The notes beneath the pieces were generated by a model. It made no database searches and had not been told where the DNA came from. It saw only the letters and a list, made by a program, of their open reading frames with translations. 64,000 nt of DNA, taken from IMG/VR virus record IMGVR_UViG_3300005330_000014, positions 128,001 through 192,000 of that record; one strand, given 5' to 3'. This DNA comes from a virus. Its lineage: Duplodnaviria; Caudoviricetes. The translations under genes were made by a program, and so were the position numbers. Numbering within the stretch: position 1 is the first letter of the stretch; every line of letters starts with the position of its first letter. Positions 1 through 64,000 of the stretch are shown piece after piece.

Positions 1-56
1 AATAACGCGTGGATTCATAATATTTATTACTTGTTAGTTTTTGATTTAGTTGTTAG

Positions 57-1133
57 TTATTTCTCGGTTTCTTTATTCATTTGTTCAGCTAAGATTTCAC
101 CTATAGACGTATTCAAAACGTTTGGATTTGAAGGAGGTAGCAATAAAAGTGGTTGCCCATCATTATCTAGTTTTAATTTTTCAGGATTTAAATCTAATTC
201 TTTTTGAGTTATTTCATGATCGAAAACCTCAACATATTCCAATTTTTCGTTCTCTAAATCGTGAGAATATTTCAGCCGAGCAGTTAGTCTTATTTGGTCC
301 GGCACAGTCTCTAACTCTCTTATGATATATTTTCTAATTAGTTTCTTGATTCCTTTATGATGTTTTTTGTATAACCATACAAGTTGGCTAATGGATAATT
401 CGCGCGAATAAGGATCGTCCCACAACACATATTTTTTTTTTATAGAATCCAAATCTCCCAATAGTGACATTTCAGACATTCTGTGGGCAACAACTTCTTG
501 AATCGGCCCTTGATATTTAAATGTCTTTTTAGTTCTAGAAAATGATTGCGATGGCAAATATGCTGTTTTTTGCTTAAGTGGTGCGGGCATCCAAATCTTA
601 TTACTATGCCATACTGTTTTTTCTTCATTCCAATGACCTAAAGACTCATTAAAAATATAAAACTCTCCTTTATTATCTAATATTACCATCTTGGAAGAAT
701 TAATATATCTTTCAATTAATTTTTTGAACCACCATGTAGTATAAGCTTCTATGTCTCCAGCAAGTATTTTTCGTAGAATAATGTTATTAAAAACATAAGT
801 GTCACTATGTTCTCCTTTGAAATCCAAATCCGATATTGTTCCATTAAAAGCAAAACATACGTTATCATTAATAGAAAATGGATGTAAGTTTTCAGGGATA
901 ATATGCCCGGACGAACATTTTCTAAAATGAACTAAAATAGGACACCCTGCTGGGATTAATGAGTAAAATTCATGAAAAGCTTTTAAATCTTTGTCAAAAT
1001 CTTTTCTAATAAACAATTGATTATCTTGCATATAAGCAATACCTAATCCATCATTATTTATTTTATAGATACTTTCAAAGGTTTCAAAAGTTTCCCGCTG
1101 AGAGTTAGGTTTATTTACGATAATAAGGCACAT
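57..1133 (-). CDS. Class II (Ntn-type) glutamine amidotransferase with extended C-terminus
   Basis: N-terminal MC nucleophile (MCLII), HFRKCSSG, NLHPF, FNGTI, HSDT match the class II GATase pattern (C1, HxRxAT, HPF, HNG, SDT). Confidence 0.8.
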   Translation of the reverse strand: MCLIIVNKPNSQRETFETFESIYKINNDGLGIAYMQDNQLFIRKDFDKDLKAFHEFYSLIPAGCPILVHFRKCSSGHIIPENLHPFSINDNVCFAFNGTISDLDFKGEHSDTYVFNNIILRKILAGDIEAYTTWWFKKLIERYINSSKMVILDNKGEFYIFNESLGHWNEEKTVWHSNKIWMPAPLKQKTAYLPSQSFSRTKKTFKYQGPIQEVVAHRMSEMSLLGDLDSIKKKYVLWDDPYSRELSISQLVWLYKKHHKGIKKLIRKYIIRELETVPDQIRLTARLKYSHDLENEKLEYVEVFDHEITQKELDLNPEKLKLDNDGQPLLLLPPSNPNVLNTSIGEILAEQMNKETEK

Positions 1134-1160
1134 TGGTAGTGGTGGTTAATTATGGAAATC

Positions 1161-1188
1161 AGACTAGCATCAAAAAGAGGAAAGTCAA
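1161..1188 (-). promoter_or_regulatory. Putative early sigma70-type promoter TTGACTTT-N11-TGCTAGTCT
   Basis: One of five copies with identical 11-nt spacing; 28 nt upstream of the GATase start. Confidence 0.7.
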
Positions 1189-1236
1189 ATTTTCGTTTTT
1201 AGGTGAATTTTTTAATTTAATGACTTAATTATTTAG

Positions 1237-1437
1237 TTATTTGAGATGAAAACTTAATGTCATCACGCTTTCTTTTCGAGGAAACTGGGTAGGGTTGGCC
1301 CACGTTTTGTCTCCAACGAATTTTACTGCAAAATCATCATTCGTTTTAAGCCAAGTGTCTTCTAGAGCGCGGAATTTACCATTAATTTTAATAGCCTCAA
1401 AAATTGAAAGCGTCCATTTTCGTTTGACATTTGACAT
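1237..1437 (-). CDS. Small hypothetical protein
   Basis: 66-aa ORF co-oriented with neighbours, fills the gap. Confidence 0.5.
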   Translation of the reverse strand: MSNVKRKWTLSIFEAIKINGKFRALEDTWLKTNDDFAVKFVGDKTWANPTQFPRKESVMTLSFHLK

Positions 1438-1468
1438 AAAATATAATATTATTTCTCGATACTTGTAT

Positions 1469-2308
1469 TTATATCATGTCCCCGATTTCAATCGATGCGA
1501 TTTCTGAATCTTCCAATAAGCCTTTTAAAAAAACTCCACGCTCTCTAGTGTTATAAGTAAATGGGACTATCTTATTTATTTTTCTAGGAAAAACCTGATC
1601 TAAATCCGCCTTTTTCTCTTTAATAGCCAAATCATAGCAAGGATAACAATGTTTTTTACCATTATACATGTGTCCGTTGCCGTAACCAACGAAAGGCTGC
1701 CCGCATTTTTCGCATTTATCCTTGGGAGGAATAACATAGCTAGGAGTTGAATTATATTTGAATAAACTAATATTTTCGGAGGTTCTAATTCCTTTCCCTC
1801 CACATTCCCACCAGTCCATAACCGGATTAAAAAAGTTAAACTTTCCGTCGTTATTCATTATTACGAAACGGCTGGATGTAGGTAACACTTTTTCCACTAA
1901 AAATTTAAAATAATCAGAACTAGCAGCGGACTTATTACAAAATCCTTTCAATAAGATTAATAAATTAATTGCGTGGCAATATTCAGGTTTATTAAGACTT
2001 GCTTTCATGTCCCAAATACGACCAGTCTGAGCCATAACTAAATCTTGGTCTATACGATACGGGCCACAAAAACCTTTGGTATTTTTTTCTGTGTAAGGTT
2101 CTTTAGCTATATCAATTAAACAAGAATGAGTTTTATTCTGTTCGTATAATTTAAGCAAGGAGTCGAATTGCTTGAAGTTTTTACGAATATATATTTTTCC
2201 ATTTTTAGCTACCGCAATACCATATAAATCCGCCCGCTCATTCTTCATTTTTTCTATTAAAATTTCTGGCAACTCAATATCGGCAGGCTTACAAATTAGA
2301 ATACTCAT
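1469..2308 (-). CDS. Degenerate class II GATase-like protein (no Cys1) with C-terminal CxxC motifs
   Basis: YGIAVAKNGKIYIRK, GPYRI and SRFVIMNNDGKF parallel the intact paralogs; starts MSILICK; CEKC/CYPC near the C-terminus. Confidence 0.55.
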   Translation of the reverse strand: MSILICKPADIELPEILIEKMKNERADLYGIAVAKNGKIYIRKNFKQFDSLLKLYEQNKTHSCLIDIAKEPYTEKNTKGFCGPYRIDQDLVMAQTGRIWDMKASLNKPEYCHAINLLILLKGFCNKSAASSDYFKFLVEKVLPTSSRFVIMNNDGKFNFFNPVMDWWECGGKGIRTSENISLFKYNSTPSYVIPPKDKCEKCGQPFVGYGNGHMYNGKKHCYPCYDLAIKEKKADLDQVFPRKINKIVPFTYNTRERGVFLKGLLEDSEIASIEIGDMI

Positions 2309-2364
2309 AAAAACAAATAATATATTTCAATAATTTTAAGTTAATTTTTAACTACATACCAATA

Positions 2365-2931
2365 CTAATCGCGGAATCTCATATTCATATAGTCATATTC
2401 TTCATCAGGATCATAATGTTTATATGGTTTGCCATAAATACCATAATGAATTCCATTATAAATATATTTACTATATAAATGGTAAAAAGTAAATTCTCCA
2501 TTATTATTTAACAAAGCGATTGGAACTACTTTAGATATTGCTTCATCTAATAAATATCCAAAATTAGTTTGAGTAGGGTCTTTAGTAAGCTTACAAAACT
2601 TATCCAATAACGCAGATATGTTTAATAGATCAATACTATCTTTTGAATCAAACACAACCGAGTATTTGCCGTGGCAAAAGAAAATTGGCTCAACCTCTCT
2701 TTTGACAATACTAATCAAGGCTGCATAATTTTCCTTGTTAAGCCAATCAATTGTTTTTACTAATTCTCTGACTGAAGAGATTTTAATAAATCCTAGCGTT
2801 GATTTTTCGGAGCAATAAGCATATACAATATATATAAAATAATTGCCAATTGTTTGGTTATTTTTGGTTTCGATATTTTCTAAAATATCATCGAAATCTA
2901 ATTCAGCATTTTTTACTTTTGCTATAAACAT
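2365..2931 (-). CDS. Highly diverged GATase-like protein (tentative)
   Basis: IALLNNNGEFTFY resembles the LALLDNEGKI / MVILDNKGEFY segment of the paralogs; catalytic motifs absent. Confidence 0.35.
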   Translation of the reverse strand: MFIAKVKNAELDFDDILENIETKNNQTIGNYFIYIVYAYCSEKSTLGFIKISSVRELVKTIDWLNKENYAALISIVKREVEPIFFCHGKYSVVFDSKDSIDLLNISALLDKFCKLTKDPTQTNFGYLLDEAISKVVPIALLNNNGEFTFYHLYSKYIYNGIHYGIYGKPYKHYDPDEEYDYMNMRFRD

Positions 2932-2971
2932 AAGTTTAGGTTTAAAATTTTAGTTTAAATCTTAAACTATA

Positions 2972-4582
2972 CTATTTAATAGCTTGATTGTAAGTTTTAG
3001 TATAAAAAGACTTAAATTCGTCGTTGGCATCGAAAAACTTATATAAGTAAGGATAATCTTGTCTGTTTTTGCAAACAAATTCATAGAAGAACACCCAGCT
3101 TGCCATATCTTTAATCGAAGCATTACCGGGGCGGCAGAAATCGCACAAAGAGGCCACGAAATCTATGTTTTTCAATAACTCATTTTTGTCTTTAGTTGAT
3201 CTGAAAATTCTAAATTCTACTGTTTGACCGTTGCTAGATTCAAAATTCACAGCAGTTCTATGATCGAATTTAAGTCTAATAACTTCCCCAGCCCCAGAAA
3301 CGATATGCCCATTTTTAAATTGGAGGCCGCGAGTTGTAGTAAAGTCACTAAACATATTTGCTTTACGACCGGCCATAATCTCAATAAATTGTCTATTGTT
3401 GGGGTTATGAATAAACGTCATTAATTTAGAGGCGGCAAGACCATAACCGCTCTGCCCTAGAGTTTTACCGTACCAATCATCTCCATGAGTTAAAGCATTT
3501 TTACTAATATGAATATGGCACCCGCAGCCCGTTCCCCGATCAGCCCCTTGTTGGGGAGGTTGATAAGGAGCGCAATAAATACTATCATTATTTAATATAG
3601 CCTCAAAGAAACTATTCCACGCTTCGCGATGATATTTAATATCAGCGGGGCAAGAAACCACTTCAAATCCCATTTGTAATGTGCCATCCCTCTTAATAAT
3701 AGCTTTTAATTCGCTCTTTTTAATTACTTCATCGGCATCAATCAAACCGCGACCATAATTGTCTCTAACTTCGTATTCTAATTCTACTCCAATTAATTTT
3801 GGATGTACTCCGCTTGCCGTAACAGAAAAAGAGTTAATATCTTTATCACCGAAAGCGGCTTTTGTAATCTCGCTAACTAATTTATTAGAAGAATCGCTAA
3901 TATGTTCTTTAAAATGGCGCTCGCTTCTATCAGTATAGGCTTTCAGAATAATTCTAGAAGCATTTCCCTGACAATTACCGCAAAATCCTTTATAAAAGTT
4001 TTTAGAATTTTCAAAGTTATGCTGACAGTATTTACATGTAACAATCTTTTTTGCATCAAAACAAGATTTGCAGCAATTACCAGAATTTCCATTATTTAAA
4101 ATAAAAGGAACATAAGAAGATAAACTATTTACTGTTATCTTTTTTTCACATAAACTGCATTTCATATCTAAGCTTGAATCTAAACTTGAATCTTCGGTTT
4201 CAGTTACCGTGAAATAACTATTACCATAAATTGATACGGAGGGATTAATAGGTCTACGTAAAGGATGTTTAATCTCATTATTACTTTCATCAGAACAATC
4301 TTCCTCTTGAGAGTCTGCCCTTTTTTCCGAAACTTTAGGGGCTCGTGTTTTAATTACTTTGCTCCCTCTAACTACTGAATTATATTTAATTGGACGAGGC
4401 TCTTTCGGGGCAGACGCCTTAGCATAACTCAATTCTTCGTTCTGAGCCGGAATAGATTTCTTTAATTCTCCTCTCTTTGTTTCTAATTCCTCAATGCGCT
4501 CGCGAAAACTTCTCGATGCAGTCTCGACGTAAGGCTTTACGGTAATAGAAGGTTTTGATTCGATATTTTTTTCTTCAGACAT
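2972..4582 (-). CDS. Putative amidoligase (COOH-NH2 ligase, glutamine-synthetase-like fold) with Cys-rich N-terminal region
   Basis: IGVELEYE, KRDGTL, GFEVVSCP, GCGCHIHIS, VEFRIFRST match the Amidoligase_2-type pattern; CSLC, CCKSC, CKYC, CGNC upstream. Confidence 0.8.
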   Translation of the reverse strand: MSEEKNIESKPSITVKPYVETASRSFRERIEELETKRGELKKSIPAQNEELSYAKASAPKEPRPIKYNSVVRGSKVIKTRAPKVSEKRADSQEEDCSDESNNEIKHPLRRPINPSVSIYGNSYFTVTETEDSSLDSSLDMKCSLCEKKITVNSLSSYVPFILNNGNSGNCCKSCFDAKKIVTCKYCQHNFENSKNFYKGFCGNCQGNASRIILKAYTDRSERHFKEHISDSSNKLVSEITKAAFGDKDINSFSVTASGVHPKLIGVELEYEVRDNYGRGLIDADEVIKKSELKAIIKRDGTLQMGFEVVSCPADIKYHREAWNSFFEAILNNDSIYCAPYQPPQQGADRGTGCGCHIHISKNALTHGDDWYGKTLGQSGYGLAASKLMTFIHNPNNRQFIEIMAGRKANMFSDFTTTRGLQFKNGHIVSGAGEVIRLKFDHRTAVNFESSNGQTVEFRIFRSTKDKNELLKNIDFVASLCDFCRPGNASIKDMASWVFFYEFVCKNRQDYPYLYKFFDANDEFKSFYTKTYNQAIK

Positions 4583-4628
4583 ATAATTTAATGGTTAATA
4601 ATTTTGTTTGACTTAGTTTTATTGAGTT

Positions 4629-5492
4629 TTATTTACTTGTCGCGTTGATAGTATCTAAATAATGATCTACCTCTTCGAGTTCATCAGCGGGGATTTCTTC
4701 TAAATTAACAAAATCTTCTGCTTCAGATTCTAAACGTAATGTTTCTGCCATGCGGTCTGCGGCATCTAGTTCATTTTCAATATCTACTACATTATCTTCA
4801 TTACTGTCATGCTCTGGAAAATCAGGGTCCACCGGATGATTAACTATTCTAATTAGTCCGCCGCCCGTTCCGCTATTTTGCCTATGAGGATTAGGGCCAA
4901 AATAACTATTATTTATATTATTATTTGTAAATCTTTCTTTAATTTCTTTATAATATCCGTTAGATGCCCAAATTACTCCTTCTTCGATCCATTCCCCGCT
5001 TTCCTCATTAATTATTTCGATTTTTCCCTCGTTATCTAATAAGGCTAATTTATTTCCTTTCCCAATGGCATTTTTAACAAACCACAAAAAACCTTTATTT
5101 CTCCACCATTTCCTTTTCGGGTTATCATTATCAAAACCTTTTAGGATAATTTCTCCAAATCCAAAGGTATCGCTCATTCCAGCAAATTTAGAACTAAAAT
5201 AATGTAAAACTCCATTATGGCAAAAATGCAAACGGTCTGAAATTACAAACGGGTGGCAATTAGCTTCATTTTTGGCTCCACTGGTGGCAAATCGGGCGTG
5301 GACGATAATTGGACAACCAATAGTTTTTTTGTAAGCTTCATACAATGAAGCAAAATCAAAAAATCCTTTTTCTATATGAATAGCCCCATCTTTAAAATAA
5401 GAGAAGCCCGCTCCATCTCCGTTTGAATTAACAATGTTTTCCAGAAATTCCGCCGGTAGTTCTTTTCCAGTCGATGTTAGAATAGTACACAT
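4629..5492 (-). CDS. Class II glutamine amidotransferase with acidic tail
   Basis: MCTIL, NGDGAGF, HARFATSG, NCHPF, HNGVL, MSDT. Confidence 0.85.
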   Translation of the reverse strand: MCTILTSTGKELPAEFLENIVNSNGDGAGFSYFKDGAIHIEKGFFDFASLYEAYKKTIGCPIIVHARFATSGAKNEANCHPFVISDRLHFCHNGVLHYFSSKFAGMSDTFGFGEIILKGFDNDNPKRKWWRNKGFLWFVKNAIGKGNKLALLDNEGKIEIINEESGEWIEEGVIWASNGYYKEIKERFTNNNINNSYFGPNPHRQNSGTGGGLIRIVNHPVDPDFPEHDSNEDNVVDIENELDAADRMAETLRLESEAEDFVNLEEIPADELEEVDHYLDTINATSK

Positions 5493-5540
5493 ACGATTTA
5501 ATACTGATTTATTTCGTCTTTTTTGGGTTATGTTGAAATC

Positions 5541-5568
5541 AGGCTAGCATCCAAATCTGAAAAGTCAA
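5541..5568 (-). promoter_or_regulatory. Putative early promoter TTGACTTT-N11-TGCTAGCCT
   Basis: Same motif and same flanks (AAAAACGAAAAT 5', GATTTC 3') as the copy at 1161-1188. Confidence 0.7.
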
Positions 5569-5635
5569 ATTTTCGTTTTTTTCGCCTGAGCTTTTAGTTT
5601 ATCTAAATTTATTGATTTGTTTCAAGTAAAGCAAA

Positions 5636-6052
5636 TTACCACGGGAGAGCTTCATCTCGATATTCCTCTTCAAGAGATTCTAAGATTTCGTCTATTTCAT
5701 CCGCCTCTGACTTGACAATATTCTTTTTATGTTTAACTGACCTAGATTTTCCTTTATCTTTATCTAAAACAAACATGTCGGTTAGAGGATGATTATGATA
5801 AAAACCAGCTTTTAATTCTTTGTTTATAGGTTTGATTTCAGTATCTAAAATCAGGCTTAAGATATAATAAGATATTCTCCATTTAGAAAAACCGGGGACT
5901 ATCACGGTATTACTCTGACTGAAAGTATTTATTAGGTATGTATTTTTACTTTCGCAACTAAATATTTCTACGATCTCTCCCCAAGACTTATGGAAAGCTT
6001 CTTTAACAGAAAATCTCGCGCCCGGCTTTAGTAATGTTCCAAGATTATTCAT
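5636..6052 (-). CDS. Hypothetical protein carrying the HNHPLTDMF motif
   Basis: 138-aa ORF; motif at 5771-5797. Confidence 0.7.
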   Translation of the reverse strand: MNNLGTLLKPGARFSVKEAFHKSWGEIVEIFSCESKNTYLINTFSQSNTVIVPGFSKWRISYYILSLILDTEIKPINKELKAGFYHNHPLTDMFVLDKDKGKSRSVKHKKNIVKSEADEIDEILESLEEEYRDEALPW

Positions 6053-6139
6053 AGAAATTTTAAATTTGTTTTATAAAACCTTAAATTCAAAATCATGTAA
6101 TTTAAGTAGAATAACATCAAATATGAAAAACAAAAATAA

Positions 6140-6555
6140 ACATCGCGGCAACAGTTAAGACACCACAAGCCTGTCTCGAAAGAGAGTGGACATTAAGGAC
6201 ATTTTTCCGAAAGGCGAACCACGGTACTTCAGGAGCGCGAGCCGTCATTACTTAATGAAAAATTTGCAGAAACTTAGCGGGAAACGCAAGGGCAAAAATC
6301 CTAAACAAGTAGACATAGTTGAAATTATTCTCATAGTTTAATGTAGTTATCTAGCCTAATCCCCGATAAAAAACGGGAAGGAACCTACTGTAATGACGCT
6401 ATATTAAATAATATATTTTATTTGTATTGACCGTAAGGTTTAATATAGTGGACTTTTCATGTTCTAACGAGTTTCCGCAGGGCAATATCATTAAACTTTA
6501 ATAAGGTACAATCAAATAATAAAAACGCAGTTTTTAAACCGTAATGTAGGTTAGT
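6140..6555 (+). ncRNA. Candidate large structured ncRNA (unidentified)
   Basis: ~500-nt ORF-free gap with GNRA-capped hairpins on + (TCTC-GAAA-GAGA, CC-GAAA-GG, ACC-GTAA-GGT) and long-range complementarity CGTCATTAC/GTAATGACG; boundaries approximate. Confidence 0.45.
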
Positions 6556-7527
6556 TTATATATCTGAACCGCCCGGGAAATGATCTTGACAAACAATTAA
6601 TGGATTTCTTTTTGGCGGCGCAGCGTCTAATACTTTTTGTGCAATTATTTTTTCTTGAAGAATCTTTAAATATTTTGCTATATTATTTTTTGCTGCCTCT
6701 TCATATTTCAACTTAAAGAAGTCGATAGTGAAAATAGGAGTCTTTTTATTTAATAATTGAGAATAAATTAGTTGCTGATTACGATAAAATTCTTTTTTAG
6801 GTAAATAGGTTGCATCTCTTTGTATTAATTCCTGATTTTCAACAAAAAGATCAAACGGGCAGCCCAACCGAGACAATCTTAAATTTAAGAAAACATTTTC
6901 TTCTGCGCTTAAAGTTGCGTAATTTAAATCGGCGCAAGTCTCAATTAAACGTTGAATATTTTTAACATAAACCGCCGGGAAATTAAAATGTTCTTCCAAA
7001 AAAGAGGCTGCGTCCCTTGCGTGAACAGTAAATGTTCTATTCTTCCCAGAAAAACGATGTAATAAACAAGCGAGAATAACGCTTGCAGATGATTGCTGCA
7101 CAATACTTGCACAGTATTTATCGTTTTGTTTTAATAGAAAATAATAATAACTTAAATTAAAGTAAGGAGAACTATCGGCATTTGATCGAATCTTATTCCA
7201 TAATGGCTCTAAATCTGAAATAGTAATAGATTTTACTATACATAGCCCTTTAGATAGTTGATTATAAATATAATCCATTTGAGCCACCTTATCTGATGGA
7301 CGAAATTCTTCCATAGCTCTTTTTCTATCGTCTTGCGCTCTATCTAGTTTTAATCGATCAATCGCCATTTTTGCTTCTGGTGTAGTTTGTTCTATTGCTG
7401 TTTGGGCAATTTCAACTTCTTGTGCTTTAACAACCATATATTTCTTTATTTCGTTTTCTTGTATTTTTCTTTGAATTCTTAAATCAAATGTCGTAATTGC
7501 TTTGTGAATTCGTCTAAAAAACTGCAT
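6556..7527 (-). CDS. Hypothetical protein (putative early gene)
   Basis: 323-aa ORF directly downstream of an early-type promoter; no family recognised. Confidence 0.75.
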   Translation of the reverse strand: MQFFRRIHKAITTFDLRIQRKIQENEIKKYMVVKAQEVEIAQTAIEQTTPEAKMAIDRLKLDRAQDDRKRAMEEFRPSDKVAQMDYIYNQLSKGLCIVKSITISDLEPLWNKIRSNADSSPYFNLSYYYFLLKQNDKYCASIVQQSSASVILACLLHRFSGKNRTFTVHARDAASFLEEHFNFPAVYVKNIQRLIETCADLNYATLSAEENVFLNLRLSRLGCPFDLFVENQELIQRDATYLPKKEFYRNQQLIYSQLLNKKTPIFTIDFFKLKYEEAAKNNIAKYLKILQEKIIAQKVLDAAPPKRNPLIVCQDHFPGGSDI

Positions 7528-7536
7528 GATTCCAAA

Positions 7537-7564
7537 ATCCTAGCATCTAAAGAATGAAAGTCAA
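7537..7564 (-). promoter_or_regulatory. Putative early promoter TTGACTTT-N11-TGCTAGGAT
   Basis: Third copy of the motif, 10 nt upstream of the 6556-7527 start. Confidence 0.7.
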
Positions 7565-7632
7565 CTTTTGCCATTTATTTTCTGATTTAATTCAAGAAAT
7601 TTCACGTTTATATAAGATAGAAGGAAAATAAA

Positions 7633-7640
7633 GTGTAAAT
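7633..7640 (+). promoter_or_regulatory. GTGTAAAT motif (putative late promoter)
   Basis: One of seven copies at gene boundaries; immediately precedes the structured segment. Confidence 0.4.
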
Positions 7641-7790
7641 GAGATTGGCAATTAATTGTCCCGCCGCGAGGCAGAACAAAAATCGCTTTATTAAACTTAA
7701 ATGCGAACAAACGGGCCGCTGAACCTTCAAGCGGATGACAAAGCCAATCAAAATCGGCCCGCTTTTCTCAAAATTGACCGATCAAAACAA
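7641..7790 (+). ncRNA. Candidate structured RNA or leader with possible pseudoknot
   Basis: GATTGGC/GCCAATC, GCC-GCGA-GGC, TCGC/GCGA, CCGCT/AGCGG and CGGGCCG/CGGCCCG complementarities within ~120 nt. Confidence 0.4.
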
Positions 7791-7945
7791 AACAATTTTT
7801 CTCTGTAAATTATCATTCTTAAGAATTTTATTGTCTCAAAACTTGATTATGAGTCTCATTAATGTAGATTCGTAAGTGTCTGGTATCCAAATGGTTTGGA
7901 GGCAGGAAAGTAAATTCAACAAAAAAAGGAAGGCTAGGAAAGTTT

Positions 7946-8821
7946 ATGGATAAAAACGCAATTATTAAGCAGTATGAAACAGTGGCTTATTCTCACCCCG
8001 TTCTTAAAAAACAGGAAGAATATGATTTAATTAAAGGGTATAAAAAAAATGGCGACCCTGCGGCCAAGGAAAAATTAATTAACTCCTATTTGAGAACGGT
8101 TATTAATTTGTCGAAAAAATTCGCACACAATAATAACCTTGACATTTTAGACTTAATTCAATCTGGAATCGTGGGAATTGTGACAGCATTGGATGGGTTT
8201 GATTTAAGTCAGTATAAGAAAATAACTAAAAATACAGGAAGCTTGTTCGCTTTTTGGTGCTATCGCCATATTTTATGTGAGATAGATGCATATTATCGTA
8301 ATAACATTCGTCAAGTAGCTGTTACTTTTACTACAAATAACAGGCTATTTAAAATAAACAATATGTATAAACAAGGTTTATTTAATAAATATGAAACATT
8401 GTATGATGATGCTGTAGTTAAACATATCTCAAAAGAACTTAAATTAAAAGATAAAGAAGTAAAACTATTATTAACTTTATTTAAGCCAGCGGTGGAACTT
8501 GACAGAGAGCCAGAAACTTCTGAAAGCGAACACGATAACCACAATTCAAGTTATCAAGATACTATTCTAAAAGATTATTCTGATAATGAAACCCCGGCGG
8601 ATATTTATGAAAGAAATGAAAAGTATGAAGATTTAATTAGTAAAATTGATAACCTTGATAAAGAAGATCGTTATATTATTCAACATCGTTTTGGAATTAA
8701 TTGCGAAGTAGAAAGTTTGTCTGATATTGGCAAGAAAATCGGATGCTCTACTGGAAATGTGGCCGCGCGGACTAAAAAAATTCAAGATAAGCTGAAAAAT
8801 ATGATTACGACTCAAATCTAA
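7946..8821 (+). CDS. Phage-encoded sigma70-family RNA polymerase sigma factor
   Basis: Region 1.2/2-like (EEYDLIKGY, AKEKLINSYLRTV, DLIQSGIVG, FD, FAFW) and region 4 HTH (IIQHRFGI...SLSDIGKKIG). Confidence 0.85.
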   Translation: MDKNAIIKQYETVAYSHPVLKKQEEYDLIKGYKKNGDPAAKEKLINSYLRTVINLSKKFAHNNNLDILDLIQSGIVGIVTALDGFDLSQYKKITKNTGSLFAFWCYRHILCEIDAYYRNNIRQVAVTFTTNNRLFKINNMYKQGLFNKYETLYDDAVVKHISKELKLKDKEVKLLLTLFKPAVELDREPETSESEHDNHNSSYQDTILKDYSDNETPADIYERNEKYEDLISKIDNLDKEDRYIIQHRFGINCEVESLSDIGKKIGCSTGNVAARTKKIQDKLKNMITTQI

Positions 8822-8829
8822 ATCATATA
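8821..8829 (+). promoter_or_regulatory. AATCATATA motif (putative middle-promoter element); also at 9844, 16403, 41258, 42858
   Basis: Identical 9-mer shortly upstream of several gene starts. Confidence 0.35.
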
Positions 8830-8857
8830 ACGAAACAGACACTAAAATCTCAAATCT

Positions 8858-9181
8858 ATGAATACACACGATTCCATCCCCGAAGTCGGGGCTCAAACCG
8901 GCGATGACTCAGAAAAAGTCGCACAAACTCAAAATCAACAAATTGCTTATTTAATTGAAGCGACTACTGTTGATACTCATGTAAATATTATGATTTCTTT
9001 ACTTGAAAAAATCAATTTCAAGTTAGTTCAGAATATTCTTGAAAATACCCCGGCGGATAAACAGGATAATCTTCACTATAAAGTTCTTAAGGCGACTTTT
9101 GAATACTATGAGCATGTAAATGATGCTTTTAATGACGAAGCCGCGCCCGAAGCCCCTTTAATTACTCCAGTATTTAGATAA
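8858..9181 (+). CDS. Hypothetical protein
   Basis: 107-aa co-oriented ORF. Confidence 0.7.
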   Translation: MNTHDSIPEVGAQTGDDSEKVAQTQNQQIAYLIEATTVDTHVNIMISLLEKINFKLVQNILENTPADKQDNLHYKVLKATFEYYEHVNDAFNDEAAPEAPLITPVFR

Positions 9182-9369
9182 ATGATGAATTTCAATATCG
9201 AAAGCAATTCTGAAAAATATGAGCCTAGTCCAGAAGAGTTAGCAGAATTTGGATTAATGGAATTATTACAAATTAATTGTCCCGATAAGGATAGGCATAA
9301 TGCAATTCGACTAAGCGGTAGCGATGACGGGTGCCTCACTTGCGGATATTATAGCAAATAATCATACTT

Positions 9370-9840
9370 ATGACTCTTAATCAAATTAAAGTAAACTTAT
9401 TCAGTCATTTTAAAGAAAATAATCAATTTATCTATCCTGACGACCGACTAAAAGTTGTTCCAATTTCAGAAACGCCCGAGTTACATTATGCTGCAATTAT
9501 AGAAGCATTAAAGGATTTTGAAGCTGCTAAATTGGTTTCTAGAATTGAATACATAGAGGGGAAAAAAGTAAAAGAAAATAAAATTGGATATATTCTTGAA
9601 AAGCCAGCCGAATTGTTTACTCAAAACCTACAAATCCCCGGCGATTTAGCTCTTGAAATTTCCACCTTAGTTAATTCATTAAATGTTGATTTGCCGGATA
9701 TGAAGAAGTTTTCCTCAAGTCCTTTGGGAATTACTCTTAATGATATTGAAATACTTATTTTATTGGCCCGCGCGTACGTTAACCAAGCAAAAGGCGGTGA
9801 AATTCAAGGTAAAGAAGAATCGAATGATTTTTTGAGTTAA
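9370..9840 (+). CDS. Hypothetical protein
   Basis: 156-aa co-oriented ORF. Confidence 0.75.
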   Translation: MTLNQIKVNLFSHFKENNQFIYPDDRLKVVPISETPELHYAAIIEALKDFEAAKLVSRIEYIEGKKVKENKIGYILEKPAELFTQNLQIPGDLALEISTLVNSLNVDLPDMKKFSSSPLGITLNDIEILILLARAYVNQAKGGEIQGKEESNDFLS

Positions 9841-9863
9841 CGAAATCATATAACCTTAAAAGT

Positions 9864-10955
9864 ATGATTAATGTTAATGTCCCGATCAATAGTGTGTCTT
9901 TTGGCTTTGTTGCCGCGAATATTCTTGTTGAATTATTTAAACGAAAAATAGATATTCGATTATTTCCAATCGGCGGACAAGTAGATTTAAGTTCATATTC
10001 AGTAGCCGCGCGGCTACCCGGATTTGAAAACTATCTAAAAGAATCTATTTATTATGCTTTGGAAAAATTTGATCGAAACGATCCGACTTTAAAACTTTGG
10101 CATATTCGAGATTCAGAACAGTCATACGGAGTCCGGCGGAACCTATTAACTTTTCATGAGTTAAGTGAACTAACTCCAAATGAAGTAAATATCTTAAGAA
10201 ATCAAGATACTATTTATTTAACTTCTAAATATTCTCAAGAGGTTTTTAAAAAGTATAATATTGATTCAATTTATTGTCCACTTGCATTCGATAGCCTTCA
10301 TTTTAATAGAATTGAAAAAAGAGCTTATAAAGACGACAGAATTGTATGGGGTTTAGTTGGAAAATTAGAACCGTCCCGAAAAGGCCACGCGAAAGTCATC
10401 CAAAACTGGATTAAGAAATACGGGAATAATCATAAACATGTTTTACATTTACATGTTAATAACCCATTCTTAAATAAGGAACAAAATGAAGGGCTGTTAA
10501 ATCAGATTTGGAACGGACAAAAACCTTTCAATATTAATGTTTTGCCACAGGTTCAAACATTAACAACTCTTAATCAGTGTTATAATAGTATTGATATTAT
10601 TCTTGATGGTTCGAGGGCGGAAGGATTTTCTTTGCCAAGTTTTCATTGTTTAGCTTTAGGTAAACATGGAGTTATTCATAATGCCACAGCAATGAAAGAT
10701 TGGCTACCTAAATCGGGTGCCGTAACGTTTGAATCATCTAATTTAATTGAACCCTACGATAATATGTTTTTTCCGAAAGGTGTTCCTTGGAATCAAGGTT
10801 TAATTTGGGATTGGGATGATAATGAGTTTCTTTCTGCTATGGAAACTGCCGAAAGAAAATTCTTGTATAATCCTTTAAATGAAACTGGATTACAACTACA
10901 ACAAGAATATACTTGGCAAAAAACTGTTGATATTCTTTTGAAAAACTTAAAATGA
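9864..10955 (+). CDS. Glycosyltransferase, GT-B fold (GT4-like)
   Basis: VGKLEPSRKG, YNSIDIIL, SRAEGFSLPSFHCLALGK (ExFxLP motif). Confidence 0.8.
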   Translation: MINVNVPINSVSFGFVAANILVELFKRKIDIRLFPIGGQVDLSSYSVAARLPGFENYLKESIYYALEKFDRNDPTLKLWHIRDSEQSYGVRRNLLTFHELSELTPNEVNILRNQDTIYLTSKYSQEVFKKYNIDSIYCPLAFDSLHFNRIEKRAYKDDRIVWGLVGKLEPSRKGHAKVIQNWIKKYGNNHKHVLHLHVNNPFLNKEQNEGLLNQIWNGQKPFNINVLPQVQTLTTLNQCYNSIDIILDGSRAEGFSLPSFHCLALGKHGVIHNATAMKDWLPKSGAVTFESSNLIEPYDNMFFPKGVPWNQGLIWDWDDNEFLSAMETAERKFLYNPLNETGLQLQQEYTWQKTVDILLKNLK

Positions 10956-11021
10956 TTTTATTTATTCCTTTAGTTGCATTGGTTATTTTAGTTTCTTTTA
11001 TTAGTTTATTTCAAACGTAAT

Positions 11022-11324
11022 ATGAAATTTTTAACAATTCGACCGGAAATTCAAAAGTTAATTGATTATATTAAGAGTAATGAATCTAAGTTTGAAGCTA
11101 GATTTGTTCATTATGATAAGATGATTTCAGACGGGCATGTTACCTTATATTATAGCGGCTACATAAGCGTTGGATTTAACCGATTAAGAGTTTTCTGGGG
11201 ATTGGAAAGTGGTCTTGTACACGAAATAATTGATCGTTTCTTTAAAAGAAAGGCTGAAAAACAATTACAAAGCGAGAAAAACGCAGAAGAACAAGTATTA
11301 TTTAATTTACAAAATCTAAAATAA
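11022..11324 (+). CDS. Hypothetical protein
   Basis: 100-aa ORF. Confidence 0.65.
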   Translation: MKFLTIRPEIQKLIDYIKSNESKFEARFVHYDKMISDGHVTLYYSGYISVGFNRLRVFWGLESGLVHEIIDRFFKRKAEKQLQSEKNAEEQVLFNLQNLK

Positions 11325-11329
11325 CTATT

Positions 11330-11515
11330 ATGCCAATCTATATTCAAATTTATCTAGCTATAGGATTTTTATTTACTTTGTTCACTTTATCTTATCATTC
11401 TCTTGCTAAATCTTCTAATTTAAAAAAATCTGATTTAATCCCCACGATTATCGTTTGTCTGTTCTTCTGGCCGGTTTCAATTCCTTTATATATTCAGAAA
11501 GTTCTAAAAAAGTAA
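11330..11515 (+). CDS. Small membrane protein
   Basis: Two hydrophobic stretches; FFWPVSI. Confidence 0.6.
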   Translation: MPIYIQIYLAIGFLFTLFTLSYHSLAKSSNLKKSDLIPTIIVCLFFWPVSIPLYIQKVLKK

Positions 11516-11516
11516 G

Positions 11517-11864
11517 ATGCCTAATTATCAATTCACAAACAGTAAAGGAGAAATAGTAGAACATTATTTTGCTATTCAAGATGCCCCACCGATTGGCTCA
11601 ACAATAAAGATTGGCCGCGCGAAATTTACTAGAATCCCGTCTGATACTCAGGTCGCGGTAGACACTCGAATTGATCCCTTTAGCAAACAAAAGTTTTTAG
11701 ATAAAACAAATAAGCCGGGGACTCTTGGATCATTACAAGATCAAGCCAGAGAACTTCATGAAAAGAGAAAACAGCAAACCGGCGGACAAGATCAAATTAA
11801 AGACAGCTTTATTGAATCAAGTAAGAAAACTAGACGCGGTAAAGTTTATATAGATAAGGATTAA
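11517..11864 (+). CDS. Hypothetical protein (FmdB-like N-terminus, no Cys)
   Basis: MPNYQF...GEIVEHY resembles FmdB-type starts; weak. Confidence 0.6.
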   Translation: MPNYQFTNSKGEIVEHYFAIQDAPPIGSTIKIGRAKFTRIPSDTQVAVDTRIDPFSKQKFLDKTNKPGTLGSLQDQARELHEKRKQQTGGQDQIKDSFIESSKKTRRGKVYIDKD

Positions 11865-11957
11865 AGATGGCTATTTTGTTTTCGGAATAATCACAATAGG
11901 TTTTGGGATTGGAGTAATTATCGGTTTAATGATTTGGTTTAAGATTTTATAAAACAT

Positions 11958-12452
11958 ATGGATTGGAATGAATATTTTTTCAGGCACGTTTACTTAGCCG
12001 CACAGAAATCAAAAGATACAAAAACTAAGGTTGGCGCTATTTTAGTTAAAGATAATACTTGTATTTCTGAAGGTTATAATGGGATATGTAGAGGGGTTAA
12101 TGATTATAATTATGAGGACGGAAGAAATGAAAGGCCAATCAAGTACTTCTTTTATGAACACGCAGAAAGAAATTGTCTGTATACATGTAATAGACATGGA
12201 ATATCTACTTTAGGGGCGACTATGTATATTGGAGGGATGCCATGCGCCGATTGTGCGCGAGCAATCATTCAATGCGGGATTTCTAAGATAGTTTTACATA
12301 AACAAAGACCAAAATTTGATCATCTAGAGAAATGGGTGGAATCTACTAAGTATTCCAAAATCATGTTAGACGAAGCTAATATTCCTATTGAAATATATGA
12401 TAAGCAATTAGGTATTGAGGTTTTTATAGATGGGAAAACGCTTTTAGTTTAA
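11958..12452 (+). CDS. dCMP deaminase
   Basis: KVGAILV, GYNG, HAERN, PCADCARAIIQCGI. Confidence 0.92.
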   Translation: MDWNEYFFRHVYLAAQKSKDTKTKVGAILVKDNTCISEGYNGICRGVNDYNYEDGRNERPIKYFFYEHAERNCLYTCNRHGISTLGATMYIGGMPCADCARAIIQCGISKIVLHKQRPKFDHLEKWVESTKYSKIMLDEANIPIEIYDKQLGIEVFIDGKTLLV

Positions 12453-12464
12453 TGATTAGATTTA

Positions 12465-12821
12465 ATGATTAAACAATATATAAAAGCTATTCAAAATAAT
12501 TTGTCCGCCGATTTACTTTCTAAGGATTGGGAAGGTTCAATTGGATTGGGGGGACATTGCTATGTAGCTTCCGAGGCTCTTTATCATTTACTTAATAAGT
12601 CTTATTATCCTTGCATTTTAACTCATAAAGAGTTTCCTAAAGGATTATCCGCCGGGCAAACGCACTGGTTTTTGAAAAATGATAAAAATGAAATACTTGA
12701 TGTTACTAAATCGCAATTTGGTAAAACTTATATTCCTTATGAATTAGCGAAACATTGTGGGTTTTTAACAAAACAGCCAAGTAAAAGATGCCAAACTCTT
12801 TTAAATAGGATTAAATTATGA
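12465..12821 (+). CDS. Conserved phage hypothetical protein
   Basis: GHCYVASEALYHLL, HWFL, ILDVT. Confidence 0.7.
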   Translation: MIKQYIKAIQNNLSADLLSKDWEGSIGLGGHCYVASEALYHLLNKSYYPCILTHKEFPKGLSAGQTHWFLKNDKNEILDVTKSQFGKTYIPYELAKHCGFLTKQPSKRCQTLLNRIKL

Positions 12822-13006
12822 ATTTTCTTAAAAGACTTTTAATAATAGTAGTTTTTATTTTAATGGTAATTTGGATATTCTTGGCTATAACTTTAGGTTT
12901 TACTATTGGCATTGTAGATTGGATTATCACTGGAGAAAATCACATATACAATAGTTGGGATAAACCTATCGAATTCTTACTACGTTTATCTAGTTTTGAA
13001 GAATAA
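12818..13006 (+). CDS. Small membrane protein
   Basis: Long hydrophobic N-terminal helix. Confidence 0.55.
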   Translation: MNFLKRLLIIVVFILMVIWIFLAITLGFTIGIVDWIITGENHIYNSWDKPIEFLLRLSSFEE

Positions 13007-13008
13007 TT

Positions 13009-13200
13009 ATGAATCATAAATACGAAGACGAACAAAAGATAATTGAAAATACCGAAGAAGCTAAAAAACAATTTGGAGAACACTGCGGAAGTCAAATTAT
13101 TAAATTATCAATTCAAGAAATTCAAGCATTACTAACTGGAAAATTGGTAGCCGTGGATGTCATGTCAGAGTATGTAGTTTTTATTGAATTAAAAAATTAA
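13009..13200 (+). CDS. Small hypothetical protein
   Basis: Co-oriented, abuts neighbours. Confidence 0.6.
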   Translation: MNHKYEDEQKIIENTEEAKKQFGEHCGSQIIKLSIQEIQALLTGKLVAVDVMSEYVVFIELKN

Positions 13201-13201
13201 T

Positions 13202-13651
13202 ATGAAAATTCAAATTAAAAAACTAAGCGAAAATGCGATAATACCAACTCGTGCATCCGCCGGGGCTGCTGGGTATGATTTATATTCAACTGAAGATTGT
13301 ATATTGAACCCGGGTGAACGTCATTTATTTAAAACTAATTTATCAATTCAAATTCCGCCCGGATACTACGGTAGAATTGCTCCGCGTTCAGGGCTAGCCC
13401 TTAAACAAGGTATTGATGTTCTAGCTGGAGTTATAGACGAAGATTATGCTGGAGATGTAGGGGTAATATTGTTAAATACGGCGATCATACCAACTTCATT
13501 AGAAATATATCCATATTATAGTTTATATGTTAGAAAGGGTGACAGAATCGCTCAGATTATTTTTGAAAAATATCATGAGGTAGAATTTGAAGAAGTAAAC
13601 GAATTAACTGAAACGGCGCGGGGAGAAAATGGATGGGGCAGCACAGGATAA
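13202..13651 (+). CDS. dut: Trimeric dUTPase
   Basis: AGYDL, IAPRSGLA, GVIDEDYAG, RIAQII, RGENGWGSTG. Confidence 0.96.
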   Translation: MKIQIKKLSENAIIPTRASAGAAGYDLYSTEDCILNPGERHLFKTNLSIQIPPGYYGRIAPRSGLALKQGIDVLAGVIDEDYAGDVGVILLNTAIIPTSLEIYPYYSLYVRKGDRIAQIIFEKYHEVEFEEVNELTETARGENGWGSTG

Positions 13652-13686
13652 TTACTACACCTTTTAATCCTTAATTTTAACAAAAA

Positions 13687-13715
13687 TTTTCCGCGCCCGA
13701 GTGGTTCGGAAAAAT
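13687..13715 (+). terminator. Possible terminator hairpin after dut
   Basis: TTTTCCG...CGGAAAA followed by a T-run. Confidence 0.3.
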
Positions 13716-13768
13716 TTTTCATTTAAAAGGGTTTAAATAGGGTAAATATATTCACAGAATTATATAAA

Positions 13769-15733
13769 GTGAATATGGTAAAAAACGAAGATTGGCAAAT
13801 TATTTCAGATGAATTTACAAGTAAATATAAAGATAAAAAAGTTCCTTGGGGGTTTGGTGCGCTAGGTTTTATTGTCTACAAGCGTACTTACAGTAGAACA
13901 AAAGAAAGTGGTGAATCCGAAGAATGGCATGAAACCATTCAGCGATGCATTAATGGCGCTCAAAAAATCGGCGCTCAATATTCTAAAGAAGAAGCGGAGA
14001 AACTTTTTGATTATATTTTTAATTTAAAGTGTAATTTTGGTGGCCGAATGTTATGGCAACTAGGAACTACTACGGTAGATAGATTTGGGCTCGCCAGCCT
14101 GCTAAATTGCTGGTTTGTTTCCATGAGAGACATGGAAGATTTTTGTTTCTTATTTGAACATTTAATGTTGGGTGGTGGGGTTGGTTATTCAGTTAAGCGT
14201 GAAGATATTCACGAGTTGCCGCGCATTAAAAAGGGAATTGAAATTAAACATGTTTTAACTAAAGATGCTGATTTTATTGTTCCCGATAGTCGTCAGGGAT
14301 GGGTTCAGTTGCTAAGAAATTTACTTTTAGCTTTTTATAATGGTGGTAAGTCATTTACTTATTCTACAATTCTCATTAGAGGCGCGGGAGAATTTATTCG
14401 TGGATTCGGTGGCACAGCAAGTGGGCCGGGCATCCTAATAGAGGGAATTGATAAAATTGTTAAAATCTTTCAGTCAAGAGAAGGTAAAAAACTACGTTCA
14501 ATTGATGTTTTAGATATTAATAATATTATTGGTTCTATTGTTGTTGCGGGTAACGTTCGTCGCAGTGCTGAAATAGCTATTGGCGACCCTGATGATTATC
14601 TTTATTTAAGAGCTAAAAATTGGTCGCTAGGGAATATTCCTAATTGGCGTAGCATGTCCAATAATTCTATTTATGCTGATAGCTATGATCATATTAGCAG
14701 CGAAGTTTGGGCTACTGGATATGAAGTTAATGAAGTAACTAAATGCGCCAAGGGAGAAGCATATGGTTTTATTAATATGCCTCTTAGTCAAACGTTTGGG
14801 CGACTAGGAGAAGAAAGAAAAGATAATTGTGAAGGTTTTAATCCCTGCGCAGAAATAAGCCTTGCCGATGGCGAAGCCTGTAATCTTTGCGAGATTTATC
14901 TAAACAATATAACTTCTAAAGAAGAATTATTTGAATGCTCTAAATTGCTTTACAAAACCCAAAAATGCATTTGGGATTTACCTGCTCTTTACGAGAAAAC
15001 AAGTAAAATTGTTAAAAAGAATCGTCGTATCGGATTAGGTGTAACTGGTATTTGCCAATCTTTAGATAAATTACCTTGGCTAGACGAATGTTATCAAGAA
15101 TTAAGAAAGTTTGATAAAGAATGGTCTAAAAAGCGCGGATGGCCCGAAAGTATTAAACTAACCACAGTTAAGCCTAGCGGAACATTAAGTTTACTTGCTG
15201 GTTCTGTTCCCGGTGTTCACCCCGGATACGACAAGTTCTATCAAAGAACTATTCGTATGAGTAGTAGCGATAAATTAGTTAATATTTGTCGCAATTTGGG
15301 TTATCATGTAGAATATGCTTTAAATTTTGATAACAGTGAAAATCATGATACTGTAGTTATCTATTTTCCCTGCAAATCCACCGAAAATACTCTGGTAGCC
15401 GCCGATGTTGACGCTATCAAACAATTAGAATTAGTAAAACAATTACAAACAGTTTGGTCGGATAATGCAGTTTCGGTAACGGTTTATTATAAACCAGAAG
15501 AATTGCCCTCCATTAAAGAATGGTTAAAGAATAACTACGAACATAATATTAAATCGGTTAGTTTTTTACTTCATCAAAATCACGGATTTAAGCAAGCTCC
15601 ATACCAGTCTATTACAGAGGAACAATATAATTCTTCTATTAAGAAGATTAAATCCATATCTGAAACCTATGATGTAGGAGCAGGGGATTTAGAAACACAA
15701 GAATGCAGTTCTGGAAGTTGCCCTATAAGGTAA
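13769..15733 (+). CDS. nrdJ: Class II (adenosylcobalamin-dependent) ribonucleotide reductase, monomeric RTPR type (ATG at 13775 also possible)
   Basis: VYKRTYSR, SLLNC, GGGVGYS, GNVRRSAEI, FNPCAEI, CNLCEI, TVKPSGTLS, C-terminal ECSSGSCPIR; no small subunit nearby. Confidence 0.92.
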   Translation: MNMVKNEDWQIISDEFTSKYKDKKVPWGFGALGFIVYKRTYSRTKESGESEEWHETIQRCINGAQKIGAQYSKEEAEKLFDYIFNLKCNFGGRMLWQLGTTTVDRFGLASLLNCWFVSMRDMEDFCFLFEHLMLGGGVGYSVKREDIHELPRIKKGIEIKHVLTKDADFIVPDSRQGWVQLLRNLLLAFYNGGKSFTYSTILIRGAGEFIRGFGGTASGPGILIEGIDKIVKIFQSREGKKLRSIDVLDINNIIGSIVVAGNVRRSAEIAIGDPDDYLYLRAKNWSLGNIPNWRSMSNNSIYADSYDHISSEVWATGYEVNEVTKCAKGEAYGFINMPLSQTFGRLGEERKDNCEGFNPCAEISLADGEACNLCEIYLNNITSKEELFECSKLLYKTQKCIWDLPALYEKTSKIVKKNRRIGLGVTGICQSLDKLPWLDECYQELRKFDKEWSKKRGWPESIKLTTVKPSGTLSLLAGSVPGVHPGYDKFYQRTIRMSSSDKLVNICRNLGYHVEYALNFDNSENHDTVVIYFPCKSTENTLVAADVDAIKQLELVKQLQTVWSDNAVSVTVYYKPEELPSIKEWLKNNYEHNIKSVSFLLHQNHGFKQAPYQSITEEQYNSSIKKIKSISETYDVGAGDLETQECSSGSCPIR

Positions 15734-15899
15734 AATTTGAGTTAATAATCTCAATTAGAAATCTTTGGGTAGGCTTGTATTGGGAAACTTGGCCTGATCC
15801 ATATCGTTTAGACGTTTGGTTTTGTATTGGAATTATTGCTTTACACTGTTATACACAGTAATAACAAAACTATTTTTCAGTAAAATTTAATTAATTTTA

Positions 15900-15907
15900 G
15901 TGTAAAT
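15900..15907 (+). promoter_or_regulatory. GTGTAAAT motif (putative late promoter)
   Basis: ~55 nt upstream of 15961. Confidence 0.45.
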
Positions 15908-15960
15908 TGTATTATAACTTTACAATTAACCTAATTATTTAACAATTATATTAAAATACT

Positions 15961-16389
15961 ATGGGAATAGAAGACGATAATTTTAATCAAGCCAAGGAAT
16001 TTGCTCATAACGCCCAAGAATCACAAGATGAAGCAGCGGTAGCTCGGGTGGCTAATAATCAAATTCAAAAGGCTCAATTAACAGTTCTTAAATTTATTGC
16101 TAGTATTGTAGCTACTTCAGCAGTAGCTCTTATTCCAGTAATAATTTCTGACCACTATGCTCTAGCAGACTTAAAAATGTCTGTTGGTCTGATTATCACA
16201 AGTCAAAAAACTGCGGATAGTAAAATTACAGACTTACAAAAAAGTGTATTTCCTGTTCGTTCTTGGTGGAGTTTTGGGATGCAAACAGATTTCGTTAAAC
16301 AGTTAGAATCTCAGAATAGAAATCTTAACTTCAAAACACCAGATGTTAAATCTATTCAAGAGTCTCATTTGGGAGATTTAGCTCCTTAA
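15961..16389 (+). CDS. Membrane protein, function unknown
   Basis: Single hydrophobic segment LTVLKFIASIVATSAVALIPVII. Confidence 0.7.
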   Translation: MGIEDDNFNQAKEFAHNAQESQDEAAVARVANNQIQKAQLTVLKFIASIVATSAVALIPVIISDHYALADLKMSVGLIITSQKTADSKITDLQKSVFPVRSWWSFGMQTDFVKQLESQNRNLNFKTPDVKSIQESHLGDLAP

Positions 16390-16425
16390 ATTAATGAATC
16401 AAAATCATATAGCTTAAAAGAGCTT

Positions 16426-17208
16426 ATGATTGACATACTGGTATTAGATTTTAATAAAGAGCAGGAAAGTATTATCCTGCTTCATTCTATACAGAAATAT
16501 TGTAAGTTTCCATATAGAGTAATATTTTTAGATAATGGCTCAAAAAAGTATTATTCTTATGATTTTCGAGATAAGGGATTTATAGACTACTTAATAGTCA
16601 ATGATAAAAACTACGGATTAGGGATAGGAACAAAGCAATTATTTGAAGCCGCGCAATCTGAGTACTGTTTTTACATACAAAATGATCAATATTTTCATAG
16701 AGATTTTCTAGAAACTGAACTTCTTTATCTACAAAGCGCGATTGATCAGAATTACCAAGGAAAAATAATTAAGTCTGTTTCTATTGCCGGGGATACTTGC
16801 CAAGGGCAATACTCCGAAAGGGCGCATTTAATTAAAGCTAAATTTTACCAATCGTTAGAACCCTTAAGTGAAGGTGGCTGTGGCCCAAAACACAACCTGA
16901 TTTGGAGAGAAGAACAAATCCAAAAGATTTATAAAAATAATAATTATCTTCACTATATCTATCAACATCCGTTAGTGGCGGATAATGGCAAAAGAGCCAT
17001 CCGAGAGAATCCAGACGGCTCCCTGTGGCAGCATGAGCCTGATTCCAAACGTCTTTGGTTATTGAATGGTCCAGTTAAGGAAAAGTTTGTTTATCCTTAT
17101 TTTACTGATGAAGAATGGGATAAAGTATTAGAAACTCAAACTTGGGCACCCGGGGTCGTACCCGAACGAGAACAAAACTCTTCATTTATAGTTCCACATT
17201 GGCATTAA
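16426..17208 (+). CDS. GT-A fold glycosyltransferase (GT2-like)
   Basis: VIFLDNGS, NYGLGIGTKQLFEAA, FYIQND. Confidence 0.75.
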   Translation: MIDILVLDFNKEQESIILLHSIQKYCKFPYRVIFLDNGSKKYYSYDFRDKGFIDYLIVNDKNYGLGIGTKQLFEAAQSEYCFYIQNDQYFHRDFLETELLYLQSAIDQNYQGKIIKSVSIAGDTCQGQYSERAHLIKAKFYQSLEPLSEGGCGPKHNLIWREEQIQKIYKNNNYLHYIYQHPLVADNGKRAIRENPDGSLWQHEPDSKRLWLLNGPVKEKFVYPYFTDEEWDKVLETQTWAPGVVPEREQNSSFIVPHWH

Positions 17209-17214
17209 AACAAT

Positions 17215-18033
17215 ATGTTTAGTATCTATTCTAGTTTATTCAATCTAAAATCTTTTGATATTGATTATCAATTCATTCTTAAGAATTGGGCGGATTTCAT
17301 TGGTTATCGTGGGGAAATTGTAATTGCAATCAATAATTCTTATGAGGATGACGGATATACTACCCAAAAGATAGTTACTTTGTCGCAAAAATACCCAATC
17401 AGAGTAGTTTATACAAATATTCCTTATAGTAAAAATACATTTGATGGAGATATTAAGAATGCCGCGCTACAGGCAACTAGCGATAAATTTCCTTTAAAAA
17501 TACAAATGGATTTTGACGAAGTAATTCCTTCATTTAGCCGCCCGCTTTGGGATGAAGTAGCAGACAAATTACTTAATTCTCCATATGAAGCAGTTTTTGT
17601 CCCAAGTATTGATTTGTATGGAGGTGAAACTCAAATTCGTAAAAATCATAATATTGGTCTAAAATGGAGAATTCATAAGAGAGGGTTAAAGCGTGGAGTT
17701 TGGCGCGGGGCTAAATTAGATAAAGGATTAATTGCTACCGACCGTTCGGATACATGTGAACTTTTATCCCCCGATGACGAATTAGTTCCTACTATTAATA
17801 TTACGCCGCCCGACTTCCTTAAGCCTGAAAATTCTCATAACCTAAGAGATAAAATTTATACTTTTCATTTAGGATATTTAAACTTAGCTCGTCGTCAAAA
17901 GCTAAATGAAGATTTTTGGTCTAAAAAATGGTCTGAACGCAGCGGAAAACCAGAAAATGTTATTATAGATTTAGAAAAACTTAAAAGAGAAGATACGGTT
18001 CCCCATAATTTGCCTCTTTGGGATAAAATTTAA
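17215..18033 (+). CDS. GT-A fold glycosyltransferase-like
   Basis: GDIKNAALQA, IQMDFDE (DxD), FHLGY. Confidence 0.65.
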   Translation: MFSIYSSLFNLKSFDIDYQFILKNWADFIGYRGEIVIAINNSYEDDGYTTQKIVTLSQKYPIRVVYTNIPYSKNTFDGDIKNAALQATSDKFPLKIQMDFDEVIPSFSRPLWDEVADKLLNSPYEAVFVPSIDLYGGETQIRKNHNIGLKWRIHKRGLKRGVWRGAKLDKGLIATDRSDTCELLSPDDELVPTINITPPDFLKPENSHNLRDKIYTFHLGYLNLARRQKLNEDFWSKKWSERSGKPENVIIDLEKLKREDTVPHNLPLWDKI

Positions 18034-18056
18034 GATAAAAATTATATACTCTAGTC

Positions 18057-18302
18057 ATGATACTAGATCGTAAATTTTTTAAATATCAGGTAATTGATAA
18101 AGCCACCGGACGCGAAGTTAAGTTACCGGAAAATTGCATATTAGATTATGTCAACGATAAAGAAGGAATGGTATGCTTTAAGAGTGTAGATAGTTTCACT
18201 AAAAGAGTGGTAAATCCCATGACTCATGAAGAATATGATGTTACGACTCCCGTTTCATATCACGTAAAATCGGCGGAAATTGAAATAATTTCACTATATT
18301 AA
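18057..18302 (+). CDS. Hypothetical protein
   Basis: 81-aa ORF. Confidence 0.6.
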   Translation: MILDRKFFKYQVIDKATGREVKLPENCILDYVNDKEGMVCFKSVDSFTKRVVNPMTHEEYDVTTPVSYHVKSAEIEIISLY

Positions 18303-18305
18303 TTC

Positions 18306-19055
18306 ATGAGTTTACCAATTTCTCTACTTTTTGCTACTACTACTAAGGGTCATTTTGATAGACGCTATATTTATAGTTCCACTCTCCAAGATTGGGAAGC
18401 TCAAAAACATTTAGATATTTTCTCATACAAACGCGCACATATCAAGAATGGCAAAGAGGATGCTAATTGGACGGCAGAAGGAATGAGAGAAGATATTTTA
18501 TCTTATGATTTTAATGAAGTTTTAATTACTGAAGGTAATTTTAAACATTTTGATGCCAGTCACTCAATCGGTCAACTTCAAGATATAGGAACTTTAATCG
18601 AAAATATTCCCACTCCTTATATTTTCTTTCTTGAAGATGATTTTTTGGTCAGAGCTAAGAATAATAATTTAGAATTTCATATTAAACAATCAATTGAATT
18701 ATTGGAATCAAATGAGGGTGTATCTCAAGTTAGAGTTCCCCGGCATTTTAATGATTTCCCTCATTATAAAACTTTGCATCGCTGTCATAATGGTTGGTTA
18801 AGTCAAGATGATATTTTCAGTTTTAATCCATATATCGCGCGGACAAGTGATATTGTTAAATTATATAACTCAGTAGCCGTGCAACAAGATTTGATTATTG
18901 GATTAATTAACCAAGGAATATTAAACTCGGAATTAACTTTCACAAACTTGGCCCGCCAACTTCGCGGCCCTTATTCATTTTGGTCTTTTGGTAGCTCGAA
19001 CATTCAATGCTATCACATTGGAACGAAACAGGGAGAAGAAGATAAATTAGATTAA
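18306..19055 (+). CDS. GT-A fold glycosyltransferase-like
   Basis: YIFFLEDDF, FSFNPYIAR, CYHIG. Confidence 0.65.
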   Translation: MSLPISLLFATTTKGHFDRRYIYSSTLQDWEAQKHLDIFSYKRAHIKNGKEDANWTAEGMREDILSYDFNEVLITEGNFKHFDASHSIGQLQDIGTLIENIPTPYIFFLEDDFLVRAKNNNLEFHIKQSIELLESNEGVSQVRVPRHFNDFPHYKTLHRCHNGWLSQDDIFSFNPYIARTSDIVKLYNSVAVQQDLIIGLINQGILNSELTFTNLARQLRGPYSFWSFGSSNIQCYHIGTKQGEEDKLD

Positions 19056-19058
19056 TTT

Positions 19059-19523
19059 ATGCTTAATCCTAAAATTCGATTAATTATTAAAAATGCTTTC
19101 AAAGACACTACTTACTTTGGAAAAAGTATAATTATTTCACCAGATCAATTTCAGTCAGATTTAATTTGGAAAGAAGTAAATAGTATTCTGCCTACTTGGA
19201 TGCTTAGTCAGTCAAAATACTCGGCTATCAAGGAAATAAGATTAAAAAATCAGCATACTTTAATTTTTATCACCGATAGAAATCCTGATTATCTATGTGG
19301 ATATCGGGCAAATATAGTTTATCTAAACAAAATCACAAATCCTGAAACAATCCAACTAATCGCGCGGCCTTTGTTATCTGTTCAATTTAACCCAGTAGAA
19401 CAAGAAAAAACAAATGAATTTGAAAATGAATTGATTAGATTGGGGATTTATGATGAATCCGACCGAACTAAATTTCCACAACCCAAACTAATTAATTTAG
19501 ACGAATTAGGCATTTTACTATAA
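19059..19523 (+). CDS. Degenerate fragment resembling the middle of a terminase large-subunit ATPase domain
   Basis: IIISP..QS..IW.E...LP.W, EIRLKNQHTLIF, NPDYLCGYRANIVYLN resemble the terminase coupling region; no Walker A; Walker B DE replaced by NK. Confidence 0.4.
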   Translation: MLNPKIRLIIKNAFKDTTYFGKSIIISPDQFQSDLIWKEVNSILPTWMLSQSKYSAIKEIRLKNQHTLIFITDRNPDYLCGYRANIVYLNKITNPETIQLIARPLLSVQFNPVEQEKTNEFENELIRLGIYDESDRTKFPQPKLINLDELGILL

Positions 19524-19525
19524 CT

Positions 19526-19885
19526 ATGATTAACCTCTTAATTGATGAAGGGTATTACGTTGATTTTCTAAGTATTTTAGAAGTCAAGTTGTTAAAATCT
19601 GATGACAAAACGCGCGACTCACTTTCCAAACAATTTCTTTTTTATTCTAATTCTTTAGGCGAACAAATTGGAGATTCAAAACTCGAAGAAATTCTCGACA
19701 GCGTTCTTTATAAAAAACTAAAAGATGTTAATCAAATTCTTTTTGAGACGATAGATAATTGTAAGAAGTATCAAATTGATGCGCGCACGATTGACGCAAT
19801 GAACCATACTCGCTGGATTTTAAAGAACGAAATACAAAGAACATTTTTTGGTAAATCTACGGGGGAAGTTAAAATAGGATATTAA
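19526..19885 (+). CDS. DUF6165-like protein
   Basis: DFLSILEVK, LKDVNQILFETID, NHTRWILKNEI pattern. Confidence 0.5.
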   Translation: MINLLIDEGYYVDFLSILEVKLLKSDDKTRDSLSKQFLFYSNSLGEQIGDSKLEEILDSVLYKKLKDVNQILFETIDNCKKYQIDARTIDAMNHTRWILKNEIQRTFFGKSTGEVKIGY

Positions 19886-19888
19886 AAA

Positions 19889-20533
19889 ATGGTTTTTCCT
19901 TTTGTTGTTTACGGTAAGAATCGTTCTAATGATGTTTTAGAATGGCATAAGAAAGTATATGACCGTTTGGGAATCGCGATGAATTATTTTGAATTTGATT
20001 TCCCTTATATTTCTCATGGCAACGCTATTGATCAAGTCATTCATTCTTTAATTAATGGCGGAAACTGTCCCGATTACTTTATAATCAGTGAAATTGATAG
20101 TATTCCTTTAAGATTTGATACTTTTGGCGATCTATATAAAAAAGTTGAAGACAAGCAAACAATAGCGGGCGGATTTCATCAGAGCAATCATTTAACCAAA
20201 GCAGATGGAACTTGTAATCGGCCTTATATCAGTCCTTCCATGCATATGATTTCAACAAAATTATATAATGATTTAGGGCGACCAAGCTATGACCACGGCG
20301 GGGATTGTGATTGCGCCGAATTAGTAACTAAAGTAGCTCAAGAAAAAGGATATTGTATAGCTGGAATTTGGCCGCGCGCAGTAGATCAACCTATGTATGA
20401 TTTAGGGAATGGTTTAAAATTTGGATTTGGAACGACCTACGGGAATTACTATTACCATCAAATGAATTCGAGTCAAGATGGTCATGTAGAAAATTTTATA
20501 GCTAAATGCAAAGAAGTAATACAAAATAACTAA
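19889..20533 (+). CDS. Glycosyltransferase-like protein
   Basis: SHGNAID, SEIDSIPL (xDxDxxPL-like), YYHQ. Confidence 0.5.
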   Translation: MVFPFVVYGKNRSNDVLEWHKKVYDRLGIAMNYFEFDFPYISHGNAIDQVIHSLINGGNCPDYFIISEIDSIPLRFDTFGDLYKKVEDKQTIAGGFHQSNHLTKADGTCNRPYISPSMHMISTKLYNDLGRPSYDHGGDCDCAELVTKVAQEKGYCIAGIWPRAVDQPMYDLGNGLKFGFGTTYGNYYYHQMNSSQDGHVENFIAKCKEVIQNN

Positions 20534-20715
20534 AAAATTAATATGCTAGATTCGGGAATACAACAAATCAGTGACTATATGACTTCAATTGGAGATGATG
20601 ACTATATTTTAGATGATTATACGATAATTGATGGGGAAGTAAGATTAATAGCGACTTGTACGCAGGGAGAATTACATCCCGATTCTTACGACGAATTTGG
20701 TTATCCTATTTAATT

Positions 20716-21384
20716 ATGAAGATCGACGCTTTTATTACTTGTGTTGGGGAAAATGCTAGGAAATTTCTAGCTGTTTCTCTCGGCTTTAACAAGAAACTAT
20801 TTGACAATGTTTATGTTATCACGACTGAAAAATCAACTGAAACTCATGAATTGTGCGCCCGGGCCGGAGTAGAATGTGTTACTACTGATTTATTTTACAA
20901 AAATCACGCAGTATTCAATCGCGGGGCTGCCCTTAATGATGTTTTTGATTTAATTAAACCTGCCGATTGGGTTTGTCATTTAGATGCCGACATTATCTTA
21001 CCCTCCACTTTCCTTGAATGGAAAAATAATTATAATGATTCTATTGAATATTTTTGGGGGTGCCGCCGGATTTTTATCCCGGCCATTTATGATTTATCTG
21101 ATTTAATGACTGGAAAAGTAATCGAAGACGTTTTTGAAAAACCTTACGGAATTGGTTATGGGTATATGCAACTTTGGAACGTTAATAGTGAAGTTGTTAA
21201 ATCGGGGGCTAAATATCCTGAAAGTTATGATTCATCTAATTCTGACTGGCAGTGGCGCAACTTTTGGGGCGAAACAATTAACGGAGACAAAGAATATACT
21301 AAAAATTTAAAGGAATTACCAATTAGCTGTTTACATTTAGGGCTGCCCGGCCTTGATAATAACCAAAGTTTTTGGGGAGAATAA
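20716..21384 (+). CDS. GT-A fold glycosyltransferase (ATG 20716 preferred over the 20656 track start)
   Basis: FNRGAALN, HLDADIILP, GYGYMQLW. Confidence 0.75.
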   Translation: MKIDAFITCVGENARKFLAVSLGFNKKLFDNVYVITTEKSTETHELCARAGVECVTTDLFYKNHAVFNRGAALNDVFDLIKPADWVCHLDADIILPSTFLEWKNNYNDSIEYFWGCRRIFIPAIYDLSDLMTGKVIEDVFEKPYGIGYGYMQLWNVNSEVVKSGAKYPESYDSSNSDWQWRNFWGETINGDKEYTKNLKELPISCLHLGLPGLDNNQSFWGE

Positions 21385-21385
21385 C

Positions 21386-21985
21386 ATGGGAAGTTTATCT
21401 TACTTCAATCTCAATGATTATGTTAATCAGTATAATCTAAATGGATTTCTTGAAACGGGTTTGGGACACGGGCATGGGATTCAATATGCTACTACTTGCA
21501 ACTTTGAAATTTGTTATTCAATTGAAATATCTAAAGAAGTAATTCAACGATATCACAGGATGTATGGTAATAATTCAAAAATTAATATTATACAAGGAAC
21601 TAGCAAATTTGGATTACAGCATGTATTTGAACATGATTCCAATAAACAATATTTAATCTTTTTGGATGCCCATTTCCCGGCGGCTGATTTAGGTTTTGCA
21701 GGTTTTAATGATGAAAAGAATGACTCTCTTAAGTATCCCCTGCTTGACGAATTAAAAATAATTAAAAGCCGCGCGGATAAAGGTTATAAAGACGTTATAA
21801 TTGTCGATGACTTAATGTTTTATTCAAACGAGATTTTCCCAGATTCTCATATTAAAAGCTATTTTAAAATTGAGCCGCCAAAAGACAATAACTGCTTAGA
21901 TAAAATCATGAGTTATTTTGATAAAACTCACAAAGCAGAATTGGTTAAACAGTTTAGTGGTTTTGGGATTTTTACACCTAATTAA
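21386..21985 (+). CDS. Class I SAM-dependent methyltransferase
   Basis: FLETGLGHG, YSIEIS, IFLDAH, IIVDD. Confidence 0.75.
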   Translation: MGSLSYFNLNDYVNQYNLNGFLETGLGHGHGIQYATTCNFEICYSIEISKEVIQRYHRMYGNNSKINIIQGTSKFGLQHVFEHDSNKQYLIFLDAHFPAADLGFAGFNDEKNDSLKYPLLDELKIIKSRADKGYKDVIIVDDLMFYSNEIFPDSHIKSYFKIEPPKDNNCLDKIMSYFDKTHKAELVKQFSGFGIFTPN

Positions 21986-21986
21986 T

Positions 21987-22802
21987 ATGAAAATAGCAGG
22001 ATGGAATTTCGGATTGTTTGGTGATTTAGTTATGAATACTACATTAGCCAAAACTTTTAAAACTCATAACCCAGATAGTAATTTAATTTTTTGTGTTGGA
22101 CGCAAATATTCTGCAATTTTACCTTTATTTTATAATCATCCTTGCATAGATGGATTTCACGTATGGGAAGGTTGTGATGATTGGCCGACCAATAATGATA
22201 GTAAATATATAGAGTCTGGGCGATTTGATAAAGTATATTCCGCGTGCCCTCAACATAAACGGCAAGATTGGTATAAATACAATCATTATATTGAAGAAGT
22301 GCATGATATGAACGATTTCCCTCCACCTGTCGATATGCAATGTCATTTAGATAAATGGTTTCAAACAGAAGAAAGAAGTCAAAAACTAATAACAACTTCT
22401 TTAGTTTCTGGAAATGATCCGCTTGGGCGCGCACTTGATTCTAATCAAATACTAAGCTTACACAAAGATATTGAAAAGTTAGGATATAAAGTGGTTAGGC
22501 TGGATACCAAACAATGCCCAACATTAGAAAATGATTATCCTGCTTCCAAACTTAGTTTATTAGACGCGGTAAAGTTATTACTAACTTCTAAACTACATTT
22601 AACAGTTGACACTTCTTATTCGTGGATCGGTTCAAGTTATAGTCATCCAGTTTTATCTCTACATGGAATTAATTATCCAGATATGGATATTGAGCATGTG
22701 AAAAGTCACGTTCCCTTTAATCCAAATGCGCGAGCTATAATTTCAAACAGTGTCAAGGAAATAAAAAATCAATCTATTATTGATGTTATCAAATCTTTCT
22801 AA
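21987..22802 (+). CDS. GT9 (heptosyltransferase-like) glycosyltransferase
   Basis: GLFGDLVMNT near the N-terminus; SLLDAVKLL...LTVDTSYSWIG. Confidence 0.7.
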   Translation: MKIAGWNFGLFGDLVMNTTLAKTFKTHNPDSNLIFCVGRKYSAILPLFYNHPCIDGFHVWEGCDDWPTNNDSKYIESGRFDKVYSACPQHKRQDWYKYNHYIEEVHDMNDFPPPVDMQCHLDKWFQTEERSQKLITTSLVSGNDPLGRALDSNQILSLHKDIEKLGYKVVRLDTKQCPTLENDYPASKLSLLDAVKLLLTSKLHLTVDTSYSWIGSSYSHPVLSLHGINYPDMDIEHVKSHVPFNPNARAIISNSVKEIKNQSIIDVIKSF

Positions 22803-22818
22803 ATTATATAGATAAAGA

Positions 22819-23316
22819 ATGAGTAACACTGAAGTTCATTTTAGTTCAAAATCTAACGAATGGGAAACCCCTAAATATGTTTTTAATTATTTAGACAATG
22901 AGTTCAATTTTACTCTGGACGCAGCAGCGACAAAAGATAATTGGTTGATTTCTGATTACTTTACTCCTGAAGACGATGCTCTTACAAAAGATTGGTCGGC
23001 ATATAAATCAATTTGGTGTAATCCTCCTTATGGCAGGTTAATAAGTAAGTTTATTCAAAAAGGTTATGAAGAATCTTTGAAAGGATGTACTGTTGTTTTC
23101 CTAATCCCGGCCCGCGTGGATACTAAATGGTGGCACGAATATTGTTCAAAAGGTGAAGTTAGATTTATAAAAGGTAGATTGAGTTTTAACAACAGATCAT
23201 TTCCGTCGTGGCGCGAAGATGGAAGTCATTTAAAATCCCCGGCACCCTTTCCGTGCGCCGTTGTTATTTTCGGCAACTCACCATCAACTTCCTATGTCAC
23301 TATTCCAAAACCTTAA
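22819..23316 (+). CDS. Phage DNA N6-adenine methyltransferase (Dam-like)
   Basis: EWETP, FTLDAAA, WCNPPY, LIPARVDTKWW, RFIKGRL. Confidence 0.9.
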   Translation: MSNTEVHFSSKSNEWETPKYVFNYLDNEFNFTLDAAATKDNWLISDYFTPEDDALTKDWSAYKSIWCNPPYGRLISKFIQKGYEESLKGCTVVFLIPARVDTKWWHEYCSKGEVRFIKGRLSFNNRSFPSWREDGSHLKSPAPFPCAVVIFGNSPSTSYVTIPKP

Positions 23317-23332
23317 ACAACTAATTTTCAAT

Positions 23333-24389
23333 ATGATTCATGCAAAACGTCCCCGGGTTTTATTCATTTTAAAAAAAAGAAATAATCAATGGGGGCCGCA
23401 TGATGGATACAGTGCTTGCGGTGGATTTAGTTCGGGATTGTATAATTCTGCTAATTTCGTTAATGAAATGCTACGAGAAAATAATATCGAATCCAATATT
23501 GTTGAGGTATTTGACGGACATTGTATTGATAAAGAAGTTCATACTTTTCAACCCACTCATGTAATTTTAGAAGCAATTGTTTTTCCTCCTGAGAAGTTTC
23601 AAATTTTAACTAAACTTCATCCAAAAATTAAATGGATTATTCGTAACCATAGCGAAGTTCCTTTTCTAGCAAATGAGGGGAACGGGATAGATTGGATGCT
23701 GAAATATATTAAATATCCAAATGTTTATATTTCAAATAATTCAAAAAATATCAATACTGATTTTATGGATTTGGTTGGATATTTGGGGTGCCCACCGGAT
23801 AAAGTTGTTTATTTACCCAACTATTATCATCCAAAAAGATCATACAAAACATGTCCATCGGCACGGGGAAGAGTTGCATATTGCCTGTCTAGGGGCAATC
23901 CGTCCGTTGAAAAATCAAGTCATTCAAGCAGTGGCCGCAATTGAGTTTGCAGAGAAAATTAATAAACCATTAAGATTTCATGTTAACGGAACAAGAGTCG
24001 AGGGTAATGGTGAGCCAGTTCTTAAAAATCTCAGATTACTATTTACTCATTTTCCGAAGCATAAGTTGATTGAACATCCTTGGCGTCCTCATAATGAGTT
24101 TTTAGAACTTATTGGGAAGATGGATATTTCAATGCAGGTATCTTTTAGTGAGACGTTCAATATAATTACTGCCGATGCCGTTTCAATGGGTATTCCAATT
24201 GTTGTATCCCCTGAAATTAAATGGGTGGATTATATGTCACATGCCAATCCAAACGACACAGACAGTATAGTAAACAAATTAAATGCGGCATATGGCAACT
24301 ACTATCTCCCCACAGTAAATAAACATTTGCTTAAACAATACTCTAAGAAAAGTAAAGATATTTGGTTAGATTTTCTAAAAATAAAATGA
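23333..24389 (+). pseudogene. GT4-like glycosyltransferase split by a +1 frameshift near 23830-23850
   Basis: ORF 23261-23944 carries the N-domain to LPNYYHPK; ORF 23721-24389 (+1 frame) carries CLGAIRPLKNQ and SFSETFNI. Confidence 0.7.
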
Positions 24390-24748
24390 GTAAAACTATT
24401 CTTCCTTCGTTTTGTTTCCCTTGGGAAAATTCTTTTAAATCTGGCGATGTAATTTCATTAGAAAATGAAGTAACTAAAGAAGGAAAACATATTACCAATT
24501 ATTACAAATTTATTGGAGTGTTGTCTTGTAAAGGACACATAAACAATAAACAAAAGCCGCGCGATTTGATTGTTTTGCAAAACATTAATACCAAAGATTT
24601 CATCGGCGGGCGGATTGGAGTTGATGTAGCTTTTAGTAAAAGTTTATTAAGATTTGTTACTATGTTCGACGGGATTTGCTATGGGAAAACTATAAGCGAA
24701 TTGAAAAGAGTATATGGTTGGCAGGACGCACTAGAATTAGAAAAGTAA
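24386..24748 (+). CDS. Hypothetical protein
   Basis: Co-oriented; ATGA overlap with the upstream stop. Confidence 0.65.
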   Translation: MSKTILPSFCFPWENSFKSGDVISLENEVTKEGKHITNYYKFIGVLSCKGHINNKQKPRDLIVLQNINTKDFIGGRIGVDVAFSKSLLRFVTMFDGICYGKTISELKRVYGWQDALELEK

Positions 24749-24754
24749 CTAATT

Positions 24755-25648
24755 ATGAAAATTAGAATATATGGTGAACCCAGTGATAATACAGTTTGGC
24801 CCCCGGCCTATTTACCAGCGATTAAGCGCGGATTAATTGAACTGGGTCATGAGTTAGTTGATGACGTAAAATTAGCAGACGTATTATATTGTAATGATCC
24901 TAACGGGGAATACCAAATTTCACATGATACGATAGATTTTAATAAGCCGAGTGTTCTTAATATTTTAGATATTCCAACGTATTTATCTGAATTTCATCTA
25001 AATAGAGTGCTTGGAAACTTAAATTGGAGAATTGAACAAGTTAATGCGGTTACTTCAATTTCTAAAACCGTTCAATCACAAATCAAAGAGATATTTGGAG
25101 TAGATAGTACGGTTGTATATCAGCCAACTAAACCAATAACGCGATTGAATTTAGAAAAAAAAGAAAGTGGAGTAAAGTTTCTTTATGTTGGTCGCGCACA
25201 TAGCCCAAACAAAAGATTTGATTTGGTCAAGAATCTAATTCAAAAGTATTACGAAGAGGGCCAATTACTTATTATAGGATCAGAAAATCCTTGTTTTGGA
25301 ACATATGTTGGCATGGTTAATGATGTAACTTTAAATAATTATTATAATCTTTGCGATTATGTTTTATTGCCAAGCTCATTTGAAGGAATTGGTTTAACTA
25401 GCATTGAAGCAATTTTAGCAGGCAAATATCCAATACTAAGTAATGATTGCGCGGCTGCAATAGAATTTCTCCCCGAGTTCGCCTGCGACCCAAATCCGGC
25501 GGCTATGTTTGAAAAAATTCAAGAAATTGAAAACAATAAATCCCATTATGACTGGTTAGTTCGACAGTATGATAGAAAGTACCGTGAACAATTCAATTAT
25601 AAATCCGTGGCACAAAATATTGTCAATGTTTTAGAAAGCGTTATTTAA
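24755..25648 (+). CDS. GT4-like glycosyltransferase
   Basis: FLYVGR...KRFDL, YNLCDYVLLPSSFEGIGLTSIEAILAG. Confidence 0.85.
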   Translation: MKIRIYGEPSDNTVWPPAYLPAIKRGLIELGHELVDDVKLADVLYCNDPNGEYQISHDTIDFNKPSVLNILDIPTYLSEFHLNRVLGNLNWRIEQVNAVTSISKTVQSQIKEIFGVDSTVVYQPTKPITRLNLEKKESGVKFLYVGRAHSPNKRFDLVKNLIQKYYEEGQLLIIGSENPCFGTYVGMVNDVTLNNYYNLCDYVLLPSSFEGIGLTSIEAILAGKYPILSNDCAAAIEFLPEFACDPNPAAMFEKIQEIENNKSHYDWLVRQYDRKYREQFNYKSVAQNIVNVLESVI

Positions 25649-25649
25649 A

Positions 25650-26399
25650 ATGAAAATAGGAATTATTTTTACAGCGTTCAACTCAGCAGATTTAATCCTT
25701 AAATGCCTAGACCCGTGGATTAAAGTTAAAAACACTTTAAATCATCAGTTTGTTTATAGTTGCGTTTCAGTCCCTTTTGAAAAATTCAATATAGATAAAA
25801 CTGACAATACAGTTGAATTAATTAAAACAACTGGCATCATGGATTTTTTGTTTGCCGATGGACAATTCAAATCTGAAATAGCCGCGCGGGGCATCTGTTT
25901 AGATTATTTAAAAGATAATGGGTGTGATTTTATTTGGCAAGTTGATGCTGACGAATTTTATACAGTAGAAGATATAACAAATATAGTTAATTACATAGAA
26001 AAAGACAAATCTACATTCTGGTGGAAACTTTGTCTTAAAAACTATTTTCAAACAGACAAACAATATTTGGCTGAACCATTTACTCCGGCGCGGATTTTTA
26101 GAGTTAATCAACCTCCTTATAAATTGGGTGATTTCATTCAAGATAATGACATTTCGTTTTTTTATCAACGGGCAGAAATACCTAATTCATTTGTTAAAAG
26201 TAAAGTGATTCCACGCGAAGTAAATTGGACAAAGCACTTAAGTTGGTTAAACGGGTCGCGTAGTCGCGACAAAATTTTTTACCAAAATAAACGCTGGGGT
26301 AAGTCAAGTTATATATATGATGAGGTTACAGAAACGGTAAACTTTAATCCTGACTATTATCCCGGTGGACAATTTCCTGAAGTAATACAAGAAATTTAA
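25650..26399 (+). CDS. GT-A fold glycosyltransferase (GT2-like)
   Basis: SEIAARGICL, WQVDADEFY, KHLSW. Confidence 0.75.
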   Translation: MKIGIIFTAFNSADLILKCLDPWIKVKNTLNHQFVYSCVSVPFEKFNIDKTDNTVELIKTTGIMDFLFADGQFKSEIAARGICLDYLKDNGCDFIWQVDADEFYTVEDITNIVNYIEKDKSTFWWKLCLKNYFQTDKQYLAEPFTPARIFRVNQPPYKLGDFIQDNDISFFYQRAEIPNSFVKSKVIPREVNWTKHLSWLNGSRSRDKIFYQNKRWGKSSYIYDEVTETVNFNPDYYPGGQFPEVIQEI

Positions 26400-26401
26400 A
26401 T

Positions 26402-26905
26402 ATGATTATAGAAACACACAAATCCGACACCCAAGATCAGATTTTCTTTTACGAACAAGATTTTTATTGTTTATCTAATTTTTCTTCATTTACCTTACAG
26501 TGGAAAGGGCTTAGATTTGATACTTCGGAAGCCACGTATCATTGGGAAAAATTCTTAACTTATGAATCCGCGTCTATTTCCGAATTAGAAGTTATTCGTA
26601 AAAAAATCTCACTTGCTCCATCCGCTCACGAAGCATTTCAATTATCTAGAAAATATAAAGAGTTAGTTCGCCCAGATTGGGACAATGTTAAAATTGATAT
26701 TATGAAAGAAATTTTATGGGCGAAAGTAAAACAACACGAATATGTGCGCCAGAAACTTGTATCATCTGGCAATAGACAATTAATTGAAGATTCGTGGCGG
26801 GACGATTTTTGGGGTTGGGGACCAAATAAAGACGGCAAAAATATACTTGGTGAGTTATGGATGATGATACGAGGAGAATTAGATAATCAAAATTATATAA
26901 CTTAA
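26402..26905 (+). CDS. NADAR (YbiA-like) family hydrolase
   Basis: LSNFS, TSEATYH, DWDNVK..IM, AKVKQH, LIEDSWRDDFWG, GKNILGELWM. Confidence 0.88.
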   Translation: MIIETHKSDTQDQIFFYEQDFYCLSNFSSFTLQWKGLRFDTSEATYHWEKFLTYESASISELEVIRKKISLAPSAHEAFQLSRKYKELVRPDWDNVKIDIMKEILWAKVKQHEYVRQKLVSSGNRQLIEDSWRDDFWGWGPNKDGKNILGELWMMIRGELDNQNYIT

Positions 26906-27088
26906 ATATATAATATAATGACAGAATTTGATAAAGCTAAACAAGAATTTCTAGATAACTACCTTGAAGAAAAATTTCCCGGGGAATTAAAAGAGTTATA
27001 CGGGGACATTGTTGGAATTTTAAAAGCTGGATTTGAAGCTGGAATTAGATTTGTCGAAGATTACGAAGATATCAGAAGAGATAATTAA

Positions 27089-27409
27089 ATGACTGACGCC
27101 CAATTTGAGAAACAACGATTTGATATAGTCAAAAACTACTTTGATTATTACAATATTTTGTGTCTTGAAGAAGATTTAGGATTATCTATAAGCTCGTCTG
27201 CGCCCGGCTTATATCATGTTTTTACTACCAAAGACGATATTCTGACTCATCAATATAGTATTTCAGACGCCAAACTAAAAGAAATCTCGAAAAGTCTTAA
27301 ATTAATTACGATTAAAAATATTTTCATTAGCACAAAATTAAAATCGTATGAAGATAAATTAATGAAGAGATACGAAAATAATCCGCTGGATTGGGAACAA
27401 AGTCACTAA
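27089..27409 (+). CDS. Hypothetical protein
   Basis: 106-aa ORF. Confidence 0.65.
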   Translation: MTDAQFEKQRFDIVKNYFDYYNILCLEEDLGLSISSSAPGLYHVFTTKDDILTHQYSISDAKLKEISKSLKLITIKNIFISTKLKSYEDKLMKRYENNPLDWEQSH

Positions 27410-27415
27410 GTTTTT

Positions 27416-28267
27416 ATGAAAGTTTGCATCTTAGGTGGTGGATTTATTGCTAAAAACCTTATCAAATATCTTGAAAAGCAAAAAGATATTAATATCTTAG
27501 CTGTTGGATATGAAGCTGTTAATTCGCACGCTTCAATTAGATTCGACATTAGAAATTCTGACAGTATTGAATTGTGTTTTATAAATGGTCCTTATAATAT
27601 TATTATAAATTGTACGGGTATTTCCAATTTTTCTAGCTGCGAAGATAATAATAATTATTCTTTTGATGTAAATTGTCATGGACCCCTTAATATTTTAGAC
27701 TATATCCATTGTGATTCTCATACCACTCGTTTTATTAACTTAGGAAGCATTCGAGAATTTGATTCTGATTCGTGGTATGCGCGCACAAAAAAAATATCTA
27801 GAGAAATCGTTGGGTATTATCGTGAACAAAAAGGCATGTGGGCCGCGCAATTATATTTACCTAATATAGTAGGAAAAGAACAGGATGCCGCGCGATTTGT
27901 TGTCCCTAAAGTTATTGATTTTGTTGAAAATTTTGCTAAAAATCCGGCGGACTCAAAACTCAAATTAGGGAATCTAGATTCTACACTTAATTTAATTCAT
28001 GTGGATACAGCCTGTGAACTTATCTGGCGCGCGGCTCAATCGCAAACCCCTATAGACTACTTACTTACAGGAGAAAAAATTTTGTTAAAAGATTTTGTAG
28101 TTAAAATATTTCAAAAATTTGGCATACAAGATTGGGAAAATTACGTTGAAATTGACCAGTCATTAGTTCGCCCGAACGATAATCCTTATTATATAGAATT
28201 AGTTAAACATGCTTTAAAAAGTAATGATACGGTTGATGACATTATTAATAAGCTATGTCAGGCTTAA
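27416..28267 (+). CDS. NAD-dependent epimerase/dehydratase (GDP-mannose 4,6-dehydratase-like SDR)
   Basis: ILGGGFIA Rossmann motif, YARTK (YxxxK), LGNLDS, EIDQSLVRP. Confidence 0.75.
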   Translation: MKVCILGGGFIAKNLIKYLEKQKDINILAVGYEAVNSHASIRFDIRNSDSIELCFINGPYNIIINCTGISNFSSCEDNNNYSFDVNCHGPLNILDYIHCDSHTTRFINLGSIREFDSDSWYARTKKISREIVGYYREQKGMWAAQLYLPNIVGKEQDAARFVVPKVIDFVENFAKNPADSKLKLGNLDSTLNLIHVDTACELIWRAAQSQTPIDYLLTGEKILLKDFVVKIFQKFGIQDWENYVEIDQSLVRPNDNPYYIELVKHALKSNDTVDDIINKLCQA

Positions 28268-29022
28268 TCGGAGTTGAATGGCGCGGTGGCAACAAATTAG
28301 GAGATAGACTTTGCCGAATTTCTCTTTTCGAGAATTATTACAAGAATACAGGCGATAAATTAATTGATTTGATTGGCATGGAATATACTAAGTATAATCC
28401 TTATGTTTTACAAATCTCTGATATTCACCCCAATACTTTATCTAGAATTGAAAAGCGGTGCTTATGGAATTATCCGCCGCGTGCCGTTCCTTTTGATTCG
28501 TTTAAAACGATGGCGCACGAAGTTTGTGCCCGATGGGATTTGCCAGTTTGTTATTTAAATAGGTCGCGCTTATATAAATACGAAGATTCGATTAAGTTTC
28601 CTAGAAGTTTAGTTATCAACACTACGGGGCGTGGACACGGCGCAATTCCCCTACATGTTATTAAACATATTCGAGAAGCTTATAAAAATTATACAATTAT
28701 ACAAATTGGTGGTTTGACTGATATTGACGCGGGCGCGGATTTAGATCGGCGCGGCTGTGATTTTTGGGAATCTGCTAAATACATGAGTGAATGTGAAATC
28801 GCTATCATTCCAGATAGTTTTTGTTATTGGCTTTCCAAGTGTTATAGAATGCATCGTAAAGTTATACTAACTAACTTATCCGCCGAGAATTGTGAAAAGT
28901 TCTTACCGCGCGGCTATCATATTGATAATTGGGAACAAGATTGGTGGCTAGAGTTAGATGCTGAATTTTACAATATTTACGAACAAGACTTTGGCATAAC
29001 TAAATCCTATTTATCAATCTAA
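28255..29022 (+). CDS. GT9-like glycosyltransferase
   Basis: KLGDRLC, IIQIGG, DFWESAKYMSECEIAIIPDSFCYWLS. Confidence 0.6.
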   Translation: MSGLIGVEWRGGNKLGDRLCRISLFENYYKNTGDKLIDLIGMEYTKYNPYVLQISDIHPNTLSRIEKRCLWNYPPRAVPFDSFKTMAHEVCARWDLPVCYLNRSRLYKYEDSIKFPRSLVINTTGRGHGAIPLHVIKHIREAYKNYTIIQIGGLTDIDAGADLDRRGCDFWESAKYMSECEIAIIPDSFCYWLSKCYRMHRKVILTNLSAENCEKFLPRGYHIDNWEQDWWLELDAEFYNIYEQDFGITKSYLSI

Positions 29023-29375
29023 TGAATACGGTTAATGGTCGTTTTGATTTACTTTGTTTAAAAGGATCAACTACTGAGATTTTAGATTTTGGTTCGGGCG
29101 CGCGAAATAAGATTGTAATATCTAATCAAAAAGTTCCCTTTACTACCTTTTTCATATCACCAAATATTTACATACTCCCAGACCACTTCTATATATTACA
29201 AAATGACAAACTTATTAAAGTAAATGAATTAATTTCCAAATCGGGTGGCTTCATTTTAGACAAATTCGGGCGGACGAAATCATATATTTTGGTAGACAAA
29301 CAAGAAAATAACATTGGAATTCCTGATATTGATATTTGGTATGACGGAGATTTAGTAATTAGAAAAAATATTTAA
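29022..29375 (+). CDS. Hypothetical protein
   Basis: 117-aa ORF coupled to upstream stop. Confidence 0.6.
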   Translation: MNTVNGRFDLLCLKGSTTEILDFGSGARNKIVISNQKVPFTTFFISPNIYILPDHFYILQNDKLIKVNELISKSGGFILDKFGRTKSYILVDKQENNIGIPDIDIWYDGDLVIRKNI

Positions 29376-29379
29376 AGTA

Positions 29380-29820
29380 ATGAATAATCGTATTAAGTTT
29401 AGAATTTGGGACAAAGTAGAAAAAGAGTGGCTTGATCCCGATAGTTTCGCTTTATCAGGAAACGGAAATGGATTATTGTTTAAAGATTATAATGAATGGA
29501 TACAATTTAATTCTGAAGATTTTGAGATTCAACAGTTTACAGGTGAATATGATAGTAAAAATATTCCGATTTATGAGGGCGATATTATGGCTTCGCGCGG
29601 GAACTACATAACCGATGAACTTGATAAAAATGGTAAATTCCCTGACTTATTTTGTGTTGTTGTTTGGAATAAAAATCATACTAGATTTGGTTTAAAAGCA
29701 ATTGAAGACTATAAGGATTATGATCCAAATGGGGAATTTAGCCATGTTTGGACATGTTATCTTTCGACTTTCAAAGAAGTAATTGGCAATATTTATGAAA
29801 ACCCGAAACTGCTTAAATAA
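29380..29820 (+). CDS. YopX family protein
   Basis: IKFRIWD, QQFTGEYDSKNIPIYEGDI, VIGNIYENPKLL. Confidence 0.88.
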   Translation: MNNRIKFRIWDKVEKEWLDPDSFALSGNGNGLLFKDYNEWIQFNSEDFEIQQFTGEYDSKNIPIYEGDIMASRGNYITDELDKNGKFPDLFCVVVWNKNHTRFGLKAIEDYKDYDPNGEFSHVWTCYLSTFKEVIGNIYENPKLLK

Positions 29821-30123
29821 ATGAGTGAAGAACAAGGCAGTAGTTTCACTATTTTTATAGGTGGGAAGCCGCCCGATCCTGTGCCTGCCGAAAATGAACC
29901 TAATAATATTGGGGAAATCAACCGACAAGCACAAGCTGGTAATATTGACTTTGCTAAATGGTGGACATGCAAATGGAAATCGGGTATCGAAAAAAGAGTT
30001 ATAAAAAGTTGCTGCGGTCGTAGTGAAGAAGTTCTAACTATCGCATGTAACAAACTCGAAATAACTATGTTGACCCCCTTGATATGTGCAAGGTGCTCTC
30101 ACCATTCTCCAAAAGACATTTAA
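29821..30123 (+). CDS. Cys-containing hypothetical protein
   Basis: KSCCG, IACN, CARC. Confidence 0.6.
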   Translation: MSEEQGSSFTIFIGGKPPDPVPAENEPNNIGEINRQAQAGNIDFAKWWTCKWKSGIEKRVIKSCCGRSEEVLTIACNKLEITMLTPLICARCSHHSPKDI

Positions 30124-30131
30124 TAACAACT

Positions 30132-31268
30132 ATGAGTAAAGCTAAAGAAAAAAATAAAGAGGAAGAAACAGACGAAAAAGTTTTAACACCACAGCAGCAA
30201 GCCGCCGCGTTATTTAAAGGTAATAAAACAGATATTTACAACCACGAAGCAGATCATCATTCTCAAACTCCATCTTCTAGTTTGATTATGAATTCTATTA
30301 TGGGTGGTGGATTGCCTTCGGGCGCGTCCCGTGCAATCGGCAATAGTTCCGGCGGCAAATCTTCTTGTTCTCTGGATTTTATGTTTCATTTCTTGCAGCA
30401 AGTTACTAAACGTAAAGGCGTTTACGCCGACGCGGAAGGAAAACTAAACAAAAATATTAGAGAACGTTCTGGTGTTAAATTCGTGACTGATCCCGAGTTA
30501 TGGGAAGATGGAACTTGTTTAATTGTTCAAACTAATGTGTTTGAATTTTTATTCTCCTTTATGGGGGATTTAATGAGAAACAATCCAACTGATACTAAAT
30601 ATTTCTTTATTGTTGATTCAATTGATATGTTAGCGCGGCGCGATGACTTGCTTAAAAATATGGAAGATTCAGCCAAGGTTGCGGGCGGAGCAGTTTTAAC
30701 TTCAGTATTTTTAAAACAAACTTCAGCGGCGATGGCAAAGCGCGGACATTATTGCGTATTTATTTCTCAAGTTAGAGATGCGGTAAAAATTGACCCGCGC
30801 CAAAAAACGGATACTAATAAACAAGGAAAAGCGTCGGGCGGACATGCGTTAGAACATGCCCCTGAATGGGTATTAGATTTTCAACCTAGATATCAGGATG
30901 ATATAATCAGGGAAGATGACAATGACAAGAAATCTAAACCATTAGGACATTATTGCAGAATTAACATTGTTAAATCGAATAATGAGACTTACGGACAAGA
31001 GATTAGATATCCAATTAGATATGGGCGCACAGGCGGCACTTCTGTTTGGGTGGAAAAAGAGATTGCAGACTTTGCTTTAATGTGGAATTTCGCCAAAAAA
31101 GAGAAAAGCTCTTATTACTTTTCAGACGAATTAAAACAAGAATTTGCCGATAACAATATAGAAATCCCTGAAAAATTCGTTGGAATTAATAAGTATATGC
31201 AATTTTTTGAAGACCGCGCGGACGTAACCAGTTTTCTTTACAAAAAATTCACCAAACTCTTAGGGTAA
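30132..31268 (+). CDS. recA: RecA-like recombinase
   Basis: TPSSSLIMNSIMGGGLP, GNSSGGKSS (Walker A variant), IVDSI, FISQVR, GGHALEHA, VKS. Confidence 0.88.
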   Translation: MSKAKEKNKEEETDEKVLTPQQQAAALFKGNKTDIYNHEADHHSQTPSSSLIMNSIMGGGLPSGASRAIGNSSGGKSSCSLDFMFHFLQQVTKRKGVYADAEGKLNKNIRERSGVKFVTDPELWEDGTCLIVQTNVFEFLFSFMGDLMRNNPTDTKYFFIVDSIDMLARRDDLLKNMEDSAKVAGGAVLTSVFLKQTSAAMAKRGHYCVFISQVRDAVKIDPRQKTDTNKQGKASGGHALEHAPEWVLDFQPRYQDDIIREDDNDKKSKPLGHYCRINIVKSNNETYGQEIRYPIRYGRTGGTSVWVEKEIADFALMWNFAKKEKSSYYFSDELKQEFADNNIEIPEKFVGINKYMQFFEDRADVTSFLYKKFTKLLG

Positions 31269-31269
31269 A

Positions 31270-31683
31270 ATGAAATTCTATTCAATTCACGGCAAATTAG
31301 TCACTGTTAATGTGTCTAAATATCGCGTGGATTGGCAAAGAAAAGTCAGCGCGCCACAATTTGCCGCAAAATCCTTCTTATTTCCGTACTGGAGAAATGA
31401 TATAGTATTGGAGGAATTAAGGATTCCCGGCAGTTTGTTTAGAATTGATTTGGTTAATTTAAGTAAAAAAGTAATAATTGAAATTAGTCCCCGCTCCTTA
31501 CACGTTAATTATAACAAATTTATGCATAGAAACCGGGCTGGCTATCTCAAGAAAATTAAAAGTGACGCAGAAAAACTAAAATGGGCAGAAAAATCAGGGT
31601 TTAAATTTGTAGAATTCTACGATGAAGACCTTGCCAATCTTTCTCCAGAGTATTTAAAAGAAAAATTTGATTTAGATTTATGA
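31270..31683 (+). CDS. PD-(D/E)XK endonuclease-like protein
   Basis: EELRIPG...RIDLV....IIEI, H..Y..F.H. Confidence 0.65.
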   Translation: MKFYSIHGKLVTVNVSKYRVDWQRKVSAPQFAAKSFLFPYWRNDIVLEELRIPGSLFRIDLVNLSKKVIIEISPRSLHVNYNKFMHRNRAGYLKKIKSDAEKLKWAEKSGFKFVEFYDEDLANLSPEYLKEKFDLDL

Positions 31684-31895
31684 CTAATGAAGAATTAAGG
31701 GAATTGACGGGTAAAGTTGAGATAGAAGATATGTTAACTCATTTTCTATATCTGTTAGTCCGCGATTATTTACCTGCCGGAATAATTGAAGAGTTGGTCA
31801 GAAAAACGGAAAAAAATAAAATTCTATATACTAATGGATATTTAGCTAAATATGCAGAATTGCTATCCAATAGATTAAAAGATAAAAATGTGTAA
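31680..31895 (+). CDS. Hypothetical protein
   Basis: 71-aa ORF. Confidence 0.6.
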   Translation: MTNEELRELTGKVEIEDMLTHFLYLLVRDYLPAGIIEELVRKTEKNKILYTNGYLAKYAELLSNRLKDKNV

Positions 31896-31897
31896 AT
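31890..31897 (+). promoter_or_regulatory. GTGTAAAT motif (putative late promoter)
   Basis: 30 nt upstream of 31927; overlaps the upstream stop codon. Confidence 0.4.
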
Positions 31898-31926
31898 ATT
31901 GATAGCTTTTTAAAATTTACGAAATT

Positions 31927-32217
31927 ATGCCCAAAAAATTTAAAGACCCGGCGGATCAACCATTCCAATTCCCCCAAGCATTGCTAAAGTCCATCGACGA
32001 ATGCAGCCCAGAAGCATTTATGTTATTTTATATTGACGCTCATGGAGAACCAGTAGTAGCCGCCAATTTCAAAAATTCAATTAATGAATTGGGTTTAAGG
32101 AGTTTCGTTACTAACTTCATCGAATCCATAAACCAAGCGGAGGAAATTTCTTCGACCCAAAATCTTTTAGCTTCAGATCGTCCGCCCGAAGATTTTGAAG
32201 AAGATAACGAAGAGTAA
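31927..32217 (+). CDS. Acidic hypothetical protein
   Basis: 96-aa ORF. Confidence 0.7.
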   Translation: MPKKFKDPADQPFQFPQALLKSIDECSPEAFMLFYIDAHGEPVVAANFKNSINELGLRSFVTNFIESINQAEEISSTQNLLASDRPPEDFEEDNEE

Positions 32218-32246
32218 AGGTTTAGTCAAAATTATATAGTTTTGGA

Positions 32247-32633
32247 GTGAAGAAGCCTCCAAAGCCGAGCAAAGCCCCGGCACCGTTCAGTAAAGAGCGA
32301 AAAGATTTAATCAAAAAACTCATATCTAAGATAGATTACACAGTCTTTCCTAGAGAAATGAAAATGGCGGGACAACTTTTCGAGTTAATCCCCGATGCTG
32401 CTTTTTGGGCGCAATTCGAGCCGCCAAAATTTATCGGAGAATTAGATAGTTTAAGAATTTTCATGGGAGAATGGGGGCAAGACTATCTTCGTAAACAATT
32501 CAATTTGTACAATCATATAAAAGAGAATGAGATTGTAAAACCAATTGAGCCGCGCGGCCTTAAAGTCGGCGAAGATTACAAAATCATTCCTAAGTCAAAA
32601 CAATCTAATTTACTAGAATTTTTAAAAAGCTAA
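32247..32633 (+). CDS. Hypothetical protein (GTG start)
   Basis: 128-aa ORF directly before the helicase. Confidence 0.65.
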   Translation: MKKPPKPSKAPAPFSKERKDLIKKLISKIDYTVFPREMKMAGQLFELIPDAAFWAQFEPPKFIGELDSLRIFMGEWGQDYLRKQFNLYNHIKENEIVKPIEPRGLKVGEDYKIIPKSKQSNLLEFLKS

Positions 32634-32637
32634 AGTA

Positions 32638-34074
32638 ATGTCATTACAAATTAAAAACAGACTCGAAACAGAACGGCAAAGCCTTGCGGCATTAGTCCAA
32701 TACCCTGAAATTTTTCCTGATATTGATGCAGTAGTTAAAGAAAATTTTTACTCAAATAAACTAAATCAAGTAATTTTTGGGATAATTAAAACAACCATTC
32801 TCGCTAAAGAGCCGTTGGATAAGTTTACAATTGCCAATAAAATTGCAAATCTTAACTTAACTTTTGAAGTTGATGTTTATGGTTACTTGGAAGCTCTTGA
32901 AATAATTCAAATAAATAAAGCCGCCGCGCTTTCTTACTTCAAACAGTTGGCAACTATTTGGGGAAAAGAGCAGATTTACAAGCAAACCGAAGGAATTCAA
33001 AAGTATTTAAATAATACAGGAAATGATAGTTTCGATAGAATTATTGCTAATACTGATTCTTTATATAGTGAAATTACTAACAGCTTTCATTTAAACAATG
33101 AGCCGCAGGATTTATTTGAAGGAACAAAAGAATATATTGAAGAATTAGGTAATTTAGACGGGTCGGAAGAAATTAAGTTTCCGTTCCCCCGCTTCCATAG
33201 ATATTACGGCGGGTTAGAGCCGGGATTAATTTTGTTTGTTGCCGGTTTTAAAGTCGGAAAGTCGTGGTGGCTACTTAATCTCTTGAAAAGAGCTTGCACT
33301 GATAATAATGATGTTGAAGGCTTGTATATTGACACTGAAATGTCTACTAAGGAGGTTAAACGCCGGGCGGTAGCAGAATTGGCTCAAATTAATGAGTATT
33401 ATTTAAGACATGGGTGGAGAAATGACAAAGAGTTATGTGATAAAGTCCGCGCGGTGTGGCCGAAAATTGAAGCATGGTTTGGCAGAATGCAACATCTATA
33501 TGTAGGTAATATTTCTAGCGAAGAAACTGAATCAATTATCCGCCGATGGGTTTGGAAGAAACGGGCGGAAAAACCGGGGATCAAGCCAGTTATTTTCTAT
33601 GATTACTTTAAGTTACATGATGGTGATTCTATTAAAGATGCTTTTGCTAGTTCAATGGTTTTAGGTTACAAAGTAGATAGATTAAAGAAAATTTCCCAAG
33701 AGCTACAAATTCCAATCGTCGCGGCGGCGCAAACAAATGCGGAGGGTAACGTTGGATTAAGTAGAGAAATACCTAAATTTGTCGATAGTGCTTATAAACT
33801 AAGGCTGAGAAGCACTGAAGAAATTGAGGATGAAGGCGGGCCAGCAACTCATAAAATTGAAAGTATTTGTAATAGAAGTCTCGGCCCCGAAATGAAACAG
33901 TTTAATGATAAGGTTAAAATTGGTAAAGACAAGGAAGGAAAAACAATTTGGCGGGAAAATGCAATACTTTACAAATTCAAAGACTTTCGAGTGGAAGAAC
34001 TTAATACGGTCAAAGAGCAAATGAGTCTTCAATTAATGTCAAATAAAAGAAAAGATTCGGGGGAGATACTATAA
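32638..34074 (+). CDS. dnaB: DnaB-like replicative helicase
   Basis: N-terminal ERQSLAAL, AGFKVGKS Walker A, YIDTEMS, FYDY, AAAQTN. Confidence 0.88.
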   Translation: MSLQIKNRLETERQSLAALVQYPEIFPDIDAVVKENFYSNKLNQVIFGIIKTTILAKEPLDKFTIANKIANLNLTFEVDVYGYLEALEIIQINKAAALSYFKQLATIWGKEQIYKQTEGIQKYLNNTGNDSFDRIIANTDSLYSEITNSFHLNNEPQDLFEGTKEYIEELGNLDGSEEIKFPFPRFHRYYGGLEPGLILFVAGFKVGKSWWLLNLLKRACTDNNDVEGLYIDTEMSTKEVKRRAVAELAQINEYYLRHGWRNDKELCDKVRAVWPKIEAWFGRMQHLYVGNISSEETESIIRRWVWKKRAEKPGIKPVIFYDYFKLHDGDSIKDAFASSMVLGYKVDRLKKISQELQIPIVAAAQTNAEGNVGLSREIPKFVDSAYKLRLRSTEEIEDEGGPATHKIESICNRSLGPEMKQFNDKVKIGKDKEGKTIWRENAILYKFKDFRVEELNTVKEQMSLQLMSNKRKDSGEIL

Positions 34075-34077
34075 GTT

Positions 34078-35145
34078 ATGAAAATTCAGATTAATAATCC
34101 TCTAAACGGTAATACTCATACGGCATGGCATGAATGTACAACTCCAGACTGGTTTTATCGCAAATCTAGCTTAACACATTCTTCGCGGACGTATAAAGAT
34201 TCGGTCTTTGGGATTAAAGATATACAGCAATTTTGCAAACAGTTTGGATTTTCTCAAATTGACGAAGATTGTCTTCGTTTTCAAGATAGTAAGTGTAATT
34301 GGGGAGAATCTTGGTGGAGCGATAAATATCAAACATGTTTAACTTGCTATTTGAATAATAACGAAAAACATTATAACACGGTCAAATTGTTATATAGTTT
34401 AGAATGCAAATCTCAAAAGTTAATAGATTCTCTAGATAAAATATCCCGCCCTTTAAAATCTAAAGAGAATTTCATAAATCTGATTACTACTTCAAATATG
34501 GGTGGATTTACCCTTAAGCCTCTAGAAATCAAAAAACAAGACAATATTGATTTAACTTTAAACTACAATCAAGGATTCGACAAAGTAGACAAACAAATTA
34601 AGTCGATTTTGAATAGCGATGAAAACGGAATTTTGATTCTAAATGGGCAACCGGGCACCGGGAAAACGTCCTATATTCGCTATCTTCTTTCGGTTTTAAA
34701 TAAGAAAGTTATTTATATCCCGCCGAACATGGTGGAAAAGATATCTGATCCTTCTTTAGTTACTTTCCTTTTAGATCATCCTGATTCAATACTTTTAATT
34801 GAAGATGCAGAAGAGGCAGTAATCGCGCGCGAGGATAATGTCAGAACGCAAAGCGTTTCTAATTTACTTAACTTAAGTGATGGGATTCTAGGAGACTGTT
34901 TAAGAATGAAGATTCTTTGCACATTTAATGTTGATATTCACCGTATTGATGACGCTCTTTTAAGACGTGGCAGATTAAAGATAAAATACGAATTCAAGCC
35001 TTTAAGTATTGAAAATTCAAATAAGTTACTGAAATCATTAGGCAAGGATTGTATTGTTGATAAGCCGTCCACGCTTGCTGAGTTATACAATATCACTTCA
35101 GACAATTTATACAAACCCAAAGAAACTCAAAGATTAGGATTCTAA
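34078..35145 (+). CDS. AAA+ ATPase
   Basis: GQPGTGKT, LLIEDAE, LLNLSDG, IDDALLRRGRL. Confidence 0.88.
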   Translation: MKIQINNPLNGNTHTAWHECTTPDWFYRKSSLTHSSRTYKDSVFGIKDIQQFCKQFGFSQIDEDCLRFQDSKCNWGESWWSDKYQTCLTCYLNNNEKHYNTVKLLYSLECKSQKLIDSLDKISRPLKSKENFINLITTSNMGGFTLKPLEIKKQDNIDLTLNYNQGFDKVDKQIKSILNSDENGILILNGQPGTGKTSYIRYLLSVLNKKVIYIPPNMVEKISDPSLVTFLLDHPDSILLIEDAEEAVIAREDNVRTQSVSNLLNLSDGILGDCLRMKILCTFNVDIHRIDDALLRRGRLKIKYEFKPLSIENSNKLLKSLGKDCIVDKPSTLAELYNITSDNLYKPKETQRLGF

Positions 35146-36032
35146 TGGAAGTTGAATTAGAACATTTTGATATTAAAGACTTTTTAAGATCGAATGGTTA
35201 TCCCGTACGTGATTCCGGCGGCCAATGGATTCAGTCTGTTTGTAAATATCGCGGTGGACAAAAATTCAATTTAAGTATCAACAAACTTTCAGGTAAATGG
35301 GTGGATTTCGTAACAGGTCAAAAAGGAACAATCAACGAATTAGTTAAAGTAATTGGCGGCGAATATCAAGATGTTAGTTTTGAGCATTTTACCAATGAAC
35401 CAAAGCTAGATTTACCCAAAAAATTCGACAAATCAATACTAAATTATCTAGAAAAGGATCATAGTTATTGGGTGAATAGGGGAATTAGCCGCGCGGTTTG
35501 CGAGGATTTGGGCGGAGGTATTGCTGACCCCGAGAAACTACCCAAACTTAAAAACAGGTATATTCTGCCAATTATAGGATTAAAACAAGAATTAGCAGGC
35601 TTTACGGCGCGCTATATAGGTAATAGTAAATCTAAATCAATTCCCAAATACAAACATATAGGAGAAAAGAGCAAATGGATTTGGCCACGCGCCAACTCTA
35701 TAGATGAAACCAAAAGAGTAATATTAGTAGAATCCCCGGCTTGTTGCATGAGTCTTATGACTTGCGGGATTAATGATTCTTTGTGCTTATTTGGGGTTAA
35801 GCTGTCTGGTACTATTATCAATTATCTTATTGGTTTGTCGGTAAATCATATAGTTATATCAACAAATAACGAACCTGATAATGAAAGTATAGGCAATCGG
35901 GCGGCTCAGGATATCAAAGATCAACTAAGCAACTATTTTGATAATGTTGAAGTTCGATTACCCTCTTTAAAAGATTTTAACGAAATGATTTGTAAAATGG
36001 ATAAACAATCAATTATAGAATTACTAAAATGA
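35145..36032 (+). CDS. dnaG: DnaG-like primase (divergent TOPRIM)
   Basis: Reduced Zn-domain-like N-terminus, YWVNRGIS, RYILPI, GFTARYI, KYKH, VILVES; position after the helicase. Confidence 0.7.
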   Translation: MEVELEHFDIKDFLRSNGYPVRDSGGQWIQSVCKYRGGQKFNLSINKLSGKWVDFVTGQKGTINELVKVIGGEYQDVSFEHFTNEPKLDLPKKFDKSILNYLEKDHSYWVNRGISRAVCEDLGGGIADPEKLPKLKNRYILPIIGLKQELAGFTARYIGNSKSKSIPKYKHIGEKSKWIWPRANSIDETKRVILVESPACCMSLMTCGINDSLCLFGVKLSGTIINYLIGLSVNHIVISTNNEPDNESIGNRAAQDIKDQLSNYFDNVEVRLPSLKDFNEMICKMDKQSIIELLK

Positions 36033-36532
36033 AACAACGAATTGCGTGTATTGGTAGCCGGTCTATCACCCAAGATCAACAACAATTATTCAATTTAATA
36101 GGACAATACTTAGCAAGTGAAGATTACTATTTATCTTCGGGTAACGCGGATGGCGCTGATTGCGAGTTTGCCGCCGGAGCAAGTATGATTAATCCAAGTT
36201 GTGTTCTTTTGTATCTTCCGTGGAGTTCTTATAATAAGGAGTATATCGTCCCCGGAAATAAGGTATTAAGTAATCCTAAAGACGAATGGTTTAATATAGT
36301 AGCGCCGTTTCATCCAGCATGGGCAAATCTAACCCAAGGAGCCCGGCGGCTCCACGCAAGGAACTACGGTATCGTATACAAAGCCGATAAAGTAATTGCT
36401 TTATTAAATCATAACAAACCTTCGGGCGGCGGCACGGGGATGGGCTGGAAATTGGCTGAATATCTCAAAATTCCTAGACTAGATTTGAACGAGAAATCAT
36501 ATAAACAAGTAATAGAATTTATAGAAAATTGA
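36029..36532 (+). CDS. SLOG / DprA-Smf-like protein
   Basis: IACIGSRS, SSGNADGAD, LHARN, GGTG. Confidence 0.75.
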   Translation: MKQRIACIGSRSITQDQQQLFNLIGQYLASEDYYLSSGNADGADCEFAAGASMINPSCVLLYLPWSSYNKEYIVPGNKVLSNPKDEWFNIVAPFHPAWANLTQGARRLHARNYGIVYKADKVIALLNHNKPSGGGTGMGWKLAEYLKIPRLDLNEKSYKQVIEFIEN

Positions 36533-36652
36533 TATTATGGGATTGTTTAATGATAGATATTGGCGAAAAGGTTTCAATTGGCCTAACTTCATTTTAGGAA
36601 TGATGTTTGGAATGTTATTCGTTTTTGGGCTACTTAGGTATACTCATTCATA

Positions 36653-37072
36653 ATGACTAAAGAATATTCTTGCGGTTTTATCTTTGATTTGTCGGCCACT
36701 CGCGTTCTACTTTTGAAAAAGAGGCCGGGCGCTCCCAATGCAGGTTTTTGGAACGGTCATGGCGGGAAAATAGAACCAAACGGCGAATCTCCTTTAGATT
36801 GTATAATTAGAGAAACTAAAGAGGAAGTTGGATTAAATATAACAACTTGGGACGAATTTTGTGAACTGCGCGGCCCCGGATTTGTAGTTCATTTTTTCAG
36901 AACCTTCACAAACAAGATAGGACAAGCAGCCCAACAAGAGGTTGAAGAAATCGAGATATATAACGTTAAACTTCTTCCCAACGTCGTTCCTAATGTCAAA
37001 TTTCTAATTCCTATGGCTTTAAGTATAGATTTAGATTCGGCAAGTAAGTTTGTTATTCAAGAAATTATATAG
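36653..37072 (+). CDS. NUDIX hydrolase (MutT-like)
   Basis: GGKIEPNGESPLDCIIRETKEEVG Nudix box. Confidence 0.9.
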   Translation: MTKEYSCGFIFDLSATRVLLLKKRPGAPNAGFWNGHGGKIEPNGESPLDCIIRETKEEVGLNITTWDEFCELRGPGFVVHFFRTFTNKIGQAAQQEVEEIEIYNVKLLPNVVPNVKFLIPMALSIDLDSASKFVIQEII

Positions 37073-37109
37073 ATTATTAAGCAAAATCGGCCAAAAGTCA
37101 GGCCAGCCG

Positions 37110-37117
37110 GTGTAAAT
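37110..37117 (+). promoter_or_regulatory. GTGTAAAT motif (putative late promoter)
   Basis: Intergenic, ~55 nt upstream of 37173. Confidence 0.45.
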
Positions 37118-37172
37118 TAGATAAACAAACCCTCATTTAGCCGCGCGGCTCAACTTAGTTTTCAAAAATATT

Positions 37173-38651
37173 ATGAAGAAAATCAATCCTGAAATTATAG
37201 AGAAATTGCAAGTATTTTTAAAAGAAGGGCACAAAGAATCTGATGTGCGTCGCTGGTTCCGTGAAACGCTAGGTTTAAGTAAGTCACAAGGTAATTCAGT
37301 ATATAATGAGACTGTTAAATCTCTAAAATCAGTAGCTAAATCTGACAATATCATTTCTGATTCGGCTGGCCTAGAATTCGTTTCAGATCGTTATACGTAT
37401 AATCAACTTAATGATACTTATGTTATTAATTTGAAATGCCAAGGTAAGCCTCTAGTCGTGTCAGGCTCTAGGCATCGGGCGATTTGCCGCAGTTATTCAG
37501 ATTGGGGCGATGGGCTCAATTCTGATGAAATTTGCAAGAAATATGCATTAACCCCTGAAATTTTTGACGAATATCGGCGTATCTTTAGTTTAACTAAACA
37601 AAAAGAGCCTTTGTCTATCGAAGAAGTTTTGGAAAACTCGGTGGAGGATAATGTAGGAAAAATTCTAGAAGAGAAAAGATATAAAATATATCAGCAATAT
37701 GAAAAAGAAAGTTGGAAAAATATTCAAGCGGCTGCAATCAAATGGCAGCGTTTTCAAGCCAAGGAATTTGACCCATTTTGTAACTTCATCGAGTCATGGA
37801 ATCCGCCAGTTTATAATCCTGTCGAATTTAAAAATAAAACAAAAGTCGGGGATAAACACTTTGTCGCTTCTCTTAGCGATATTCACGTAGGATTAATTTC
37901 TCACGGGCGATTCAATTATTTTAAAGGTGAATGGTCACACAAAGATTTAGAAGAATCAATTAAGCAATATACTGCTAAAATTAGAGATGAAGTAGATAAT
38001 CGCAAGACCGGGTTTAAAGACGCTTATTTACTTTTAGCTGGCGATATTTGCCATACCCTTAGTGGTTTTACAGATAAGGGCACCAAACTAGAATATGAAT
38101 TTATTGCGGAAAATCAATTTGATTTAGCTTTCAATATTATTGTTTATTTTTTGAATGAATTACTAGCTATCTTTCCTGAGATTAACATTAAGTCAGTCGC
38201 AGGCAACCATTCTAGTTTTGGTGATTATGTTGTAGCTAAAGCTTTAGAAGCATATTATAGAACTGAGCCGCGCCTTAAATTTGAAATAACTACCAAACGT
38301 TATTTACCATTTAAAATCGAAGATTCATTATTTATCCTAGAGCACGGTTATAGTCCGTTTTACAAATCTCGTTTACCCAATGCTAAGAATCAACGAGAAA
38401 ACTATATTAATGGATTATTTTTATCTAAACCAGAATTACTTCAAGGGATTAGAACAAAATACTATCTATCCGCCGACCAACATCATTCTGAAACTAAAGA
38501 AACCAATTTCTACGAACAGATTATGTTTTCTACGATAGTAGCCGCCGACCGTCACTCTGATAATTGTGGTTATGTTAATCGGGCGCGGCAAAACTGCTTA
38601 GTTATTGATAAAGAAGGATTAAGAGAAATCATTCATTTCTATTTCGACTAG
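37173..38651 (+). CDS. Calcineurin-like metallophosphoesterase with helical N-terminal extension
   Basis: SDIHVG, AGD, AGNH, EHG, ADQHH. Confidence 0.8.
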   Translation: MKKINPEIIEKLQVFLKEGHKESDVRRWFRETLGLSKSQGNSVYNETVKSLKSVAKSDNIISDSAGLEFVSDRYTYNQLNDTYVINLKCQGKPLVVSGSRHRAICRSYSDWGDGLNSDEICKKYALTPEIFDEYRRIFSLTKQKEPLSIEEVLENSVEDNVGKILEEKRYKIYQQYEKESWKNIQAAAIKWQRFQAKEFDPFCNFIESWNPPVYNPVEFKNKTKVGDKHFVASLSDIHVGLISHGRFNYFKGEWSHKDLEESIKQYTAKIRDEVDNRKTGFKDAYLLLAGDICHTLSGFTDKGTKLEYEFIAENQFDLAFNIIVYFLNELLAIFPEINIKSVAGNHSSFGDYVVAKALEAYYRTEPRLKFEITTKRYLPFKIEDSLFILEHGYSPFYKSRLPNAKNQRENYINGLFLSKPELLQGIRTKYYLSADQHHSETKETNFYEQIMFSTIVAADRHSDNCGYVNRARQNCLVIDKEGLREIIHFYFD

Positions 38652-38657
38652 TCTATT

Positions 38658-39893
38658 ATGTTAGATATAAACAAAATTTATCAGGGTCATAGCCTTGATA
38701 TCCTAAAAACTTTCCCTAATGAGTCGGTGCAGTGTGTAGTAACGTCGCCCCCTTATTTTTCGTTGAGAAGTTATTTAGATACTGAAAATCCTAATAAACA
38801 TTTAGAAATTGGATTCGATAATTCACTACAAGAATATATCACAAATTTAACAAGTCTATTTTCTGAAATTCACAGAGTATTAAGAAAAGATGGAACATTT
38901 TGGCTAAATTTAGGAGATACTTATGCTGGTAATAAACTTGGCAATACTCAAGGTACTTATTCTTCTAACTTAAAGTATGCAAACCCAGAGAAAGACTTAG
39001 AAAGCTTCCGTAAAGAGAATGAATATAAAAAGACAGTGCCAATGGGACTCAAATCAAAAGACTTAATAGGTGTTCCTTGGCGTGTTGCTTTTGCTTTGCA
39101 AGATGCTGGGTGGTATTTACGCTCTGATATAATTTGGGCAAAAAGTATTAGTTTCAACTCTAAATATACAGGTAGCTGCTTACCGGAAAGCTGCAAGGAC
39201 CGCCCTACTAAATCTCACGAATACTTATTCTTATTAACAAAATCTCCAAAATATTTCTATGATAAAGAAGCTGTACAAGAAAAAGCTCAAGATTGGGGTT
39301 CAAGAAATCGTGATGAATTCCGGGGTGGGACTACTGATCCTAAACTAAAACATCATGGATTAGCTGATTGTGATTTTAGTGCATCCGGCAGAAATCTAAG
39401 ATCGGTTTGGACAGTAAATCCAAAACCATTTAAAGGCGCTCATTTCGCCACCTTTCCCGAAAAACTAATTGAACCATGTATTAAAGCGGGAACTAGCGAA
39501 TACGGTTGTTGTGTGAATTGTGGGAAACCTTACAAAAGAATAACAGTTAAAGGTAATGCTGACGAAGAACACAAGAAGACTTGCGGCGCGGATTCTAATG
39601 GAGAATATCTGGGATTAGCTACTAAAGATTATGATTCCGCCCGAGCGCAAAATGCCAGCGAAGTAAAAGCAAGAATTTTGGCCGGAATGGTTAAAACTAA
39701 AACAACTGGGTGGAAAAAAGATTGTAAATGTTTAACTAATGATATTAAACCTTGTGTTGTGCTCGATCCATTTTTCGGTGCAGGGACGACAGGAGTTGTA
39801 TCTAAAAAATTAGGTCGTAGCTGGGTCGGAATTGATTTGAATCCAGAGTATTGTGAAATCGCACGGACAAGAATTAATGAAGTTCTTATTTAA
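38658..39893 (+). CDS. DNA amino-methyltransferase (N4-C or N6-A, beta order)
   Basis: TSPPY N-terminal, DIIWAK, HFATFP, VLDPFFGAGTT C-terminal. Confidence 0.92.
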   Translation: MLDINKIYQGHSLDILKTFPNESVQCVVTSPPYFSLRSYLDTENPNKHLEIGFDNSLQEYITNLTSLFSEIHRVLRKDGTFWLNLGDTYAGNKLGNTQGTYSSNLKYANPEKDLESFRKENEYKKTVPMGLKSKDLIGVPWRVAFALQDAGWYLRSDIIWAKSISFNSKYTGSCLPESCKDRPTKSHEYLFLLTKSPKYFYDKEAVQEKAQDWGSRNRDEFRGGTTDPKLKHHGLADCDFSASGRNLRSVWTVNPKPFKGAHFATFPEKLIEPCIKAGTSEYGCCVNCGKPYKRITVKGNADEEHKKTCGADSNGEYLGLATKDYDSARAQNASEVKARILAGMVKTKTTGWKKDCKCLTNDIKPCVVLDPFFGAGTTGVVSKKLGRSWVGIDLNPEYCEIARTRINEVLI

Positions 39894-39896
39894 ATT

Positions 39897-40220
39897 ATGA
39901 AATACAAAATCTTAACAATGTGCGCCGGAGGTAATGTTCGCAGCGTAGGAATGAAATATTTACTTAAATATAAGTACGGACATGAGGCTTTAGCTTGCGG
40001 GCAAGACGCCAACTCAACAGAGACTATTGATATGTTATGTAGTTGGGCGGATTATGTTATTGTCATGACGGATGATTATGCAAAGTTTGTTCCAGAAAAA
40101 TATAAAGATAAGTTACTTTGTTATGATGTCGGCGAAGATCGTTTCGGTTATGCCTTTCATCCTGAATTATTGCAAATTATAGATAGAATGATTATTGAAC
40201 GCGGTTTATTTAATTTATAA
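39897..40220 (+). CDS. Low-molecular-weight phosphatase-like protein (LMW-PTP/ArsC fold)
   Basis: TMCAGGNVRS = CX5RS P-loop; WADYVIVM. Confidence 0.65.
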   Translation: MKYKILTMCAGGNVRSVGMKYLLKYKYGHEALACGQDANSTETIDMLCSWADYVIVMTDDYAKFVPEKYKDKLLCYDVGEDRFGYAFHPELLQIIDRMIIERGLFNL

Positions 40221-40957
40221 TGGGTCGTCCTCCTAAAAATCCATTTGCTCAAAACGAAATAGTATTTGAACCTATCAGTCATAAATACACTGAAGTTTCT
40301 ACCGGGCGGACTCTAATATCAGTTTCTCAATTACTTCACTTATTTCAGAAACCGTTTGACCCAACAGGGATTGTTCTTTTTAAGTGTGCCCAACGTGAGG
40401 GAATATCAAAAGAAGTATTGAAAAAACGCTGGGATGATAAACGTGACAAGAGTTGTATCTATGGCACGGCTGTACACGCAGAAATTGAACATTTCATTAA
40501 TACCAGTAAATTAAGAAAATCTGAGTACAAAGATATAGCTGCCGACTTTAAGAAACGAATATTCCCAACATTCTCAAATCCTATATTTTCTGAAGTGCTG
40601 GTTTACTCTTTAGATTACTTAATTGCAGGTTTAAGCGATCTTGTAGAATACAATCAAGAAACTAACGAAATCTGCATTTTTGATATAAAAACGAACGAAT
40701 CTCTATTCAAGAAATCCTATAATAACCTATTGTATCCGCTCGATCATCTCAAAGATACAGCTATCAACCGTTATTCATTACAATTGAGTTTCTACGGATA
40801 CCTTCTAAAATTGCGCGGTTTTCAAATTAAACCACATTTCAAAATCTTTTGGGTTAATCCAGAAACACGCAAAATTGAAATCATTCCAATTCAATATCTC
40901 GAAAAGGAAGTTAAACTCCTAATCGACCATTACAAAAATGGGGCCGATCTGATTTAA
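40220..40957 (+). CDS. PD-(D/E)XK exonuclease (lambda-exo/RecB-like)
   Basis: ISVSQLL, GTAVHAEIE, SEVLV, AGLSDL, DIKT, YSLQLSFY. Confidence 0.82.
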   Translation: MGRPPKNPFAQNEIVFEPISHKYTEVSTGRTLISVSQLLHLFQKPFDPTGIVLFKCAQREGISKEVLKKRWDDKRDKSCIYGTAVHAEIEHFINTSKLRKSEYKDIAADFKKRIFPTFSNPIFSEVLVYSLDYLIAGLSDLVEYNQETNEICIFDIKTNESLFKKSYNNLLYPLDHLKDTAINRYSLQLSFYGYLLKLRGFQIKPHFKIFWVNPETRKIEIIPIQYLEKEVKLLIDHYKNGADLI

Positions 40958-40961
40958 GTAA

Positions 40962-41177
40962 TTAACTTTTCTTAGTTAATTTGGTAATTTCTGCCCGAGC
41001 TTCATCGGCCAATTTTTCGCCTTCAGCTTTAATTTTGTCCTCAATATCCGCCAAATGTTCGGGGGAATTACGTTTAAGTAGATAAAAACCTACCCCAAGT
41101 CCTATAACAATCACCGCAACAACGATAAATAATCCAGTCATATTTTTAATCCTATTTAAATGAGCGATATTGCTCAA
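40962..41177 (-). CDS. Small membrane-anchored coiled-coil protein (start may be the internal MTGL)
   Basis: Hydrophobic helix then charged helix; only real minus-strand gene after 7.5 kb; own GTGTAAAT motif. Confidence 0.65.
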   Translation of the reverse strand: MSNIAHLNRIKNMTGLFIVVAVIVIGLGVGFYLLKRNSPEHLADIEDKIKAEGEKLADEARAEITKLTKKS

Positions 41178-41181
41178 TCTT

Positions 41182-41189
41182 ATTTACAC
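41182..41189 (-). promoter_or_regulatory. GTGTAAAT motif (putative late promoter)
   Basis: ATTTACAC on +, upstream of the minus-strand membrane gene. Confidence 0.45.
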
Positions 41190-41274
41190 GTCCGCGCGGA
41201 ATTATTTTCAAAAAATCCAAAGAAAATCGAAAAAAATCTGAAAAACCGAGAAATCAGAATCATATAGTCTGGAT

Positions 41275-41460
41275 ATGACCAAAAAAGAAACCATTACATT
41301 TCTCAACGAAGACACGGCGACAATTTACAGAGATGAAGAAACGAAGGAATTATCTCTAGAAATTAGAATTAAAGAATTGGACAAACAAATCATCATATTT
41401 GGAAATGATGCAGTTCAAAAACTTTCTTACCTTTTGGAATTTTGGGCTCCAACTCATTAA
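41275..41460 (+). CDS. Small hypothetical protein
   Basis: Follows AATCATATA at 41258. Confidence 0.6.
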   Translation: MTKKETITFLNEDTATIYRDEETKELSLEIRIKELDKQIIIFGNDAVQKLSYLLEFWAPTH

Positions 41461-41466
41461 ATAACT

Positions 41467-41754
41467 ATGCCTTATCTTAAATCACAAGACAAATCCAAAT
41501 TTGAACGAGCATTAGAAATATTGCCCGTTCCTGAATCCGCTGGAGAAATTAACTATATAGTTACCGAAATTATAAAAGGTTATATAGGTAGTAAAGGTTT
41601 ATCGTATCAAACCTGTAACGATATTGTAGGAGCTTTGGATAACTGCAAAGACGAGTTCAAACGGCGAGTCCAAAATTCTTATGAAGATTTTAAAATCTCC
41701 CAAAATGGAGATGTATATAATGTGCCTCCGCCTGATACTCAAAATAAACAATAA
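41467..41754 (+). CDS. Conserved phage protein (DUF6899-like)
   Basis: MPYL, AGEINYIVT, GALD..KDEFKRR, YEDFKISQNGDV. Confidence 0.6.
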   Translation: MPYLKSQDKSKFERALEILPVPESAGEINYIVTEIIKGYIGSKGLSYQTCNDIVGALDNCKDEFKRRVQNSYEDFKISQNGDVYNVPPPDTQNKQ

Positions 41755-41776
41755 ATAAGTAACTAAGTAATAAACA

Positions 41777-42640
41777 ATGAAACTAATCAGTAAAATCGTT
41801 CTAACAGCAATCGTAAGTCTAGCTTCTGCTACTTCGCTATTTTCCGAAGACTTGGCCGAGCATTTACAGAATCTATCGGTAACTATCCACGCGAAAGGCG
41901 CGCAGGGCAGTGGTACTATTATTACCCGCGATGGAGTTAACTATGTAATTTCCGCCGGGCACGTTGTCGAAGGCTGCCGTCACTTAGTTAAATTTCATGA
42001 CAATACTACAGGTGGGACAAAAGTTTTATCTAAATTTGACGTAGTTAAAGTAGTAAAAGAAATTGTCCGAGATGGTAAAAGTATTGGATTTACTGAAATT
42101 GAAGCTGACGTAGTAGCATATAGTTCTCCTAAATTCGGGGATGACTTAGTATTACTTAAGCTTCGTGACCATATTACTGATGATTCTATTGAGTTTTGGA
42201 AGGAAGGAGATAAAACTACTCCCCCTGTCGGCTCAAAGCTTTGCCACGTAGGTTCGTTTCTTGGTCAAGATGGTTCTAACTCTTACAGTGAAGGTAGAAT
42301 TAGTCAAATAGGTAGAACTCTATTTGATCATGTGTTTGATCAAACTGATGTTATTGCATTCCCCGGTTCTTCTGGTGGCCTAATTGCTACAATGGACGGT
42401 AAGTATATGGGTACTTTAGTTAGAGGGGCAGGCCAAGGTTACATTCTATATGTTCCTCTCCGTCGCGTGCATACATGGGCTAAAGAGCATAATATTGAGT
42501 TTATTTTCGACCATGACGGAAAACCAAAAGGAGCAATTAAATTGGAATCTCTAGAGCCGCAAAGCGACTCTGAAAGTGGGGACGAAACATCCTTTGAAAG
42601 TTTCAATAAAGTTTATCCCTATCTTTTGTTTAGTAAGTAA
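41777..42640 (+). CDS. Secreted trypsin-like serine protease
   Basis: Signal peptide; SAGHVV (His), DDLVLL (Asp), FPGSSGG (Ser). Confidence 0.85.
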   Translation: MKLISKIVLTAIVSLASATSLFSEDLAEHLQNLSVTIHAKGAQGSGTIITRDGVNYVISAGHVVEGCRHLVKFHDNTTGGTKVLSKFDVVKVVKEIVRDGKSIGFTEIEADVVAYSSPKFGDDLVLLKLRDHITDDSIEFWKEGDKTTPPVGSKLCHVGSFLGQDGSNSYSEGRISQIGRTLFDHVFDQTDVIAFPGSSGGLIATMDGKYMGTLVRGAGQGYILYVPLRRVHTWAKEHNIEFIFDHDGKPKGAIKLESLEPQSDSESGDETSFESFNKVYPYLLFSK

Positions 42641-42652
42641 AATTGATTCAAT

Positions 42653-42726
42653 TGCAGGTTGGACAAGTAGTTAAGTTGCCGCCCTCATAAGGCGTGAGAT
42701 CGCTCGTGCAAATCGAGCACCTGCAA
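42653..42726 (+). tRNA. tRNA with CAT anticodon (elongator Met or Ile2); CCA not encoded
   Basis: TGCAGGT/ACCTGCA acceptor stem, CGCC-CTCATAA-GGCG anticodon arm, GCTCG-TGCAAAT-CGAGC T arm. Confidence 0.85.
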
Positions 42727-42799
42727 CTCTTTAAATAAGTATTTGGTATTGCGTCGCAGTTTTTATTACAGGTAATTACTGTGGTTAGCTCGCATCACC

Positions 42800-42840
42800 T
42801 GCCCCGGTAAGCGCATAAAAGCCGGGGCAAATTTTTTTTA
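42800..42840 (+). terminator. Rho-independent terminator-like hairpin
   Basis: TGCCCCGG/CCGGGGCA stem followed by a T-rich run. Confidence 0.55.
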
Positions 42841-42930
42841 TAAAGGCCGCGCGGCAGAATCATATACTCTGAGTAGAGAGCAACGCCAAATTCGGCGGCT
42901 CTAAGTTCTTTGAAATCTTAAATCTCAAAT

Positions 42931-43404
42931 ATGTCCAATTTTGAATTAATCAATAAATCAACAGTATCAGATAATAAACTAATTAAAATAATTGAATTTG
43001 TAAAGTCTCCGCGCCTTGCTCCCTGTAAAATGGTAATTAAGAATTCTAAAAACCATGCTTATGACGCGGGTTTCTATTTTGGATTATACAATGAACCTTA
43101 TATTATAGCAAGATTTGCAAGTCACAAAGCCTTCCCCTTTAAGTTCCAATTTAGAAGTGATAAGTCCGCCCGCAAGGGCTATTATGATGGGGTTTATGAT
43201 TTTCCTACTAAAACTCATTGTCTAGTATATACTTTGGCCCATGAATTAAGGCATTGGTATCAATACAACCACCCAAAGAAAAGGTTTTGGTTATATACAA
43301 ACCCTCAAAGGCTTGCTGAAAATGATGCGGACGCTTACGCTCTTAAAAAACTTGACGAGTTCAATCTCTTAAGAGAAGAAGGAATTGATATATTTAAGGA
43401 TTAA
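42931..43404 (+). CDS. HExxH zinc-metallopeptidase-like protein
   Basis: TLAHELRHWYQ, downstream AENDADAYA. Confidence 0.6.
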   Translation: MSNFELINKSTVSDNKLIKIIEFVKSPRLAPCKMVIKNSKNHAYDAGFYFGLYNEPYIIARFASHKAFPFKFQFRSDKSARKGYYDGVYDFPTKTHCLVYTLAHELRHWYQYNHPKKRFWLYTNPQRLAENDADAYALKKLDEFNLLREEGIDIFKD

Positions 43405-43406
43405 TT

Positions 43407-43598
43407 ATGAAGCCGCCGAAAACCGTTACCGTTACATCAACTGTTGATTTAGACGAAATATCTTACGTTTTGCAAACCAATCTAAAAACTAAACAGTTAA
43501 TTGAATTTGTTTTGTCTATGGGAGAAGATTTGACAGATTGTGAAAATTATTATAAAGGCTTACATGAAGAATTATCTAAATACAATTTAGAAGATTAA
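43407..43598 (+). CDS. Small hypothetical protein
   Basis: Co-oriented ORF. Confidence 0.55.
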   Translation: MKPPKTVTVTSTVDLDEISYVLQTNLKTKQLIEFVLSMGEDLTDCENYYKGLHEELSKYNLED

Positions 43599-43601
43599 AT
43601 T

Positions 43602-43817
43602 ATGAATCAAAAAATACTAAATAAAATTGCGGAAGCAGAAGAAAGACAAAAGGAATTAGCTTTGCGTGGTAAAGCTATATCTTTAGGAGTTTGCCCTGAT
43701 TGCGGGAATAATATACATTGGGAATCTTACAATACTTACGGACCTTGTATTGATACTAGAATGAAATGCCGAAAATGCGGGTTTCATCACCCTGAATGGT
43801 CAGCTAAATTTCCTTAA
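43602..43817 (+). CDS. Small zinc-ribbon protein
   Basis: CPDC...CRKC. Confidence 0.6.
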   Translation: MNQKILNKIAEAEERQKELALRGKAISLGVCPDCGNNIHWESYNTYGPCIDTRMKCRKCGFHHPEWSAKFP

Positions 43818-43828
43818 AATTATTTAAT

Positions 43829-44287
43829 ATGGACATTATAGAAAAAGCCAAAGCAGCCTATCACAAAAAGAAAGAAAAAGATGATGCCGCGCGCATTGCT
43901 GAATTAAGAAGTCAATTCGTAAAATTATCCTCACGTATCGAAGGGATAAAATGGGACGGATCAACTGAAAAAGTTCAAATTGCTGGGTATTTATTTGATA
44001 TGACTTATGCTCACCCTACCGAATGGGAGCAGCGCAAACTTGTTCTGAATCCTCATAATCGACGTTGTGGTTATATTAATGATATGGTAGATTTGGGGGC
44101 TTACTTTATTCATTGTGAAAAATATAATTTAAAGCCACAACTCTTTGAAAAAGAAGAAGTAAAACGCGAACGAAAACCTACTTGTCGCAAATGTAAAAAA
44201 CATGATTTGAGAATGGTTTTCATCGGCGTGGATGATTATGAATATAGATGTTATGATTGCGGAAATGAACAAGAAACTGAAATTTAA
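43829..44287 (+). CDS. Hypothetical protein with C-terminal zinc ribbon; paralog of 44552-44854
   Basis: IIEKAKAAY, DMVDLGAYF, CRKC...CYDC. Confidence 0.7.
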   Translation: MDIIEKAKAAYHKKKEKDDAARIAELRSQFVKLSSRIEGIKWDGSTEKVQIAGYLFDMTYAHPTEWEQRKLVLNPHNRRCGYINDMVDLGAYFIHCEKYNLKPQLFEKEEVKRERKPTCRKCKKHDLRMVFIGVDDYEYRCYDCGNEQETEI

Positions 44288-44555
44288 TTATATGATTAAA
44301 GAATCTTGGAATTTTCTTGGTTTTGAAGAAGGCGAGGATGGCTGGCCGGTTGCCCGCCTGTTTGGGAAACCAAATGACAGATTTAGAATTATTAACAGAT
44401 TTAAACAACCTTTTTGGGTGGCGTCTATAGATAATGTTAGCAGATTAGGGTGGCCGGTTGCAAATTACAAAACTGAAAAAATTTCTAAAAAAGAAGCTGA
44501 AAACTTAATTGCTAATGCGACATGGGATCAATTTTACAAATGTTATAAGTTATGA
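44232..44555 (+). CDS. Hypothetical protein (true start probably later)
   Basis: Co-oriented ORF. Confidence 0.55.
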   Translation: MIMNIDVMIAEMNKKLKFNYMIKESWNFLGFEEGEDGWPVARLFGKPNDRFRIINRFKQPFWVASIDNVSRLGWPVANYKTEKISKKEAENLIANATWDQFYKCYKL

Positions 44556-44854
44556 ATATGACTATTAAAGAAAAAGCGATTGCGGCCTATAAAAATAAAG
44601 AATTATCAGATAAAGCTGCATACCTAGTATTCTTGCAATCAAAATCAAAAGAACTTGGGGATAGACTTGGTATTAATATAGTCGGAGAATATGTCTTCAT
44701 CGAAGGAGTTAAATTTAGAGTCGGGATTCATTTTGGAAGATTTGGTGATCCAGCTTGTTTGTACCCTGTAAATCAAAACAAACAGGACTACTGGCAAAAT
44801 TCTATTTATGACTTAGTTGATCTTGGAAAGTATTTTCTTAATAATTCTTTATGA
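44552..44854 (+). CDS. Hypothetical protein; paralog of 43829-44287
   Basis: IKEKAIAAY, DLVDLGKYF. Confidence 0.65.
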   Translation: MNMTIKEKAIAAYKNKELSDKAAYLVFLQSKSKELGDRLGINIVGEYVFIEGVKFRVGIHFGRFGDPACLYPVNQNKQDYWQNSIYDLVDLGKYFLNNSL

Positions 44855-45327
44855 TTGAATATTATAATGGAGATATTTTCAATGCTCCAATTAACATACT
44901 AATCCATTCAGCTAATTGCTGGCACACAATGGGCGCTGGAATCGCAAAAGAAATAAAGTTAAAGTATCCGCGCGCCTATCAAAGTGATTGCATGACGCAA
45001 AAAGGGGATAGAAAGAAAATGGGTCAGTTTTCATTAAGTGCCCCGGCGGACGATCAACCCTTTTATATTCTTAATTGTTATACTCAATACCGATATGGCC
45101 GCGATAAACAATATGTTGAATATGATAAGTTTCATGAGTGTTTGGAAAATGTTAAAAATTGGGTAATTAAAATGAAAATTGAAAATCCAGTCATCGGCTG
45201 CCCTTATAAAATTTCCTGCCAAAATGCAGGGGGAGATTGGAATGGTAAAATATTACCAATTATTAAATATGTTTTTGACGATGAATCATTAATTAAATTT
45301 CTAATATGTCAGATCGAGAAAAAATAA
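44851..45327 (+). CDS. Macro domain protein (ADP-ribose processing)
   Basis: GDIF, HSANC..TMGAGIAKEIK..YP, NCYTQ, KISCQNAGGDW. Confidence 0.88.
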   Translation: MIEYYNGDIFNAPINILIHSANCWHTMGAGIAKEIKLKYPRAYQSDCMTQKGDRKKMGQFSLSAPADDQPFYILNCYTQYRYGRDKQYVEYDKFHECLENVKNWVIKMKIENPVIGCPYKISCQNAGGDWNGKILPIIKYVFDDESLIKFLICQIEKK

Positions 45328-45686
45328 CAATTTTAACTAAAAAAGACTGTGATATTTCCTATTTTATAGGTTCTGGTGCTGGCGGGCAAAATAGGCAAAA
45401 GAATCATACGGGAGTTCAAATTCAACATCGAGAATCCGGGGCAACAGGAAGGTGTTCAGAAAGTCGTTCTAGAGAACAAAATAAAAAACAAGCTTTTCTT
45501 AATTTAACTAAAACGCCTAAATTCAAAGTTTGGTTGAATAAAAAGTTATATGAAATTCAACAAAATGAAACAATTGAAGAGACAGTAGAAAAACAAATGA
45601 AAGCCGAGAACTTAGTAGTTGAAATGAAAAAGGACGGAAAATGGATTCCATATGAAGAAACAAAAACAAAAACCGAAAATATTTAA
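45306..45686 (+). CDS. Class I peptide chain release factor-like protein (GGQ domain only)
   Basis: GSGAGGQNRQK, GVQIQH, SESRSREQNK. Confidence 0.88.
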   Translation: MSDREKITILTKKDCDISYFIGSGAGGQNRQKNHTGVQIQHRESGATGRCSESRSREQNKKQAFLNLTKTPKFKVWLNKKLYEIQQNETIEETVEKQMKAENLVVEMKKDGKWIPYEETKTKTENI

Positions 45687-45813
45687 ATCAAGAGAACAAT
45701 TAAATCATTGGGTGCATATGGGAATGCCTGACTGCTATCCAGCGGCGATAGCTCCATTAATAGCTGAAGATATGTTAAAAGCCGGGGCGGTAATTATAAA
45801 GAAAAACTAAAAT

Positions 45814-46353
45814 ATGAACAATTTAAAAAACACAGAATGTTACTTAGCGGGCAATTTAGAAAACACAGATGATGCCGTTTCTTGGCGCGAAAATGCAACG
45901 ACTGTTCTTAAAGAATTAGGAATTGTTTCATTAAATCCCCGCATTCAATGTTTTACCAATCAGCTTAATGAGGATCAAGAGTCCGCCGATTTTTTAAAAG
46001 GTTTATTAGCTAAAGGTGAACATCACACGGTTAAAGATTTCATGCAGAAAATTATCCGCCGGGATTTACGGATGGTTGACCGCGCGGACTTTATTATAGT
46101 AAATCTAGAACCAAAATTACCTACTTACGGAACAACCCATGAGATTGTAGTAGCTTCATTACAAAGAAAACCAATTTTACTTAGAATGGACGATAAATCT
46201 AAATTACCTTTATGGTATTGTGGATTATTAGATATGAGTTTAGTTTTTGAAAAATGGGATGATTTATATCATTATATAAGATATGTTAATGACTGCAACC
46301 CGCAAGAATTAGATGGAAAATATTGGAAAATATGGAGTGACGAATACAAATAA
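45814..46353 (+). CDS. Nucleoside 2-deoxyribosyltransferase-like protein
   Basis: YLAG, WRE, LNPR, DLRMVDRADFIIV, GTTHEI. Confidence 0.75.
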   Translation: MNNLKNTECYLAGNLENTDDAVSWRENATTVLKELGIVSLNPRIQCFTNQLNEDQESADFLKGLLAKGEHHTVKDFMQKIIRRDLRMVDRADFIIVNLEPKLPTYGTTHEIVVASLQRKPILLRMDDKSKLPLWYCGLLDMSLVFEKWDDLYHYIRYVNDCNPQELDGKYWKIWSDEYK

Positions 46354-46368
46354 TTTAGATATTAGTAT

Positions 46369-46890
46369 ATGAATATGAGTGAACATAAGAAGGAGTTAGA
46401 AATTTTAAAACAATTTGATGGAGGGAATCAGGCCAACGACGAAGCTGGAACTGGAATTTGGCAAATCGGGCGGCAATTAGGAAAAACCGAAACGACTATG
46501 AAGTTTATTGAAGCTAAAATTAAATCTGAGGTAGATGAAATCAGAAAGTTTGAAGGTGGGGCAATAAGAGATTCTGAAAGAGGCAAAGAAGATTATATTG
46601 AAACGATTAGTTGGATTGCTTTTCGTCGCTATGCTCAATATATGACAAAATGTAAAGAACGTTATGGCTCGGGAAACTTCAAGAAACACATTCCCATCGA
46701 CGCTTACGAAAGAAGTTTGGTCCGCCATCTTCAAAAGTATTTAGCTAATAAATATGAAGAACAAGACTTGGAAAAGGAATCTGATCATCTCTGTGGAATG
46801 CTGTTTAATATTTTTGGAATCCTTCATGAAGAAGAAACAGAGAGAATAAACAAATCTAAATTAAATCTGCCCGAAAACCTCAAAACTTGA
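46369..46890 (+). CDS. dATP/dGTP diphosphohydrolase-like (DUF5664) protein
   Basis: FEGGAIRD..RGK.DY, RYGSGNFKK, SLVRHL, DHL...FN. Confidence 0.7.
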   Translation: MNMSEHKKELEILKQFDGGNQANDEAGTGIWQIGRQLGKTETTMKFIEAKIKSEVDEIRKFEGGAIRDSERGKEDYIETISWIAFRRYAQYMTKCKERYGSGNFKKHIPIDAYERSLVRHLQKYLANKYEEQDLEKESDHLCGMLFNIFGILHEEETERINKSKLNLPENLKT

Positions 46891-46914
46891 CTTTCCCTAC
46901 AAAGGTGCTAGGAT
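46887..46914 (+). promoter_or_regulatory. Putative early promoter TTGACTTT-N11-TGCTAGGAT
   Basis: Fourth copy, 7 nt before the ATG at 46922 (near-leaderless). Confidence 0.7.
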
Positions 46915-46921
46915 TGGCGGC

Positions 46922-47218
46922 ATGAGTGACATTATTAAGAAAGATCGCAAATTAGCAGAAGCAGCGCGAGCTATTTTTGGCAATATTGTAAAAAGTGCAT
47001 TTGTTTCGACATACGATTCTAGAGACACGGATAGTAACAGTGAAATCGAAGCAGAATTTCAACAAGCCTCCAAAAGTATAGAGTATGGAGTTAAGAAATA
47101 TATTGCTTATGGTGGATTAACAATTTATATTCTATTTTCAAATGGAAATATGGTTAAATTTTCAAATTCAGAATGGGCAACTATATCCAAAGTAGAAAAC
47201 AAATTAGAAACTTTATGA
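46922..47218 (+). CDS. Hypothetical protein
   Basis: Directly after the early promoter. Confidence 0.65.
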   Translation: MSDIIKKDRKLAEAARAIFGNIVKSAFVSTYDSRDTDSNSEIEAEFQQASKSIEYGVKKYIAYGGLTIYILFSNGNMVKFSNSEWATISKVENKLETL

Positions 47219-47475
47219 TTAATTTATCCAATCTTTCTTTCAAAGAAAAAATATATCTGGCCGAATTGGTCCGCGCGAGTCCTTTAGAAGTTGAAATAAC
47301 CCCAGAAAGTCTCCACGCTTTAAAACCGGGCGTTTTGGAAGTTGCATTAAGTCTTGTGACCGTGCGGCTGGATAAAAGACAAACTCAGGTAATCAAGAAA
47401 ATAATTGAAAAGATTCCCGTGCCCGACTTACAGGATGGAGAATTATTAGCCCCTAAAGAAAATAGATTAAATTAA
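47173..47475 (+). CDS. Hypothetical protein (true start probably the internal MINL)
   Basis: Co-oriented ORF. Confidence 0.55.
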   Translation: MGNYIQSRKQIRNFMINLSNLSFKEKIYLAELVRASPLEVEITPESLHALKPGVLEVALSLVTVRLDKRQTQVIKKIIEKIPVPDLQDGELLAPKENRLN

Positions 47476-47479
47476 AGTA

Positions 47480-47920
47480 ATGAAAAAAGAAAAAATCGAA
47501 GACCGTAAGATTAAAATTAAGATAATTAAGACCGAAAGAGATAATCGTCATGGTTATTGTGATTGTTGTGATTCCGGTTCCGATCCTATTTTTACTAGTA
47601 TAATGCAGTGGGATGAAGTAGATTTAAAGAAGTACGGTGAATTATCTGAGGCAGTTAGATGCGCTAACAATAATCAAAAAGACCCATATCATTATTCTAT
47701 TATTCAACAAGTTGATATAGATAACTGCGCGGACATTTTCAAATCGGCGGATGAATATATTAAATATCAAAAGAATCTTCAAGAACAATATAAAAAGCGC
47801 GAAGCCGCCGATAAAATCAAGAGAGAAAAAACAAAGAAAGAACGAGAAGCAAGACAGCTAGAAAAACTAAAACAAAAACTAAAGCAATTAGAAGGAGAAC
47901 AAAATGACAAAGTTACTTAA
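47480..47920 (+). CDS. Hypothetical coiled-coil protein
   Basis: YCDCCD motif, charged C-terminus. Confidence 0.65.
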   Translation: MKKEKIEDRKIKIKIIKTERDNRHGYCDCCDSGSDPIFTSIMQWDEVDLKKYGELSEAVRCANNNQKDPYHYSIIQQVDIDNCADIFKSADEYIKYQKNLQEQYKKREAADKIKREKTKKEREARQLEKLKQKLKQLEGEQNDKVT

Positions 47921-48209
47921 ACTTACATTAGCCGCCGCGTTTCTGGTGTTATCCACTGTTTCGCGCGCCCAAGATCGAGAAGTTGCTACTTATTCTGACG
48001 GCGTAATTACTGTTTATTCTAGTAGAACTGCGCTTAATGCCGTTGTTTTATATTCAGCTATTTATAAATCAATTACAATCCCCGGCCAAGAAACTCAATT
48101 CGGGATGAAAGTAATTAAAGATTGGGGAAATATTGAGCCGTGGAGAAATGATTACTTTTACTATATTAGTGATAGGATGGGGCCGATTATTGAAAGGAAG
48201 TTTTACTAA
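47904..48209 (+). CDS. Putative secreted protein
   Basis: Signal-peptide-like N-terminus ending in SRA. Confidence 0.6.
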   Translation: MTKLLKLTLAAAFLVLSTVSRAQDREVATYSDGVITVYSSRTALNAVVLYSAIYKSITIPGQETQFGMKVIKDWGNIEPWRNDYFYYISDRMGPIIERKFY

Positions 48210-48211
48210 AT

Positions 48212-48613
48212 ATGCGTGAATTAAAGTTCAGAGTTTGGCGATATTGTCACAGCGACAATAAGTTTAAGTTTTATTACTTAGATAATTTAAGGATAACCTG
48301 TAATTCTGGCGCGGGTATTGTTTTTGAATCTAATGACTACGATTTAAGTTTCTTTGATAGTTCGCTAGTATCTTTGTCCAAAAATGAAGTAATCCAACAA
48401 TTTACCGGGTTAACAGATAAAAACGGTCGGTATATTTACGAAGGAGATATTATTGAAAATCACAATGAAATTTTTGAAGTAATATTCAAAGACGGTAGCT
48501 TTCAAGGTAAAGAAATCAAAAGAAAAGTGTTAGCCGATCATTGGTTCATGGGAACTTTATTTTGGGATACTATTATTGGTAATACTCTAGAAAATCCTGA
48601 ATTATTAAAATAA
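48212..48613 (+). CDS. YopX family protein (second copy)
   Basis: LKFRVW, QQFTGLTDKNGRYIYEGDI, IIGNTLENPELL. Confidence 0.88.
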   Translation: MRELKFRVWRYCHSDNKFKFYYLDNLRITCNSGAGIVFESNDYDLSFFDSSLVSLSKNEVIQQFTGLTDKNGRYIYEGDIIENHNEIFEVIFKDGSFQGKEIKRKVLADHWFMGTLFWDTIIGNTLENPELLK

Positions 48614-48621
48614 TTAAAACC

Positions 48622-48629
48622 GTGTAAAT
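48622..48629 (+). promoter_or_regulatory. GTGTAAAT motif (putative late promoter)
   Basis: Intergenic, ~40 nt upstream of the GH16 gene. Confidence 0.45.
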
Positions 48630-48670
48630 ATAGATGCTAGACAAACTAGCAAAACTAGAAAGCACGGCCT

Positions 48671-49471
48671 ATGAAAAACAAAATAATTGGGTTAGTCATT
48701 TTACTCTGTTTAGGTTGTAACAGTCAGATAAAAGAGGCCGCGCGGCCACCCGATTTACTCAGTAAAACAGGATATAACTTAGTTTTTAATGATGAATTTA
48801 ATGGGAATAAATTAGATGCCAATAAATGGAATATCGAAGATGGTCCGCGAAATTCAGCTATAAACTGTCCGCAATCCATTATCGAATCCGGTGGCTCACT
48901 TAAAATTCATACTTTTATTAACAATAATAAGTATTACACGGGAATAATTAATACTAGAAATAAGTTTATCTTTAATAAGGGATATTTAGAAGTCCGCGCG
49001 GCTTTCAATGATATCCCCGGCTCATGGTCAGACGTTTGGTTATTTAATGACAATGTTTCAAAAGATGAAATAAATCCTGAAATTAATGGCGTGGAAATAG
49101 ATGTTTTTGAACATCGTGCGTTTAATTATTATAATAATCCAATATCAGATAGAGTTAATTTTGCAACTCATTATAATGGCTATGCCAAATTACATGAAGG
49201 AGAATACTTTTTAACGCCTCCACTTGATTTAAATAAAGGTTTTCATATTTTCGGATTCTTGTGGGATGATAATGGCGGGACTTTTTATATAGACGGCAAA
49301 CAAGCTGGGCATTTAAATATTCCTTACACAGTCGCTAAGAATTTCATAGTAATTGGGTCAGAATTAAGTAATCATCAATTTGAATGGACTTATTTTTTAC
49401 CGAAAGAGTTAAATCAAAATGTTATGGAGATAGATTATATAAGAGTATATCAGAAAATTTTAAAGAAATAA
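48671..49471 (+). CDS. Glycoside hydrolase family 16, predicted lipoprotein
   Basis: Lipobox LCLGC; LVFNDEFNG, GYLEVR, EIDVFE catalytic motif, FHIFGFLW, EIDYIRVYQ. Confidence 0.88.
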   Translation: MKNKIIGLVILLCLGCNSQIKEAARPPDLLSKTGYNLVFNDEFNGNKLDANKWNIEDGPRNSAINCPQSIIESGGSLKIHTFINNNKYYTGIINTRNKFIFNKGYLEVRAAFNDIPGSWSDVWLFNDNVSKDEINPEINGVEIDVFEHRAFNYYNNPISDRVNFATHYNGYAKLHEGEYFLTPPLDLNKGFHIFGFLWDDNGGTFYIDGKQAGHLNIPYTVAKNFIVIGSELSNHQFEWTYFLPKELNQNVMEIDYIRVYQKILKK

Positions 49472-49472
49472 T

Positions 49473-49997
49473 ATGAGTGAATCAGAAAAACAAGAAAAGA
49501 AAGCTGAAAAGCTAGAAGAAGAAATAGAATTAGCATTAAAGAAATTAGATTTAGTCCAGCGACATAGAGCAAGAGTGATGGAAAATTGCGATATTATTGG
49601 CCGCAAATTGATACAAGAAGGCGAAATAGGATTAGGAATACGATTAATTGCTAATTCATATGTGCATGATGACCCCAAGCTAACTAGCCCCCTCCAATTT
49701 AAGTATCTCTTTCAAAATGAAGATAAGGATATGCTTAAATTAGCTATCGAAGAACATAATACAACTTGCGATCATCATTTATCTTTTTATACAGATATCA
49801 ATTCAGTGCCAACCGTTAAAATTGCAGAAATAGTTGCAGACTTATCAGCACGTTCAGCAGAACAAGGAACCTGTCTAAAAGATTACTTAGATGAAATATA
49901 TTATCCTAAATATAACATTAAAAAGAATAGTAATCTTGACAAGAGTATCCGCCGATTTATGAGTTTACTTTTAGAAGAAAAGTTCAAAAAGCTATAA
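49473..49997 (+). CDS. HD-like (DUF5662-like) protein
   Basis: HR..V, HDDPK, HN...DHH, EIVAD. Confidence 0.55.
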   Translation: MSESEKQEKKAEKLEEEIELALKKLDLVQRHRARVMENCDIIGRKLIQEGEIGLGIRLIANSYVHDDPKLTSPLQFKYLFQNEDKDMLKLAIEEHNTTCDHHLSFYTDINSVPTVKIAEIVADLSARSAEQGTCLKDYLDEIYYPKYNIKKNSNLDKSIRRFMSLLLEEKFKKL

Positions 49998-50000
49998 ATT

Positions 50001-50204
50001 ATGAAACATTGCACAAGCTGTGGTAGTCCAATTCCTGACGGTCAAGGCAAGTCTTGCAGTATGTGTTACGGAGATATAGCCCACGGCACGGATGGATATT
50101 ATGAAAATTGGGCGCGCGAACAAGAACGATTACAGGCTCAAGAAAATTATATACGTTCTTTGGAAGATGAATCAAACTTAAAACAAGATAATTCTCAATT
50201 TTAA
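50001..50204 (+). CDS. Small zinc-finger protein
   Basis: CTSCG...CSMC. Confidence 0.6.
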   Translation: MKHCTSCGSPIPDGQGKSCSMCYGDIAHGTDGYYENWAREQERLQAQENYIRSLEDESNLKQDNSQF

Positions 50205-50218
50205 ATAGAAACAACATT

Positions 50219-50491
50219 ATGACAAAAGAAAAGGAATCGGGCGGCGGGACACCAGTACCAAAAACAAAACTACTAGTAACAGTATCATATGATCCTAATA
50301 AGATTGATTACAAGACTTACGTATTAGCTTCAATTATCGAATACTATGGTTGCTGGTTAGAACACAAACGAACTAAAACCAAACATTCAATGATTGCGTT
50401 ATTTGATAATATAAAGAATGGCGCGGAATACTTTGATATTTTTAAGCAATTTGTTGGGATGACGGTGATTAAAGAAGAAGTGGTTGAATAA
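50219..50491 (+). CDS. Hypothetical protein
   Basis: 90-aa ORF. Confidence 0.6.
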   Translation: MTKEKESGGGTPVPKTKLLVTVSYDPNKIDYKTYVLASIIEYYGCWLEHKRTKTKHSMIALFDNIKNGAEYFDIFKQFVGMTVIKEEVVE

Positions 50492-50499
50492 CCTTAATA

Positions 50500-50688
50500 A
50501 TGACACTGAAATCTATCAATTACGACCACCAAGATTTAATTAATTTAATTAAACAAAATACAGCGATAATTTGTGATATTGAGCCCGCGCGATTATTTGT
50601 CGAATTTCAAATACAAGGTAAAAGGGTTAATGTGAAAGTGATTAGGTTGGATAAAAAGGAAATAGAGATAAATGACTCACACGATTAA
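50500..50688 (+). CDS. Small hypothetical protein
   Basis: Co-oriented ORF. Confidence 0.5.
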   Translation: MTLKSINYDHQDLINLIKQNTAIICDIEPARLFVEFQIQGKRVNVKVIRLDKKEIEINDSHD

Positions 50689-50854
50689 ACATAAAGAATC
50701 CGGGCGCAATTATGAATATCGACGATGTTTAGGCTGTGGAGAATGTTGGGATGCCACGCCTCAAACTACAAATCAATGTCAGGTTTGTAGAAGTAAACAA
50801 TCTCTATATATGTCCGAATGGATTTCAGATAGGATAATGAAAAATGACAAATGA
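50672..50854 (+). CDS. Small zinc-finger protein
   Basis: CLGCG...CQVC. Confidence 0.55.
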   Translation: MTHTIKHKESGRNYEYRRCLGCGECWDATPQTTNQCQVCRSKQSLYMSEWISDRIMKNDK

Positions 50855-51494
50855 TCTTGGGGCTAATTTGCTTCGTTACAATTATAAAGATAAAACGTTT
50901 AACACGTTCGACACGGAAACAGAAAGCCTCAACTTAAGATTTTCCCGCCCGTGGAATATTGCTTGGATAGTTTCGCGCGGCGACCAAGTAATTGAAACCC
51001 AAGATAGATATTTATATTGGAAAGACTTTAATATTTCCAAAGATGCCGCGCGAATAACTCAATTTAATTTACAAGAATACAAAGAGAAAGCGGAAGACCC
51101 TAAAAAAGTTTTCCAAGAGTTTGAACCTGTTTTGTATGATAAAAACATTACAAATATCATGCATAATGGATTCGGTCTTGACATTTTCCAAATTGATTCT
51201 TGGCGTCGTAATATTGGATTAAAATCAGATTATTCATTTATTAATCATTGCCTTGATACACATTGTCTTGAAAAAGCAATTAGATTAGGATTAAATCCTC
51301 AATATCCTTTACTTGCTTGGCAGTATAAATTGAACAGCGTAATTAAAAAAGGACTGAAAACTAATCTAACCCTTTTAGCTAAAGAATACGAATTAGGTGC
51401 GGACGAATCAAAGTTTCACGCTGGCCTTTTCGACTCTGAAATCACTCGACAACTTTTGTTAAAACAAATGTGGAAGTTGGAATTAGTTATTTAA
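50844..51494 (+). CDS. DEDDh 3'-5' exonuclease (DnaQ-like)
   Basis: FDTETE, HNGFGLD, LDT, HAGLFD. Confidence 0.85.
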   Translation: MTNDLGANLLRYNYKDKTFNTFDTETESLNLRFSRPWNIAWIVSRGDQVIETQDRYLYWKDFNISKDAARITQFNLQEYKEKAEDPKKVFQEFEPVLYDKNITNIMHNGFGLDIFQIDSWRRNIGLKSDYSFINHCLDTHCLEKAIRLGLNPQYPLLAWQYKLNSVIKKGLKTNLTLLAKEYELGADESKFHAGLFDSEITRQLLLKQMWKLELVI

Positions 51495-51524
51495 TTGGTT
51501 TAAACATGATTTAACATCGAAACT

Positions 51525-51552
51525 TTGACTTTCTCAGATTAAGTGCTAGACT
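51525..51552 (+). promoter_or_regulatory. Putative early promoter TTGACTTT-N11-TGCTAGACT
   Basis: Fifth copy; followed by GTGTAAAT and an AAGGAGG Shine-Dalgarno. Confidence 0.7.
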
Positions 51553-51561
51553 CTTTGGGTA

Positions 51562-51569
51562 GTGTAAAT
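51562..51569 (+). promoter_or_regulatory. GTGTAAAT motif (putative late promoter)
   Basis: ~25 nt upstream of 51593. Confidence 0.45.
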
Positions 51570-51592
51570 TACTCTAAATAAAGGAGGTTAGT

Positions 51593-52024
51593 ATGAAAAT
51601 AAGAGAATTAGTAGTTTGTTTGTTTTGTTGTTTGGTGATTGGTTGCGCGGGCACTAATTCCCAGCAAGGAAACAAAAAAATGTTAGTTAGATTAACAACA
51701 TACAGTAGGGATGAAAAGTTACCCAAAAAACATCCTGATAAATGGAGTCGGCATGGAATATCGTCCACAGGAATCCCTTTAAAAAATATGCAAAGTGCGG
51801 CAGTAGACCCCAAAGATATTGCTTATTTTAGTAAAATTCAATTACCATGTTTCAATCATTTTGTTTTAGCTCAAGATACGGGATCATGGGTGAAAAGTAG
51901 GCGCGCGGCTTTGCGATTAGGTAGGAATTGTCCGGTTATTGATTTATTCTTTGATAGAGAAAGGGACGCGGCAGCTTTCCGTCGGCGCAACCCCTTATTT
52001 ATGGAAGCGGTGATAATAAACTAA
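51593..52024 (+). CDS. 3D-domain (MltA-like) cell-wall lytic protein, predicted lipoprotein
   Basis: Lipobox VIGC; LTTY, AAVDP, AQDTGS, VIDLFF = three conserved Asp. Confidence 0.8.
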   Translation: MKIRELVVCLFCCLVIGCAGTNSQQGNKKMLVRLTTYSRDEKLPKKHPDKWSRHGISSTGIPLKNMQSAAVDPKDIAYFSKIQLPCFNHFVLAQDTGSWVKSRRAALRLGRNCPVIDLFFDRERDAAAFRRRNPLFMEAVIIN

Positions 52025-52049
52025 ATTTAAGTTAAAAAAGGAGCAAGGA

Positions 52050-52346
52050 ATGCTAACTCGAATATATTGTGGTAAAAAATATAAAATCAGCGAAGAGTTC
52101 TTAACTGACCTGTATAGGAATGTTATTTTTACTCCCGAAATCCCAACAACGGGAAGTTCCCATTTTAAGAAAGATTTTTTAGGTTGTCGTTTATCCCCAC
52201 CAATCCGTAATGCCTTTGGTGAAACAAGTCTTCTTTTTTTTACAAAATCGTATTTAAAAAAAGTTTTAGAGCCGATTTCTAAAAAAGATTATAAAAAATC
52301 TAAGAAACATAATCACCCATTAACTGATATGTTTTGTGTAAAATAA
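52050..52346 (+). CDS. Hypothetical protein ending in HNHPLTDMF
   Basis: Motif at 52308-52334. Confidence 0.65.
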   Translation: MLTRIYCGKKYKISEEFLTDLYRNVIFTPEIPTTGSSHFKKDFLGCRLSPPIRNAFGETSLLFFTKSYLKKVLEPISKKDYKKSKKHNHPLTDMFCVK

Positions 52347-52350
52347 TCTA

Positions 52351-52680
52351 ATGGAAAAGCCAAATTTGAATCTGGAAGATATGCTGTTTTGCCTAGTTCC
52401 GTTATGTAGTCACTACAATCAGCCTTGGGAAGACTATTTACCTGAACGTTATAAAAATTACTTATTTAAGATAGATAGAGTAATTGAACACCCTGTAGAG
52501 AAGGCAATTTTAGAATTATCGTCCATCCCTGACCCGTCTTTAGAGGAAATAGATTTAGCAACTAATACGCGACCCAAATTGGTTATCTCGTATCAGCAAC
52601 TATTCAAATATTTTGAAGCAGTTGATTTGCAAATAATTAGACATAATCACCCCCTGACCAATATGTTTACTTTTAAATAG
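52351..52680 (+). CDS. Hypothetical protein ending in HNHPLTNMF
   Basis: Motif at 52642-52668. Confidence 0.65.
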   Translation: MEKPNLNLEDMLFCLVPLCSHYNQPWEDYLPERYKNYLFKIDRVIEHPVEKAILELSSIPDPSLEEIDLATNTRPKLVISYQQLFKYFEAVDLQIIRHNHPLTNMFTFK

Positions 52681-52725
52681 AAATATGGTAGGTTAGAGGT
52701 TGGATGGAATTATATAAGGTATGGA

Positions 52726-55700
52726 ATGGATAAGGTAACTTGCATATTTGGCAGTCATTATAGCTTCAGCGGTTCTAGCATTCTCACGGTTGACGAAGCA
52801 GAGGAAATTAATGAATCTAAACCAGTTTCGGTTTTTTCTATAGCTAAACACTACGAACTAAAAGACGTATTTTTAGCAGACAAAACATTAAGTGGCTTAA
52901 TTGATTCGTATAATGCCGCCGGGAAAATCGGAATCAATCTTCATTTTGGTTTTAAAGTCATTTGTTGCGAGGATATAAATGACAAAAGCGAAAAATCATT
53001 TGAAACTGAACATAAGATAATTGTTTGGTTAAATGATTCGCGCGGCTACGTTAATTTTGTCAAATTGGTTTCAAAGGCACAAATTGACGGGTTTTATTAT
53101 ATCCCCCGCGTGGACAAGAATCTTTTGAAGGAATTTTGGTCGGAACACCTTTCCATCTCAATCCCCTTCTATGATTCCTTTATTCATAAAAATACCTTAG
53201 AGTTCGGCAAGTGTGTTCCCGAGTTTCCCGCCGCCCCAACCCTATTTATAGAAAATAATGGGCTGCCATTCGATGACTTGCTAAAGGAACGGGTTTTAGA
53301 ATATGGCAAAAGCGAAAATCTAGAAATTGTCAATTCTAAATCAATTTACTATTATAAAAACGAAGATTATAAAGCTTATTTAGTAAATAAAGCAATTAAT
53401 AAACGAACAACTTTAGAAAAACCTAACTTAGAACATAATAGCTCAGATCAGTTTTCTTTTGAATCCGCGCAGGAAATTGGAATTGATTACGAAAATAAGT
53501 CAAAGTTTTCTCAATCATTTTCTAAATATAATTTACCGTTTTATGGTATCCGCCTCCCAAGCGTCGATATTACTTCGGAAATTAGAACCAAAATTGGCGC
53601 GAAAATTGATGATGACAATTATACTATTCTAAAAGCTTTATGTGTTACCGGCTTCAAACGAAGAATTGCTGATGGCACAATTCAAGACTCTGAAACTCAA
53701 TGGTATAAAGATAGAATCAAACACGAATTAAAAACGCTAAAAACTCTTGGGTTTGTTGATTATATCCTAATTGTTTGGGATATGGTTAACTTTTGCCATG
53801 ATAACAAAATCCCAGTCGGGCGAGGTAGAGGCTCGGCAGCGGGCTCGGCAGTTTTGTATTTACTGAATATTACTGATATTCCAGTCAAAAGGCATGGACT
53901 TTGGTTTGAACGATTCTTGTCAGCGGATCGCGCGGCGGTAATTATTAAAGATGGTATTTCGTTTTTGCAAGATTCACCTGACGTAGATCAAGACGTTTCC
54001 CGCTCACAAAGATACAAAGTAGTTGACTATTTAAATAAAAAATATCCGGGGCAAACTTCTAAAATTCTCAATATATCAACCTTACAAGGGAAAGTATTAA
54101 TTAAGGAAGTTGCTAAATGCGTGGATAATTGCGAGCAAACTGAACTTAATTTAATTACTGATTTGATTCCAGTAGAGTTCGGGAATGTTGCCGATATTGA
54201 AAGAACGTATAATGAAAATCCTGATTTCAAAACTTGGTGCGACAATCATTCCGAATCTTATAAAATTGCTTTAAAATTGCGTGGACTCGCTAAAAATGTG
54301 TCCGTTCATGCTTCTGGCTATTTAATTACTCACTGTCAAATTAATGAATTTATTCCAACACAACTGACCGCCGATAAAGAGATAGTTAGTTCTTTTGATA
54401 TGTATTCCGCCGGGAATATTGCGGTTAAGATTGATTTGCTTGGATTGAAGACTTTAGATATTTTAGATACGGCTGGCAAATTATGCGACAAACCTTTTGA
54501 TAAAATAAACATTGATGATCCAAGTATCTATAAGTACTTATCAAATCCTGAAGCCCCTTTTATGGGTATATTTCAGGCGGAAGAAGGATTAGGAGAAAAA
54601 ACTTTAAGAAAAATCAGTCCTGAAAAGATTGATCATATTATTGACTCTATTGCAATTGGTCGCCCGGGCGCTATGCGATACACCCAAGACTATTGCGATT
54701 TCAAAACTAAAGTTAAATTTCCTAATATTGATCCTCGCGTCGAAGACATTTTGGGGCCGACTGGCGGACTTTTGATATATCAAGAACAACTCATGGCATT
54801 AAGCGTGAGAATGGCAAAGTTTACTCCAATCGAGTCTGGAGGAATTAGAAAAGCTGTTGGCAAAAAAATCAAAGCCAAAATGCTTTCGTATAAAGAAAGA
54901 TTCATTAAACAAAGTATTGAAAACGATTATTCGGAAGAGTATTCAGAAGATATTTGGAAGACTTTTGAAAATAGCGCAGACTATTCTTTCAATCTTAGCC
55001 ACAGTGCAAGTTATGGCTATTTAACAGCTATTACTGCTTATTTCAAAGCTAACCACCCGAAAGAGTTTTTCTTAGCATTACTTAAAAATGCACAAAATGA
55101 ATCTGAACCATTAACTGAAGTAAACAAAATTCAAAAAGAATTAAAATACTTTGGAATCCAACTGTTACCCCCTTGCTTATTAAAAGGCAATATTGATTTT
55201 GTTATTGAGGGAAACGACATTCGGTTTGGTTTGAATTCTATTAAAGGACTTGGTGAAGCAGTAATTGAAAAACTTAATAATTTCCGCCCGGAAAATTGTA
55301 ATAAATTCCAAATGTTTCAAGCCGCGCGGCAAGCTGGATTGTCTTGCGGTGCAATGGCGGCGCTTGTTATGTCCGGCGCTTTGGATATATTTGTTAAAGA
55401 ATCTCGCAGTAAATTATCATTTGAATGCTTACTTTTCTCTAAACTAAAAGACAAAGAAAAACTATTTTGTATTGATAATGCTCCACAGTATAATGATGAC
55501 TTAATTACAATGTGTCAAGATATTCTGAATTGGCATGACTCCCGAGGGAAAAAAGTCGCACGCTCTACCCGTTTAAATACTCTCAGAAAAGAAACTAAAA
55601 AGTATCAAGAAATCTATAGGAATAACAAAGCCAATCAAGCTTTAAGTAACTATTGGTACGAAAAAGAATTACTTGGGTTCGGCTATTCTAGCAATCTAAA

Positions 55701-56142
55701 AACAATATTTAGTGAGTCGGGCAGCCGCACGGACTTAATTAACTTGGAAGAATACCAAAATCTTGACCCTAATAAAACCGGAATCGTTGTTTGTATTGTT
55801 GATGATGTTAAAACTTCAATTTCTAAAAAGGGTAATGCGGTGATGAAATTGTTTGTTAGCGATGAAACTAAATGTAATTACTTTTATTTCGCGGGCAAAT
55901 CTTACCAAGAATATCTATCAGAAAACAAGACGCCACCTAAAGAAAAGGATATTATTGCAATTAAATTAATGAAATCCAAAGATGGAACTTCAGGATTTGT
56001 CCAAAAATTATCCATTCAATCAGTGAAAATCTTCACGAAAATGTCGGAAATTAAGGATGCCCCACTTGAAAACACAGAGGAAAACGAAATAATTGTGCAA
56101 AAAATCGCAGAAAACCCACAAACGGAAATGATATATTCCTGA
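52726..56142 (+). CDS. dnaE: DNA polymerase III alpha subunit (C family) with PHP domain
   Basis: SHYS PHP start, GRGRGSAAGS, FERFL, PDVDQD, HASG, KIDLLGL, IYQEQ, YSFNLSHS, IRFGL..IKGLG, C-terminal OB fold. Confidence 0.95.
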   Translation: MDKVTCIFGSHYSFSGSSILTVDEAEEINESKPVSVFSIAKHYELKDVFLADKTLSGLIDSYNAAGKIGINLHFGFKVICCEDINDKSEKSFETEHKIIVWLNDSRGYVNFVKLVSKAQIDGFYYIPRVDKNLLKEFWSEHLSISIPFYDSFIHKNTLEFGKCVPEFPAAPTLFIENNGLPFDDLLKERVLEYGKSENLEIVNSKSIYYYKNEDYKAYLVNKAINKRTTLEKPNLEHNSSDQFSFESAQEIGIDYENKSKFSQSFSKYNLPFYGIRLPSVDITSEIRTKIGAKIDDDNYTILKALCVTGFKRRIADGTIQDSETQWYKDRIKHELKTLKTLGFVDYILIVWDMVNFCHDNKIPVGRGRGSAAGSAVLYLLNITDIPVKRHGLWFERFLSADRAAVIIKDGISFLQDSPDVDQDVSRSQRYKVVDYLNKKYPGQTSKILNISTLQGKVLIKEVAKCVDNCEQTELNLITDLIPVEFGNVADIERTYNENPDFKTWCDNHSESYKIALKLRGLAKNVSVHASGYLITHCQINEFIPTQLTADKEIVSSFDMYSAGNIAVKIDLLGLKTLDILDTAGKLCDKPFDKINIDDPSIYKYLSNPEAPFMGIFQAEEGLGEKTLRKISPEKIDHIIDSIAIGRPGAMRYTQDYCDFKTKVKFPNIDPRVEDILGPTGGLLIYQEQLMALSVRMAKFTPIESGGIRKAVGKKIKAKMLSYKERFIKQSIENDYSEEYSEDIWKTFENSADYSFNLSHSASYGYLTAITAYFKANHPKEFFLALLKNAQNESEPLTEVNKIQKELKYFGIQLLPPCLLKGNIDFVIEGNDIRFGLNSIKGLGEAVIEKLNNFRPENCNKFQMFQAARQAGLSCGAMAALVMSGALDIFVKESRSKLSFECLLFSKLKDKEKLFCIDNAPQYNDDLITMCQDILNWHDSRGKKVARSTRLNTLRKETKKYQEIYRNNKANQALSNYWYEKELLGFGYSSNLKTIFSESGSRTDLINLEEYQNLDPNKTGIVVCIVDDVKTSISKKGNAVMKLFVSDETKCNYFYFAGKSYQEYLSENKTPPKEKDIIAIKLMKSKDGTSGFVQKLSIQSVKIFTKMSEIKDAPLENTEENEIIVQKIAENPQTEMIYS

Positions 56143-56152
56143 AGAGGCTTAA

Positions 56153-56371
56153 ATGCAACGAAATCCAGACAATAATATCATTCGAGTAAGCCGCGCGGAA
56201 TTAGATAAATTAGGTTATAAACCTCTTGAAATAACTAAAGATAAAAAAGGAAATGTAATCCCCGCGCCTGCCGGTAGTTTATTAGCTTTACTTAAAGATG
56301 AAAATTTATGGGCTGAGTTAGACAAACACGCGAAAGTAACGCCCGATAAACATTTAATACTGATTAAATAA
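56153..56371 (+). CDS. Small hypothetical protein
   Basis: Co-oriented ORF. Confidence 0.55.
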   Translation: MQRNPDNNIIRVSRAELDKLGYKPLEITKDKKGNVIPAPAGSLLALLKDENLWAELDKHAKVTPDKHLILIK

Positions 56372-56796
56372 TGAATAAGAAACTACTAAAACAATTTTTA
56401 AAATCAGATAAAGAGCAAAGAGTTGCATATTTACATGGTACAAAATATTACATTGATTGGGATGAATCCAAAAAGGAATTAGCTTATTTTCATTGGAAAA
56501 CAAATAAAATCTTTAGTAAAAGCGATCAACCTTCAAAATGCCTGCAATGTAAAAAATCTTTCAAAAAAGACCCTGACCCAAATAATAATTATTGGTATGA
56601 TCCGTGTTTAGGAATTCTGCCCGGCGTATCTGATGCTTGTTGCGGGCATGGCGTTGAAGACGGATATATTAGCTTCAAAAATGGTATTGTGCTTAGATTT
56701 CCTAAAGAGGTTACAATAGAACGATATAAGAACTACAAAACTAAAGAAGATACTTCGACAATTAAAGTTACTAACTTAAATGGCATAGAATTATGA
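56371..56796 (+). CDS. Hypothetical protein with Cys motifs
   Basis: CLQC, DPCLG.LPGV..ACCGHG. Confidence 0.7.
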   Translation: MNKKLLKQFLKSDKEQRVAYLHGTKYYIDWDESKKELAYFHWKTNKIFSKSDQPSKCLQCKKSFKKDPDPNNNYWYDPCLGILPGVSDACCGHGVEDGYISFKNGIVLRFPKEVTIERYKNYKTKEDTSTIKVTNLNGIEL

Positions 56797-56947
56797 AAGT
56801 AAAACAAAAATATTGGTATAAACAATACGTCGGAGAATGTCCAGTTTGTGGTCGCAATCAAGGATATAAAATCCGAGTAAACGGTAAAAAACCTAAGAAT
56901 CTCAAAAAAGTATATATCCAATTATCTCATTTAGAAACATACGATCA

Positions 56948-57163
56948 TTGTCTCGAACAAGAGTTTTAATGGAAGAACCAATTAAATTACTAACCCGCGC
57001 AGAATGCTCAGAGATTCTTAAATCGCGCGGCTACACGTTAGCAGATTATCCGGGCGTTTGGTTCACTCCTAACGGAGATAAATTAGCTTGGTTTCAAGCG
57101 GTTTGCCAAGAAGGATTAAAATTTGATAGAAAAGACAAACCTTGGATCAAGAAAGAAAGTTAA
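56948..57163 (+). CDS. Small hypothetical protein
   Basis: Co-oriented ORF; start uncertain. Confidence 0.5.
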   Translation: MSRTRVLMEEPIKLLTRAECSEILKSRGYTLADYPGVWFTPNGDKLAWFQAVCQEGLKFDRKDKPWIKKES

Positions 57164-57267
57164 ATATATGGAACCAGACAGAAGAGACGATGGAACGTTA
57201 ATAGTAATATTAGTCATGTTGGGTTTAATGAGTTTGCCATTTGTAATAACGTTAATATATAGATAAT

Positions 57268-57477
57268 ATGAAATACCGAATAATCAAAGATGGCGAAAAT
57301 AAGTATCATATTGAACGCAGAATTTTTATGATTTGGTGGGATGTTGACGACAATCATCCTGTTCATAATAGTGAAACATTGTATTTCCAAAGGATATCAT
57401 CCGCCGAGTTTTATATCAAGCAACTGGAATACGAACAAAATAGAAAATCTGAAATAGTAAAAGAATTAGAATACTAA
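57268..57477 (+). CDS. Small hypothetical protein
   Basis: Co-oriented ORF. Confidence 0.6.
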   Translation: MKYRIIKDGENKYHIERRIFMIWWDVDDNHPVHNSETLYFQRISSAEFYIKQLEYEQNRKSEIVKELEY

Positions 57478-57479
57478 AT

Positions 57480-57758
57480 ATGAACTACTATAAAATCAAT
57501 TATCGTGGCCGCTCTAATTATGGCTGCAATAGTCATAGTTTTTATGAATTGATTGTTGAAGGAGTGTCCGAAAAGGACGCTATATCTAAATTACCTAATA
57601 TTGCTAAATTAGATATTGAATCAGGTCATTCAGTTCTCTCCATAGAGAATGTAGAGCTTGCAAATATAAATGAATATAATAATCAGCTTCGTTTAGCCAA
57701 AGAAAAAGACGAAAAAAGAGTTAAACGATTAATTTGGAATAGTTATCTGAAATCATGA
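57480..57758 (+). CDS. Hypothetical protein
   Basis: Co-oriented ORF. Confidence 0.6.
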   Translation: MNYYKINYRGRSNYGCNSHSFYELIVEGVSEKDAISKLPNIAKLDIESGHSVLSIENVELANINEYNNQLRLAKEKDEKRVKRLIWNSYLKS

Positions 57759-58285
57759 AGGGTATTGTAGCTATTTCAGAAAATTGGGGAATCGGGCGAA
57801 ACAACGTGCTTCCGTGGCCTTCTATAAAATCCGATTTCGCTTGGTTTAAGAAATCCACCCTTAATCAAAGTATTATAGTGGGGCGGACAACCGCCAAAGA
57901 CCTACCCCCGCTTCCCAACCGTTTCATTTATACTTTAAGTTCAAAATATGCTGACCCAAATAACTTAGAAACTGATTTATGGGGCGAGCCAATTCAACGA
58001 ACCTACAATACTAATACCAAAGGTGATTTTTACGTCAATCATTATATTCATAAAATTGAACAAGCCCCGGCGGACTCTTGGTTATGTGGCGGTGCTTCAA
58101 TTTACAAGCAATTCCTTCATTTATGTGATGAATTATATGTAACTCATGTGAATGGAGTTTATGAATGCGATACCTATTTCCCTTTTAGTTTAGTTCAAAT
58201 CACTCATTTATTTCCGTATGTAACAAAAATACATGATTTGGATGGTGGCCATAAAATTGTTAGATATAGTAAAAATGAGTCATAA
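57755..58285 (+). CDS. folA: Dihydrofolate reductase
   Basis: NWGIGRNNVLPW, DFAWFK, IVGRTT, LPNR, GGASIY, CDTYFP. Confidence 0.93.
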   Translation: MKGIVAISENWGIGRNNVLPWPSIKSDFAWFKKSTLNQSIIVGRTTAKDLPPLPNRFIYTLSSKYADPNNLETDLWGEPIQRTYNTNTKGDFYVNHYIHKIEQAPADSWLCGGASIYKQFLHLCDELYVTHVNGVYECDTYFPFSLVQITHLFPYVTKIHDLDGGHKIVRYSKNES

Positions 58286-58577
58286 AAAATTGCCTCAAAT
58301 TAAAAATCCTGAAAATTTTATTGGTTATAAAATCGGTAAATTAGAAGTAATAGGATTTGATAGATTAGAATGGTTTGATTCTATTGGTAGAAGAGAGAAA
58401 AAATTAAAAAATTATATAAATGGACTAGACAGGGTAGATTCTTCTAAGGGTTACATAAAAGATAATGTTGTAACATGTTGCGAAAATTGTAATAGAGCAA
58501 AATTAGATTTAACACAACAAGAATTTTTTGCAATGATTAAAAGTATATATGAAAATCATAATTTATCTACGAAATGA
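58275..58577 (+). CDS. Short HNH endonuclease-like protein, possibly a homing-endonuclease remnant
   Basis: GLDRVDSSKGYIKDNVVTCCENCN. Confidence 0.7.
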   Translation: MSHKKLPQIKNPENFIGYKIGKLEVIGFDRLEWFDSIGRREKKLKNYINGLDRVDSSKGYIKDNVVTCCENCNRAKLDLTQQEFFAMIKSIYENHNLSTK

Positions 58578-58655
58578 TTAGCAATATTCTATATCTTTTA
58601 GGTTCGATTTTCTTTGCGGCGGGCACAATTATTAACATGTTAAAAAATTAAAACT

Positions 58656-58901
58656 ATGGGTGAAAATAATGACTTAACTGAAAAAGAACCCCCAACAAAT
58701 ACTTACACAACGACTTGGAATTACCGTCCTGATTTAGTGGCGGGTCTGAAAGAAATGAATAAATATTATATGACATTTTCTACTGTTTCCACTGCATACC
58801 ATGATGCTGGAGTTTCTCTTGAATCCGTTCATTCTAAAAAAATCAAATCTCACAATCACCCATTAACAAATATGTTTGTAATTGAATCGGCCAAATCATG
58901 A
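58656..58901 (+). CDS. Hypothetical protein ending in HNHPLTNMF
   Basis: Motif at 58851-58877. Confidence 0.6.
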   Translation: MGENNDLTEKEPPTNTYTTTWNYRPDLVAGLKEMNKYYMTFSTVSTAYHDAGVSLESVHSKKIKSHNHPLTNMFVIESAKS

Positions 58902-59500
58902 ATATTATAGTAAATAAAGACAAGAATATTGCCGCTGACCCTCTTTTAAATAAACCGGAATTAATTTATGTAAGGGATTTCAATGAAGATTCCTATAAAA
59001 AACTAAAAGAAGATTTTAGTAAAGCGATAAATGCTGAATTTGATGTTATTCCAGTAATTATAGATTCATATGGCGGCACTGTCGATAGTTTACTCGGAAT
59101 GATATCTATTTTTAGAAATTCTCCTATTCCGGTGGCTACTATACTAGAAAGTAAAGCAATGTCTTGTGGTATTATTTTATTCTCATGTGGAACGCCCGGC
59201 TACCGTTATATGTCTGATTTAGCTAGTATAATGATACATGAAGTTAGTAACTTTTCTCATGGTAAAATTGAAGATATGAAAGTATCTGTTGAGTATGGAA
59301 CTTTACTAAATAATAAGATTTTTTCTATATTGGACAAAAATTGCAAACAGCCGCCCGGATTCTTTCAAAAAGAAATGCATAAACGAAAAAATACTGATTG
59401 GTTTTTAGGAGCGGCGGAAGCAAAAAAACTAGGTATTGCCGACCACATTAAAATCCCAAATTTCACAGTATCAGTAAGTCAAAAATGCGTATTAAATTAA
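58898..59500 (+). CDS. clpP: ClpP-like serine protease
   Basis: IDSYGG, AMSCG (Ser), IMIHE (His), DWFLGAAEAKKLGIADHI. Confidence 0.85.
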   Translation: MNIIVNKDKNIAADPLLNKPELIYVRDFNEDSYKKLKEDFSKAINAEFDVIPVIIDSYGGTVDSLLGMISIFRNSPIPVATILESKAMSCGIILFSCGTPGYRYMSDLASIMIHEVSNFSHGKIEDMKVSVEYGTLLNNKIFSILDKNCKQPPGFFQKEMHKRKNTDWFLGAAEAKKLGIADHIKIPNFTVSVSQKCVLN

Positions 59501-59509
59501 TTTTAAATT

Positions 59510-59716
59510 ATGAATAAATCTTATAGATTCTTTTATCATTTTCGTAAATCCACGCGTGGCATGACTGTGCATTTTAAAAATACCTGCCTCTCCTGCAAAA
59601 ACGTAGTTTGTAAAACTGAATGTTCTACTAAATGGAATTCCCGGCAACCTAGATTGGTTATGCAAGGATTTGCTAAAAAAGTTACTGTAGAAAATGATAT
59701 AGCTTATATAGAATGA
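59510..59716 (+). CDS. Small conserved phage protein
   Basis: RFFYHF, TVHF, QPRLVMQG. Confidence 0.6.
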   Translation: MNKSYRFFYHFRKSTRGMTVHFKNTCLSCKNVVCKTECSTKWNSRQPRLVMQGFAKKVTVENDIAYIE

Positions 59717-60183
59717 GTAGTCTAACTTTATTAGTTGGGTCCATAGCGTCAGGAAAATCAACTTATATATCTCAAAATATAAACGAAAACGTTTTAGTAA
59801 TTAATGACGACGCTATCGTTAATGCTCTACACGGTAATTTTTATAGATTTTACAACAAAAAACTTAAACCTTTATACAAATCTATTGAAAATTTGGCTAT
59901 TAGTTGGGGGTTATCCGCCGGATTAGATGTTGTTATTGATCGACCAAATCTAAGTCCAGATACTAGACAAAGATATATTCAACTAGCCAAATCATTTGAT
60001 TGTAAAGATATCATTGCAGTAGTATTTCCGATGATAACTCCAGAAGAGGCCGCTCGCCGTCGCTTTAATTCAGACAATCGCGGACAAAATTATGAATATT
60101 GGCTTCGCGCGGCTCAAGATCAATTAAAATCATATAAAACGGTAGAATTAAATGAAGGATTTAGCGAAATAGTTAATCTATAA
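59713..60183 (+). CDS. P-loop kinase (AAA_33 / polynucleotide-kinase-like)
   Basis: GSIASGKST, VVIDRPNL...R. Confidence 0.8.
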   Translation: MSSLTLLVGSIASGKSTYISQNINENVLVINDDAIVNALHGNFYRFYNKKLKPLYKSIENLAISWGLSAGLDVVIDRPNLSPDTRQRYIQLAKSFDCKDIIAVVFPMITPEEAARRRFNSDNRGQNYEYWLRAAQDQLKSYKTVELNEGFSEIVNL

Positions 60184-60184
60184 C

Positions 60185-60595
60185 ATGAACCAAGAACAAC
60201 AAGAAGCTTTACAGCAAGATGTTAATGCTAAACGTCAAACCTTAACTGATGGATTACCTGAAGAAATTGAAAAACAATTCAAAGCAGTCGAAAAAGCAGT
60301 TAAAACATTAGTAGATGCCAAGGTAGTTTTTTACTTATTTCCTTTATTGCCGGATAATACAGGCAGACAGGGAACTTGGCAATGGAACTCCATCGGCGCA
60401 TTGGCTGAATATGATCAATCGGGGAATGTTACCGAAAATTGGAAACAAGTTACTAGTGATATGAATATCGGGTTAGTTTGCTCAGTATTTCATACTTTCG
60501 TTAATCAAAGTCAATATGCACAATTTTCTGAAAACGATAAGTTGCTTATGTACATGGAATGGTTAAAAGATAGTTTAAATTTAAAAAATGAGTAA
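60185..60595 (+). CDS. Hypothetical protein
   Basis: 136-aa ORF. Confidence 0.65.
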   Translation: MNQEQQEALQQDVNAKRQTLTDGLPEEIEKQFKAVEKAVKTLVDAKVVFYLFPLLPDNTGRQGTWQWNSIGALAEYDQSGNVTENWKQVTSDMNIGLVCSVFHTFVNQSQYAQFSENDKLLMYMEWLKDSLNLKNE

Positions 60596-61598
60596 ATATC
60601 TATCATATAAAGACGTTTGTTTAGTTCCTAAGTATTCGGAGTTAGAAAGCCGCGCGCTGGCCGATACTTCAGTGGACTTATGCGGATTTAGATTCAAGCT
60701 TCCATGTGTGCCCGCGAATATGGAGACGGTAATTGATCCTAAAATAGCTCATTTCTTAAGCGAGAATGGTTATTTCTATATAATGCACCGATTCAATATT
60801 GATGTTGATTTCGTACGTAAAGCACAAGATTGGAAATTGATTAGTATTAGCTGCGGAGTTAACTACAATCAGAAAGAAGCCGACTTATTAGGAGATGCTT
60901 ATGTTAATAACCGAAGAATCGACTTCATTACTATTGATGTGGCCCACGGCGATCACCTTAAAGTTAAACAGAAAATAGAATGGCTTAAGCAAGTTTTCCC
61001 AAAAACCAAGATTATTGCTGGTAATATAGCCACCCCACAAGCCGCGCGGCATTTAGTTAAATGGGGTGCGGACATAATTAAGGCCGGAATTGCGGGCGGA
61101 AGCATTTGCAGCACTCGTTATCAAACAGGTTTTCATATTCCTATGTTTAGTTGCATTAAGAATATTGATTATGATTTTCGCCCGGCTACTTATTCGTTTT
61201 ACGTAGGGTCTAATCCACATGGAATACCTAATCGAGCCGGAATAACTAATCAAATTAACACTCCTATTATTGCCGATGGTTCTATTTCTAACATTGGAGA
61301 TATTGCCAAAGCAATCAACGCCGGGGCCACTATGGTTATGTGCGGTAAATTATTTGCTGAATGTATAGATTCCCCGGCCAAAACAGTTAATGGTAAAAAG
61401 CAATATTACGGTTCTACCTCATTTGAGGCAAAGAAAACTAATTCCCATATTGAGGGACATTTATTAGAAATGGATTTTGGAGTAACCGTGCAAGAAAGAT
61501 TAAAAGAAATAGAAATGGCTCTCCAGTCTTCGATTTCCTACGCGGGCGGCAATAAAATTGAAGATTTAAGAAAAGTAGATTATATAGAGGTTAATTAA
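60588..61598 (+). CDS. guaC: GMP reductase
   Basis: PANMETVI, ITIDVAHG, IIAGNI, GIAGGSICSTR, IIADG, YYGS, LQSSISYAG. Confidence 0.9.
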   Translation: MSKYLSYKDVCLVPKYSELESRALADTSVDLCGFRFKLPCVPANMETVIDPKIAHFLSENGYFYIMHRFNIDVDFVRKAQDWKLISISCGVNYNQKEADLLGDAYVNNRRIDFITIDVAHGDHLKVKQKIEWLKQVFPKTKIIAGNIATPQAARHLVKWGADIIKAGIAGGSICSTRYQTGFHIPMFSCIKNIDYDFRPATYSFYVGSNPHGIPNRAGITNQINTPIIADGSISNIGDIAKAINAGATMVMCGKLFAECIDSPAKTVNGKKQYYGSTSFEAKKTNSHIEGHLLEMDFGVTVQERLKEIEMALQSSISYAGGNKIEDLRKVDYIEVN

Positions 61599-61602
61599 GT
61601 TA

Positions 61603-62028
61603 ATGTTTCAAATTTTTAACCCGTTTAAATCAGTCACAAGAAATAGTGAAGTTTTAATCACTACTTGGGGCATCGCGCCCACGCACCGAATGGAAGAAGT
61701 AATTAAAAATGTTAGCCACGCGGCCAAGGTTAAATTACTTGTTGGATTTAGTAAAGAAACACATGATTTAAAAAAACTGCATCAAACACTGATGTATTAT
61801 AAAAGGTTGGGCTGGATTGTTAAAGCCATGCCCGGCTTTCATGCTAAAATTTGGTTAATTAATAATGATTGTTGGGTAGGATCGGCGAACTGGTGCCCGA
61901 ATACTATTCATAATTACATGCATAGAACAAAAATAACCACGCGAATTAGAAATTTTACAAATCTTCATTGGAAAAATTCATATAATGTAAATGAAACGAC
62001 CAAACTTTGGTTGCTGGCACAAAAATAA
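61603..62028 (+). CDS. Single-domain phospholipase D superfamily protein (nuclease-like)
   Basis: FHAKIWL...WVGSANW = HxK...GSxN. Confidence 0.7.
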   Translation: MFQIFNPFKSVTRNSEVLITTWGIAPTHRMEEVIKNVSHAAKVKLLVGFSKETHDLKKLHQTLMYYKRLGWIVKAMPGFHAKIWLINNDCWVGSANWCPNTIHNYMHRTKITTRIRNFTNLHWKNSYNVNETTKLWLLAQK

Positions 62029-62037
62029 TCCTAATTC

Positions 62038-62505
62038 ATGAATAAACTAACTTTAGAAGAATATCAAAGTCTATACTCTGATAAAATAACAAAAGGAGAA
62101 TACGACAGAATCATAGATAAAATAGATAAGAGATTTCTCTATATTATGGAAACTATCTGCACTAGACTTAACTGGTATGATTATGATAACGGCTGGAAAG
62201 AAACTAACGGTCATTTTGAACCAAATAAGTATCATGCTAATAGAAATTCCTATATTAATTTTGACGGAGAATATACGCTGCCTCCGCCCTATAATACCTG
62301 CCCAGACATTCCAATTAAATGGCTATGGGAGGATTTTGAAGAAAACTTTAAGAAAGAAGTATCTGATTTTAAAACCCAAAAAGAGCATGAAAAGATTAAA
62401 CTAAAAAATCAAAGGATAGAATTAAAAGCTAAAAAAGTTGCGATGAAACGATTGATTCAATCCAAGCTTTCAAAAGAAGAATTAAAGTTTATAAAATTCA
62501 AATAG
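62038..62505 (+). CDS. Hypothetical protein
   Basis: 155-aa ORF. Confidence 0.65.
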   Translation: MNKLTLEEYQSLYSDKITKGEYDRIIDKIDKRFLYIMETICTRLNWYDYDNGWKETNGHFEPNKYHANRNSYINFDGEYTLPPPYNTCPDIPIKWLWEDFEENFKKEVSDFKTQKEHEKIKLKNQRIELKAKKVAMKRLIQSKLSKEELKFIKFK

Positions 62506-62507
62506 TT

Positions 62508-63194
62508 ATGAAAGCTAATTGGCAAGAGTTGCAAACTCAATTTTGGAAAGATGGGTATTGTATACTTGATAATTTAATTCCAAAGGATTTAGTAGAATAT
62601 TGGGCTGCAATTGCTTTGGATTTATCTACTAAACTAACTCGACAAGGGGTTAAAAAAATAGAAAAGCAATTTGATGCCGCCGATTTAGAAACACGCGACG
62701 CTGCTGGAATTTATAGTTTAGTTAGTATTCCGGGGTATGTTGCTTTTTGTGATTTTGAAAATTTAAAGATATATTATCAAAATTTAGCTAATTTTTTAAG
62801 TTTATTCACTGGATTAGATATTGTTTTAAGCGAAGATATAGAAAGTGCGGTAACTGTTATGGTTTATCCGCCTCCCGCCGGACAAATGACGGCACACTAC
62901 GATACAAACCCAATCACTGTATTATTATATTTAACTGACAATCAAGATGGTGGTACTGAATTATACCCACTAACTGCTCGCCGACCTACCACTTTAACTA
63001 CAATTGATGAATTTATTGCTGATCCAATTGTTATTCTACCAAAAGTTGGTCGCATAGTATTATTCCAAGGGCAAAAAATTTGGCATAAAGCATTACCTGT
63101 AACTAAAACTACAAAAATTAGTTCAGCATGGAATTATTATATTAAAGGAGAAAATTGGCGACCCAAAGGGGTGTCGGAAAGATTGTATAAATAA
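62508..63194 (+). CDS. 2-oxoglutarate/Fe(II)-dependent oxygenase
   Basis: HYD (HxD), TVLLYL, GGTEL, GRIVLF, WHKALPV. Confidence 0.85.
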   Translation: MKANWQELQTQFWKDGYCILDNLIPKDLVEYWAAIALDLSTKLTRQGVKKIEKQFDAADLETRDAAGIYSLVSIPGYVAFCDFENLKIYYQNLANFLSLFTGLDIVLSEDIESAVTVMVYPPPAGQMTAHYDTNPITVLLYLTDNQDGGTELYPLTARRPTTLTTIDEFIADPIVILPKVGRIVLFQGQKIWHKALPVTKTTKISSAWNYYIKGENWRPKGVSERLYK

Positions 63195-63195
63195 C

Positions 63196-63930
63196 ATGGA
63201 AGCAGAAGTATGGAAGTCTATTGATGGATATGAAGGTATTTATGAAATTTCTTCATTTGGTAATGTAAGAAGCTATGCTCGTGAAACTGTATGCTTAATT
63301 AAGCCTAGGATTAACCAAGGTTATTTTATTTTAGGCTTATGGAATAAAGGCAAATGTAAAACCTCTAAAATCCATAGGTTAGTAGCATTACACTTTATTG
63401 AAAACCCCGACAACAAACCTCAAGTAAATCATATCGACGGCAATAAACTAAATAATCATTTAGATAATTTGGAATGGGTAACACCACAAGAAAATAGTGC
63501 CCATGCCTCAAAATTAAAATTAGTAGCTTACGGCACTAGAAATGCAGCAGCAAAAATAACTGACGAAGATGTTGTTAGTATTAGAAAAATGTATGATTCC
63601 GGGGAATTTACCCAAAATCAACTATCAAATAAGTTCAATCTATCACAAGGAATTATAGGGAAAATTATTAATGGTCTGTTATGGGAGCACGTTCCATATA
63701 GCGGAGAACGTTCATTAGAACGGATTAGCTGTAATCAATCTAATTATACTAGAAATTTACGCGGAGATAATAACTATTGGTCTAAAATCACAGAATCCCA
63801 AGTTAAAGAAATAAGAGAAATGTATAATAATGGGGATATGACTTACAAACAGATAGCAGATTTATACGGCGTTACCCCTCAAAATATTCGTTCTATTATT
63901 ATTAGAAAAACATGGAAAAATCTAGAATGA
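63196..63930 (+). CDS. NUMOD4-HNH homing endonuclease with two C-terminal HTH repeats
   Basis: WKSIDGYEGIYEISSFGNVRS, HRLVA, VNHIDGNKLNN..NLEW; KITDEDV.. / KITESQV.. repeats. Confidence 0.92.
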   Translation: MEAEVWKSIDGYEGIYEISSFGNVRSYARETVCLIKPRINQGYFILGLWNKGKCKTSKIHRLVALHFIENPDNKPQVNHIDGNKLNNHLDNLEWVTPQENSAHASKLKLVAYGTRNAAAKITDEDVVSIRKMYDSGEFTQNQLSNKFNLSQGIIGKIINGLLWEHVPYSGERSLERISCNQSNYTRNLRGDNNYWSKITESQVKEIREMYNNGDMTYKQIADLYGVTPQNIRSIIIRKTWKNLE

Positions 63931-64000
63931 AAGAATACAATCTCAAAATACCTGAAAACACTGATTCCCGCCGCCGCGCGCCCGTCGGTAAAATTACCTT

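What the first reader, a model, noticed from the sequence alone, without database searches (positions are those of the whole stretch)
5771..58877. Shared peptide motif HNHPLT[D/N]MF in four otherwise unrelated small proteins
Seen: HNHPLTDMF (5771-5797, -), HNHPLTDMF (52308-52334), HNHPLTNMF (52642-52668) and HNHPLTNMF (58851-58877). It is within a few residues of the C-terminus in three proteins and in the C-terminal third of the fourth, usually after basic residues. The encoding DNA differs at synonymous sites (CAT/CAC, CCT/CCA/CCC, CTA/TTA/CTG, ACC/ACT/ACA), so conservation is at protein level. The rest of the four proteins show no similarity I can see. Inference: a short linear docking, sorting or processing tag that recruits diverse cargo to one partner (virion packaging, a host target, or one of the phage proteases). 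I know of no described motif like this.
Basis: partly seen in the sequence, partly recalled or inferred. Interest (0 to 1): 0.8.

Follow-up and report, generated by a model that had tools for sequence, protein, structure and literature searches.

The report
Shared C-terminal peptide tag, jumbo phage
Seven small, otherwise dissimilar proteins of an uncultured 208-kb soil phage carry the same nine-residue peptide (HNHPLTxMF) near their C-terminus, and related phages keep it while the rest of each protein changes beyond recognition, so it looks like an address label read by one partner that I could not identify.

Summary
The whole 208-kb phage genome has seven carriers, four in the window and three upstream. 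All are 81-138 aa with no Pfam or PHROG family. Chance expectation is about 3e-7 matches. The DNA varies at synonymous sites.

A profile search of 1.84 billion protein clusters found the motif only in these seven plus one 62-aa protein of a related phage. That protein sits in the same slot, just upstream of a ClpP-like gene. A second relative (DnaE 61% identical) has two carriers in matching slots, upstream of dnaE and beside the sigma-factor divergence. Their variants are HKHPLTDLF and YNHPLTDLF. The bodies of all these counterparts are unalignable. The core is [HY]-[NK]-H-P-L-T-[DNT]-[ML]-F with Lys-rich flanks.

Best reading: a clade-specific short linear docking tag on fast-evolving small proteins (about 0.55). 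The partner is unidentified. Candidates are the host sliding clamp (LTDMF resembles QADMF), a ClpP-centred protease, and the prohead core, as with the T4 capsid targeting sequence.

Other readers noted the same motif in overlapping windows of this genome. The scan has noted analogous but different shared tags in other phages. I found no paper that describes this motif.

The parts
5636..6052 (-). Carrier P0001 (138 aa). Motif HNHPLTDMF at residues 86-94 (window 5797-5771), followed by a 44-aa Lys-rich then acidic tail.
   Evidence: No Pfam or PHROG family. The positional counterpart R152 in the relative carries YNHPLTDLF.
52050..52346 (+). Carrier P0002 (98 aa). ...KKDYKKSKK-HNHPLTDMF-CVK, motif at 52308-52334.
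   Evidence: The only homolog among 5.8 billion proteins is itself.
52351..52680 (+). Carrier P0003 (109 aa). ...DLQIIR-HNHPLTNMF-TFK, motif at 52642-52668. It lies directly upstream of dnaE.
   Evidence: The relative has R107 (HKHPLTDLF) in the same slot, overlapping the dnaE start by ATGA.
58656..58901 (+). Carrier P0004 (81 aa). ...SKKIKS-HNHPLTNMF-VIESAKS, motif at 58851-58877. Its stop overlaps the start of the ClpP-like gene (ATGA).
   Evidence: The counterpart P0010 (62 aa...KKIKT-HNHPLTNMF-CV) lies upstream of the ClpP gene in a related phage.
52726..56142 (+). DnaE-type DNA polymerase III alpha (1138 aa), downstream neighbour of P0002 and P0003. It carries no copy of the motif, and by eye I saw no QADMF-like clamp-binding motif.
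   Evidence: 61% identical to the relative's DnaE.
58898..59500 (+). ClpP-family serine protease (200 aa, Ser89/His114/Asp167), downstream neighbour of P0004. It is a candidate partner, not a shown one.
51562..51569 (+). Promoter-like motif GTGTAAAT, 31 nt upstream of ORF 51593-52024. That ORF heads the run of genes containing P0002, P0003 and dnaE. The same motif heads the structural genes.

Best explanation
HNHPLT[DNT]MF is a short linear motif kept by selection. Across the clade its consensus is [HY]-[NK]-H-P-L-T-[DNT]-[ML]-F. It has Lys-rich flanks and is usually followed by a small and then a hydrophobic residue. It sits at the C-terminal end of at least seven small, fast-evolving, family-less proteins of a roughly 208-kb phage from rhizosphere metagenomes, probably infecting a Bacteroidota host.

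I read it as a common docking ('address') peptide. Each carrier's variable body gives it its own specificity. The shared peptide would lay its Leu, Met/Leu and Phe side chains, positioned by the invariant His-Pro, into one groove of a single partner, so that all carriers reach the same machine.

Shown: the motif exists and is not chance; selection is on the protein; it is confined to this small clade; it persists in positional counterparts whose bodies have diverged beyond recognition; no carrier belongs to a known family.

Inferred: that it is a binding peptide rather than a modification or cleavage site, and that there is a single partner.

The partner is not identified. My split of the 0.55 is: host beta sliding clamp or replisome about 0.15; a ClpP-centred proteolytic machine, with the tag as adaptor tether or degron, about 0.12; prohead core, as a capsid-loading signal, about 0.08; some other phage or host hub about 0.20.
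For: Seven carriers in one genome, where chance expects 2.7e-7. HNHPLT is the most widely shared 6-mer of the proteome.

Synonymous codons vary at almost every degenerate position of the motif.

Carrier bodies show no significant similarity and no Pfam or PHROG family. P0002 and R107 have no homolog among 5.8 billion proteins.

A profile of the motif region searched against 1.84 billion cluster representatives returns only the seven carriers and P0010. Back-translated pattern scans of IMG/VR, 241 million metagenome records and 185,579 prokaryote genomes give only chance hits. So the tag is specific to this clade and does not copy a host motif.

The motif is kept in three positional counterparts in two related phages. 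P0010 lies upstream of the ClpP gene. R107 overlaps the dnaE start, and R152 lies beside the divergent sigma-factor region. Only the motif aligns between counterparts, although DnaE is 61% and ClpP 68-71% identical.

The motif is uniform within a genome and differs between genomes. Position 8 is Met in all seven carriers here and in P0010, and Leu in both carriers of the other relative. That is what co-evolution with one partner would give.

The flanks are Lys-rich, as around many docking peptides.
Against: No partner was found, so binding itself is not shown.

Eight of nine positions are invariant across seven proteins. That is stricter than most docking motifs and would also fit recognition by an enzyme active site or by the ribosomal exit tunnel.

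Weak pairwise hints (P0003/P0004 z=4.4, P0001/P0006 z=3.1) allow that some carriers are very old paralogs. In that case part of the sharing is by descent and not by independent acquisition.

The Met/Leu pattern rests on only two carriers in one relative.

The ClpP linkage is not strict. Three relatives with ClpP 68-75% identical have no small gene upstream of it.
Confidence: 0.55

Rival explanations
1. The tag is specifically a sliding-clamp-binding motif. The carriers dock on the host beta clamp, since no phage clamp is detectable. This would recruit accessory factors to the phage replisome or to clamp-activated transcription, or would block host use of the clamp, as the C-terminal tails of T4 gp43, gp33 and gp55 do with gp45.
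For: The motif is near the C-terminus with basic flanks. The core L-T-D-M-F shares D-M-F with the internal clamp-binding motif 920-QADMF-924 of E. coli Pol III alpha (PMC3201878) and the [LM]-F ending of the consensus QL(S/D)LF (PMC9690074). N-x-x-L-x-x-M-F has the spacing of the PIP box Qxx[I/L]xxFF (PMC9690074). Two carriers lie directly upstream of dnaE, and the one in that slot in the relative overlaps the dnaE start. The genome encodes DnaE, a DnaQ-like exonuclease, DnaB and primase, but no DnaN, PCNA or gp45 homolog. The phage DnaE shows no QADMF-like motif by eye. The minimal promoter-like element GTGTAAAT recalls T4 late promoters, whose activation needs clamp-bound gp33 and gp55 (PMC2988020).
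Against: The defining Gln is absent. The invariant His-Pro and the [HY]-[NK] positions have no counterpart in known clamp-binding motifs. A Bacteroidales DinB in hand ends in a canonical QLKIDF, so the likely host phylum uses the ordinary motif. Clamp motifs are degenerate, whereas this one is nearly invariant within a genome. No polymerase, ligase or nuclease of the phage carries it; only ORFan proteins do. Four carriers lie in an amidoligase/RNA-repair region and not in the replication module.
Confidence: 0.15
2. The tag tethers the carriers to a proteolytic machine built around the phage ClpP-like protease, with a host or phage unfoldase. The carriers would be either adaptors, whose variable bodies capture different targets for destruction, or short-lived proteins sharing one degron. 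The adaptor version works like the SspB XB tail on ClpX or poxvirus PRANC/F-box adaptors.
For: P0004 overlaps the start of the ClpP-like gene (ATGA), and its counterpart P0010 sits in the same place in a related phage. The ClpP-like protein keeps Ser-His-Asp and lies among nucleotide-metabolism genes, not in the head module. Hypervariable bodies with a fixed tail are the expected signature of arms-race adaptors.
Against: Only one of the seven carriers neighbours ClpP. Three close relatives have the ClpP gene without such a neighbour. About 1.2 Mb around ClpP genes 43-49% identical in 80 other viral contigs contains no such motif. The motif is not at the extreme C-terminus as classical ClpX tags are (my own knowledge), and it does not resemble the IGF/LGF loops that dock on ClpP (my own knowledge). 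The AAA+ protein at 34078-35145 belongs to a phage/Bacteroidota family placed between helicase and primase, and it has only generic AAA similarity to unfoldases.
Confidence: 0.12
3. The tag is a virion-loading signal. The carriers would be diverse internal or ejected proteins, for example anti-defence factors, that are loaded into the prohead by docking on the scaffold or core and injected with the DNA. T4 internal proteins work this way: they share only the capsid targeting sequence.
For: [quoted passage not shown] The carriers are small, hypervariable and family-less. P0002, P0003 and P0004 lie downstream of a GTGTAAAT element of the class that heads the structural genes.
Against: The T4 signal is N-terminal and is cleaved off, whereas this one is C-terminal. 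Four carriers lie in a minus-strand region without the structural-gene promoter element. None lies in or near the structural module. There are no virion proteomics data.
Confidence: 0.08
4. The peptide is a recognition site for an enzyme and not a docking handle. It would be a cleavage site for a phage protease, or a site of covalent modification by one of the phage's many amidoligase, ATP-grasp, amidotransferase or glycosyltransferase enzymes.
For: The near-invariance of eight positions suits active-site recognition. The window holds a large glycosyltransferase cluster. His and Thr are invariant and are potential acceptors.
Against: Nothing links any particular enzyme to the motif. Three carriers lie far from the amidoligase region. 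The relative keeps the tag on R107 and R152 within the 68 kb I could read, but I could not check whether it has the amidoligase genes. The position that varies (D/N/T) is the one most likely to be an acceptor of amide-type chemistry.
Confidence: 0.12
5. The peptide acts in cis as a nascent-chain ribosome-arrest sequence. The small ORFs would be leaders whose stalling tunes translation of the gene just downstream (dnaE, clpP, the RNA ligase gene and others), as SecM, MifM or TnaC do.
For: Every carrier lies immediately upstream of another gene on the same strand, with gaps from -4 to 143 nt, and two cases are ATGA overlaps. The motif is near the 3' end of the ORF and contains an invariant Pro. 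The bodies drift freely. A ribosomal partner would explain the strict conservation.
Against: Close spacing is the rule throughout this genome, so adjacency carries little weight. The ORFs are far longer than metabolite-sensing leaders and lack the signal or membrane segments of force-sensing ones. The distance from motif to stop codon ranges from 2 to 72 codons. The property pattern continues after the Phe (small, then hydrophobic), which points to a protein-level interface.
Confidence: 0.05
6. The carriers are one very old, rapidly diverging paralog family, and the nine residues are simply its best-conserved structural element, with no special shared partner.
For: There are weak pairwise signals. 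P0003 61-88 and P0004 11-38 share N-[TY]-R-P-[KD]-L-V-x7-K-Y-[FY] (E=0.019, z=4.4). P0001 and P0006 share LKPGxxF near the N-terminus (E=0.05, z=3.1). All carriers are of similar size, and the motif starts at residue 66-108.
Against: Mean z over 45 pairs is 0.11. The spacing between the weak upstream similarities and the motif differs by 17 residues. A buried structural element would not be flanked by Lys-rich, linker-like sequence and tails of variable length. Even under paralogy, the extreme contrast between the frozen peptide and the unalignable bodies calls for a specific constraint on the peptide.
Confidence: 0.08

Closest known systems
Capsid targeting sequence (CTS) of T4-type internal proteins (IPI, IPII, IPIII and their variable replacements)
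   Same: A short conserved peptide is the only thing shared by a set of small, highly diverse, fast-evolving phage proteins, and it hands them all to one partner (PMC3012670).
   Different: The CTS is N-terminal, docks on the scaffolding core and is removed by the prohead protease. This tag is C-terminal, and no virion association or cleavage is known. The sequences are unrelated.
Sliding-clamp-binding peptides: bacterial QL(S/D)LF and Pol III alpha QADMF, the PIP box Qxx[I/L]xxFF, and the C-terminal tails of T4 gp43, gp33 and gp55
   Same: It is near-terminal, has basic flanks and ends in [LM]-F. It shares D-M-F with QADMF and has PIP-like spacing. It occurs on several unrelated proteins of one phage, two of them beside the replicative polymerase gene (PMC9690074, PMC3201878, PMC2988020).
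   Different: There is no Gln. The invariant His-Pro and the two residues before it are foreign to clamp motifs. It is nearly invariant rather than degenerate. It is carried only by ORFan proteins and not by replication or repair enzymes. No clamp is encoded by the phage.
Adaptor tethering tails and degrons of AAA+ proteases (SspB XB tail on the ClpX N-domain, ssrA-type and MuA-type C-terminal tags). Recalled from my own knowledge.
   Same: A short C-terminal peptide shared by unrelated proteins, read by one proteolytic machine. One carrier is translationally coupled to a ClpP-family gene.
   Different: Those tags need the free C-terminus or a long flexible linker and have other sequences. Here 2-72 residues follow the motif, and no unfoldase partner is identified.
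Ribosome arrest peptides (SecM, MifM, VemP, TnaC). Recalled from my own knowledge.
   Same: A conserved, Pro-containing C-terminal motif in an otherwise variable upstream ORF placed just before another gene.
   Different: No sensing domain (signal or membrane segment), variable distance to the stop codon, and seven copies in one genome. Nothing shows stalling.

Membership tests
Bacterial beta-clamp-binding motif (QL[SD]LF / QLxLx[LF]) | Gln at the first position of the penta- or hexapeptide | tested here: not met
   All ten motifs read P-L-T-x-[ML]-F after H-[NK]-H or Y-N-H. There is no Gln at or near that position.
Bacterial beta-clamp-binding motif (QL[SD]LF / QLxLx[LF]) | Hydrophobic [LM]-[FL] end of the motif, in a terminal or linker region | tested here: met
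   M-F or L-F in all ten. The motif lies 2-12 residues from the C-terminus in eight of ten, with Lys-rich flanks.
Bacterial beta-clamp-binding motif (QL[SD]LF / QLxLx[LF]) | Physical binding to the hydrophobic pocket of the beta clamp | not testable with these tools
   Needs purified host DnaN and peptide, and the host is not known. The one complex prediction that I ran gave no verdict and is listed only under Tried and rejected.
Bacterial beta-clamp-binding motif (QL[SD]LF / QLxLx[LF]) | Carried by polymerases and by repair and replication enzymes | tested here: not met
   The six-frame scan finds the motif only in seven ORFan proteins of 81-138 aa. DnaE, the exonucleases, the RNA ligase, the primase and the helicase lack it.
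PIP box (Qxx[ILM]xx[FY][FY]) | Q...h..aa pattern read by a PCNA-type clamp | tested here: not met
   The spacing N-x-x-L-x-x-M-F fits, but Gln is Asn or Lys and the aromatic pair is [ML]-F. No PCNA or gp45 homolog is found in the genome.
T4-type capsid targeting sequence | N-terminal position, removal by the prohead protease, presence of carriers in virions | tested here: not met
   The position is C-terminal. Cleavage and virion content cannot be tested here.
C-terminal degrons or XB-type tails of ClpX | The motif ends at the free C-terminus | tested here: not met
   2 to 72 residues follow the motif.
HNH endonuclease | A beta-beta-alpha-metal fold of some 30-40 residues with spaced His...Asn...His | tested here: not met
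   The letters H-N-H are contiguous here. No carrier matches any HNH model, whereas true HNH genes of the window do (58233-58577, 63196-63930).
Sortase-type sorting signals (LPXTG, NPQTN) | N-terminal signal peptide, and a hydrophobic segment plus basic tail after the motif | tested here: not met
   By reading the sequences, there is no signal peptide or hydrophobic C-terminal segment in any carrier.

The most novel reading that the evidence does not exclude
The phage runs its own targeted-degradation system. A family of hypervariable small adaptors each grips a different host protein, for example a defence or takeover target, and uses the invariant HNHPLTxMF handle to deliver it to a protease built on the phage-encoded ClpP. 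This would be a bacterial-virus counterpart of the F-box/PRANC adaptors of eukaryotic viruses.
Probability: 0.1. Interest if true: 0.85.

Novelty: new variant of a known kind. Interest (0 to 1): 0.6.

Why it matters
Short linear motifs are central to eukaryotic virus-host biology, but few are described in phages. The main examples are clamp-binding tails and the T4 capsid targeting sequence.

This phage has a sharply defined tag that selection keeps fixed. It marks a set of ORFan proteins as belonging to one pathway. That gives a handle on seven proteins that have no known family. It also gives a ready bait: one synthetic peptide could fish out the hub they share.

If the hub is the host clamp or a protease, the carriers are probably host-takeover or anti-defence factors. 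If it is the prohead core, they are injected cargo. The scan has noted analogous but different tags in other large phages, so this may be a general way in which big phages organise their fast-evolving accessory proteins.

Tried and rejected
Complex prediction. I folded a Flavobacteriales DnaN (stand-in host clamp, L115:736-1851:-) with P0002 residues 60-98. The result was no verdict (score 0.02, mark 0.34). It counts neither for nor against binding.

Single-sequence AlphaFold2 of P0001 and P0003 gave mean pLDDT 38 and 39, which is unusable. No fold search was run.

ESM Atlas look-ups of R152 and P0007 scored only 0.81-0.89, hitting unnamed viral clusters. Nothing useful came of them.

Homolog searches of P0002 and R107 each found only themselves.

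The near-DNA search of 8 kb against 50,697 phage records found no match. The DnaE protein search found only distant relatives at 28% identity or less. The search for related loci with DnaE found no close relative in IMG/VR.

Exact back-translated pattern scans gave 0 hits in IMG/VR, 8 in metagenome contigs and 9 in prokaryote genomes. All were chance: either a stop codon at the variable position within a sequence conserved in marine Bacteroidetes, or unrelated long ORFs of GC-rich genomes.

Phage clamp. DnaN N-terminal, central and C-terminal domains, PCNA_N, and gp45 N- and C-terminal domains all gave no match at E<=10. A very divergent clamp cannot be excluded.

Population variation for dN/dS. 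The three rhizosphere runs that hold the phage carry the same strain, with one difference in 8 kb, so no test was possible. No RNA holder is listed.

The 13-kb contig with P0010 and the 165-189-kb contigs with ClpP P0018 could not be read because no DNA was served. So I could not count carriers there.

Considered and rejected: HNH nuclease motif, sortase signal, and a DNA-level repeat. The last is ruled out by the synonymous variation.

A full-text search for 'HNHPLT' found no paper.

Full report
WHAT IS THERE

The window is bases 128,001-192,000 of a 208,233-bp virus record, 34% G+C and estimated 95% complete.

They lie in ORFs 5636-6052(-), 52050-52346(+), 52351-52680(+) and 58656-58901(+), which I stored as P0001-P0004.

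A six-frame scan of the whole genome adds three more carriers upstream of the window, stored as P0005-P0007. They lie at genome 100120-100506(-), 119069-119389(-) and 122926-123240(-).

All seven are small, 81-138 aa. The motif starts at residue 66-108, and 3 to 44 residues follow it. Four read HNHPLTDMF, two read HNHPLTNMF and one reads HNHPLTTMF. No larger protein of the phage has the motif.

IS IT CHANCE OR A DNA REPEAT?

It is neither.

From the amino-acid composition of the 359 ORFs, 2.7e-7 exact matches to the eight fixed positions are expected. In 100 shuffles no 6-mer is shared by more than three proteins, against seven observed. HNHPLT is the most widely shared 6-mer of the proteome. 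The runners-up come from true YopX paralogs.

The codons differ at almost every degenerate position: His CAC/CAT, Pro CCA/CCT/CCC, Leu TTA/TTG/CTA/CTG, Thr ACC/ACA/ACT. So the constraint is on the peptide.

ARE THE CARRIERS RELATED?

Not detectably.

- With the motif removed, all-against-all BLASTP gives nothing better than E=0.019.
- Smith-Waterman scores against shuffles average z=0.11 over 45 pairs.
- None of the ten carriers I eventually had matches a Pfam or PHROG family.
- P0002 and R107 have no homolog among 5.8 billion proteins.

A few pairs stand out weakly. P0003 and P0004 share N-[TY]-R-P-[KD]-L-V-x7-K-Y-[FY] (z=4.4). P0001 and P0006 share LKPGxxF near the N-terminus. So some carriers may be very old paralogs. 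Even so, the contrast between a frozen nonapeptide and unalignable bodies stands.

HOW WIDE IS THE MOTIF?

I aligned the motif regions (A1) and searched the profile against 1.84 billion cluster representatives. It returned the seven carriers and one new protein, P0010: 62 aa, ending ...KKIKT-HNHPLTNMF-CV. The two other hits, a plant transposase-like protein and a tail-fibre repeat, are chance.

Exact back-translated scans of IMG/VR, of 241 million metagenome records and of 185,579 prokaryote genomes gave only chance hits. The tag is therefore confined to a small clade. It does not copy a motif of cellular proteins.

RELATIVES

P0010 lies on a 13-kb contig with the same gene order as the window: DnaQ-like exonuclease, small ORFs, DnaE, ThyX, P0010, ClpP. 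So it is the positional counterpart of P0004. Only the last 16 residues align.

Homologs of the ClpP-like protein led to further relatives. I read 68 kb of one of them, a 75.6-kb contig with DnaE 61% and ClpP 68% identical, by walking along it. It has two carriers.

- R107 (107 aa...TTIK-HKHPLTDLF-LPEEKYILTQ) overlaps the dnaE start by ATGA. This is the slot of P0003.
- R152 (152 aa...LIKG-YNHPLTDLF-KPDIKDKK...) lies beside the divergent sigma-factor region. This is the slot of P0001.

In both pairs only the motif aligns.

The core is therefore [HY]-[NK]-H-P-L-T-[DNT]-[ML]-F. Position 8 is Met in all seven carriers here and in P0010, and Leu in both carriers of the other relative.

Three relatives have the ClpP gene without a small gene before it. 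The 1.2 Mb around more distant viral ClpP genes (43-49% identical) has no such motif.

Both were tested and neither was found.

SURROUNDINGS

The window holds these genes:

- a sigma factor (7946-8821)
- ribonucleotide reductase
- a glycosyltransferase and sugar-nucleotide cluster (about 16-29 kb)
- UvsX-like recombinase
- DnaB
- a PF00004-type AAA+ protein
- primase
- nucleases
- a methyltransferase
- a DnaQ-like exonuclease
- DnaE (52726-56142)
- DHFR
- an endonuclease VII/HNH-like protein
- the ClpP-like protease (58898-59500)
- polynucleotide kinase

The outside carriers sit next to genes for an RNA ligase, a TPM phosphatase, a gamma-glutamylcyclotransferase and GATase-like proteins.

Every carrier is followed closely by another gene on its strand. 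That is true of most genes in this genome, so I give it little weight.

No DnaN, PCNA or gp45 homolog is detectable.

Only 33 of 359 ORFs have a Shine-Dalgarno-like sequence. The AAA+ protein's nearest clusters are phage and Bacteroidota. The phage is held by rhizosphere metagenome runs. Together these point to a Bacteroidota host, though that is inference.

A promoter-like element, (A/T)GTGTAAAT, heads the structural genes and also the operon that contains P0002, P0003 and dnaE.

WHAT IT MOST LIKELY IS

The features are those of a short linear motif:

- It is the only constrained element of fast-evolving proteins.
- It lies near a terminus, in Lys-rich surroundings.
- It is uniform within a genome and slightly different between genomes.

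I therefore read it as a common docking peptide read by one partner (confidence about 0.55).

Which partner is open. I considered three candidates.

The sliding clamp. The resemblance is real but partial. L-T-D-M-F resembles the alpha-subunit motif QADMF (PMC3201878) and the [LM]-F ending of QL(S/D)LF. The spacing N-x-x-L-x-x-M-F resembles a PIP box (PMC9690074). Two carriers sit beside dnaE. Against it, the defining Gln is missing, and the invariant His-Pro has no counterpart. A Bacteroidales DinB ends in an ordinary QLKIDF. No enzyme of the phage carries the tag.

A ClpP-centred machine. The conserved P0004/P0010-ClpP adjacency and the ATGA overlap suggest it. But only one carrier of seven shows this, and close relatives lack it.

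The prohead core. The T4 capsid targeting sequence is the best described analogue of a set of diverse small phage proteins that share only a short tag (PMC3012670). But that tag is N-terminal and is cleaved off.

OTHER READINGS

- Recognition by an enzyme, for cleavage or modification: 0.12. The near-invariance and the many amidoligase-type and glycosyl-transfer genes nearby speak for it.
- A nascent-chain arrest sequence: 0.05.
- A mere remnant of old paralogy: 0.08.

WHAT FAILED

- The single complex prediction, a stand-in Flavobacteriales clamp with the P0002 tail, gave no verdict.
- Single-sequence structure predictions were unusable.
- The metagenome runs hold one strain, so no dN/dS test was possible.
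- The DNA of two informative relatives could not be served.
- No paper mentions the motif.

EARLIER NOTES OF THIS SCAN

Two first-stage notes on overlapping windows of this genome saw the same motif (e1-5405865, e1-5405891). My genome-wide scan confirms both and unites them.

Follow-up notes on other phages describe analogous but different shared terminal tags (e1-4772764, e1-831089, e1-5380291, e1-3451693). I did not test those and do not use them as support. They suggest that the phenomenon recurs in large phages.

VERDICT

This is a new variant of a known kind of feature. Interest is moderate to high, because one peptide bait could reveal the pathway that links seven ORFan proteins.

Noticed in passing
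window 7633, 15900, 31890, 37110, 48622, 51562 (+) and 41189 (-); also 16 sites elsewhere in the genome: A promoter-like element (A/T)GTGTAAAT(A) lies 12-63 nt upstream of start codons. It has 23 copies in the genome, and 13 of the upstream regions contain it. It heads the structural genes (genome 1-36 kb and 200-208 kb) and several window operons, including the one with P0002, P0003 and dnaE. It has no obvious -35 partner, which recalls T4 late promoters.
   Followed up: partly
whole genome (359 ORFs): Only 33 of 359 ORFs have a GGAG/AGGA/GAGG within 20 nt of the start, and upstream regions are rich in AACTAA/TAAATAAA instead. This is the pattern of Bacteroidota and their phages. The phage is held by rhizosphere metagenome runs.
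   Followed up: partly
window 58898-59500 (+): A ClpP-family protease with an intact Ser89/His114/Asp167 triad sits among nucleotide-metabolism genes (DHFR, ThyX or ThyA in relatives, PNK) and not in the head module. It is remote from cellular ClpP (best PDB E=1e-10). It has hundreds of viral relatives of about 200 aa.
   Followed up: partly
window 34078-35145 (+): A PF00004-type AAA+ ATPase lies between the DnaB helicase and primase genes. Its best solved relatives are BCS1 and proteasomal Rpt subunits, not DnaC or clamp loaders. The family is common in phages and Bacteroidota. Its role (helicase loader or remodeller) is open.
   Followed up: partly
window 5636-5700 (-), C-terminus of P0001: P0001 ends in an acidic helix, ...EADEIDEILESLEEEYRDEALPW-COOH. 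From memory this resembles the acidic, aromatic-ended C-terminal tails of SSB proteins. The counterpart R152 does not keep it.
   Followed up: no
window 52531-52614 (P0003 residues 61-88) and 58686-58769 (P0004 residues 11-38): Weak similarity N-[TY]-R-P-[KD]-L-V-x7-K-Y-[FY] (BLASTP E=0.019, z=4.4 against shuffles). This is a possible trace of ancient paralogy between two carriers.
   Followed up: partly
window 16426-29022 (+): A cluster of glycosyltransferase family 2 genes, a nucleotide-sugar epimerase and unannotated neighbours. The relative has DegT-type aminotransferases and epimerases in the same place. The cluster may act in DNA or protein glycosylation.
   Followed up: no
window 42653-42727 (+) and seven sites elsewhere in the genome: Eight tRNA genes in all: Met (CAT) in the window, and Gly, Asn, Leu, Cys, Lys, Arg outside it.
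   Followed up: no
window 58233-58577 and 63196-63930 (+): An endonuclease VII/HNH-like ORF overlaps the 3' end of the DHFR gene, and a full HNH-plus-HTH homing-type endonuclease lies further on. Both are probably mobile nuclease insertions in the nucleotide-metabolism module. They are unrelated to the letters H-N-H in the tag.
   Followed up: no

Follow-up and report, generated by a model that had tools for sequence, protein, structure and literature searches.

A candidate structured non-coding RNA gene with co-varying alternative pairings in three related jumbo phages

Results

The locus and its open gap

The window analysed here, 64,000 nucleotides long, comprises bases 128001-192000 of a 208-kb phage record from IMG/VR with a G+C content of ~32%. 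The two DNA runs that contain it are both rhizosphere metagenomes, and the strain in them is identical, without variants. Close to the start of the window lies a run of genes on the minus strand; from the sigma-factor gene at 7946 onward all genes are on the plus strand. The features of the region are:

57-7527, minus strand: gene run with GATase paralogs, an amidoligase, the 138-aa orphan and the 323-aa protein
5636-6052, minus strand: 138-aa orphan gene, the upstream neighbour, divergent from the candidate RNA
6053-6137: AT-rich spacer between the divergent 138-aa gene and the candidate RNA, upstream of both
6138-6486, plus strand: candidate ncRNA gene, conserved core of ~350 nt, homologous to elements at two other loci, L094 and L187
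6487-6555: 3′ spacer to the convergent gene, with a hairpin AAAAAC-GCA-GUUUUU at 6521-35
6556-7527, minus strand: 323-aa gene, convergent with the candidate RNA

The gap between the two genes (6053-6555), which an earlier note made from the sequence by itself had called exceptional, is the largest stretch in the 64 kb without an ORF of at least 60 aa on either strand. TAA, TAG and TGA each close all six of its frames, so no reassignment of a stop codon would open it. The G+C content is 0.40 at 6100-6400 compared with ~0.30 in the flanks, and the plus strand is A-rich.

Motifs and folding of the window sequence

The earlier note had read the following motifs as elements of a large RNA, and a script check of the coordinates found every one of them in its place:

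6163-66 and 6186-89, plus strand: CCAC and GTGG, enclosing TCTC-GAAA-GAGA (6174-85), with the bulge AAGCCTG at 6167-73
6230-33, plus strand: CAGG, the partner of the bulge
6207-14, plus strand: CC-GAAA-GG
6273-90, plus strand: CTT-A-GCG-GGAAA-CGC-AAG
6362-77, plus strand: CCCG-ATAAAAAA-CGGG
6430-39, plus strand: ACC-GTAA-GGT
6243-51 and 6390-98, plus strand: CGTCATTAC and GTAATGACG, a 9-bp long-range inverted repeat
6382-88 and 6547-53, plus strand: AACCTAC and GTAGGTT

Within the window sequence alone these motifs are not beyond chance. By our own estimate ~0.5 perfect 9-nt inverted repeats are expected per 500 nt, and the minimum free energy of 6053-6555 gave z scores of -0.56 on the plus and -0.28 on the minus strand against shuffled controls. 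The elements taken singly behave in the same way, with z scores of -0.56 for the window core (6138-6490) and of -1.49 and -0.51 for the two relatives, none of them significant. The earlier note had itself named a folding energy no better than that of shuffled sequences as evidence against its proposal, and for single sequences (z -0.5 to -1.5) this is what was found. It is through the comparison with two homologs, described below, that the element rises above chance.

Searches for known RNA families

A cmscan search against Rfam 15 returned no matches at the gathering score in the window or in the related loci L086, L088, L089, L091, L094 and L187, and only unrelated weak noise at E≤10 on 6000-6650 and at E≤5 on L094 and L187. 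A covariance-model match to ROOL, GOLLD, OLE or the other large RNAs of Rfam 15 is thereby absent from the window and its relatives. For MISL, no family of any name was matched, the presence of a MISL model in Rfam 15 being unconfirmed. ARAGORN reported a tRNA-Met (42653-42727) as the only such gene in the window and no tmRNA. The note's failure to match the sequence to a group I or group II intron, RNase P, tmRNA or 6S is borne out by these empty searches. Introns of both groups, RNase P and 6S were rejected on the Rfam result, and the element in any case lies between complete genes and interrupts none. A decayed gene was also rejected, as tblastn with the small proteins of the relatives gave nothing in the window gap. 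A search of the 208-kb genome for complementary sites gave no convincing trans-targets.

Homologous elements in syntenic loci

Several routes to relatives were unproductive. There was no match in GenBank phage DNA to the window locus or to the element of L091 (see below), and scans of IMG/VR with single proteins (the two flanking proteins, the sigma factor and DnaE) gave no relatives. A word-indexed protein search with the 323-aa protein returned itself alone. Sigma-factor alignment gave one irrelevant locus among metagenome contigs and none among viral contigs. The IMG/VR relatives obtained by DnaE alignment were only ~40% identical, and R1, a covariance model of the 5′ domain, found nothing in 23 of them. 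One DNA pattern scan of viral contigs gave no matches; a second gave two viral and 90 bacterial matches, all of which we take to be chance because nhmmer with a profile of the window and L094 recovered none of them.

Two other searches led to syntenic loci: homologs of the sigma factor (42-57% identity) to L086, L088, L089 and L091, and an exhaustive search with a profile of the 323-aa family to L094 and L187. The synteny around the 323-aa homolog extends to all six, with a shared gene order of sigma factor, 323-aa homolog, a variable region and then GATase and amidoligase. At L084 (8197-12721) the DnaE polymerase is in two pieces, a 261-aa PHP and a 906-aa polymerase part with a LAGLIDADG-like ORF between them; in the window it is one ORF of 1138 aa (52726-56142). 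The gap that follows the stop codon of the 323-aa homolog varies in length:

L094: ~540 nt
L187: 646 nt
L091: 530 nt
Closest relative, a 12-kb contig of JGI 3300050046: 430 nt
L088: 259 nt
L086: no gap

Elements homologous to window positions 6138-6486 are present at L094:3841-4236(-) and L187:2241-2570(-), in each case directly downstream of the 323-aa homolog and on the opposite strand to that gene. The neighbouring proteins are only 26-40% identical, and the element retains long invariant blocks, including AUCGCG, CCA(C)CAAGCC, ACUUC.GGAGCGCGAG, UAGUUAUC.AGCC and GACGCUA. When 4.3 kb of the window are aligned with L094, the best-conserved 100-nt bin is 6100-6199, with an identity of 0.70, which exceeds that of the sigma-factor and GATase genes. 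The second-largest ORF-free stretch of the window (7528-7945, 418 nt, between the divergent 323-aa and sigma-factor genes) is poorly conserved in the same alignment, with an identity of ~0.39. The earlier note had placed the element at 6140-6555; that an element lies here stands, but conservation stops at ~6486, which gives ~350 nt (6138-6486) and not 415.

The R1 scores are 121.9 bits for the window, 123 for L094 and 88.3 for L187, and the next best hit reaches 14. These three sequences are its seeds and match by construction, so that the independent evidence is the covariation. R1 found nothing further in the window, in 16 related loci or in the whole 208-kb genome, in which the element is single-copy. 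Two relatives lack it, L086 having no gap and L088 having the 259-nt one. The family so far consists of three sequences from environmental metagenomes, the window member being from a rhizosphere sample.

The promoters presumably sit in the spacer 6053-6137, a role that we infer for it; compared with L094 and L187 its sequence is not conserved, has no common motif of at least 8 nt and shows no upstream promoter motif. On the other side, the hairpin at 6521-35 may act as a terminator. The spacer 6487-6555 shows no conservation in L094 or L187, and a terminator scan detected no terminator-like site. An imperfect, AT-rich direct repeat of 44 nt (6088-6131 and 6483-6526, 70% identity) flanks the conserved core; it may be due to chance, because neither L094 nor L187 shows anything equivalent.

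A different element in the same slot

At L089:5741-6050(+) and L091:5556-5975(+) the syntenic slot is filled, in the same orientation, by a different conserved element. The two copies are 68.6% identical over 140 nt (E 1e-13), the adjacent proteins being ~25% identical, and they show compensatory changes of their own (GUCGGG/CCCGGC versus GUCAAAG/CUUUUGAC; CCGAGC/GCUCGG versus CCGCG/CGCGG). There was no Rfam match for this element, which we treat as different because neither R1 nor nhmmer detects it. L086, the locus without a gap, has a G+C-rich patch at 6500-6535 (GTAGCCGCGCG.AATCG), within an ORF called as 92 aa; the patch matches the L089 element in its 5′ part over 17 nt at 94% (E 0.03) and may be a remnant.

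ORFs have been called over the non-coding elements at L089:5688-6032(-), giving 114 aa, and at L094:3779-3925 and 4160-4315(-), giving 48 and 51 aa. These calls look spurious because the L089 'protein' can be matched to the L091 gap only by reading across an in-frame stop. Gene callers thus appear to have put spurious ORFs over these elements.

The 5′ domain

The pairings of the 5′ domain, given here with window coordinates, are:

6143-6240, plus strand: 5′ domain, in which P1 closes a junction of P2, P2a and P3
6143-47 and 6236-40, plus strand: P1, invariant
6163-66 and 6186-89, plus strand: P2, CCAC/GUGG
6174-77 and 6182-85, plus strand: P2a, with a GAAA loop; UCUC/GAGA changes to GCU/AGC, and the helix is not evident in L187
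6203-08 and 6213-18, plus strand: P3, with a GAAA loop
6170-73 and 6230-33, plus strand: pseudoknot of the bulge CCUG with CAGG, 12 of 12 cells paired
6448-53, plus strand: distal GUGGAC, which repeats the 3′ strand of P2 with its flank (6186-91), repeat D4

P3 has three different sequences in the three phages (UUUUCC/GGCGAA, UUCCCUC/GAGGGAG and UUUUGUU/AGCAAAA). The pairing of the bulge, proposed in the earlier note as CCTG with CAGG, is CCCG/CGGG in both L094 and L187, a change of U-A to C-G. Also among the pairings of that note, CCAC/GUGG with its inner hairpin, the CC-GAAA-GG hairpin and CCCG/CGGG (P10, below) are preserved by base changes in the relatives. On a MAFFT alignment (A9) the 5′ domain including the bulge pairing has 87% of its cells paired, compared with 34-54% when the 3′ partners are slid, and six pairs are altered on both sides, a number equalled in 1 of 500 shuffles. 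The covariation shows the 5′ domain as a predicted pseudoknotted junction made up of P1, P2/P2a and P3 with a pseudoknot from the bulge to J3/1.

Either copy of GUGGAC, that at 6186-91 or that at 6448-53, can pair with CCAC. The GUGGA of the distal copy is invariant in all three phages; in L187 CCACC forms the 5′ strand and GGUGG the distal copy. An 11-codon ORF at 6123-6158(+) ends at an invariant AACAGTTAA in J1/2 and has 14 codons in L094; it was rejected as coding because it is absent in L187.

The 3′ domain

The helices of the 3′ domain were aligned by hand and are less certain than those of the 5′ domain:

6243-46 and 6395-98, plus strand: P4, long-range helix CGUC/GACG, the conserved part of the 9-bp pairing
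6353-60 and 6433-40, plus strand: P9, which encloses P10 and P11
6362-65 and 6374-77, plus strand: P10, CCCG/CGGG in the window, CUUG/CAAG in L094, CCG/CGG in L187
6406-10 and 6414-18, plus strand: P11, AAAUA/UAUUU in the window, AAUCC/GGAUU in L094

P4 is what remains of the long-range pairing CGUCAUUAC/GUAAUGACG of the earlier note: its first four base pairs are conserved, but the other five are specific to the window. In both relatives P4 is CGUU/GACG, the change from C-G to U·G being compatible with the plus strand only. P9 is AGCCUAAU/GUAAGGUU in the window and a perfect 10-bp CCAGCCUUGA/UCAAGGCUGG in L094, and is not evident in L187. Two further pairings of the note, AACCTAC/GTAGGTT and ACC-GTAA-GGT, are present in the window and are not conserved in the homologs. 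A perfect 10-bp inverted repeat (CTATATTAAA/TTTAATATAG, 6399-6408 and 6439-6448) is peculiar to the window phage and overlaps P11 and the 3′ strand of P9. The comparison shows a predicted 3′ domain with several hairpins (P10 and P11) and long-range helices (P4 and P9).

A strand with two co-varying partners

Between the 5′ strand of P4 and the end of the conserved core one strand is complementary to two others:

6264-67 and 6273-81, plus strand: S0 and S1, the switch strand, UUGC...CUUAGCGGG
6285-95, plus strand: S2, the local partner, forming the GGAAA hairpin with S1, extended by UUGC/GCAA
6474-85, plus strand: S3, the distal partner, a near-identical direct repeat of S2, 190 nt downstream

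The S1:S2 hairpin is found in all three phages with different sequences (GCG/CGC, GGCG/CGUC and GCGA/UCGC). The unit repeated in S2 and S3 is CGCA(A)GGGCAA in the window, CGUC(A)GGGAAGAA in L094 and CGC(C)AAAGACAG in L187; within each phage S2 and S3 are near-identical, S2 always having one extra base. S0/S1 changes in step with both, GG/CC becoming AA/UU in L187 and UUGC/GCAA becoming CUGU/ACAG. On the MAFFT columns 85% of the S1:S3 cells are paired, although L187 is off by two bases. Taken together with P10 on the MAFFT alignment, S1:S3 has 87% paired compared with 42-59% when slid, and S1:S2 has 80% compared with 27-57%. S0/S1 (6264-81) is thus shown by the alignment to be complementary to two near-identical, co-varying predicted partners, S2 and S3. 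As S1:S3 and P9 cross P4, two global folds are possible, and the co-varying partners suggest two alternative folds. Alternatively, S2 and S3 might both be recognised by the same protein or by the same trans RNA.

Covariation and strand

Of the 61 positions in the hand-aligned table of all helices, 25 are compensatory, 6 have changed on one side, 25 are invariant and 5 are broken; the compensatory count is inflated because many such positions lie in hand-aligned hairpins. The collection of homologs and check for covariation that the earlier note had asked for has in this way produced two homologs with compensatory changes in most of the proposed helices. RNAalifold on an anchor-guided alignment of the three sequences gave a z score of -5.4 on the plus strand (equalled in 0 of 150 column shuffles) and -4.0 on the minus strand. 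An untouched MAFFT alignment of a pair gave -2.1 on the plus strand, and the 3′ domain gave -2.7 on the plus strand versus -0.56 on the minus strand. The 13 G·U cells of the helix table, the U·G of P4 among them, would all be A·C if the minus strand were read, and it is on the plus strand that the loops have the sequences GAAA and GGAAA. From these cells and loops we conclude that the plus strand is the functional one, in agreement with the note's reading of the element as antisense to the flanking genes.

The adjacent 323-aa gene

The 323-aa protein belongs to a large family without a Pfam name (3644 matches at E<1e-3), many members of which have ~210 aa. Its AF2 model (pLDDT 92) is all-alpha, and Foldseek relates it to HD-superfamily phosphohydrolases in AFDB with E values of 2e-9 to 1e-5 and TM scores of 0.5-0.6; against the PDB it matched PDE domains, with E values of only 2e-3. 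A conserved His/Asp motif was not found in the family. The element always lies immediately beyond the 323-aa homolog's stop codon, with spacers of ~70 nt in the window, ~38 nt in L094 and ~9 nt in L187. Since it always faces the 3′ end of this gene across a short spacer, a cis-antisense relation of the RNA to the 323-aa gene is possible.

Discussion

It would seem likely that 6138-6486 is the gene for a structured ncRNA of ~350 nt on the plus strand, of an undescribed family found so far in three related jumbo phages. Such a gene would probably be transcribed as a unit by itself, convergently with the 323-aa gene and divergently from the 138-aa gene. The earlier note had offered ROOL, GOLLD and MISL as families worth testing, or a new one. 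No Rfam 15 family matched, and the option of a new family is supported because, in addition, two syntenic homologs show compensatory changes. We class the element as a new family within a known kind, the phage-encoded structured ncRNA.

The region might act as DNA, as a regulatory or replication-related element in which S2/S3 and GUGGAC are protein-binding sites. Two pairs of short direct repeats keep their positions, the region sits between transcription units and the single sequences have no thermodynamic signal. Binding sites, however, do not explain the compensatory changes in P2a, the pseudoknot, P3, P10, P11 and S1:S3 or the strand asymmetry of the G·U pairs, and the repeats vary between the phages yet stay complementary to S0/S1, so we regard this explanation as unlikely. 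The functional strand might also be the minus strand, with the region serving as a structured 3′ UTR or intercistronic part of an operon mRNA that runs from the 323-aa to the 138-aa gene. Both flanking genes are on that strand and the alignment beats its shuffles there too (z -4.0), but the 13 G·U cells would turn into A·C mismatches, the GAAA and GGAAA loops would become UUUC, and the z scores are better on the plus strand both overall and in the 3′ domain (-2.7 versus -0.56). We consider a minus-strand element quite improbable.

It is very unlikely that the transcript is the mRNA of a very small protein with a hok-like fold-back. The candidate frame runs from an ATG at 6255 to a stop at 6339-6341 (28 codons in the window), is open for 24-28 codons in the window, L094 and L187, where its product would have a short hydrophobic tail behind a basic stretch, and the alternative 5′ and 3′ pairings recall those of hok mRNAs (PMC3851714). 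Against this, the start codons differ (ATG, TTG and GTG) and have no Shine-Dalgarno sequence, the tail of only 6-8 hydrophobic residues is not that of a membrane protein, the frame spans less than a quarter of the conserved element, and S3, which lies outside it, co-varies with S1 inside it; by our estimate it is not unusual for a frame to stay open over such a length by chance. A divergent member of a known large family (ROOL, GOLLD, OLE, group I or II introns, RNase P, tmRNA or 6S) is hardly to be expected. The element is phage-borne, several hundred nucleotides long and GNRA-rich, like many ROOL and GOLLD loci, but Rfam 15 is empty at the gathering score, with unrelated noise at E≤10, for the window and both homologs, and ARAGORN found no tmRNA.

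Returning to the plus-strand ncRNA, its complementary strands would allow two mutually exclusive folds. Fold A would consist of P4 and the S1:S2 hairpin, fold B of S0/S1:S3 and P9, crossing P4. The outcome might be a conformational switch, or folding by way of an obligatory co-transcriptional intermediate with the fold-back logic of hok. The output, at a guess, would be regulatory and tied to the adjacent convergent gene whose 3′ end the RNA faces. We put forward only tentatively that the element is a two-state switch. Equally speculative is the idea of a new class of RNA switch, in which a pseudoknotted, sensor-like 5′ domain would be coupled to a 3′ domain of 240 nt that toggles between folds A and B, both of them preserved by covariation, and so controls how the convergent HD-like gene is expressed or how stable its message is, or another step of the phage programme. 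In an alternative reading, the duplicated strands might mediate RNA-RNA multimerisation, as in the assemblies of ROOL and GOLLD.

ROOL and GOLLD have sizes of roughly 600-800 nt. Like them, the candidate is a phage-encoded intergenic ncRNA of several hundred nucleotides with many helices, GNRA loops and no coding capacity; at ~350 nt it is smaller, has no Rfam 15 match, does not adjoin tRNA genes and is known so far from three related phages. Many ROOL and GOLLD loci are themselves phage-borne, several hundred nucleotides long and rich in GNRA loops (10.1101/2024.12.08.627333). The hok mRNAs have fold-back pairings (fbi, tac and ucb) and transient hairpins (PMC3851714, PMC6733600). The likeness is that a single strand has a choice of two conserved partners, a local one and another close to the 3′ end, whose pairings exclude each other and are both maintained by covariation: S0/S1 can pair with S2 or with S3, and both co-vary, which is a mechanistic analogy and not membership. 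The element differs from hok in having no credible toxin ORF or known antisense partner. A hydrophobic ORF with a ribosome-binding site was not found, the frame of 24-28 codons being the only one shared. In addition, its shared strand is internal and not at the 5′ end, so that the analogy is functional and implies no homology.

The element also resembles a riboswitch in its compact pseudoknotted junction with invariant joining regions, followed by a region of alternative pairings. In contrast to riboswitches, no regulated ORF or terminator was found directly downstream on the same strand, the next plus-strand ORF of at least 60 aa being the sigma factor at 7946, which is ~1.4 kb distant on the far side of the convergent gene; the 'platform' has ~240 nt, and no known aptamer family was matched. 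Cis-antisense RNAs of the lambda OOP type come from genes that run convergently towards the 3′ end of a protein gene. The candidate gene has the same arrangement, with a spacing that shrinks to ~9 nt in L187. Unlike OOP, it is much larger and highly structured and does not overlap the coding sequence (a gap of ~70 nt in the window), and its conservation tracks internal base pairing and not complementarity to the gene.

To our knowledge, phages have yielded only a small number of large structured RNAs, and what ROOL and GOLLD do is still open. The element described here adds a compact candidate, supported by covariation and without an Rfam match, from an uncultured jumbo phage clade with its own sigma factors. 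Its main interest lies in the internal co-varying repeats that would compete for one strand, a rare sequence-level signature of what may be a programmed conformational change, and this pattern of competing repeats is testable in vitro without the host.

Follow-up and report, generated by a model that had tools for sequence, protein, structure and literature searches.

A highly over-represented palindrome in an AT-rich soil jumbo phage is probably a by-product of G/C islands and palindrome purging

The palindrome CCGCGCGG occurs 57 times (about one site per 3.6 kb) in the 208,233-bp genome of an AT-rich soil jumbo phage whose source is rhizosphere metagenomes. We consider this word to be probably the by-product of two clade-wide, DNA-level properties and not a motif selected in itself. 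The AT-rich genome packs much of its G+C into short islands of pure G/C and has been purged of most GC-rich restriction-type palindromes; according to this explanation, the islands would be channelled into the few words that remain, chiefly the CGCGCG series with an outer C and G.

Abundance and the half-site test

The window (the whole 64,000-nucleotide stretch of the genome that was analysed) contains 18 exact copies of CCGCGCGG, spanning positions 8763 to 61042 (Table 1), each of them where a sequence-only reading of the window had placed it, versus 0.17 ± 0.38 copies (maximum, 1) under dinucleotide shuffles. That reading was right about the excess but had started from a GC content of ~31% and an expectation of 0.02 copies; the true GC content of the window, 34.0%, yields 0.043 copies under independent bases. 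Genome-wide, the ORF set holds 43 of the 57 copies, where synonymous codon shuffling gives 1.13 ± 1.09, and the remaining 14 lie in non-coding DNA, which makes up 12% of the genome and is about twice as dense in the word as elsewhere. The signal resides in the DNA, as had been claimed: copies occur in three reading frames (AAR-type, PRG, and RA-type) and between genes, and their excess outlasts both the dinucleotide and the codon-shuffled nulls. Also as described before, CGCGCG (168 sites), CCGCCGG, and CCGGCGG are frequent. The three longer palindromes that had been singled out (GTAGCCGCGCGGCTAC, AGCCGCGCGGCT, and GGCCGCGCGGCC) are present, but they carry no special meaning: palindromic extension affects 40% of sites versus 37% from flank preferences and is therefore a chance consequence. 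The first 8.7 kb does lack the word, although this gap is not significant (~1.5 copies expected by simple arithmetic); the same segment has the lowest density of GC islands in the genome.

Table 1. Copies of the palindrome in the window, and the methyltransferase gene
Feature	Position	Strand	Context
CCGCGCGG	8763..8770		CDS 7946-8821 (sigma-factor-like), Ala-Ala-Arg
CCGCGCGG	10006..10013		CDS 9864-10955, Ala-Ala-Arg; inside 16-bp palindrome GTAGCCGCGCGGCTAC
CCGCGCGG	21769..21776		CDS, Arg-Ala frame
CCGCGCGG	25882..25889		CDS 25650-26399, Ala-Ala-Arg
CCGCGCGG	28906..28913		CDS 28255-29022, Pro-Arg-Gly; three all-G/C synonymous alternatives hold purged CCGCGG or depleted CCCGGG
CCGCGCGG	31214..31221		RecA-like gene 30084-31268, Arg-Ala frame
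CCGCGCGG	32550..32557		CDS ending at 32633, Pro-Arg-Gly
CCGCGCGG	33447..33454		DnaB-like helicase gene 32638-34074, Arg-Ala frame
CCGCGCGG	35489..35496		Toprim (primase-like) gene 35145-36032, Arg-Ala frame
CCGCGCGG	37141..37148		Intergenic (AGCCGCGCGGCT); lacks a consistent hairpin or terminator
CCGCGCGG	41192..41199		Intergenic
CCGCGCGG	42847..42854		Intergenic
CCGCGCGG	46080..46087		CDS 45814-46353, Arg-Ala frame
CCGCGCGG	48738..48745		GH16-like gene 48671-49471, Ala-Ala-Arg (GGCCGCGCGGCC)
CCGCGCGG	48994..49001		GH16-like gene 48671-49471, Arg-Ala frame
CCGCGCGG	55322..55329		dnaE 52726-56142, Ala-Ala-Arg; orthologous codons in relatives: TCG GCC CGA, GCG GCG CGA
CCGCGCGG	56191..56198		Small CDS 56153-56371, Arg-Ala frame
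CCGCGCGG	61042..61049		GMP-reductase/IMPDH-family gene 60588-61598, Ala-Ala-Arg
DNA methyltransferase	38658..39893	+	Predicted beta class (PF01555; Pfam families searched), motif IV TSPPYF (N4-cytosine type)

The whole 8-mer is not under selection as a unit. With independent half-sites, the 168 CGCGCG sites and a flank preference of 0.59 on either side (168 × 0.59 squared) lead to an expectation of 58.3 copies, and 57 are observed. An outer C occurs in 57 of 100 CGCGCGG, matching the general flank preference, and ~42% of the 7-mers fall outside the 8-mer. The nested words GCGC, CGCGCG, CCGCGCGG, and GCCGCGCGGC have ratios of 0.98 to 1.19, those of nearly all remaining GC-rich palindromes being 0 to 0.5, and one-letter variants are most common at the outer positions (48 of TCGCGCGG and 28 of GCGCGCGG).

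G/C islands and purged palindromes

Runs of pure G/C are far more numerous than independent bases would produce: 835 runs of at least 7 bp occur in the genome versus ~83 expected (about 10 times as many), and 515 of at least 8 bp versus ~29. These islands, mostly 7 to 13 bp long and spaced at about one per 250 bp, have a density per kb of 3.9 in coding and 3.1 in non-coding DNA (hairpin partners removed), start in all codon phases, and consist of hundreds of different all-G/C words, CCGCGCGG being one among them. At four-fold sites, the G/C fraction rises from 0.16 to 0.76 with the length of the flanking G/C run. Five related lineages have a 10- to 14-fold excess of runs of at least 7 bp, and T4 and Bacillus phage G show none (ratio of 0.8 to 0.9 for the same runs). 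Spacing of the islands is exponential (coefficient of variation of 1.05, in a 208-kb genome that is too short for periods of 10 to 90 kb), and the 57 copies of CCGCGCGG follow island density, with gaps of 19 to 20 kb.

The islands are regenerated by a context-dependent preference for G/C beside G/C rather than held at fixed sites. Among orthologous four-fold sites, the G/C state within islands is conserved no better than baseline, the C/G letter is the same in just 62% of those that are G/C, and dnaE has 38 island blocks, 23 of them confined to a single lineage. Because synonymous sites keep their G/C-ness while the C-versus-G letter changes, we consider a bias in repair or conversion, or diffuse selection for G/C-ness (for example, through local duplex stability or readout in the minor groove), more likely than the simple persistence of old G:C pairs. 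A limited literature search turned up no earlier account of such islands.

The genome has also been purged of nearly all GC-containing palindromes that are classical restriction-enzyme targets. Of the 64 hexamer palindromes, 20 have no site in 208 kb (expectations, 5 to 90), and CCWGG is likewise at zero versus ~120 expected. Five of the eight all-G/C hexamer palindromes are absent (CCGCGG, with 74 to 90 copies expected, plus GCCGGC, GGCGCC, CGGCCG, and GGGCCC), GCGCGC (0.56 of expectation) and CCCGGG are depleted, and hexamer palindromes with at least four G/C sum to 360 versus 817 expected. Palindromic Type II-type words lie far under composition-aware expectation, the pattern by which restriction-site avoidance is recognized, and restriction enzymes are the putative cause, judging from which words are missing. 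As in other phages that avoid restriction sites, short palindromes of the classical Type II kind are missing far past chance, lineage by lineage; unusual here are the scale and a side effect, namely that the surviving CCGCGCGG looks hugely over-represented because the G+C of the genome is concentrated in pure-G/C islands. To our knowledge, this erasure is among the most complete for a phage of 208 kb. Palindrome avoidance in phage genomes was reportedly surveyed by Rusinov and colleagues in 2018.

Related phages differ in the set of palindromes that they lack, as host-specific avoidance would predict. In a comparison of five lineages (~20 to 37 kb each, not phylogenetically controlled; Spearman −0.6, P = 0.28), in which all relatives are distant (40 to 71% DnaE identity), the dominant GC word differs from lineage to lineage and tracks the restriction-type palindromes that each has purged. 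Relatives tolerating CCGCGG or CGGCCG are dense in those words and poor in CCGCGCGG: L001 and L008 together have 56 copies of CCGCGG in 37 kb (38.7 expected) and only 2 of CCGCGCGG, and L003 has 13 of CCGCGG versus 15.5 expected, 12 of GCCGGC, and, as a dominant word, CGGCCG (22 versus 26, compared with 0 versus 24 here). TTCGAA similarly stands at 0 versus 38 here and at 6 versus 11.5 in L001. As a share of all-G/C 8-mer windows, CCGCGCGG accounts for 5.4 to 7.4% in the lineages that purge CCGCGG and for 0.9 to 1.5% in those that tolerate it. Copies of CCGCGCGG are not conserved at orthologous positions in these distant relatives, the copy in dnaE being spelled otherwise.

Residual excess and competing explanations

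Avoidance of related restriction sites, which had been named as something that might account for the enrichment altogether, accounts for it in part. In all-G/C contexts encoding Pro-Arg-Gly, CCGCGCGG is used in 7 of 8 encodings because the three alternatives contain CCGCGG or CCCGGG. A null constrained by the protein, the strong/weak pattern, the palindrome purge, and low-order G/C-word preferences lifts the coding expectation from ~1 to 16 to 21, versus 43 observed; the latter figure is ~8 standard deviations above this null and counts against the by-product reading. Some further factor favors CGCGCG-type words, whose residual excess at synonymous C/G choices is about two-fold (~2.3-fold), and CGCG is the sole palindromic tetramer exceeding its half-site expectation (795 versus 554), which is true in all five lineages. 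Alternating CG words may be tolerated or favored if no restriction system within the host range cuts them; alternatively, a conserved methyltransferase of the N4-cytosine type may protect CGCG-type sites. Since avoidance is an incomplete explanation, a link to methylation through the methyltransferase at 38658 therefore keeps some plausibility.

The Pfam families searched yielded no DNA methyltransferase in the genome other than this enzyme, an orphan that is kept in two related lineages (L004 and L001/L008, 59 to 62% identity) and is a candidate reader or writer of CGCG-type words. It might be part of a methylation-coupled system resembling that of HIP1 (GCGATCGC) and the alternate HIPs of cyanobacteria, in which the SPPY methyltransferase would mark the inner CGCG or CGCGCG, methylation-dependent repair bias or selection would make and keep the sites, and the dominant word of each lineage would fit its own enzyme. 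HIP1 exceeds composition-aware expectation 15- to 300-fold, and different genomes conserve its sites at orthologous positions (Xu, Lawrence and Durand 2018, PMC5861425); the 7-mers of HIP1 occur about as often as the full word, and variants that differ from it by one letter most often do so at an outer position (Elhai 2015, PMC4390886). The phage word resembles it in being a hyper-abundant, GC-rich, 8-bp palindrome present in all frames and between genes, in its outer-position variants (TCGCGCGG and GCGCGCGG), in the presence of an orphan methyltransferase, and in having dominant words that differ among related lineages; the ~2.3-fold residue left by the modelled constraints, and the fact that CGCG-containing palindromes are the sole GC-rich ones unpurged in every lineage, also speak for such a system. 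It differs from HIP1, however, in not behaving as a full palindrome: its halves are independent (58.3 versus 57), and 42% of the 7-mers occur apart from the full word. Furthermore, neither its sites nor their C/G letters are conserved across orthologues, in contrast to HIP1 sites (PMC5861425), no sign of regular spacing is seen in the 208-kb genome, and CCGCGCGG is just one of hundreds of island words. The enzyme, moreover, is of the N4-cytosine type as predicted from its motif, no cognate repair genes were found (Vsr, MutS, UDG, and C5-methyltransferase have no match in the phage), and the same methyltransferase family (~45% identity) exists in thousands of contigs, two of which, at 54 to 56% GC, have no island excess. 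We regard a methylation-coupled word as a minority possibility, and the HIP1-like functional mark proposed by the sequence-only reading is not supported in view of the independent halves, the many island words, the lineage-specific words, a spacing that looks random within 208 kb, and the partial account offered by restriction avoidance. Very-short-patch (Vsr) repair in Escherichia coli shapes oligomers such that CCWGG is over-represented and CTWGG under-represented. That system is alike in being a process-driven, not function-driven, excess of a methylation-related palindrome, but the phage has no match to Vsr or C5-methyltransferase, and the transition neighbours of its motif are undepleted (48 of TCGCGCGG).

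A perfect palindrome at this frequency, in every frame and between genes and with doubled density in non-coding DNA (14 of 57 copies in 12% of the genome), could also be a symmetric site selected for binding by a dimeric phage protein, such as an organising, packaging, or replication factor; we judge this improbable, given that the halves lack cooperativity, that relatives with the same replication and packaging modules hold few or no copies, that spacing looks random (with its 19- to 20-kb gaps), and that palindromic extension is at chance level. More improbable still is selection of the (CG)3 core as a Z-DNA-forming or otherwise unusual structure. CGCGCG is indeed the commonest all-G/C hexamer palindrome and CGCGC the commonest pentamer, but longer alternation, the better Z-DNA former, is all but missing (1 site of CGCGCGCG versus 9.5 to 11.5 expected, and 1 of GCGCGCGC versus 3.7 to 9.1), most islands are non-alternating, and GCGCGC is itself depleted; it is the lack of (CG)4 that disfavors a structural role. 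We give almost no credence to an excess arising from protein or RNA needs, be it Ala-Arg or Pro-Arg-Gly peptides, the choice of codons, or hairpins that act as terminators: the 43 coding copies do encode AAR, RA, or PRG, and one intergenic copy, at position 49214 of the genome, forms part of a strong hairpin's loop, but the remaining 13 intergenic copies have no common fold, and orthologues retain the amino acids and not the letters. Such an origin is refuted by the use of all three frames and by the codon shuffle (1.1 versus 43 observed).

Implications for motif analysis and phage biology

The by-product reading implies that a palindrome can exceed simple nulls several-hundred-fold without selection on that word, a G/C clustering process and heavy restriction-site purging being ingredients enough, which is a caution for motif hunting in phages. 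The half-site independence test offers a simple way to separate a selected word from such a by-product.

It is unusual that all the lineages examined in this clade have cooperative GC islands. It is conceivable, though rather unlikely, that this clade of AT-rich soil jumbo phages actively maintains the islands throughout the genome, CCGCGCGG being the most common palindromic form here; a system peculiar to the clade would then select or create the G/C-ness of ~8-bp blocks, and each lineage would re-tune the words as the restriction landscape shifts. Such a system might be the N4-cytosine methyltransferase, or a reader sensing G/C runs via the minor groove, and, if true, this would give phages an equivalent of the HIP-type punctuation of chromosomes, of which the literature searched contained no description. 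Explaining the islands could bring to light a new bias in mutation or repair, or a new form of DNA-level selection in phages.

Abundance of the word and its genomic setting

The over-representation of CCGCGCGG (an 8-bp all-G/C palindrome with the core CGCGCG) is real and statistically overwhelming. The 18 window copies listed in the sequence-only reading are all present, against expectations of 0.17 from a dinucleotide shuffle and 0.043 from independent bases, and the whole genome holds 57 copies. ORFs account for 43 of these, with every reading frame used; the other 14 are intergenic and include the three intergenic copies named in that reading. A codon-shuffled null, which the same reading had proposed, yields 1.13 ± 1.09 copies genome-wide versus the 43 in ORFs. 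The three longer palindromes centered on copies of the word exist, but extension occurs at 40% of sites versus the 37% that flank preference alone would yield (+1 is C in 50%), so that they add no information; being at chance level, they were rejected as the trace of a larger element. Copies are indeed missing from the first 8.7 kb, but the gap is not significant and coincides with the genome's lowest density of pure-G/C runs. Literature searches on CCGCGCGG itself returned only primers and unrelated matches.

The window covers bases 128,001 to 192,000 of a single virus record of 208,233 bp with 34.8% GC and carries jumbo-phage replication and nucleotide-metabolism genes: a DnaE-type polymerase, a DnaB-like helicase, a Toprim primase-like protein, and a RecA-like protein, along with a class II ribonucleotide reductase, a GMP-reductase-family enzyme, glycosyltransferases, and one DNA methyltransferase. 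Rhizosphere metagenomes contain this phage's DNA, and a second strain (~2% divergent, as estimated from the share of shared words) is present in metagenome run X2. No close isolated phage was found, DnaE relatives occurring on metagenomic contigs only, and a related-locus search of viral contigs with DnaE returned no relative. Related phages were gathered via homologous proteins and then the contigs encoding them (L001 to L004, with DnaE identities of 71%, 63%, 53%, and 40%, respectively); L008, another contig of the sample that yielded L001, was taken as belonging to L001's phage, and the two are counted as one lineage. The dnaE gene of the window is uninterrupted, unlike that of L003.

Coordinates of features in the window, in the rest of the genome, and on related contigs
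Location	Position	Strand	Feature
Window	38658-39893	+	Beta-class DNA methyltransferase gene, the genome's only PF01555 match
Window	32-40 kb		Region syntenic with L008
Genome, outside the window	49192-49235		Strong hairpin with a 15-bp stem, a copy of CCGCGCGG forming its loop
L003	8197-12721		dnaE split by a LAGLIDADG-type gene, with the PHP and polymerase parts on either side
L001	3113-4117		LAGLIDADG ORF a few genes upstream of dnaE

A terminator or hairpin origin was rejected for 13 of the 14 intergenic copies, and only 21% of non-coding G/C runs have an inverted partner. Separately, 107 copies of TAACTAAA/TTTAGTTA are present genome-wide, where low-order Markov models predict 25 to 41. 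Non-coding DNA, 12% of the total, holds 40% of the copies, often 11 to 60 nt upstream of a start codon in the same orientation; the pair is a candidate for a promoter or leader element.

Pure-G/C islands and their turnover

CCGCGCGG is the most prominent part of a wider signal of pure-G/C runs, here called islands. The genome contains 835 such runs of at least 7 bp and 515 of at least 8 bp, where independent bases would give ~83 and ~29, and their sequences are of hundreds of kinds (e.g., CGGCGGC, CGCGCGGC, CCGCCCG, CCGCCGG, and CCCGGCGG). Islands of 7 to 13 bp occur about once per 250 bp in every clade lineage examined, and they are cooperative: the G/C fraction at four-fold sites climbs smoothly from 0.16 with no G/C neighbors to 0.72 to 0.76 with at least seven flanking G/C. 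They start in all three codon phases, are spaced along the genome as a Poisson process, and reach densities of 3.9 per kb in coding versus 3.1 per kb in non-coding DNA (hairpin partners removed). The excess of runs of at least 7 bp is 10- to 14-fold in all five related lineages, whereas the AT-rich control phages T4 (ratio 0.9) and Bacillus phage G (0.8) have none; likewise, a CpG excess (observed/expected 1.2 to 1.9) is found in every clade lineage examined and is absent from both controls. A literature search on GC clusters in phage genomes found nothing pertinent.

Islands are regenerated, not conserved. In a five-way codon alignment of dnaE, they align without indels and are placed where Ala, Gly, Pro, Arg, and Ser codons cluster; 23 of the 38 island blocks are confined to one lineage, and the conserved peptide GRPGAM carries an island in all five lineages, spelled differently. 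In 90 orthologue pairs, four-fold sites with fixed G/C neighbors on both sides are G/C in 75 to 82% of cases in both lineages of a pair. The odds ratio for a shared G/C state in this context, 2.9, does not clearly exceed the AT-context baseline of 1.8 to 2.1, and orthologous G/C four-fold sites agree on C versus G in only 62% of cases. That letters turn over while G/C-ness is kept argues against the mere survival of old G:C pairs and favors maintenance by bias or diffuse selection.

Several other origins fare less well. The data disfavor descent of the islands from a GC-rich ancestor, as well as deamination protection alone, as the C and G letters are replaced while G/C-ness is held at 75 to 82%. 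Insertion of mobile GC clusters was rejected because the dnaE islands align without indels. Clustering of G/C that would dilute restriction sites of mixed composition was set aside: all-G/C tetramers are commoner, not rarer, and G/C runs of 2 to 4 are just 12 to 23% under the geometric expectation.

Palindrome purge and the dominant word

Besides the islands, a second strong signal is an extreme purge of restriction-type words: of the 64 palindromic hexamers, 20 are missing altogether from the 208 kb. Those with the largest expectations are CCGCGG (74 to 90), TTCGAA (38 to 51), GCCGGC (31 to 37), GGCGCC (27 to 45), and CGGCCG (24 to 26); the remaining fifteen are TCCGGA, CGATCG, GGATCC, CCATGG, CTGCAG, GGGCCC, CAGCTG, CTCGAG, GTCGAC, GACGTC, GTGCAC, AGATCT, GAGCTC, GGTACC, and CACGTG. 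CCWGG (~120 expected), AGATCC/GGATCT, and GGTCTC are also absent, and ACCGGT, AGGCCT, and CCTAGG have one site each. The purged words are classical Type II restriction targets, and AT-rich palindromes are untouched. The purged set varies among relatives: CCGCGG has 0 sites of 74 expected in this genome, 56 of 38.7 in L001+L008, and 13 of 15.5 in L003, and CGGCCG has 0 of 24 in this genome and 22 of 26 in L003. Taken as a whole, the pattern looks like restriction avoidance.

Of the 16 palindromic 8-mers made wholly of G/C, CCGCGCGG accounts for 57 sites, and each of the other fifteen has 0 to 4. We applied a half-site independence test, in which the count of the inner palindrome is multiplied by the squared symmetrized frequency of the required flank, and obtained 58.3 expected sites. 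Ratios along the nested series are near unity (GCGC, 1.01; CGCGCG, 1.12; CCGCGCGG, 0.98; GCCGCGCGGC, 1.19), versus 0 to 0.5 for nearly all other GC-rich palindromes. CCGCGCGG is thus not favored as a palindrome; it belongs to the sole all-G/C palindromic series that is not disfavored. Channeling into the word is directly visible at Pro-Arg-Gly sites: seven of the eight that are written wholly in G/C read CCGCGCGG, and each of the three alternatives contains CCGCGG or CCCGGG.

In lineages that have purged CCGCGG (this genome, L004, and L002), CCGCGCGG makes up 5.4 to 7.4% of all-G/C 8-mer windows; in those that tolerate it (L003 and L001+L008), the share is 0.9 to 1.5%. The dominant words are CCGCGGCC and CCCGGCGG in L001+L008 and CGCGCGGC, CGGCGGCC, and CGGCCGGC in L003. 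Since this genome shares its top word with L004, its most distant relative, the word tracks the purge pattern more than phylogeny, a trend that in five lineages is not statistically secure. The purge would act as a filter on island words, giving rise to branch-specific dominant words, and CCGCGCGG is probably a survivor, not a signal.

Successive nulls account for part of the excess. The expectation for coding copies, 1.1 under a codon shuffle, rises to 10 to 11 once the protein and the exact strong/weak pattern are held fixed; if the 20 absent hexamers are also forbidden, or all depleted palindromes are penalized in a graded way, it becomes 16 to 17, and also granting the observed CGCG excess brings it to 21. 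Low-order preferences for G/C words were rejected as the source of what remains, as a null with di- and trinucleotide preferences among G/C letters adds little (17 to 19). The residue, an approximately two-fold excess at 43 observed, reflects an overall preference for alternating CG within islands: no all-G/C pentamer is commoner than CGCGC, and CGCG occurs at 795 sites versus 554 expected. Longer alternating words are very rare (CGCGCGCG and GCGCGCGC, one site each), and a Z-DNA reading was rejected given the near absence of (CG)4.

The methyltransferase and comparison with HIP1

Motif IV of the window's methyltransferase reads TSPPYF. In beta-class enzymes, SPPY/F marks N4-cytosine methyltransferases (e.g., M.PvuII) and DPPY marks adenine enzymes; PDB relatives of the phage enzyme are of both kinds. 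No PF00145 (C5-methyltransferase) match was found in the genome. Orthologues are encoded by the L001/L008 phage (62% identity) and on a 224-kb contig that probably belongs to the L004 lineage (59%, labeled cytosine-N4-specific by JGI); in this most distant relative, the enzyme is better conserved than DnaE (59% versus 40%). In the window's methyltransferase, the two conserved Pfam blocks are separated by an insertion of ~270 residues with several Cys (CCVNC and CKC). The enzyme family is very large, and two carrier contigs without island excess are uninformative at their 54 to 56% GC. The CGCG-containing palindromes ACGCGT, TCGCGA, and CGCGCG are purged in no lineage, which would fit CGCG protection by this enzyme and, equally well, hosts without such restriction enzymes. 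Literature searches on m4C or CGCG phage methyltransferases found nothing pertinent.

CCGCGCGG resembles HIP1, the highly iterated palindrome of cyanobacteria (Elhai 2015, PMC4390886; Xu et al. 2018, PMC5861425), in being an 8-bp GC-rich palindrome that occupies all frames and varies at its outer letters, in the accompanying orphan methyltransferase, and in a dominant word that varies by lineage. A HIP-like mechanism draws support from the two-fold residue that the nulls leave and from the conserved methyltransferase, yet we consider it unlikely, because the two halves of the word are independent and its sites are not conserved. With both of these defining features (behavior as a unit and site conservation) failing, we do not file the word as a HIP. 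Searches of the phage for Vsr, MutS, and UDG found none of them, so methylation-coupled repair would have to be supplied by the host.
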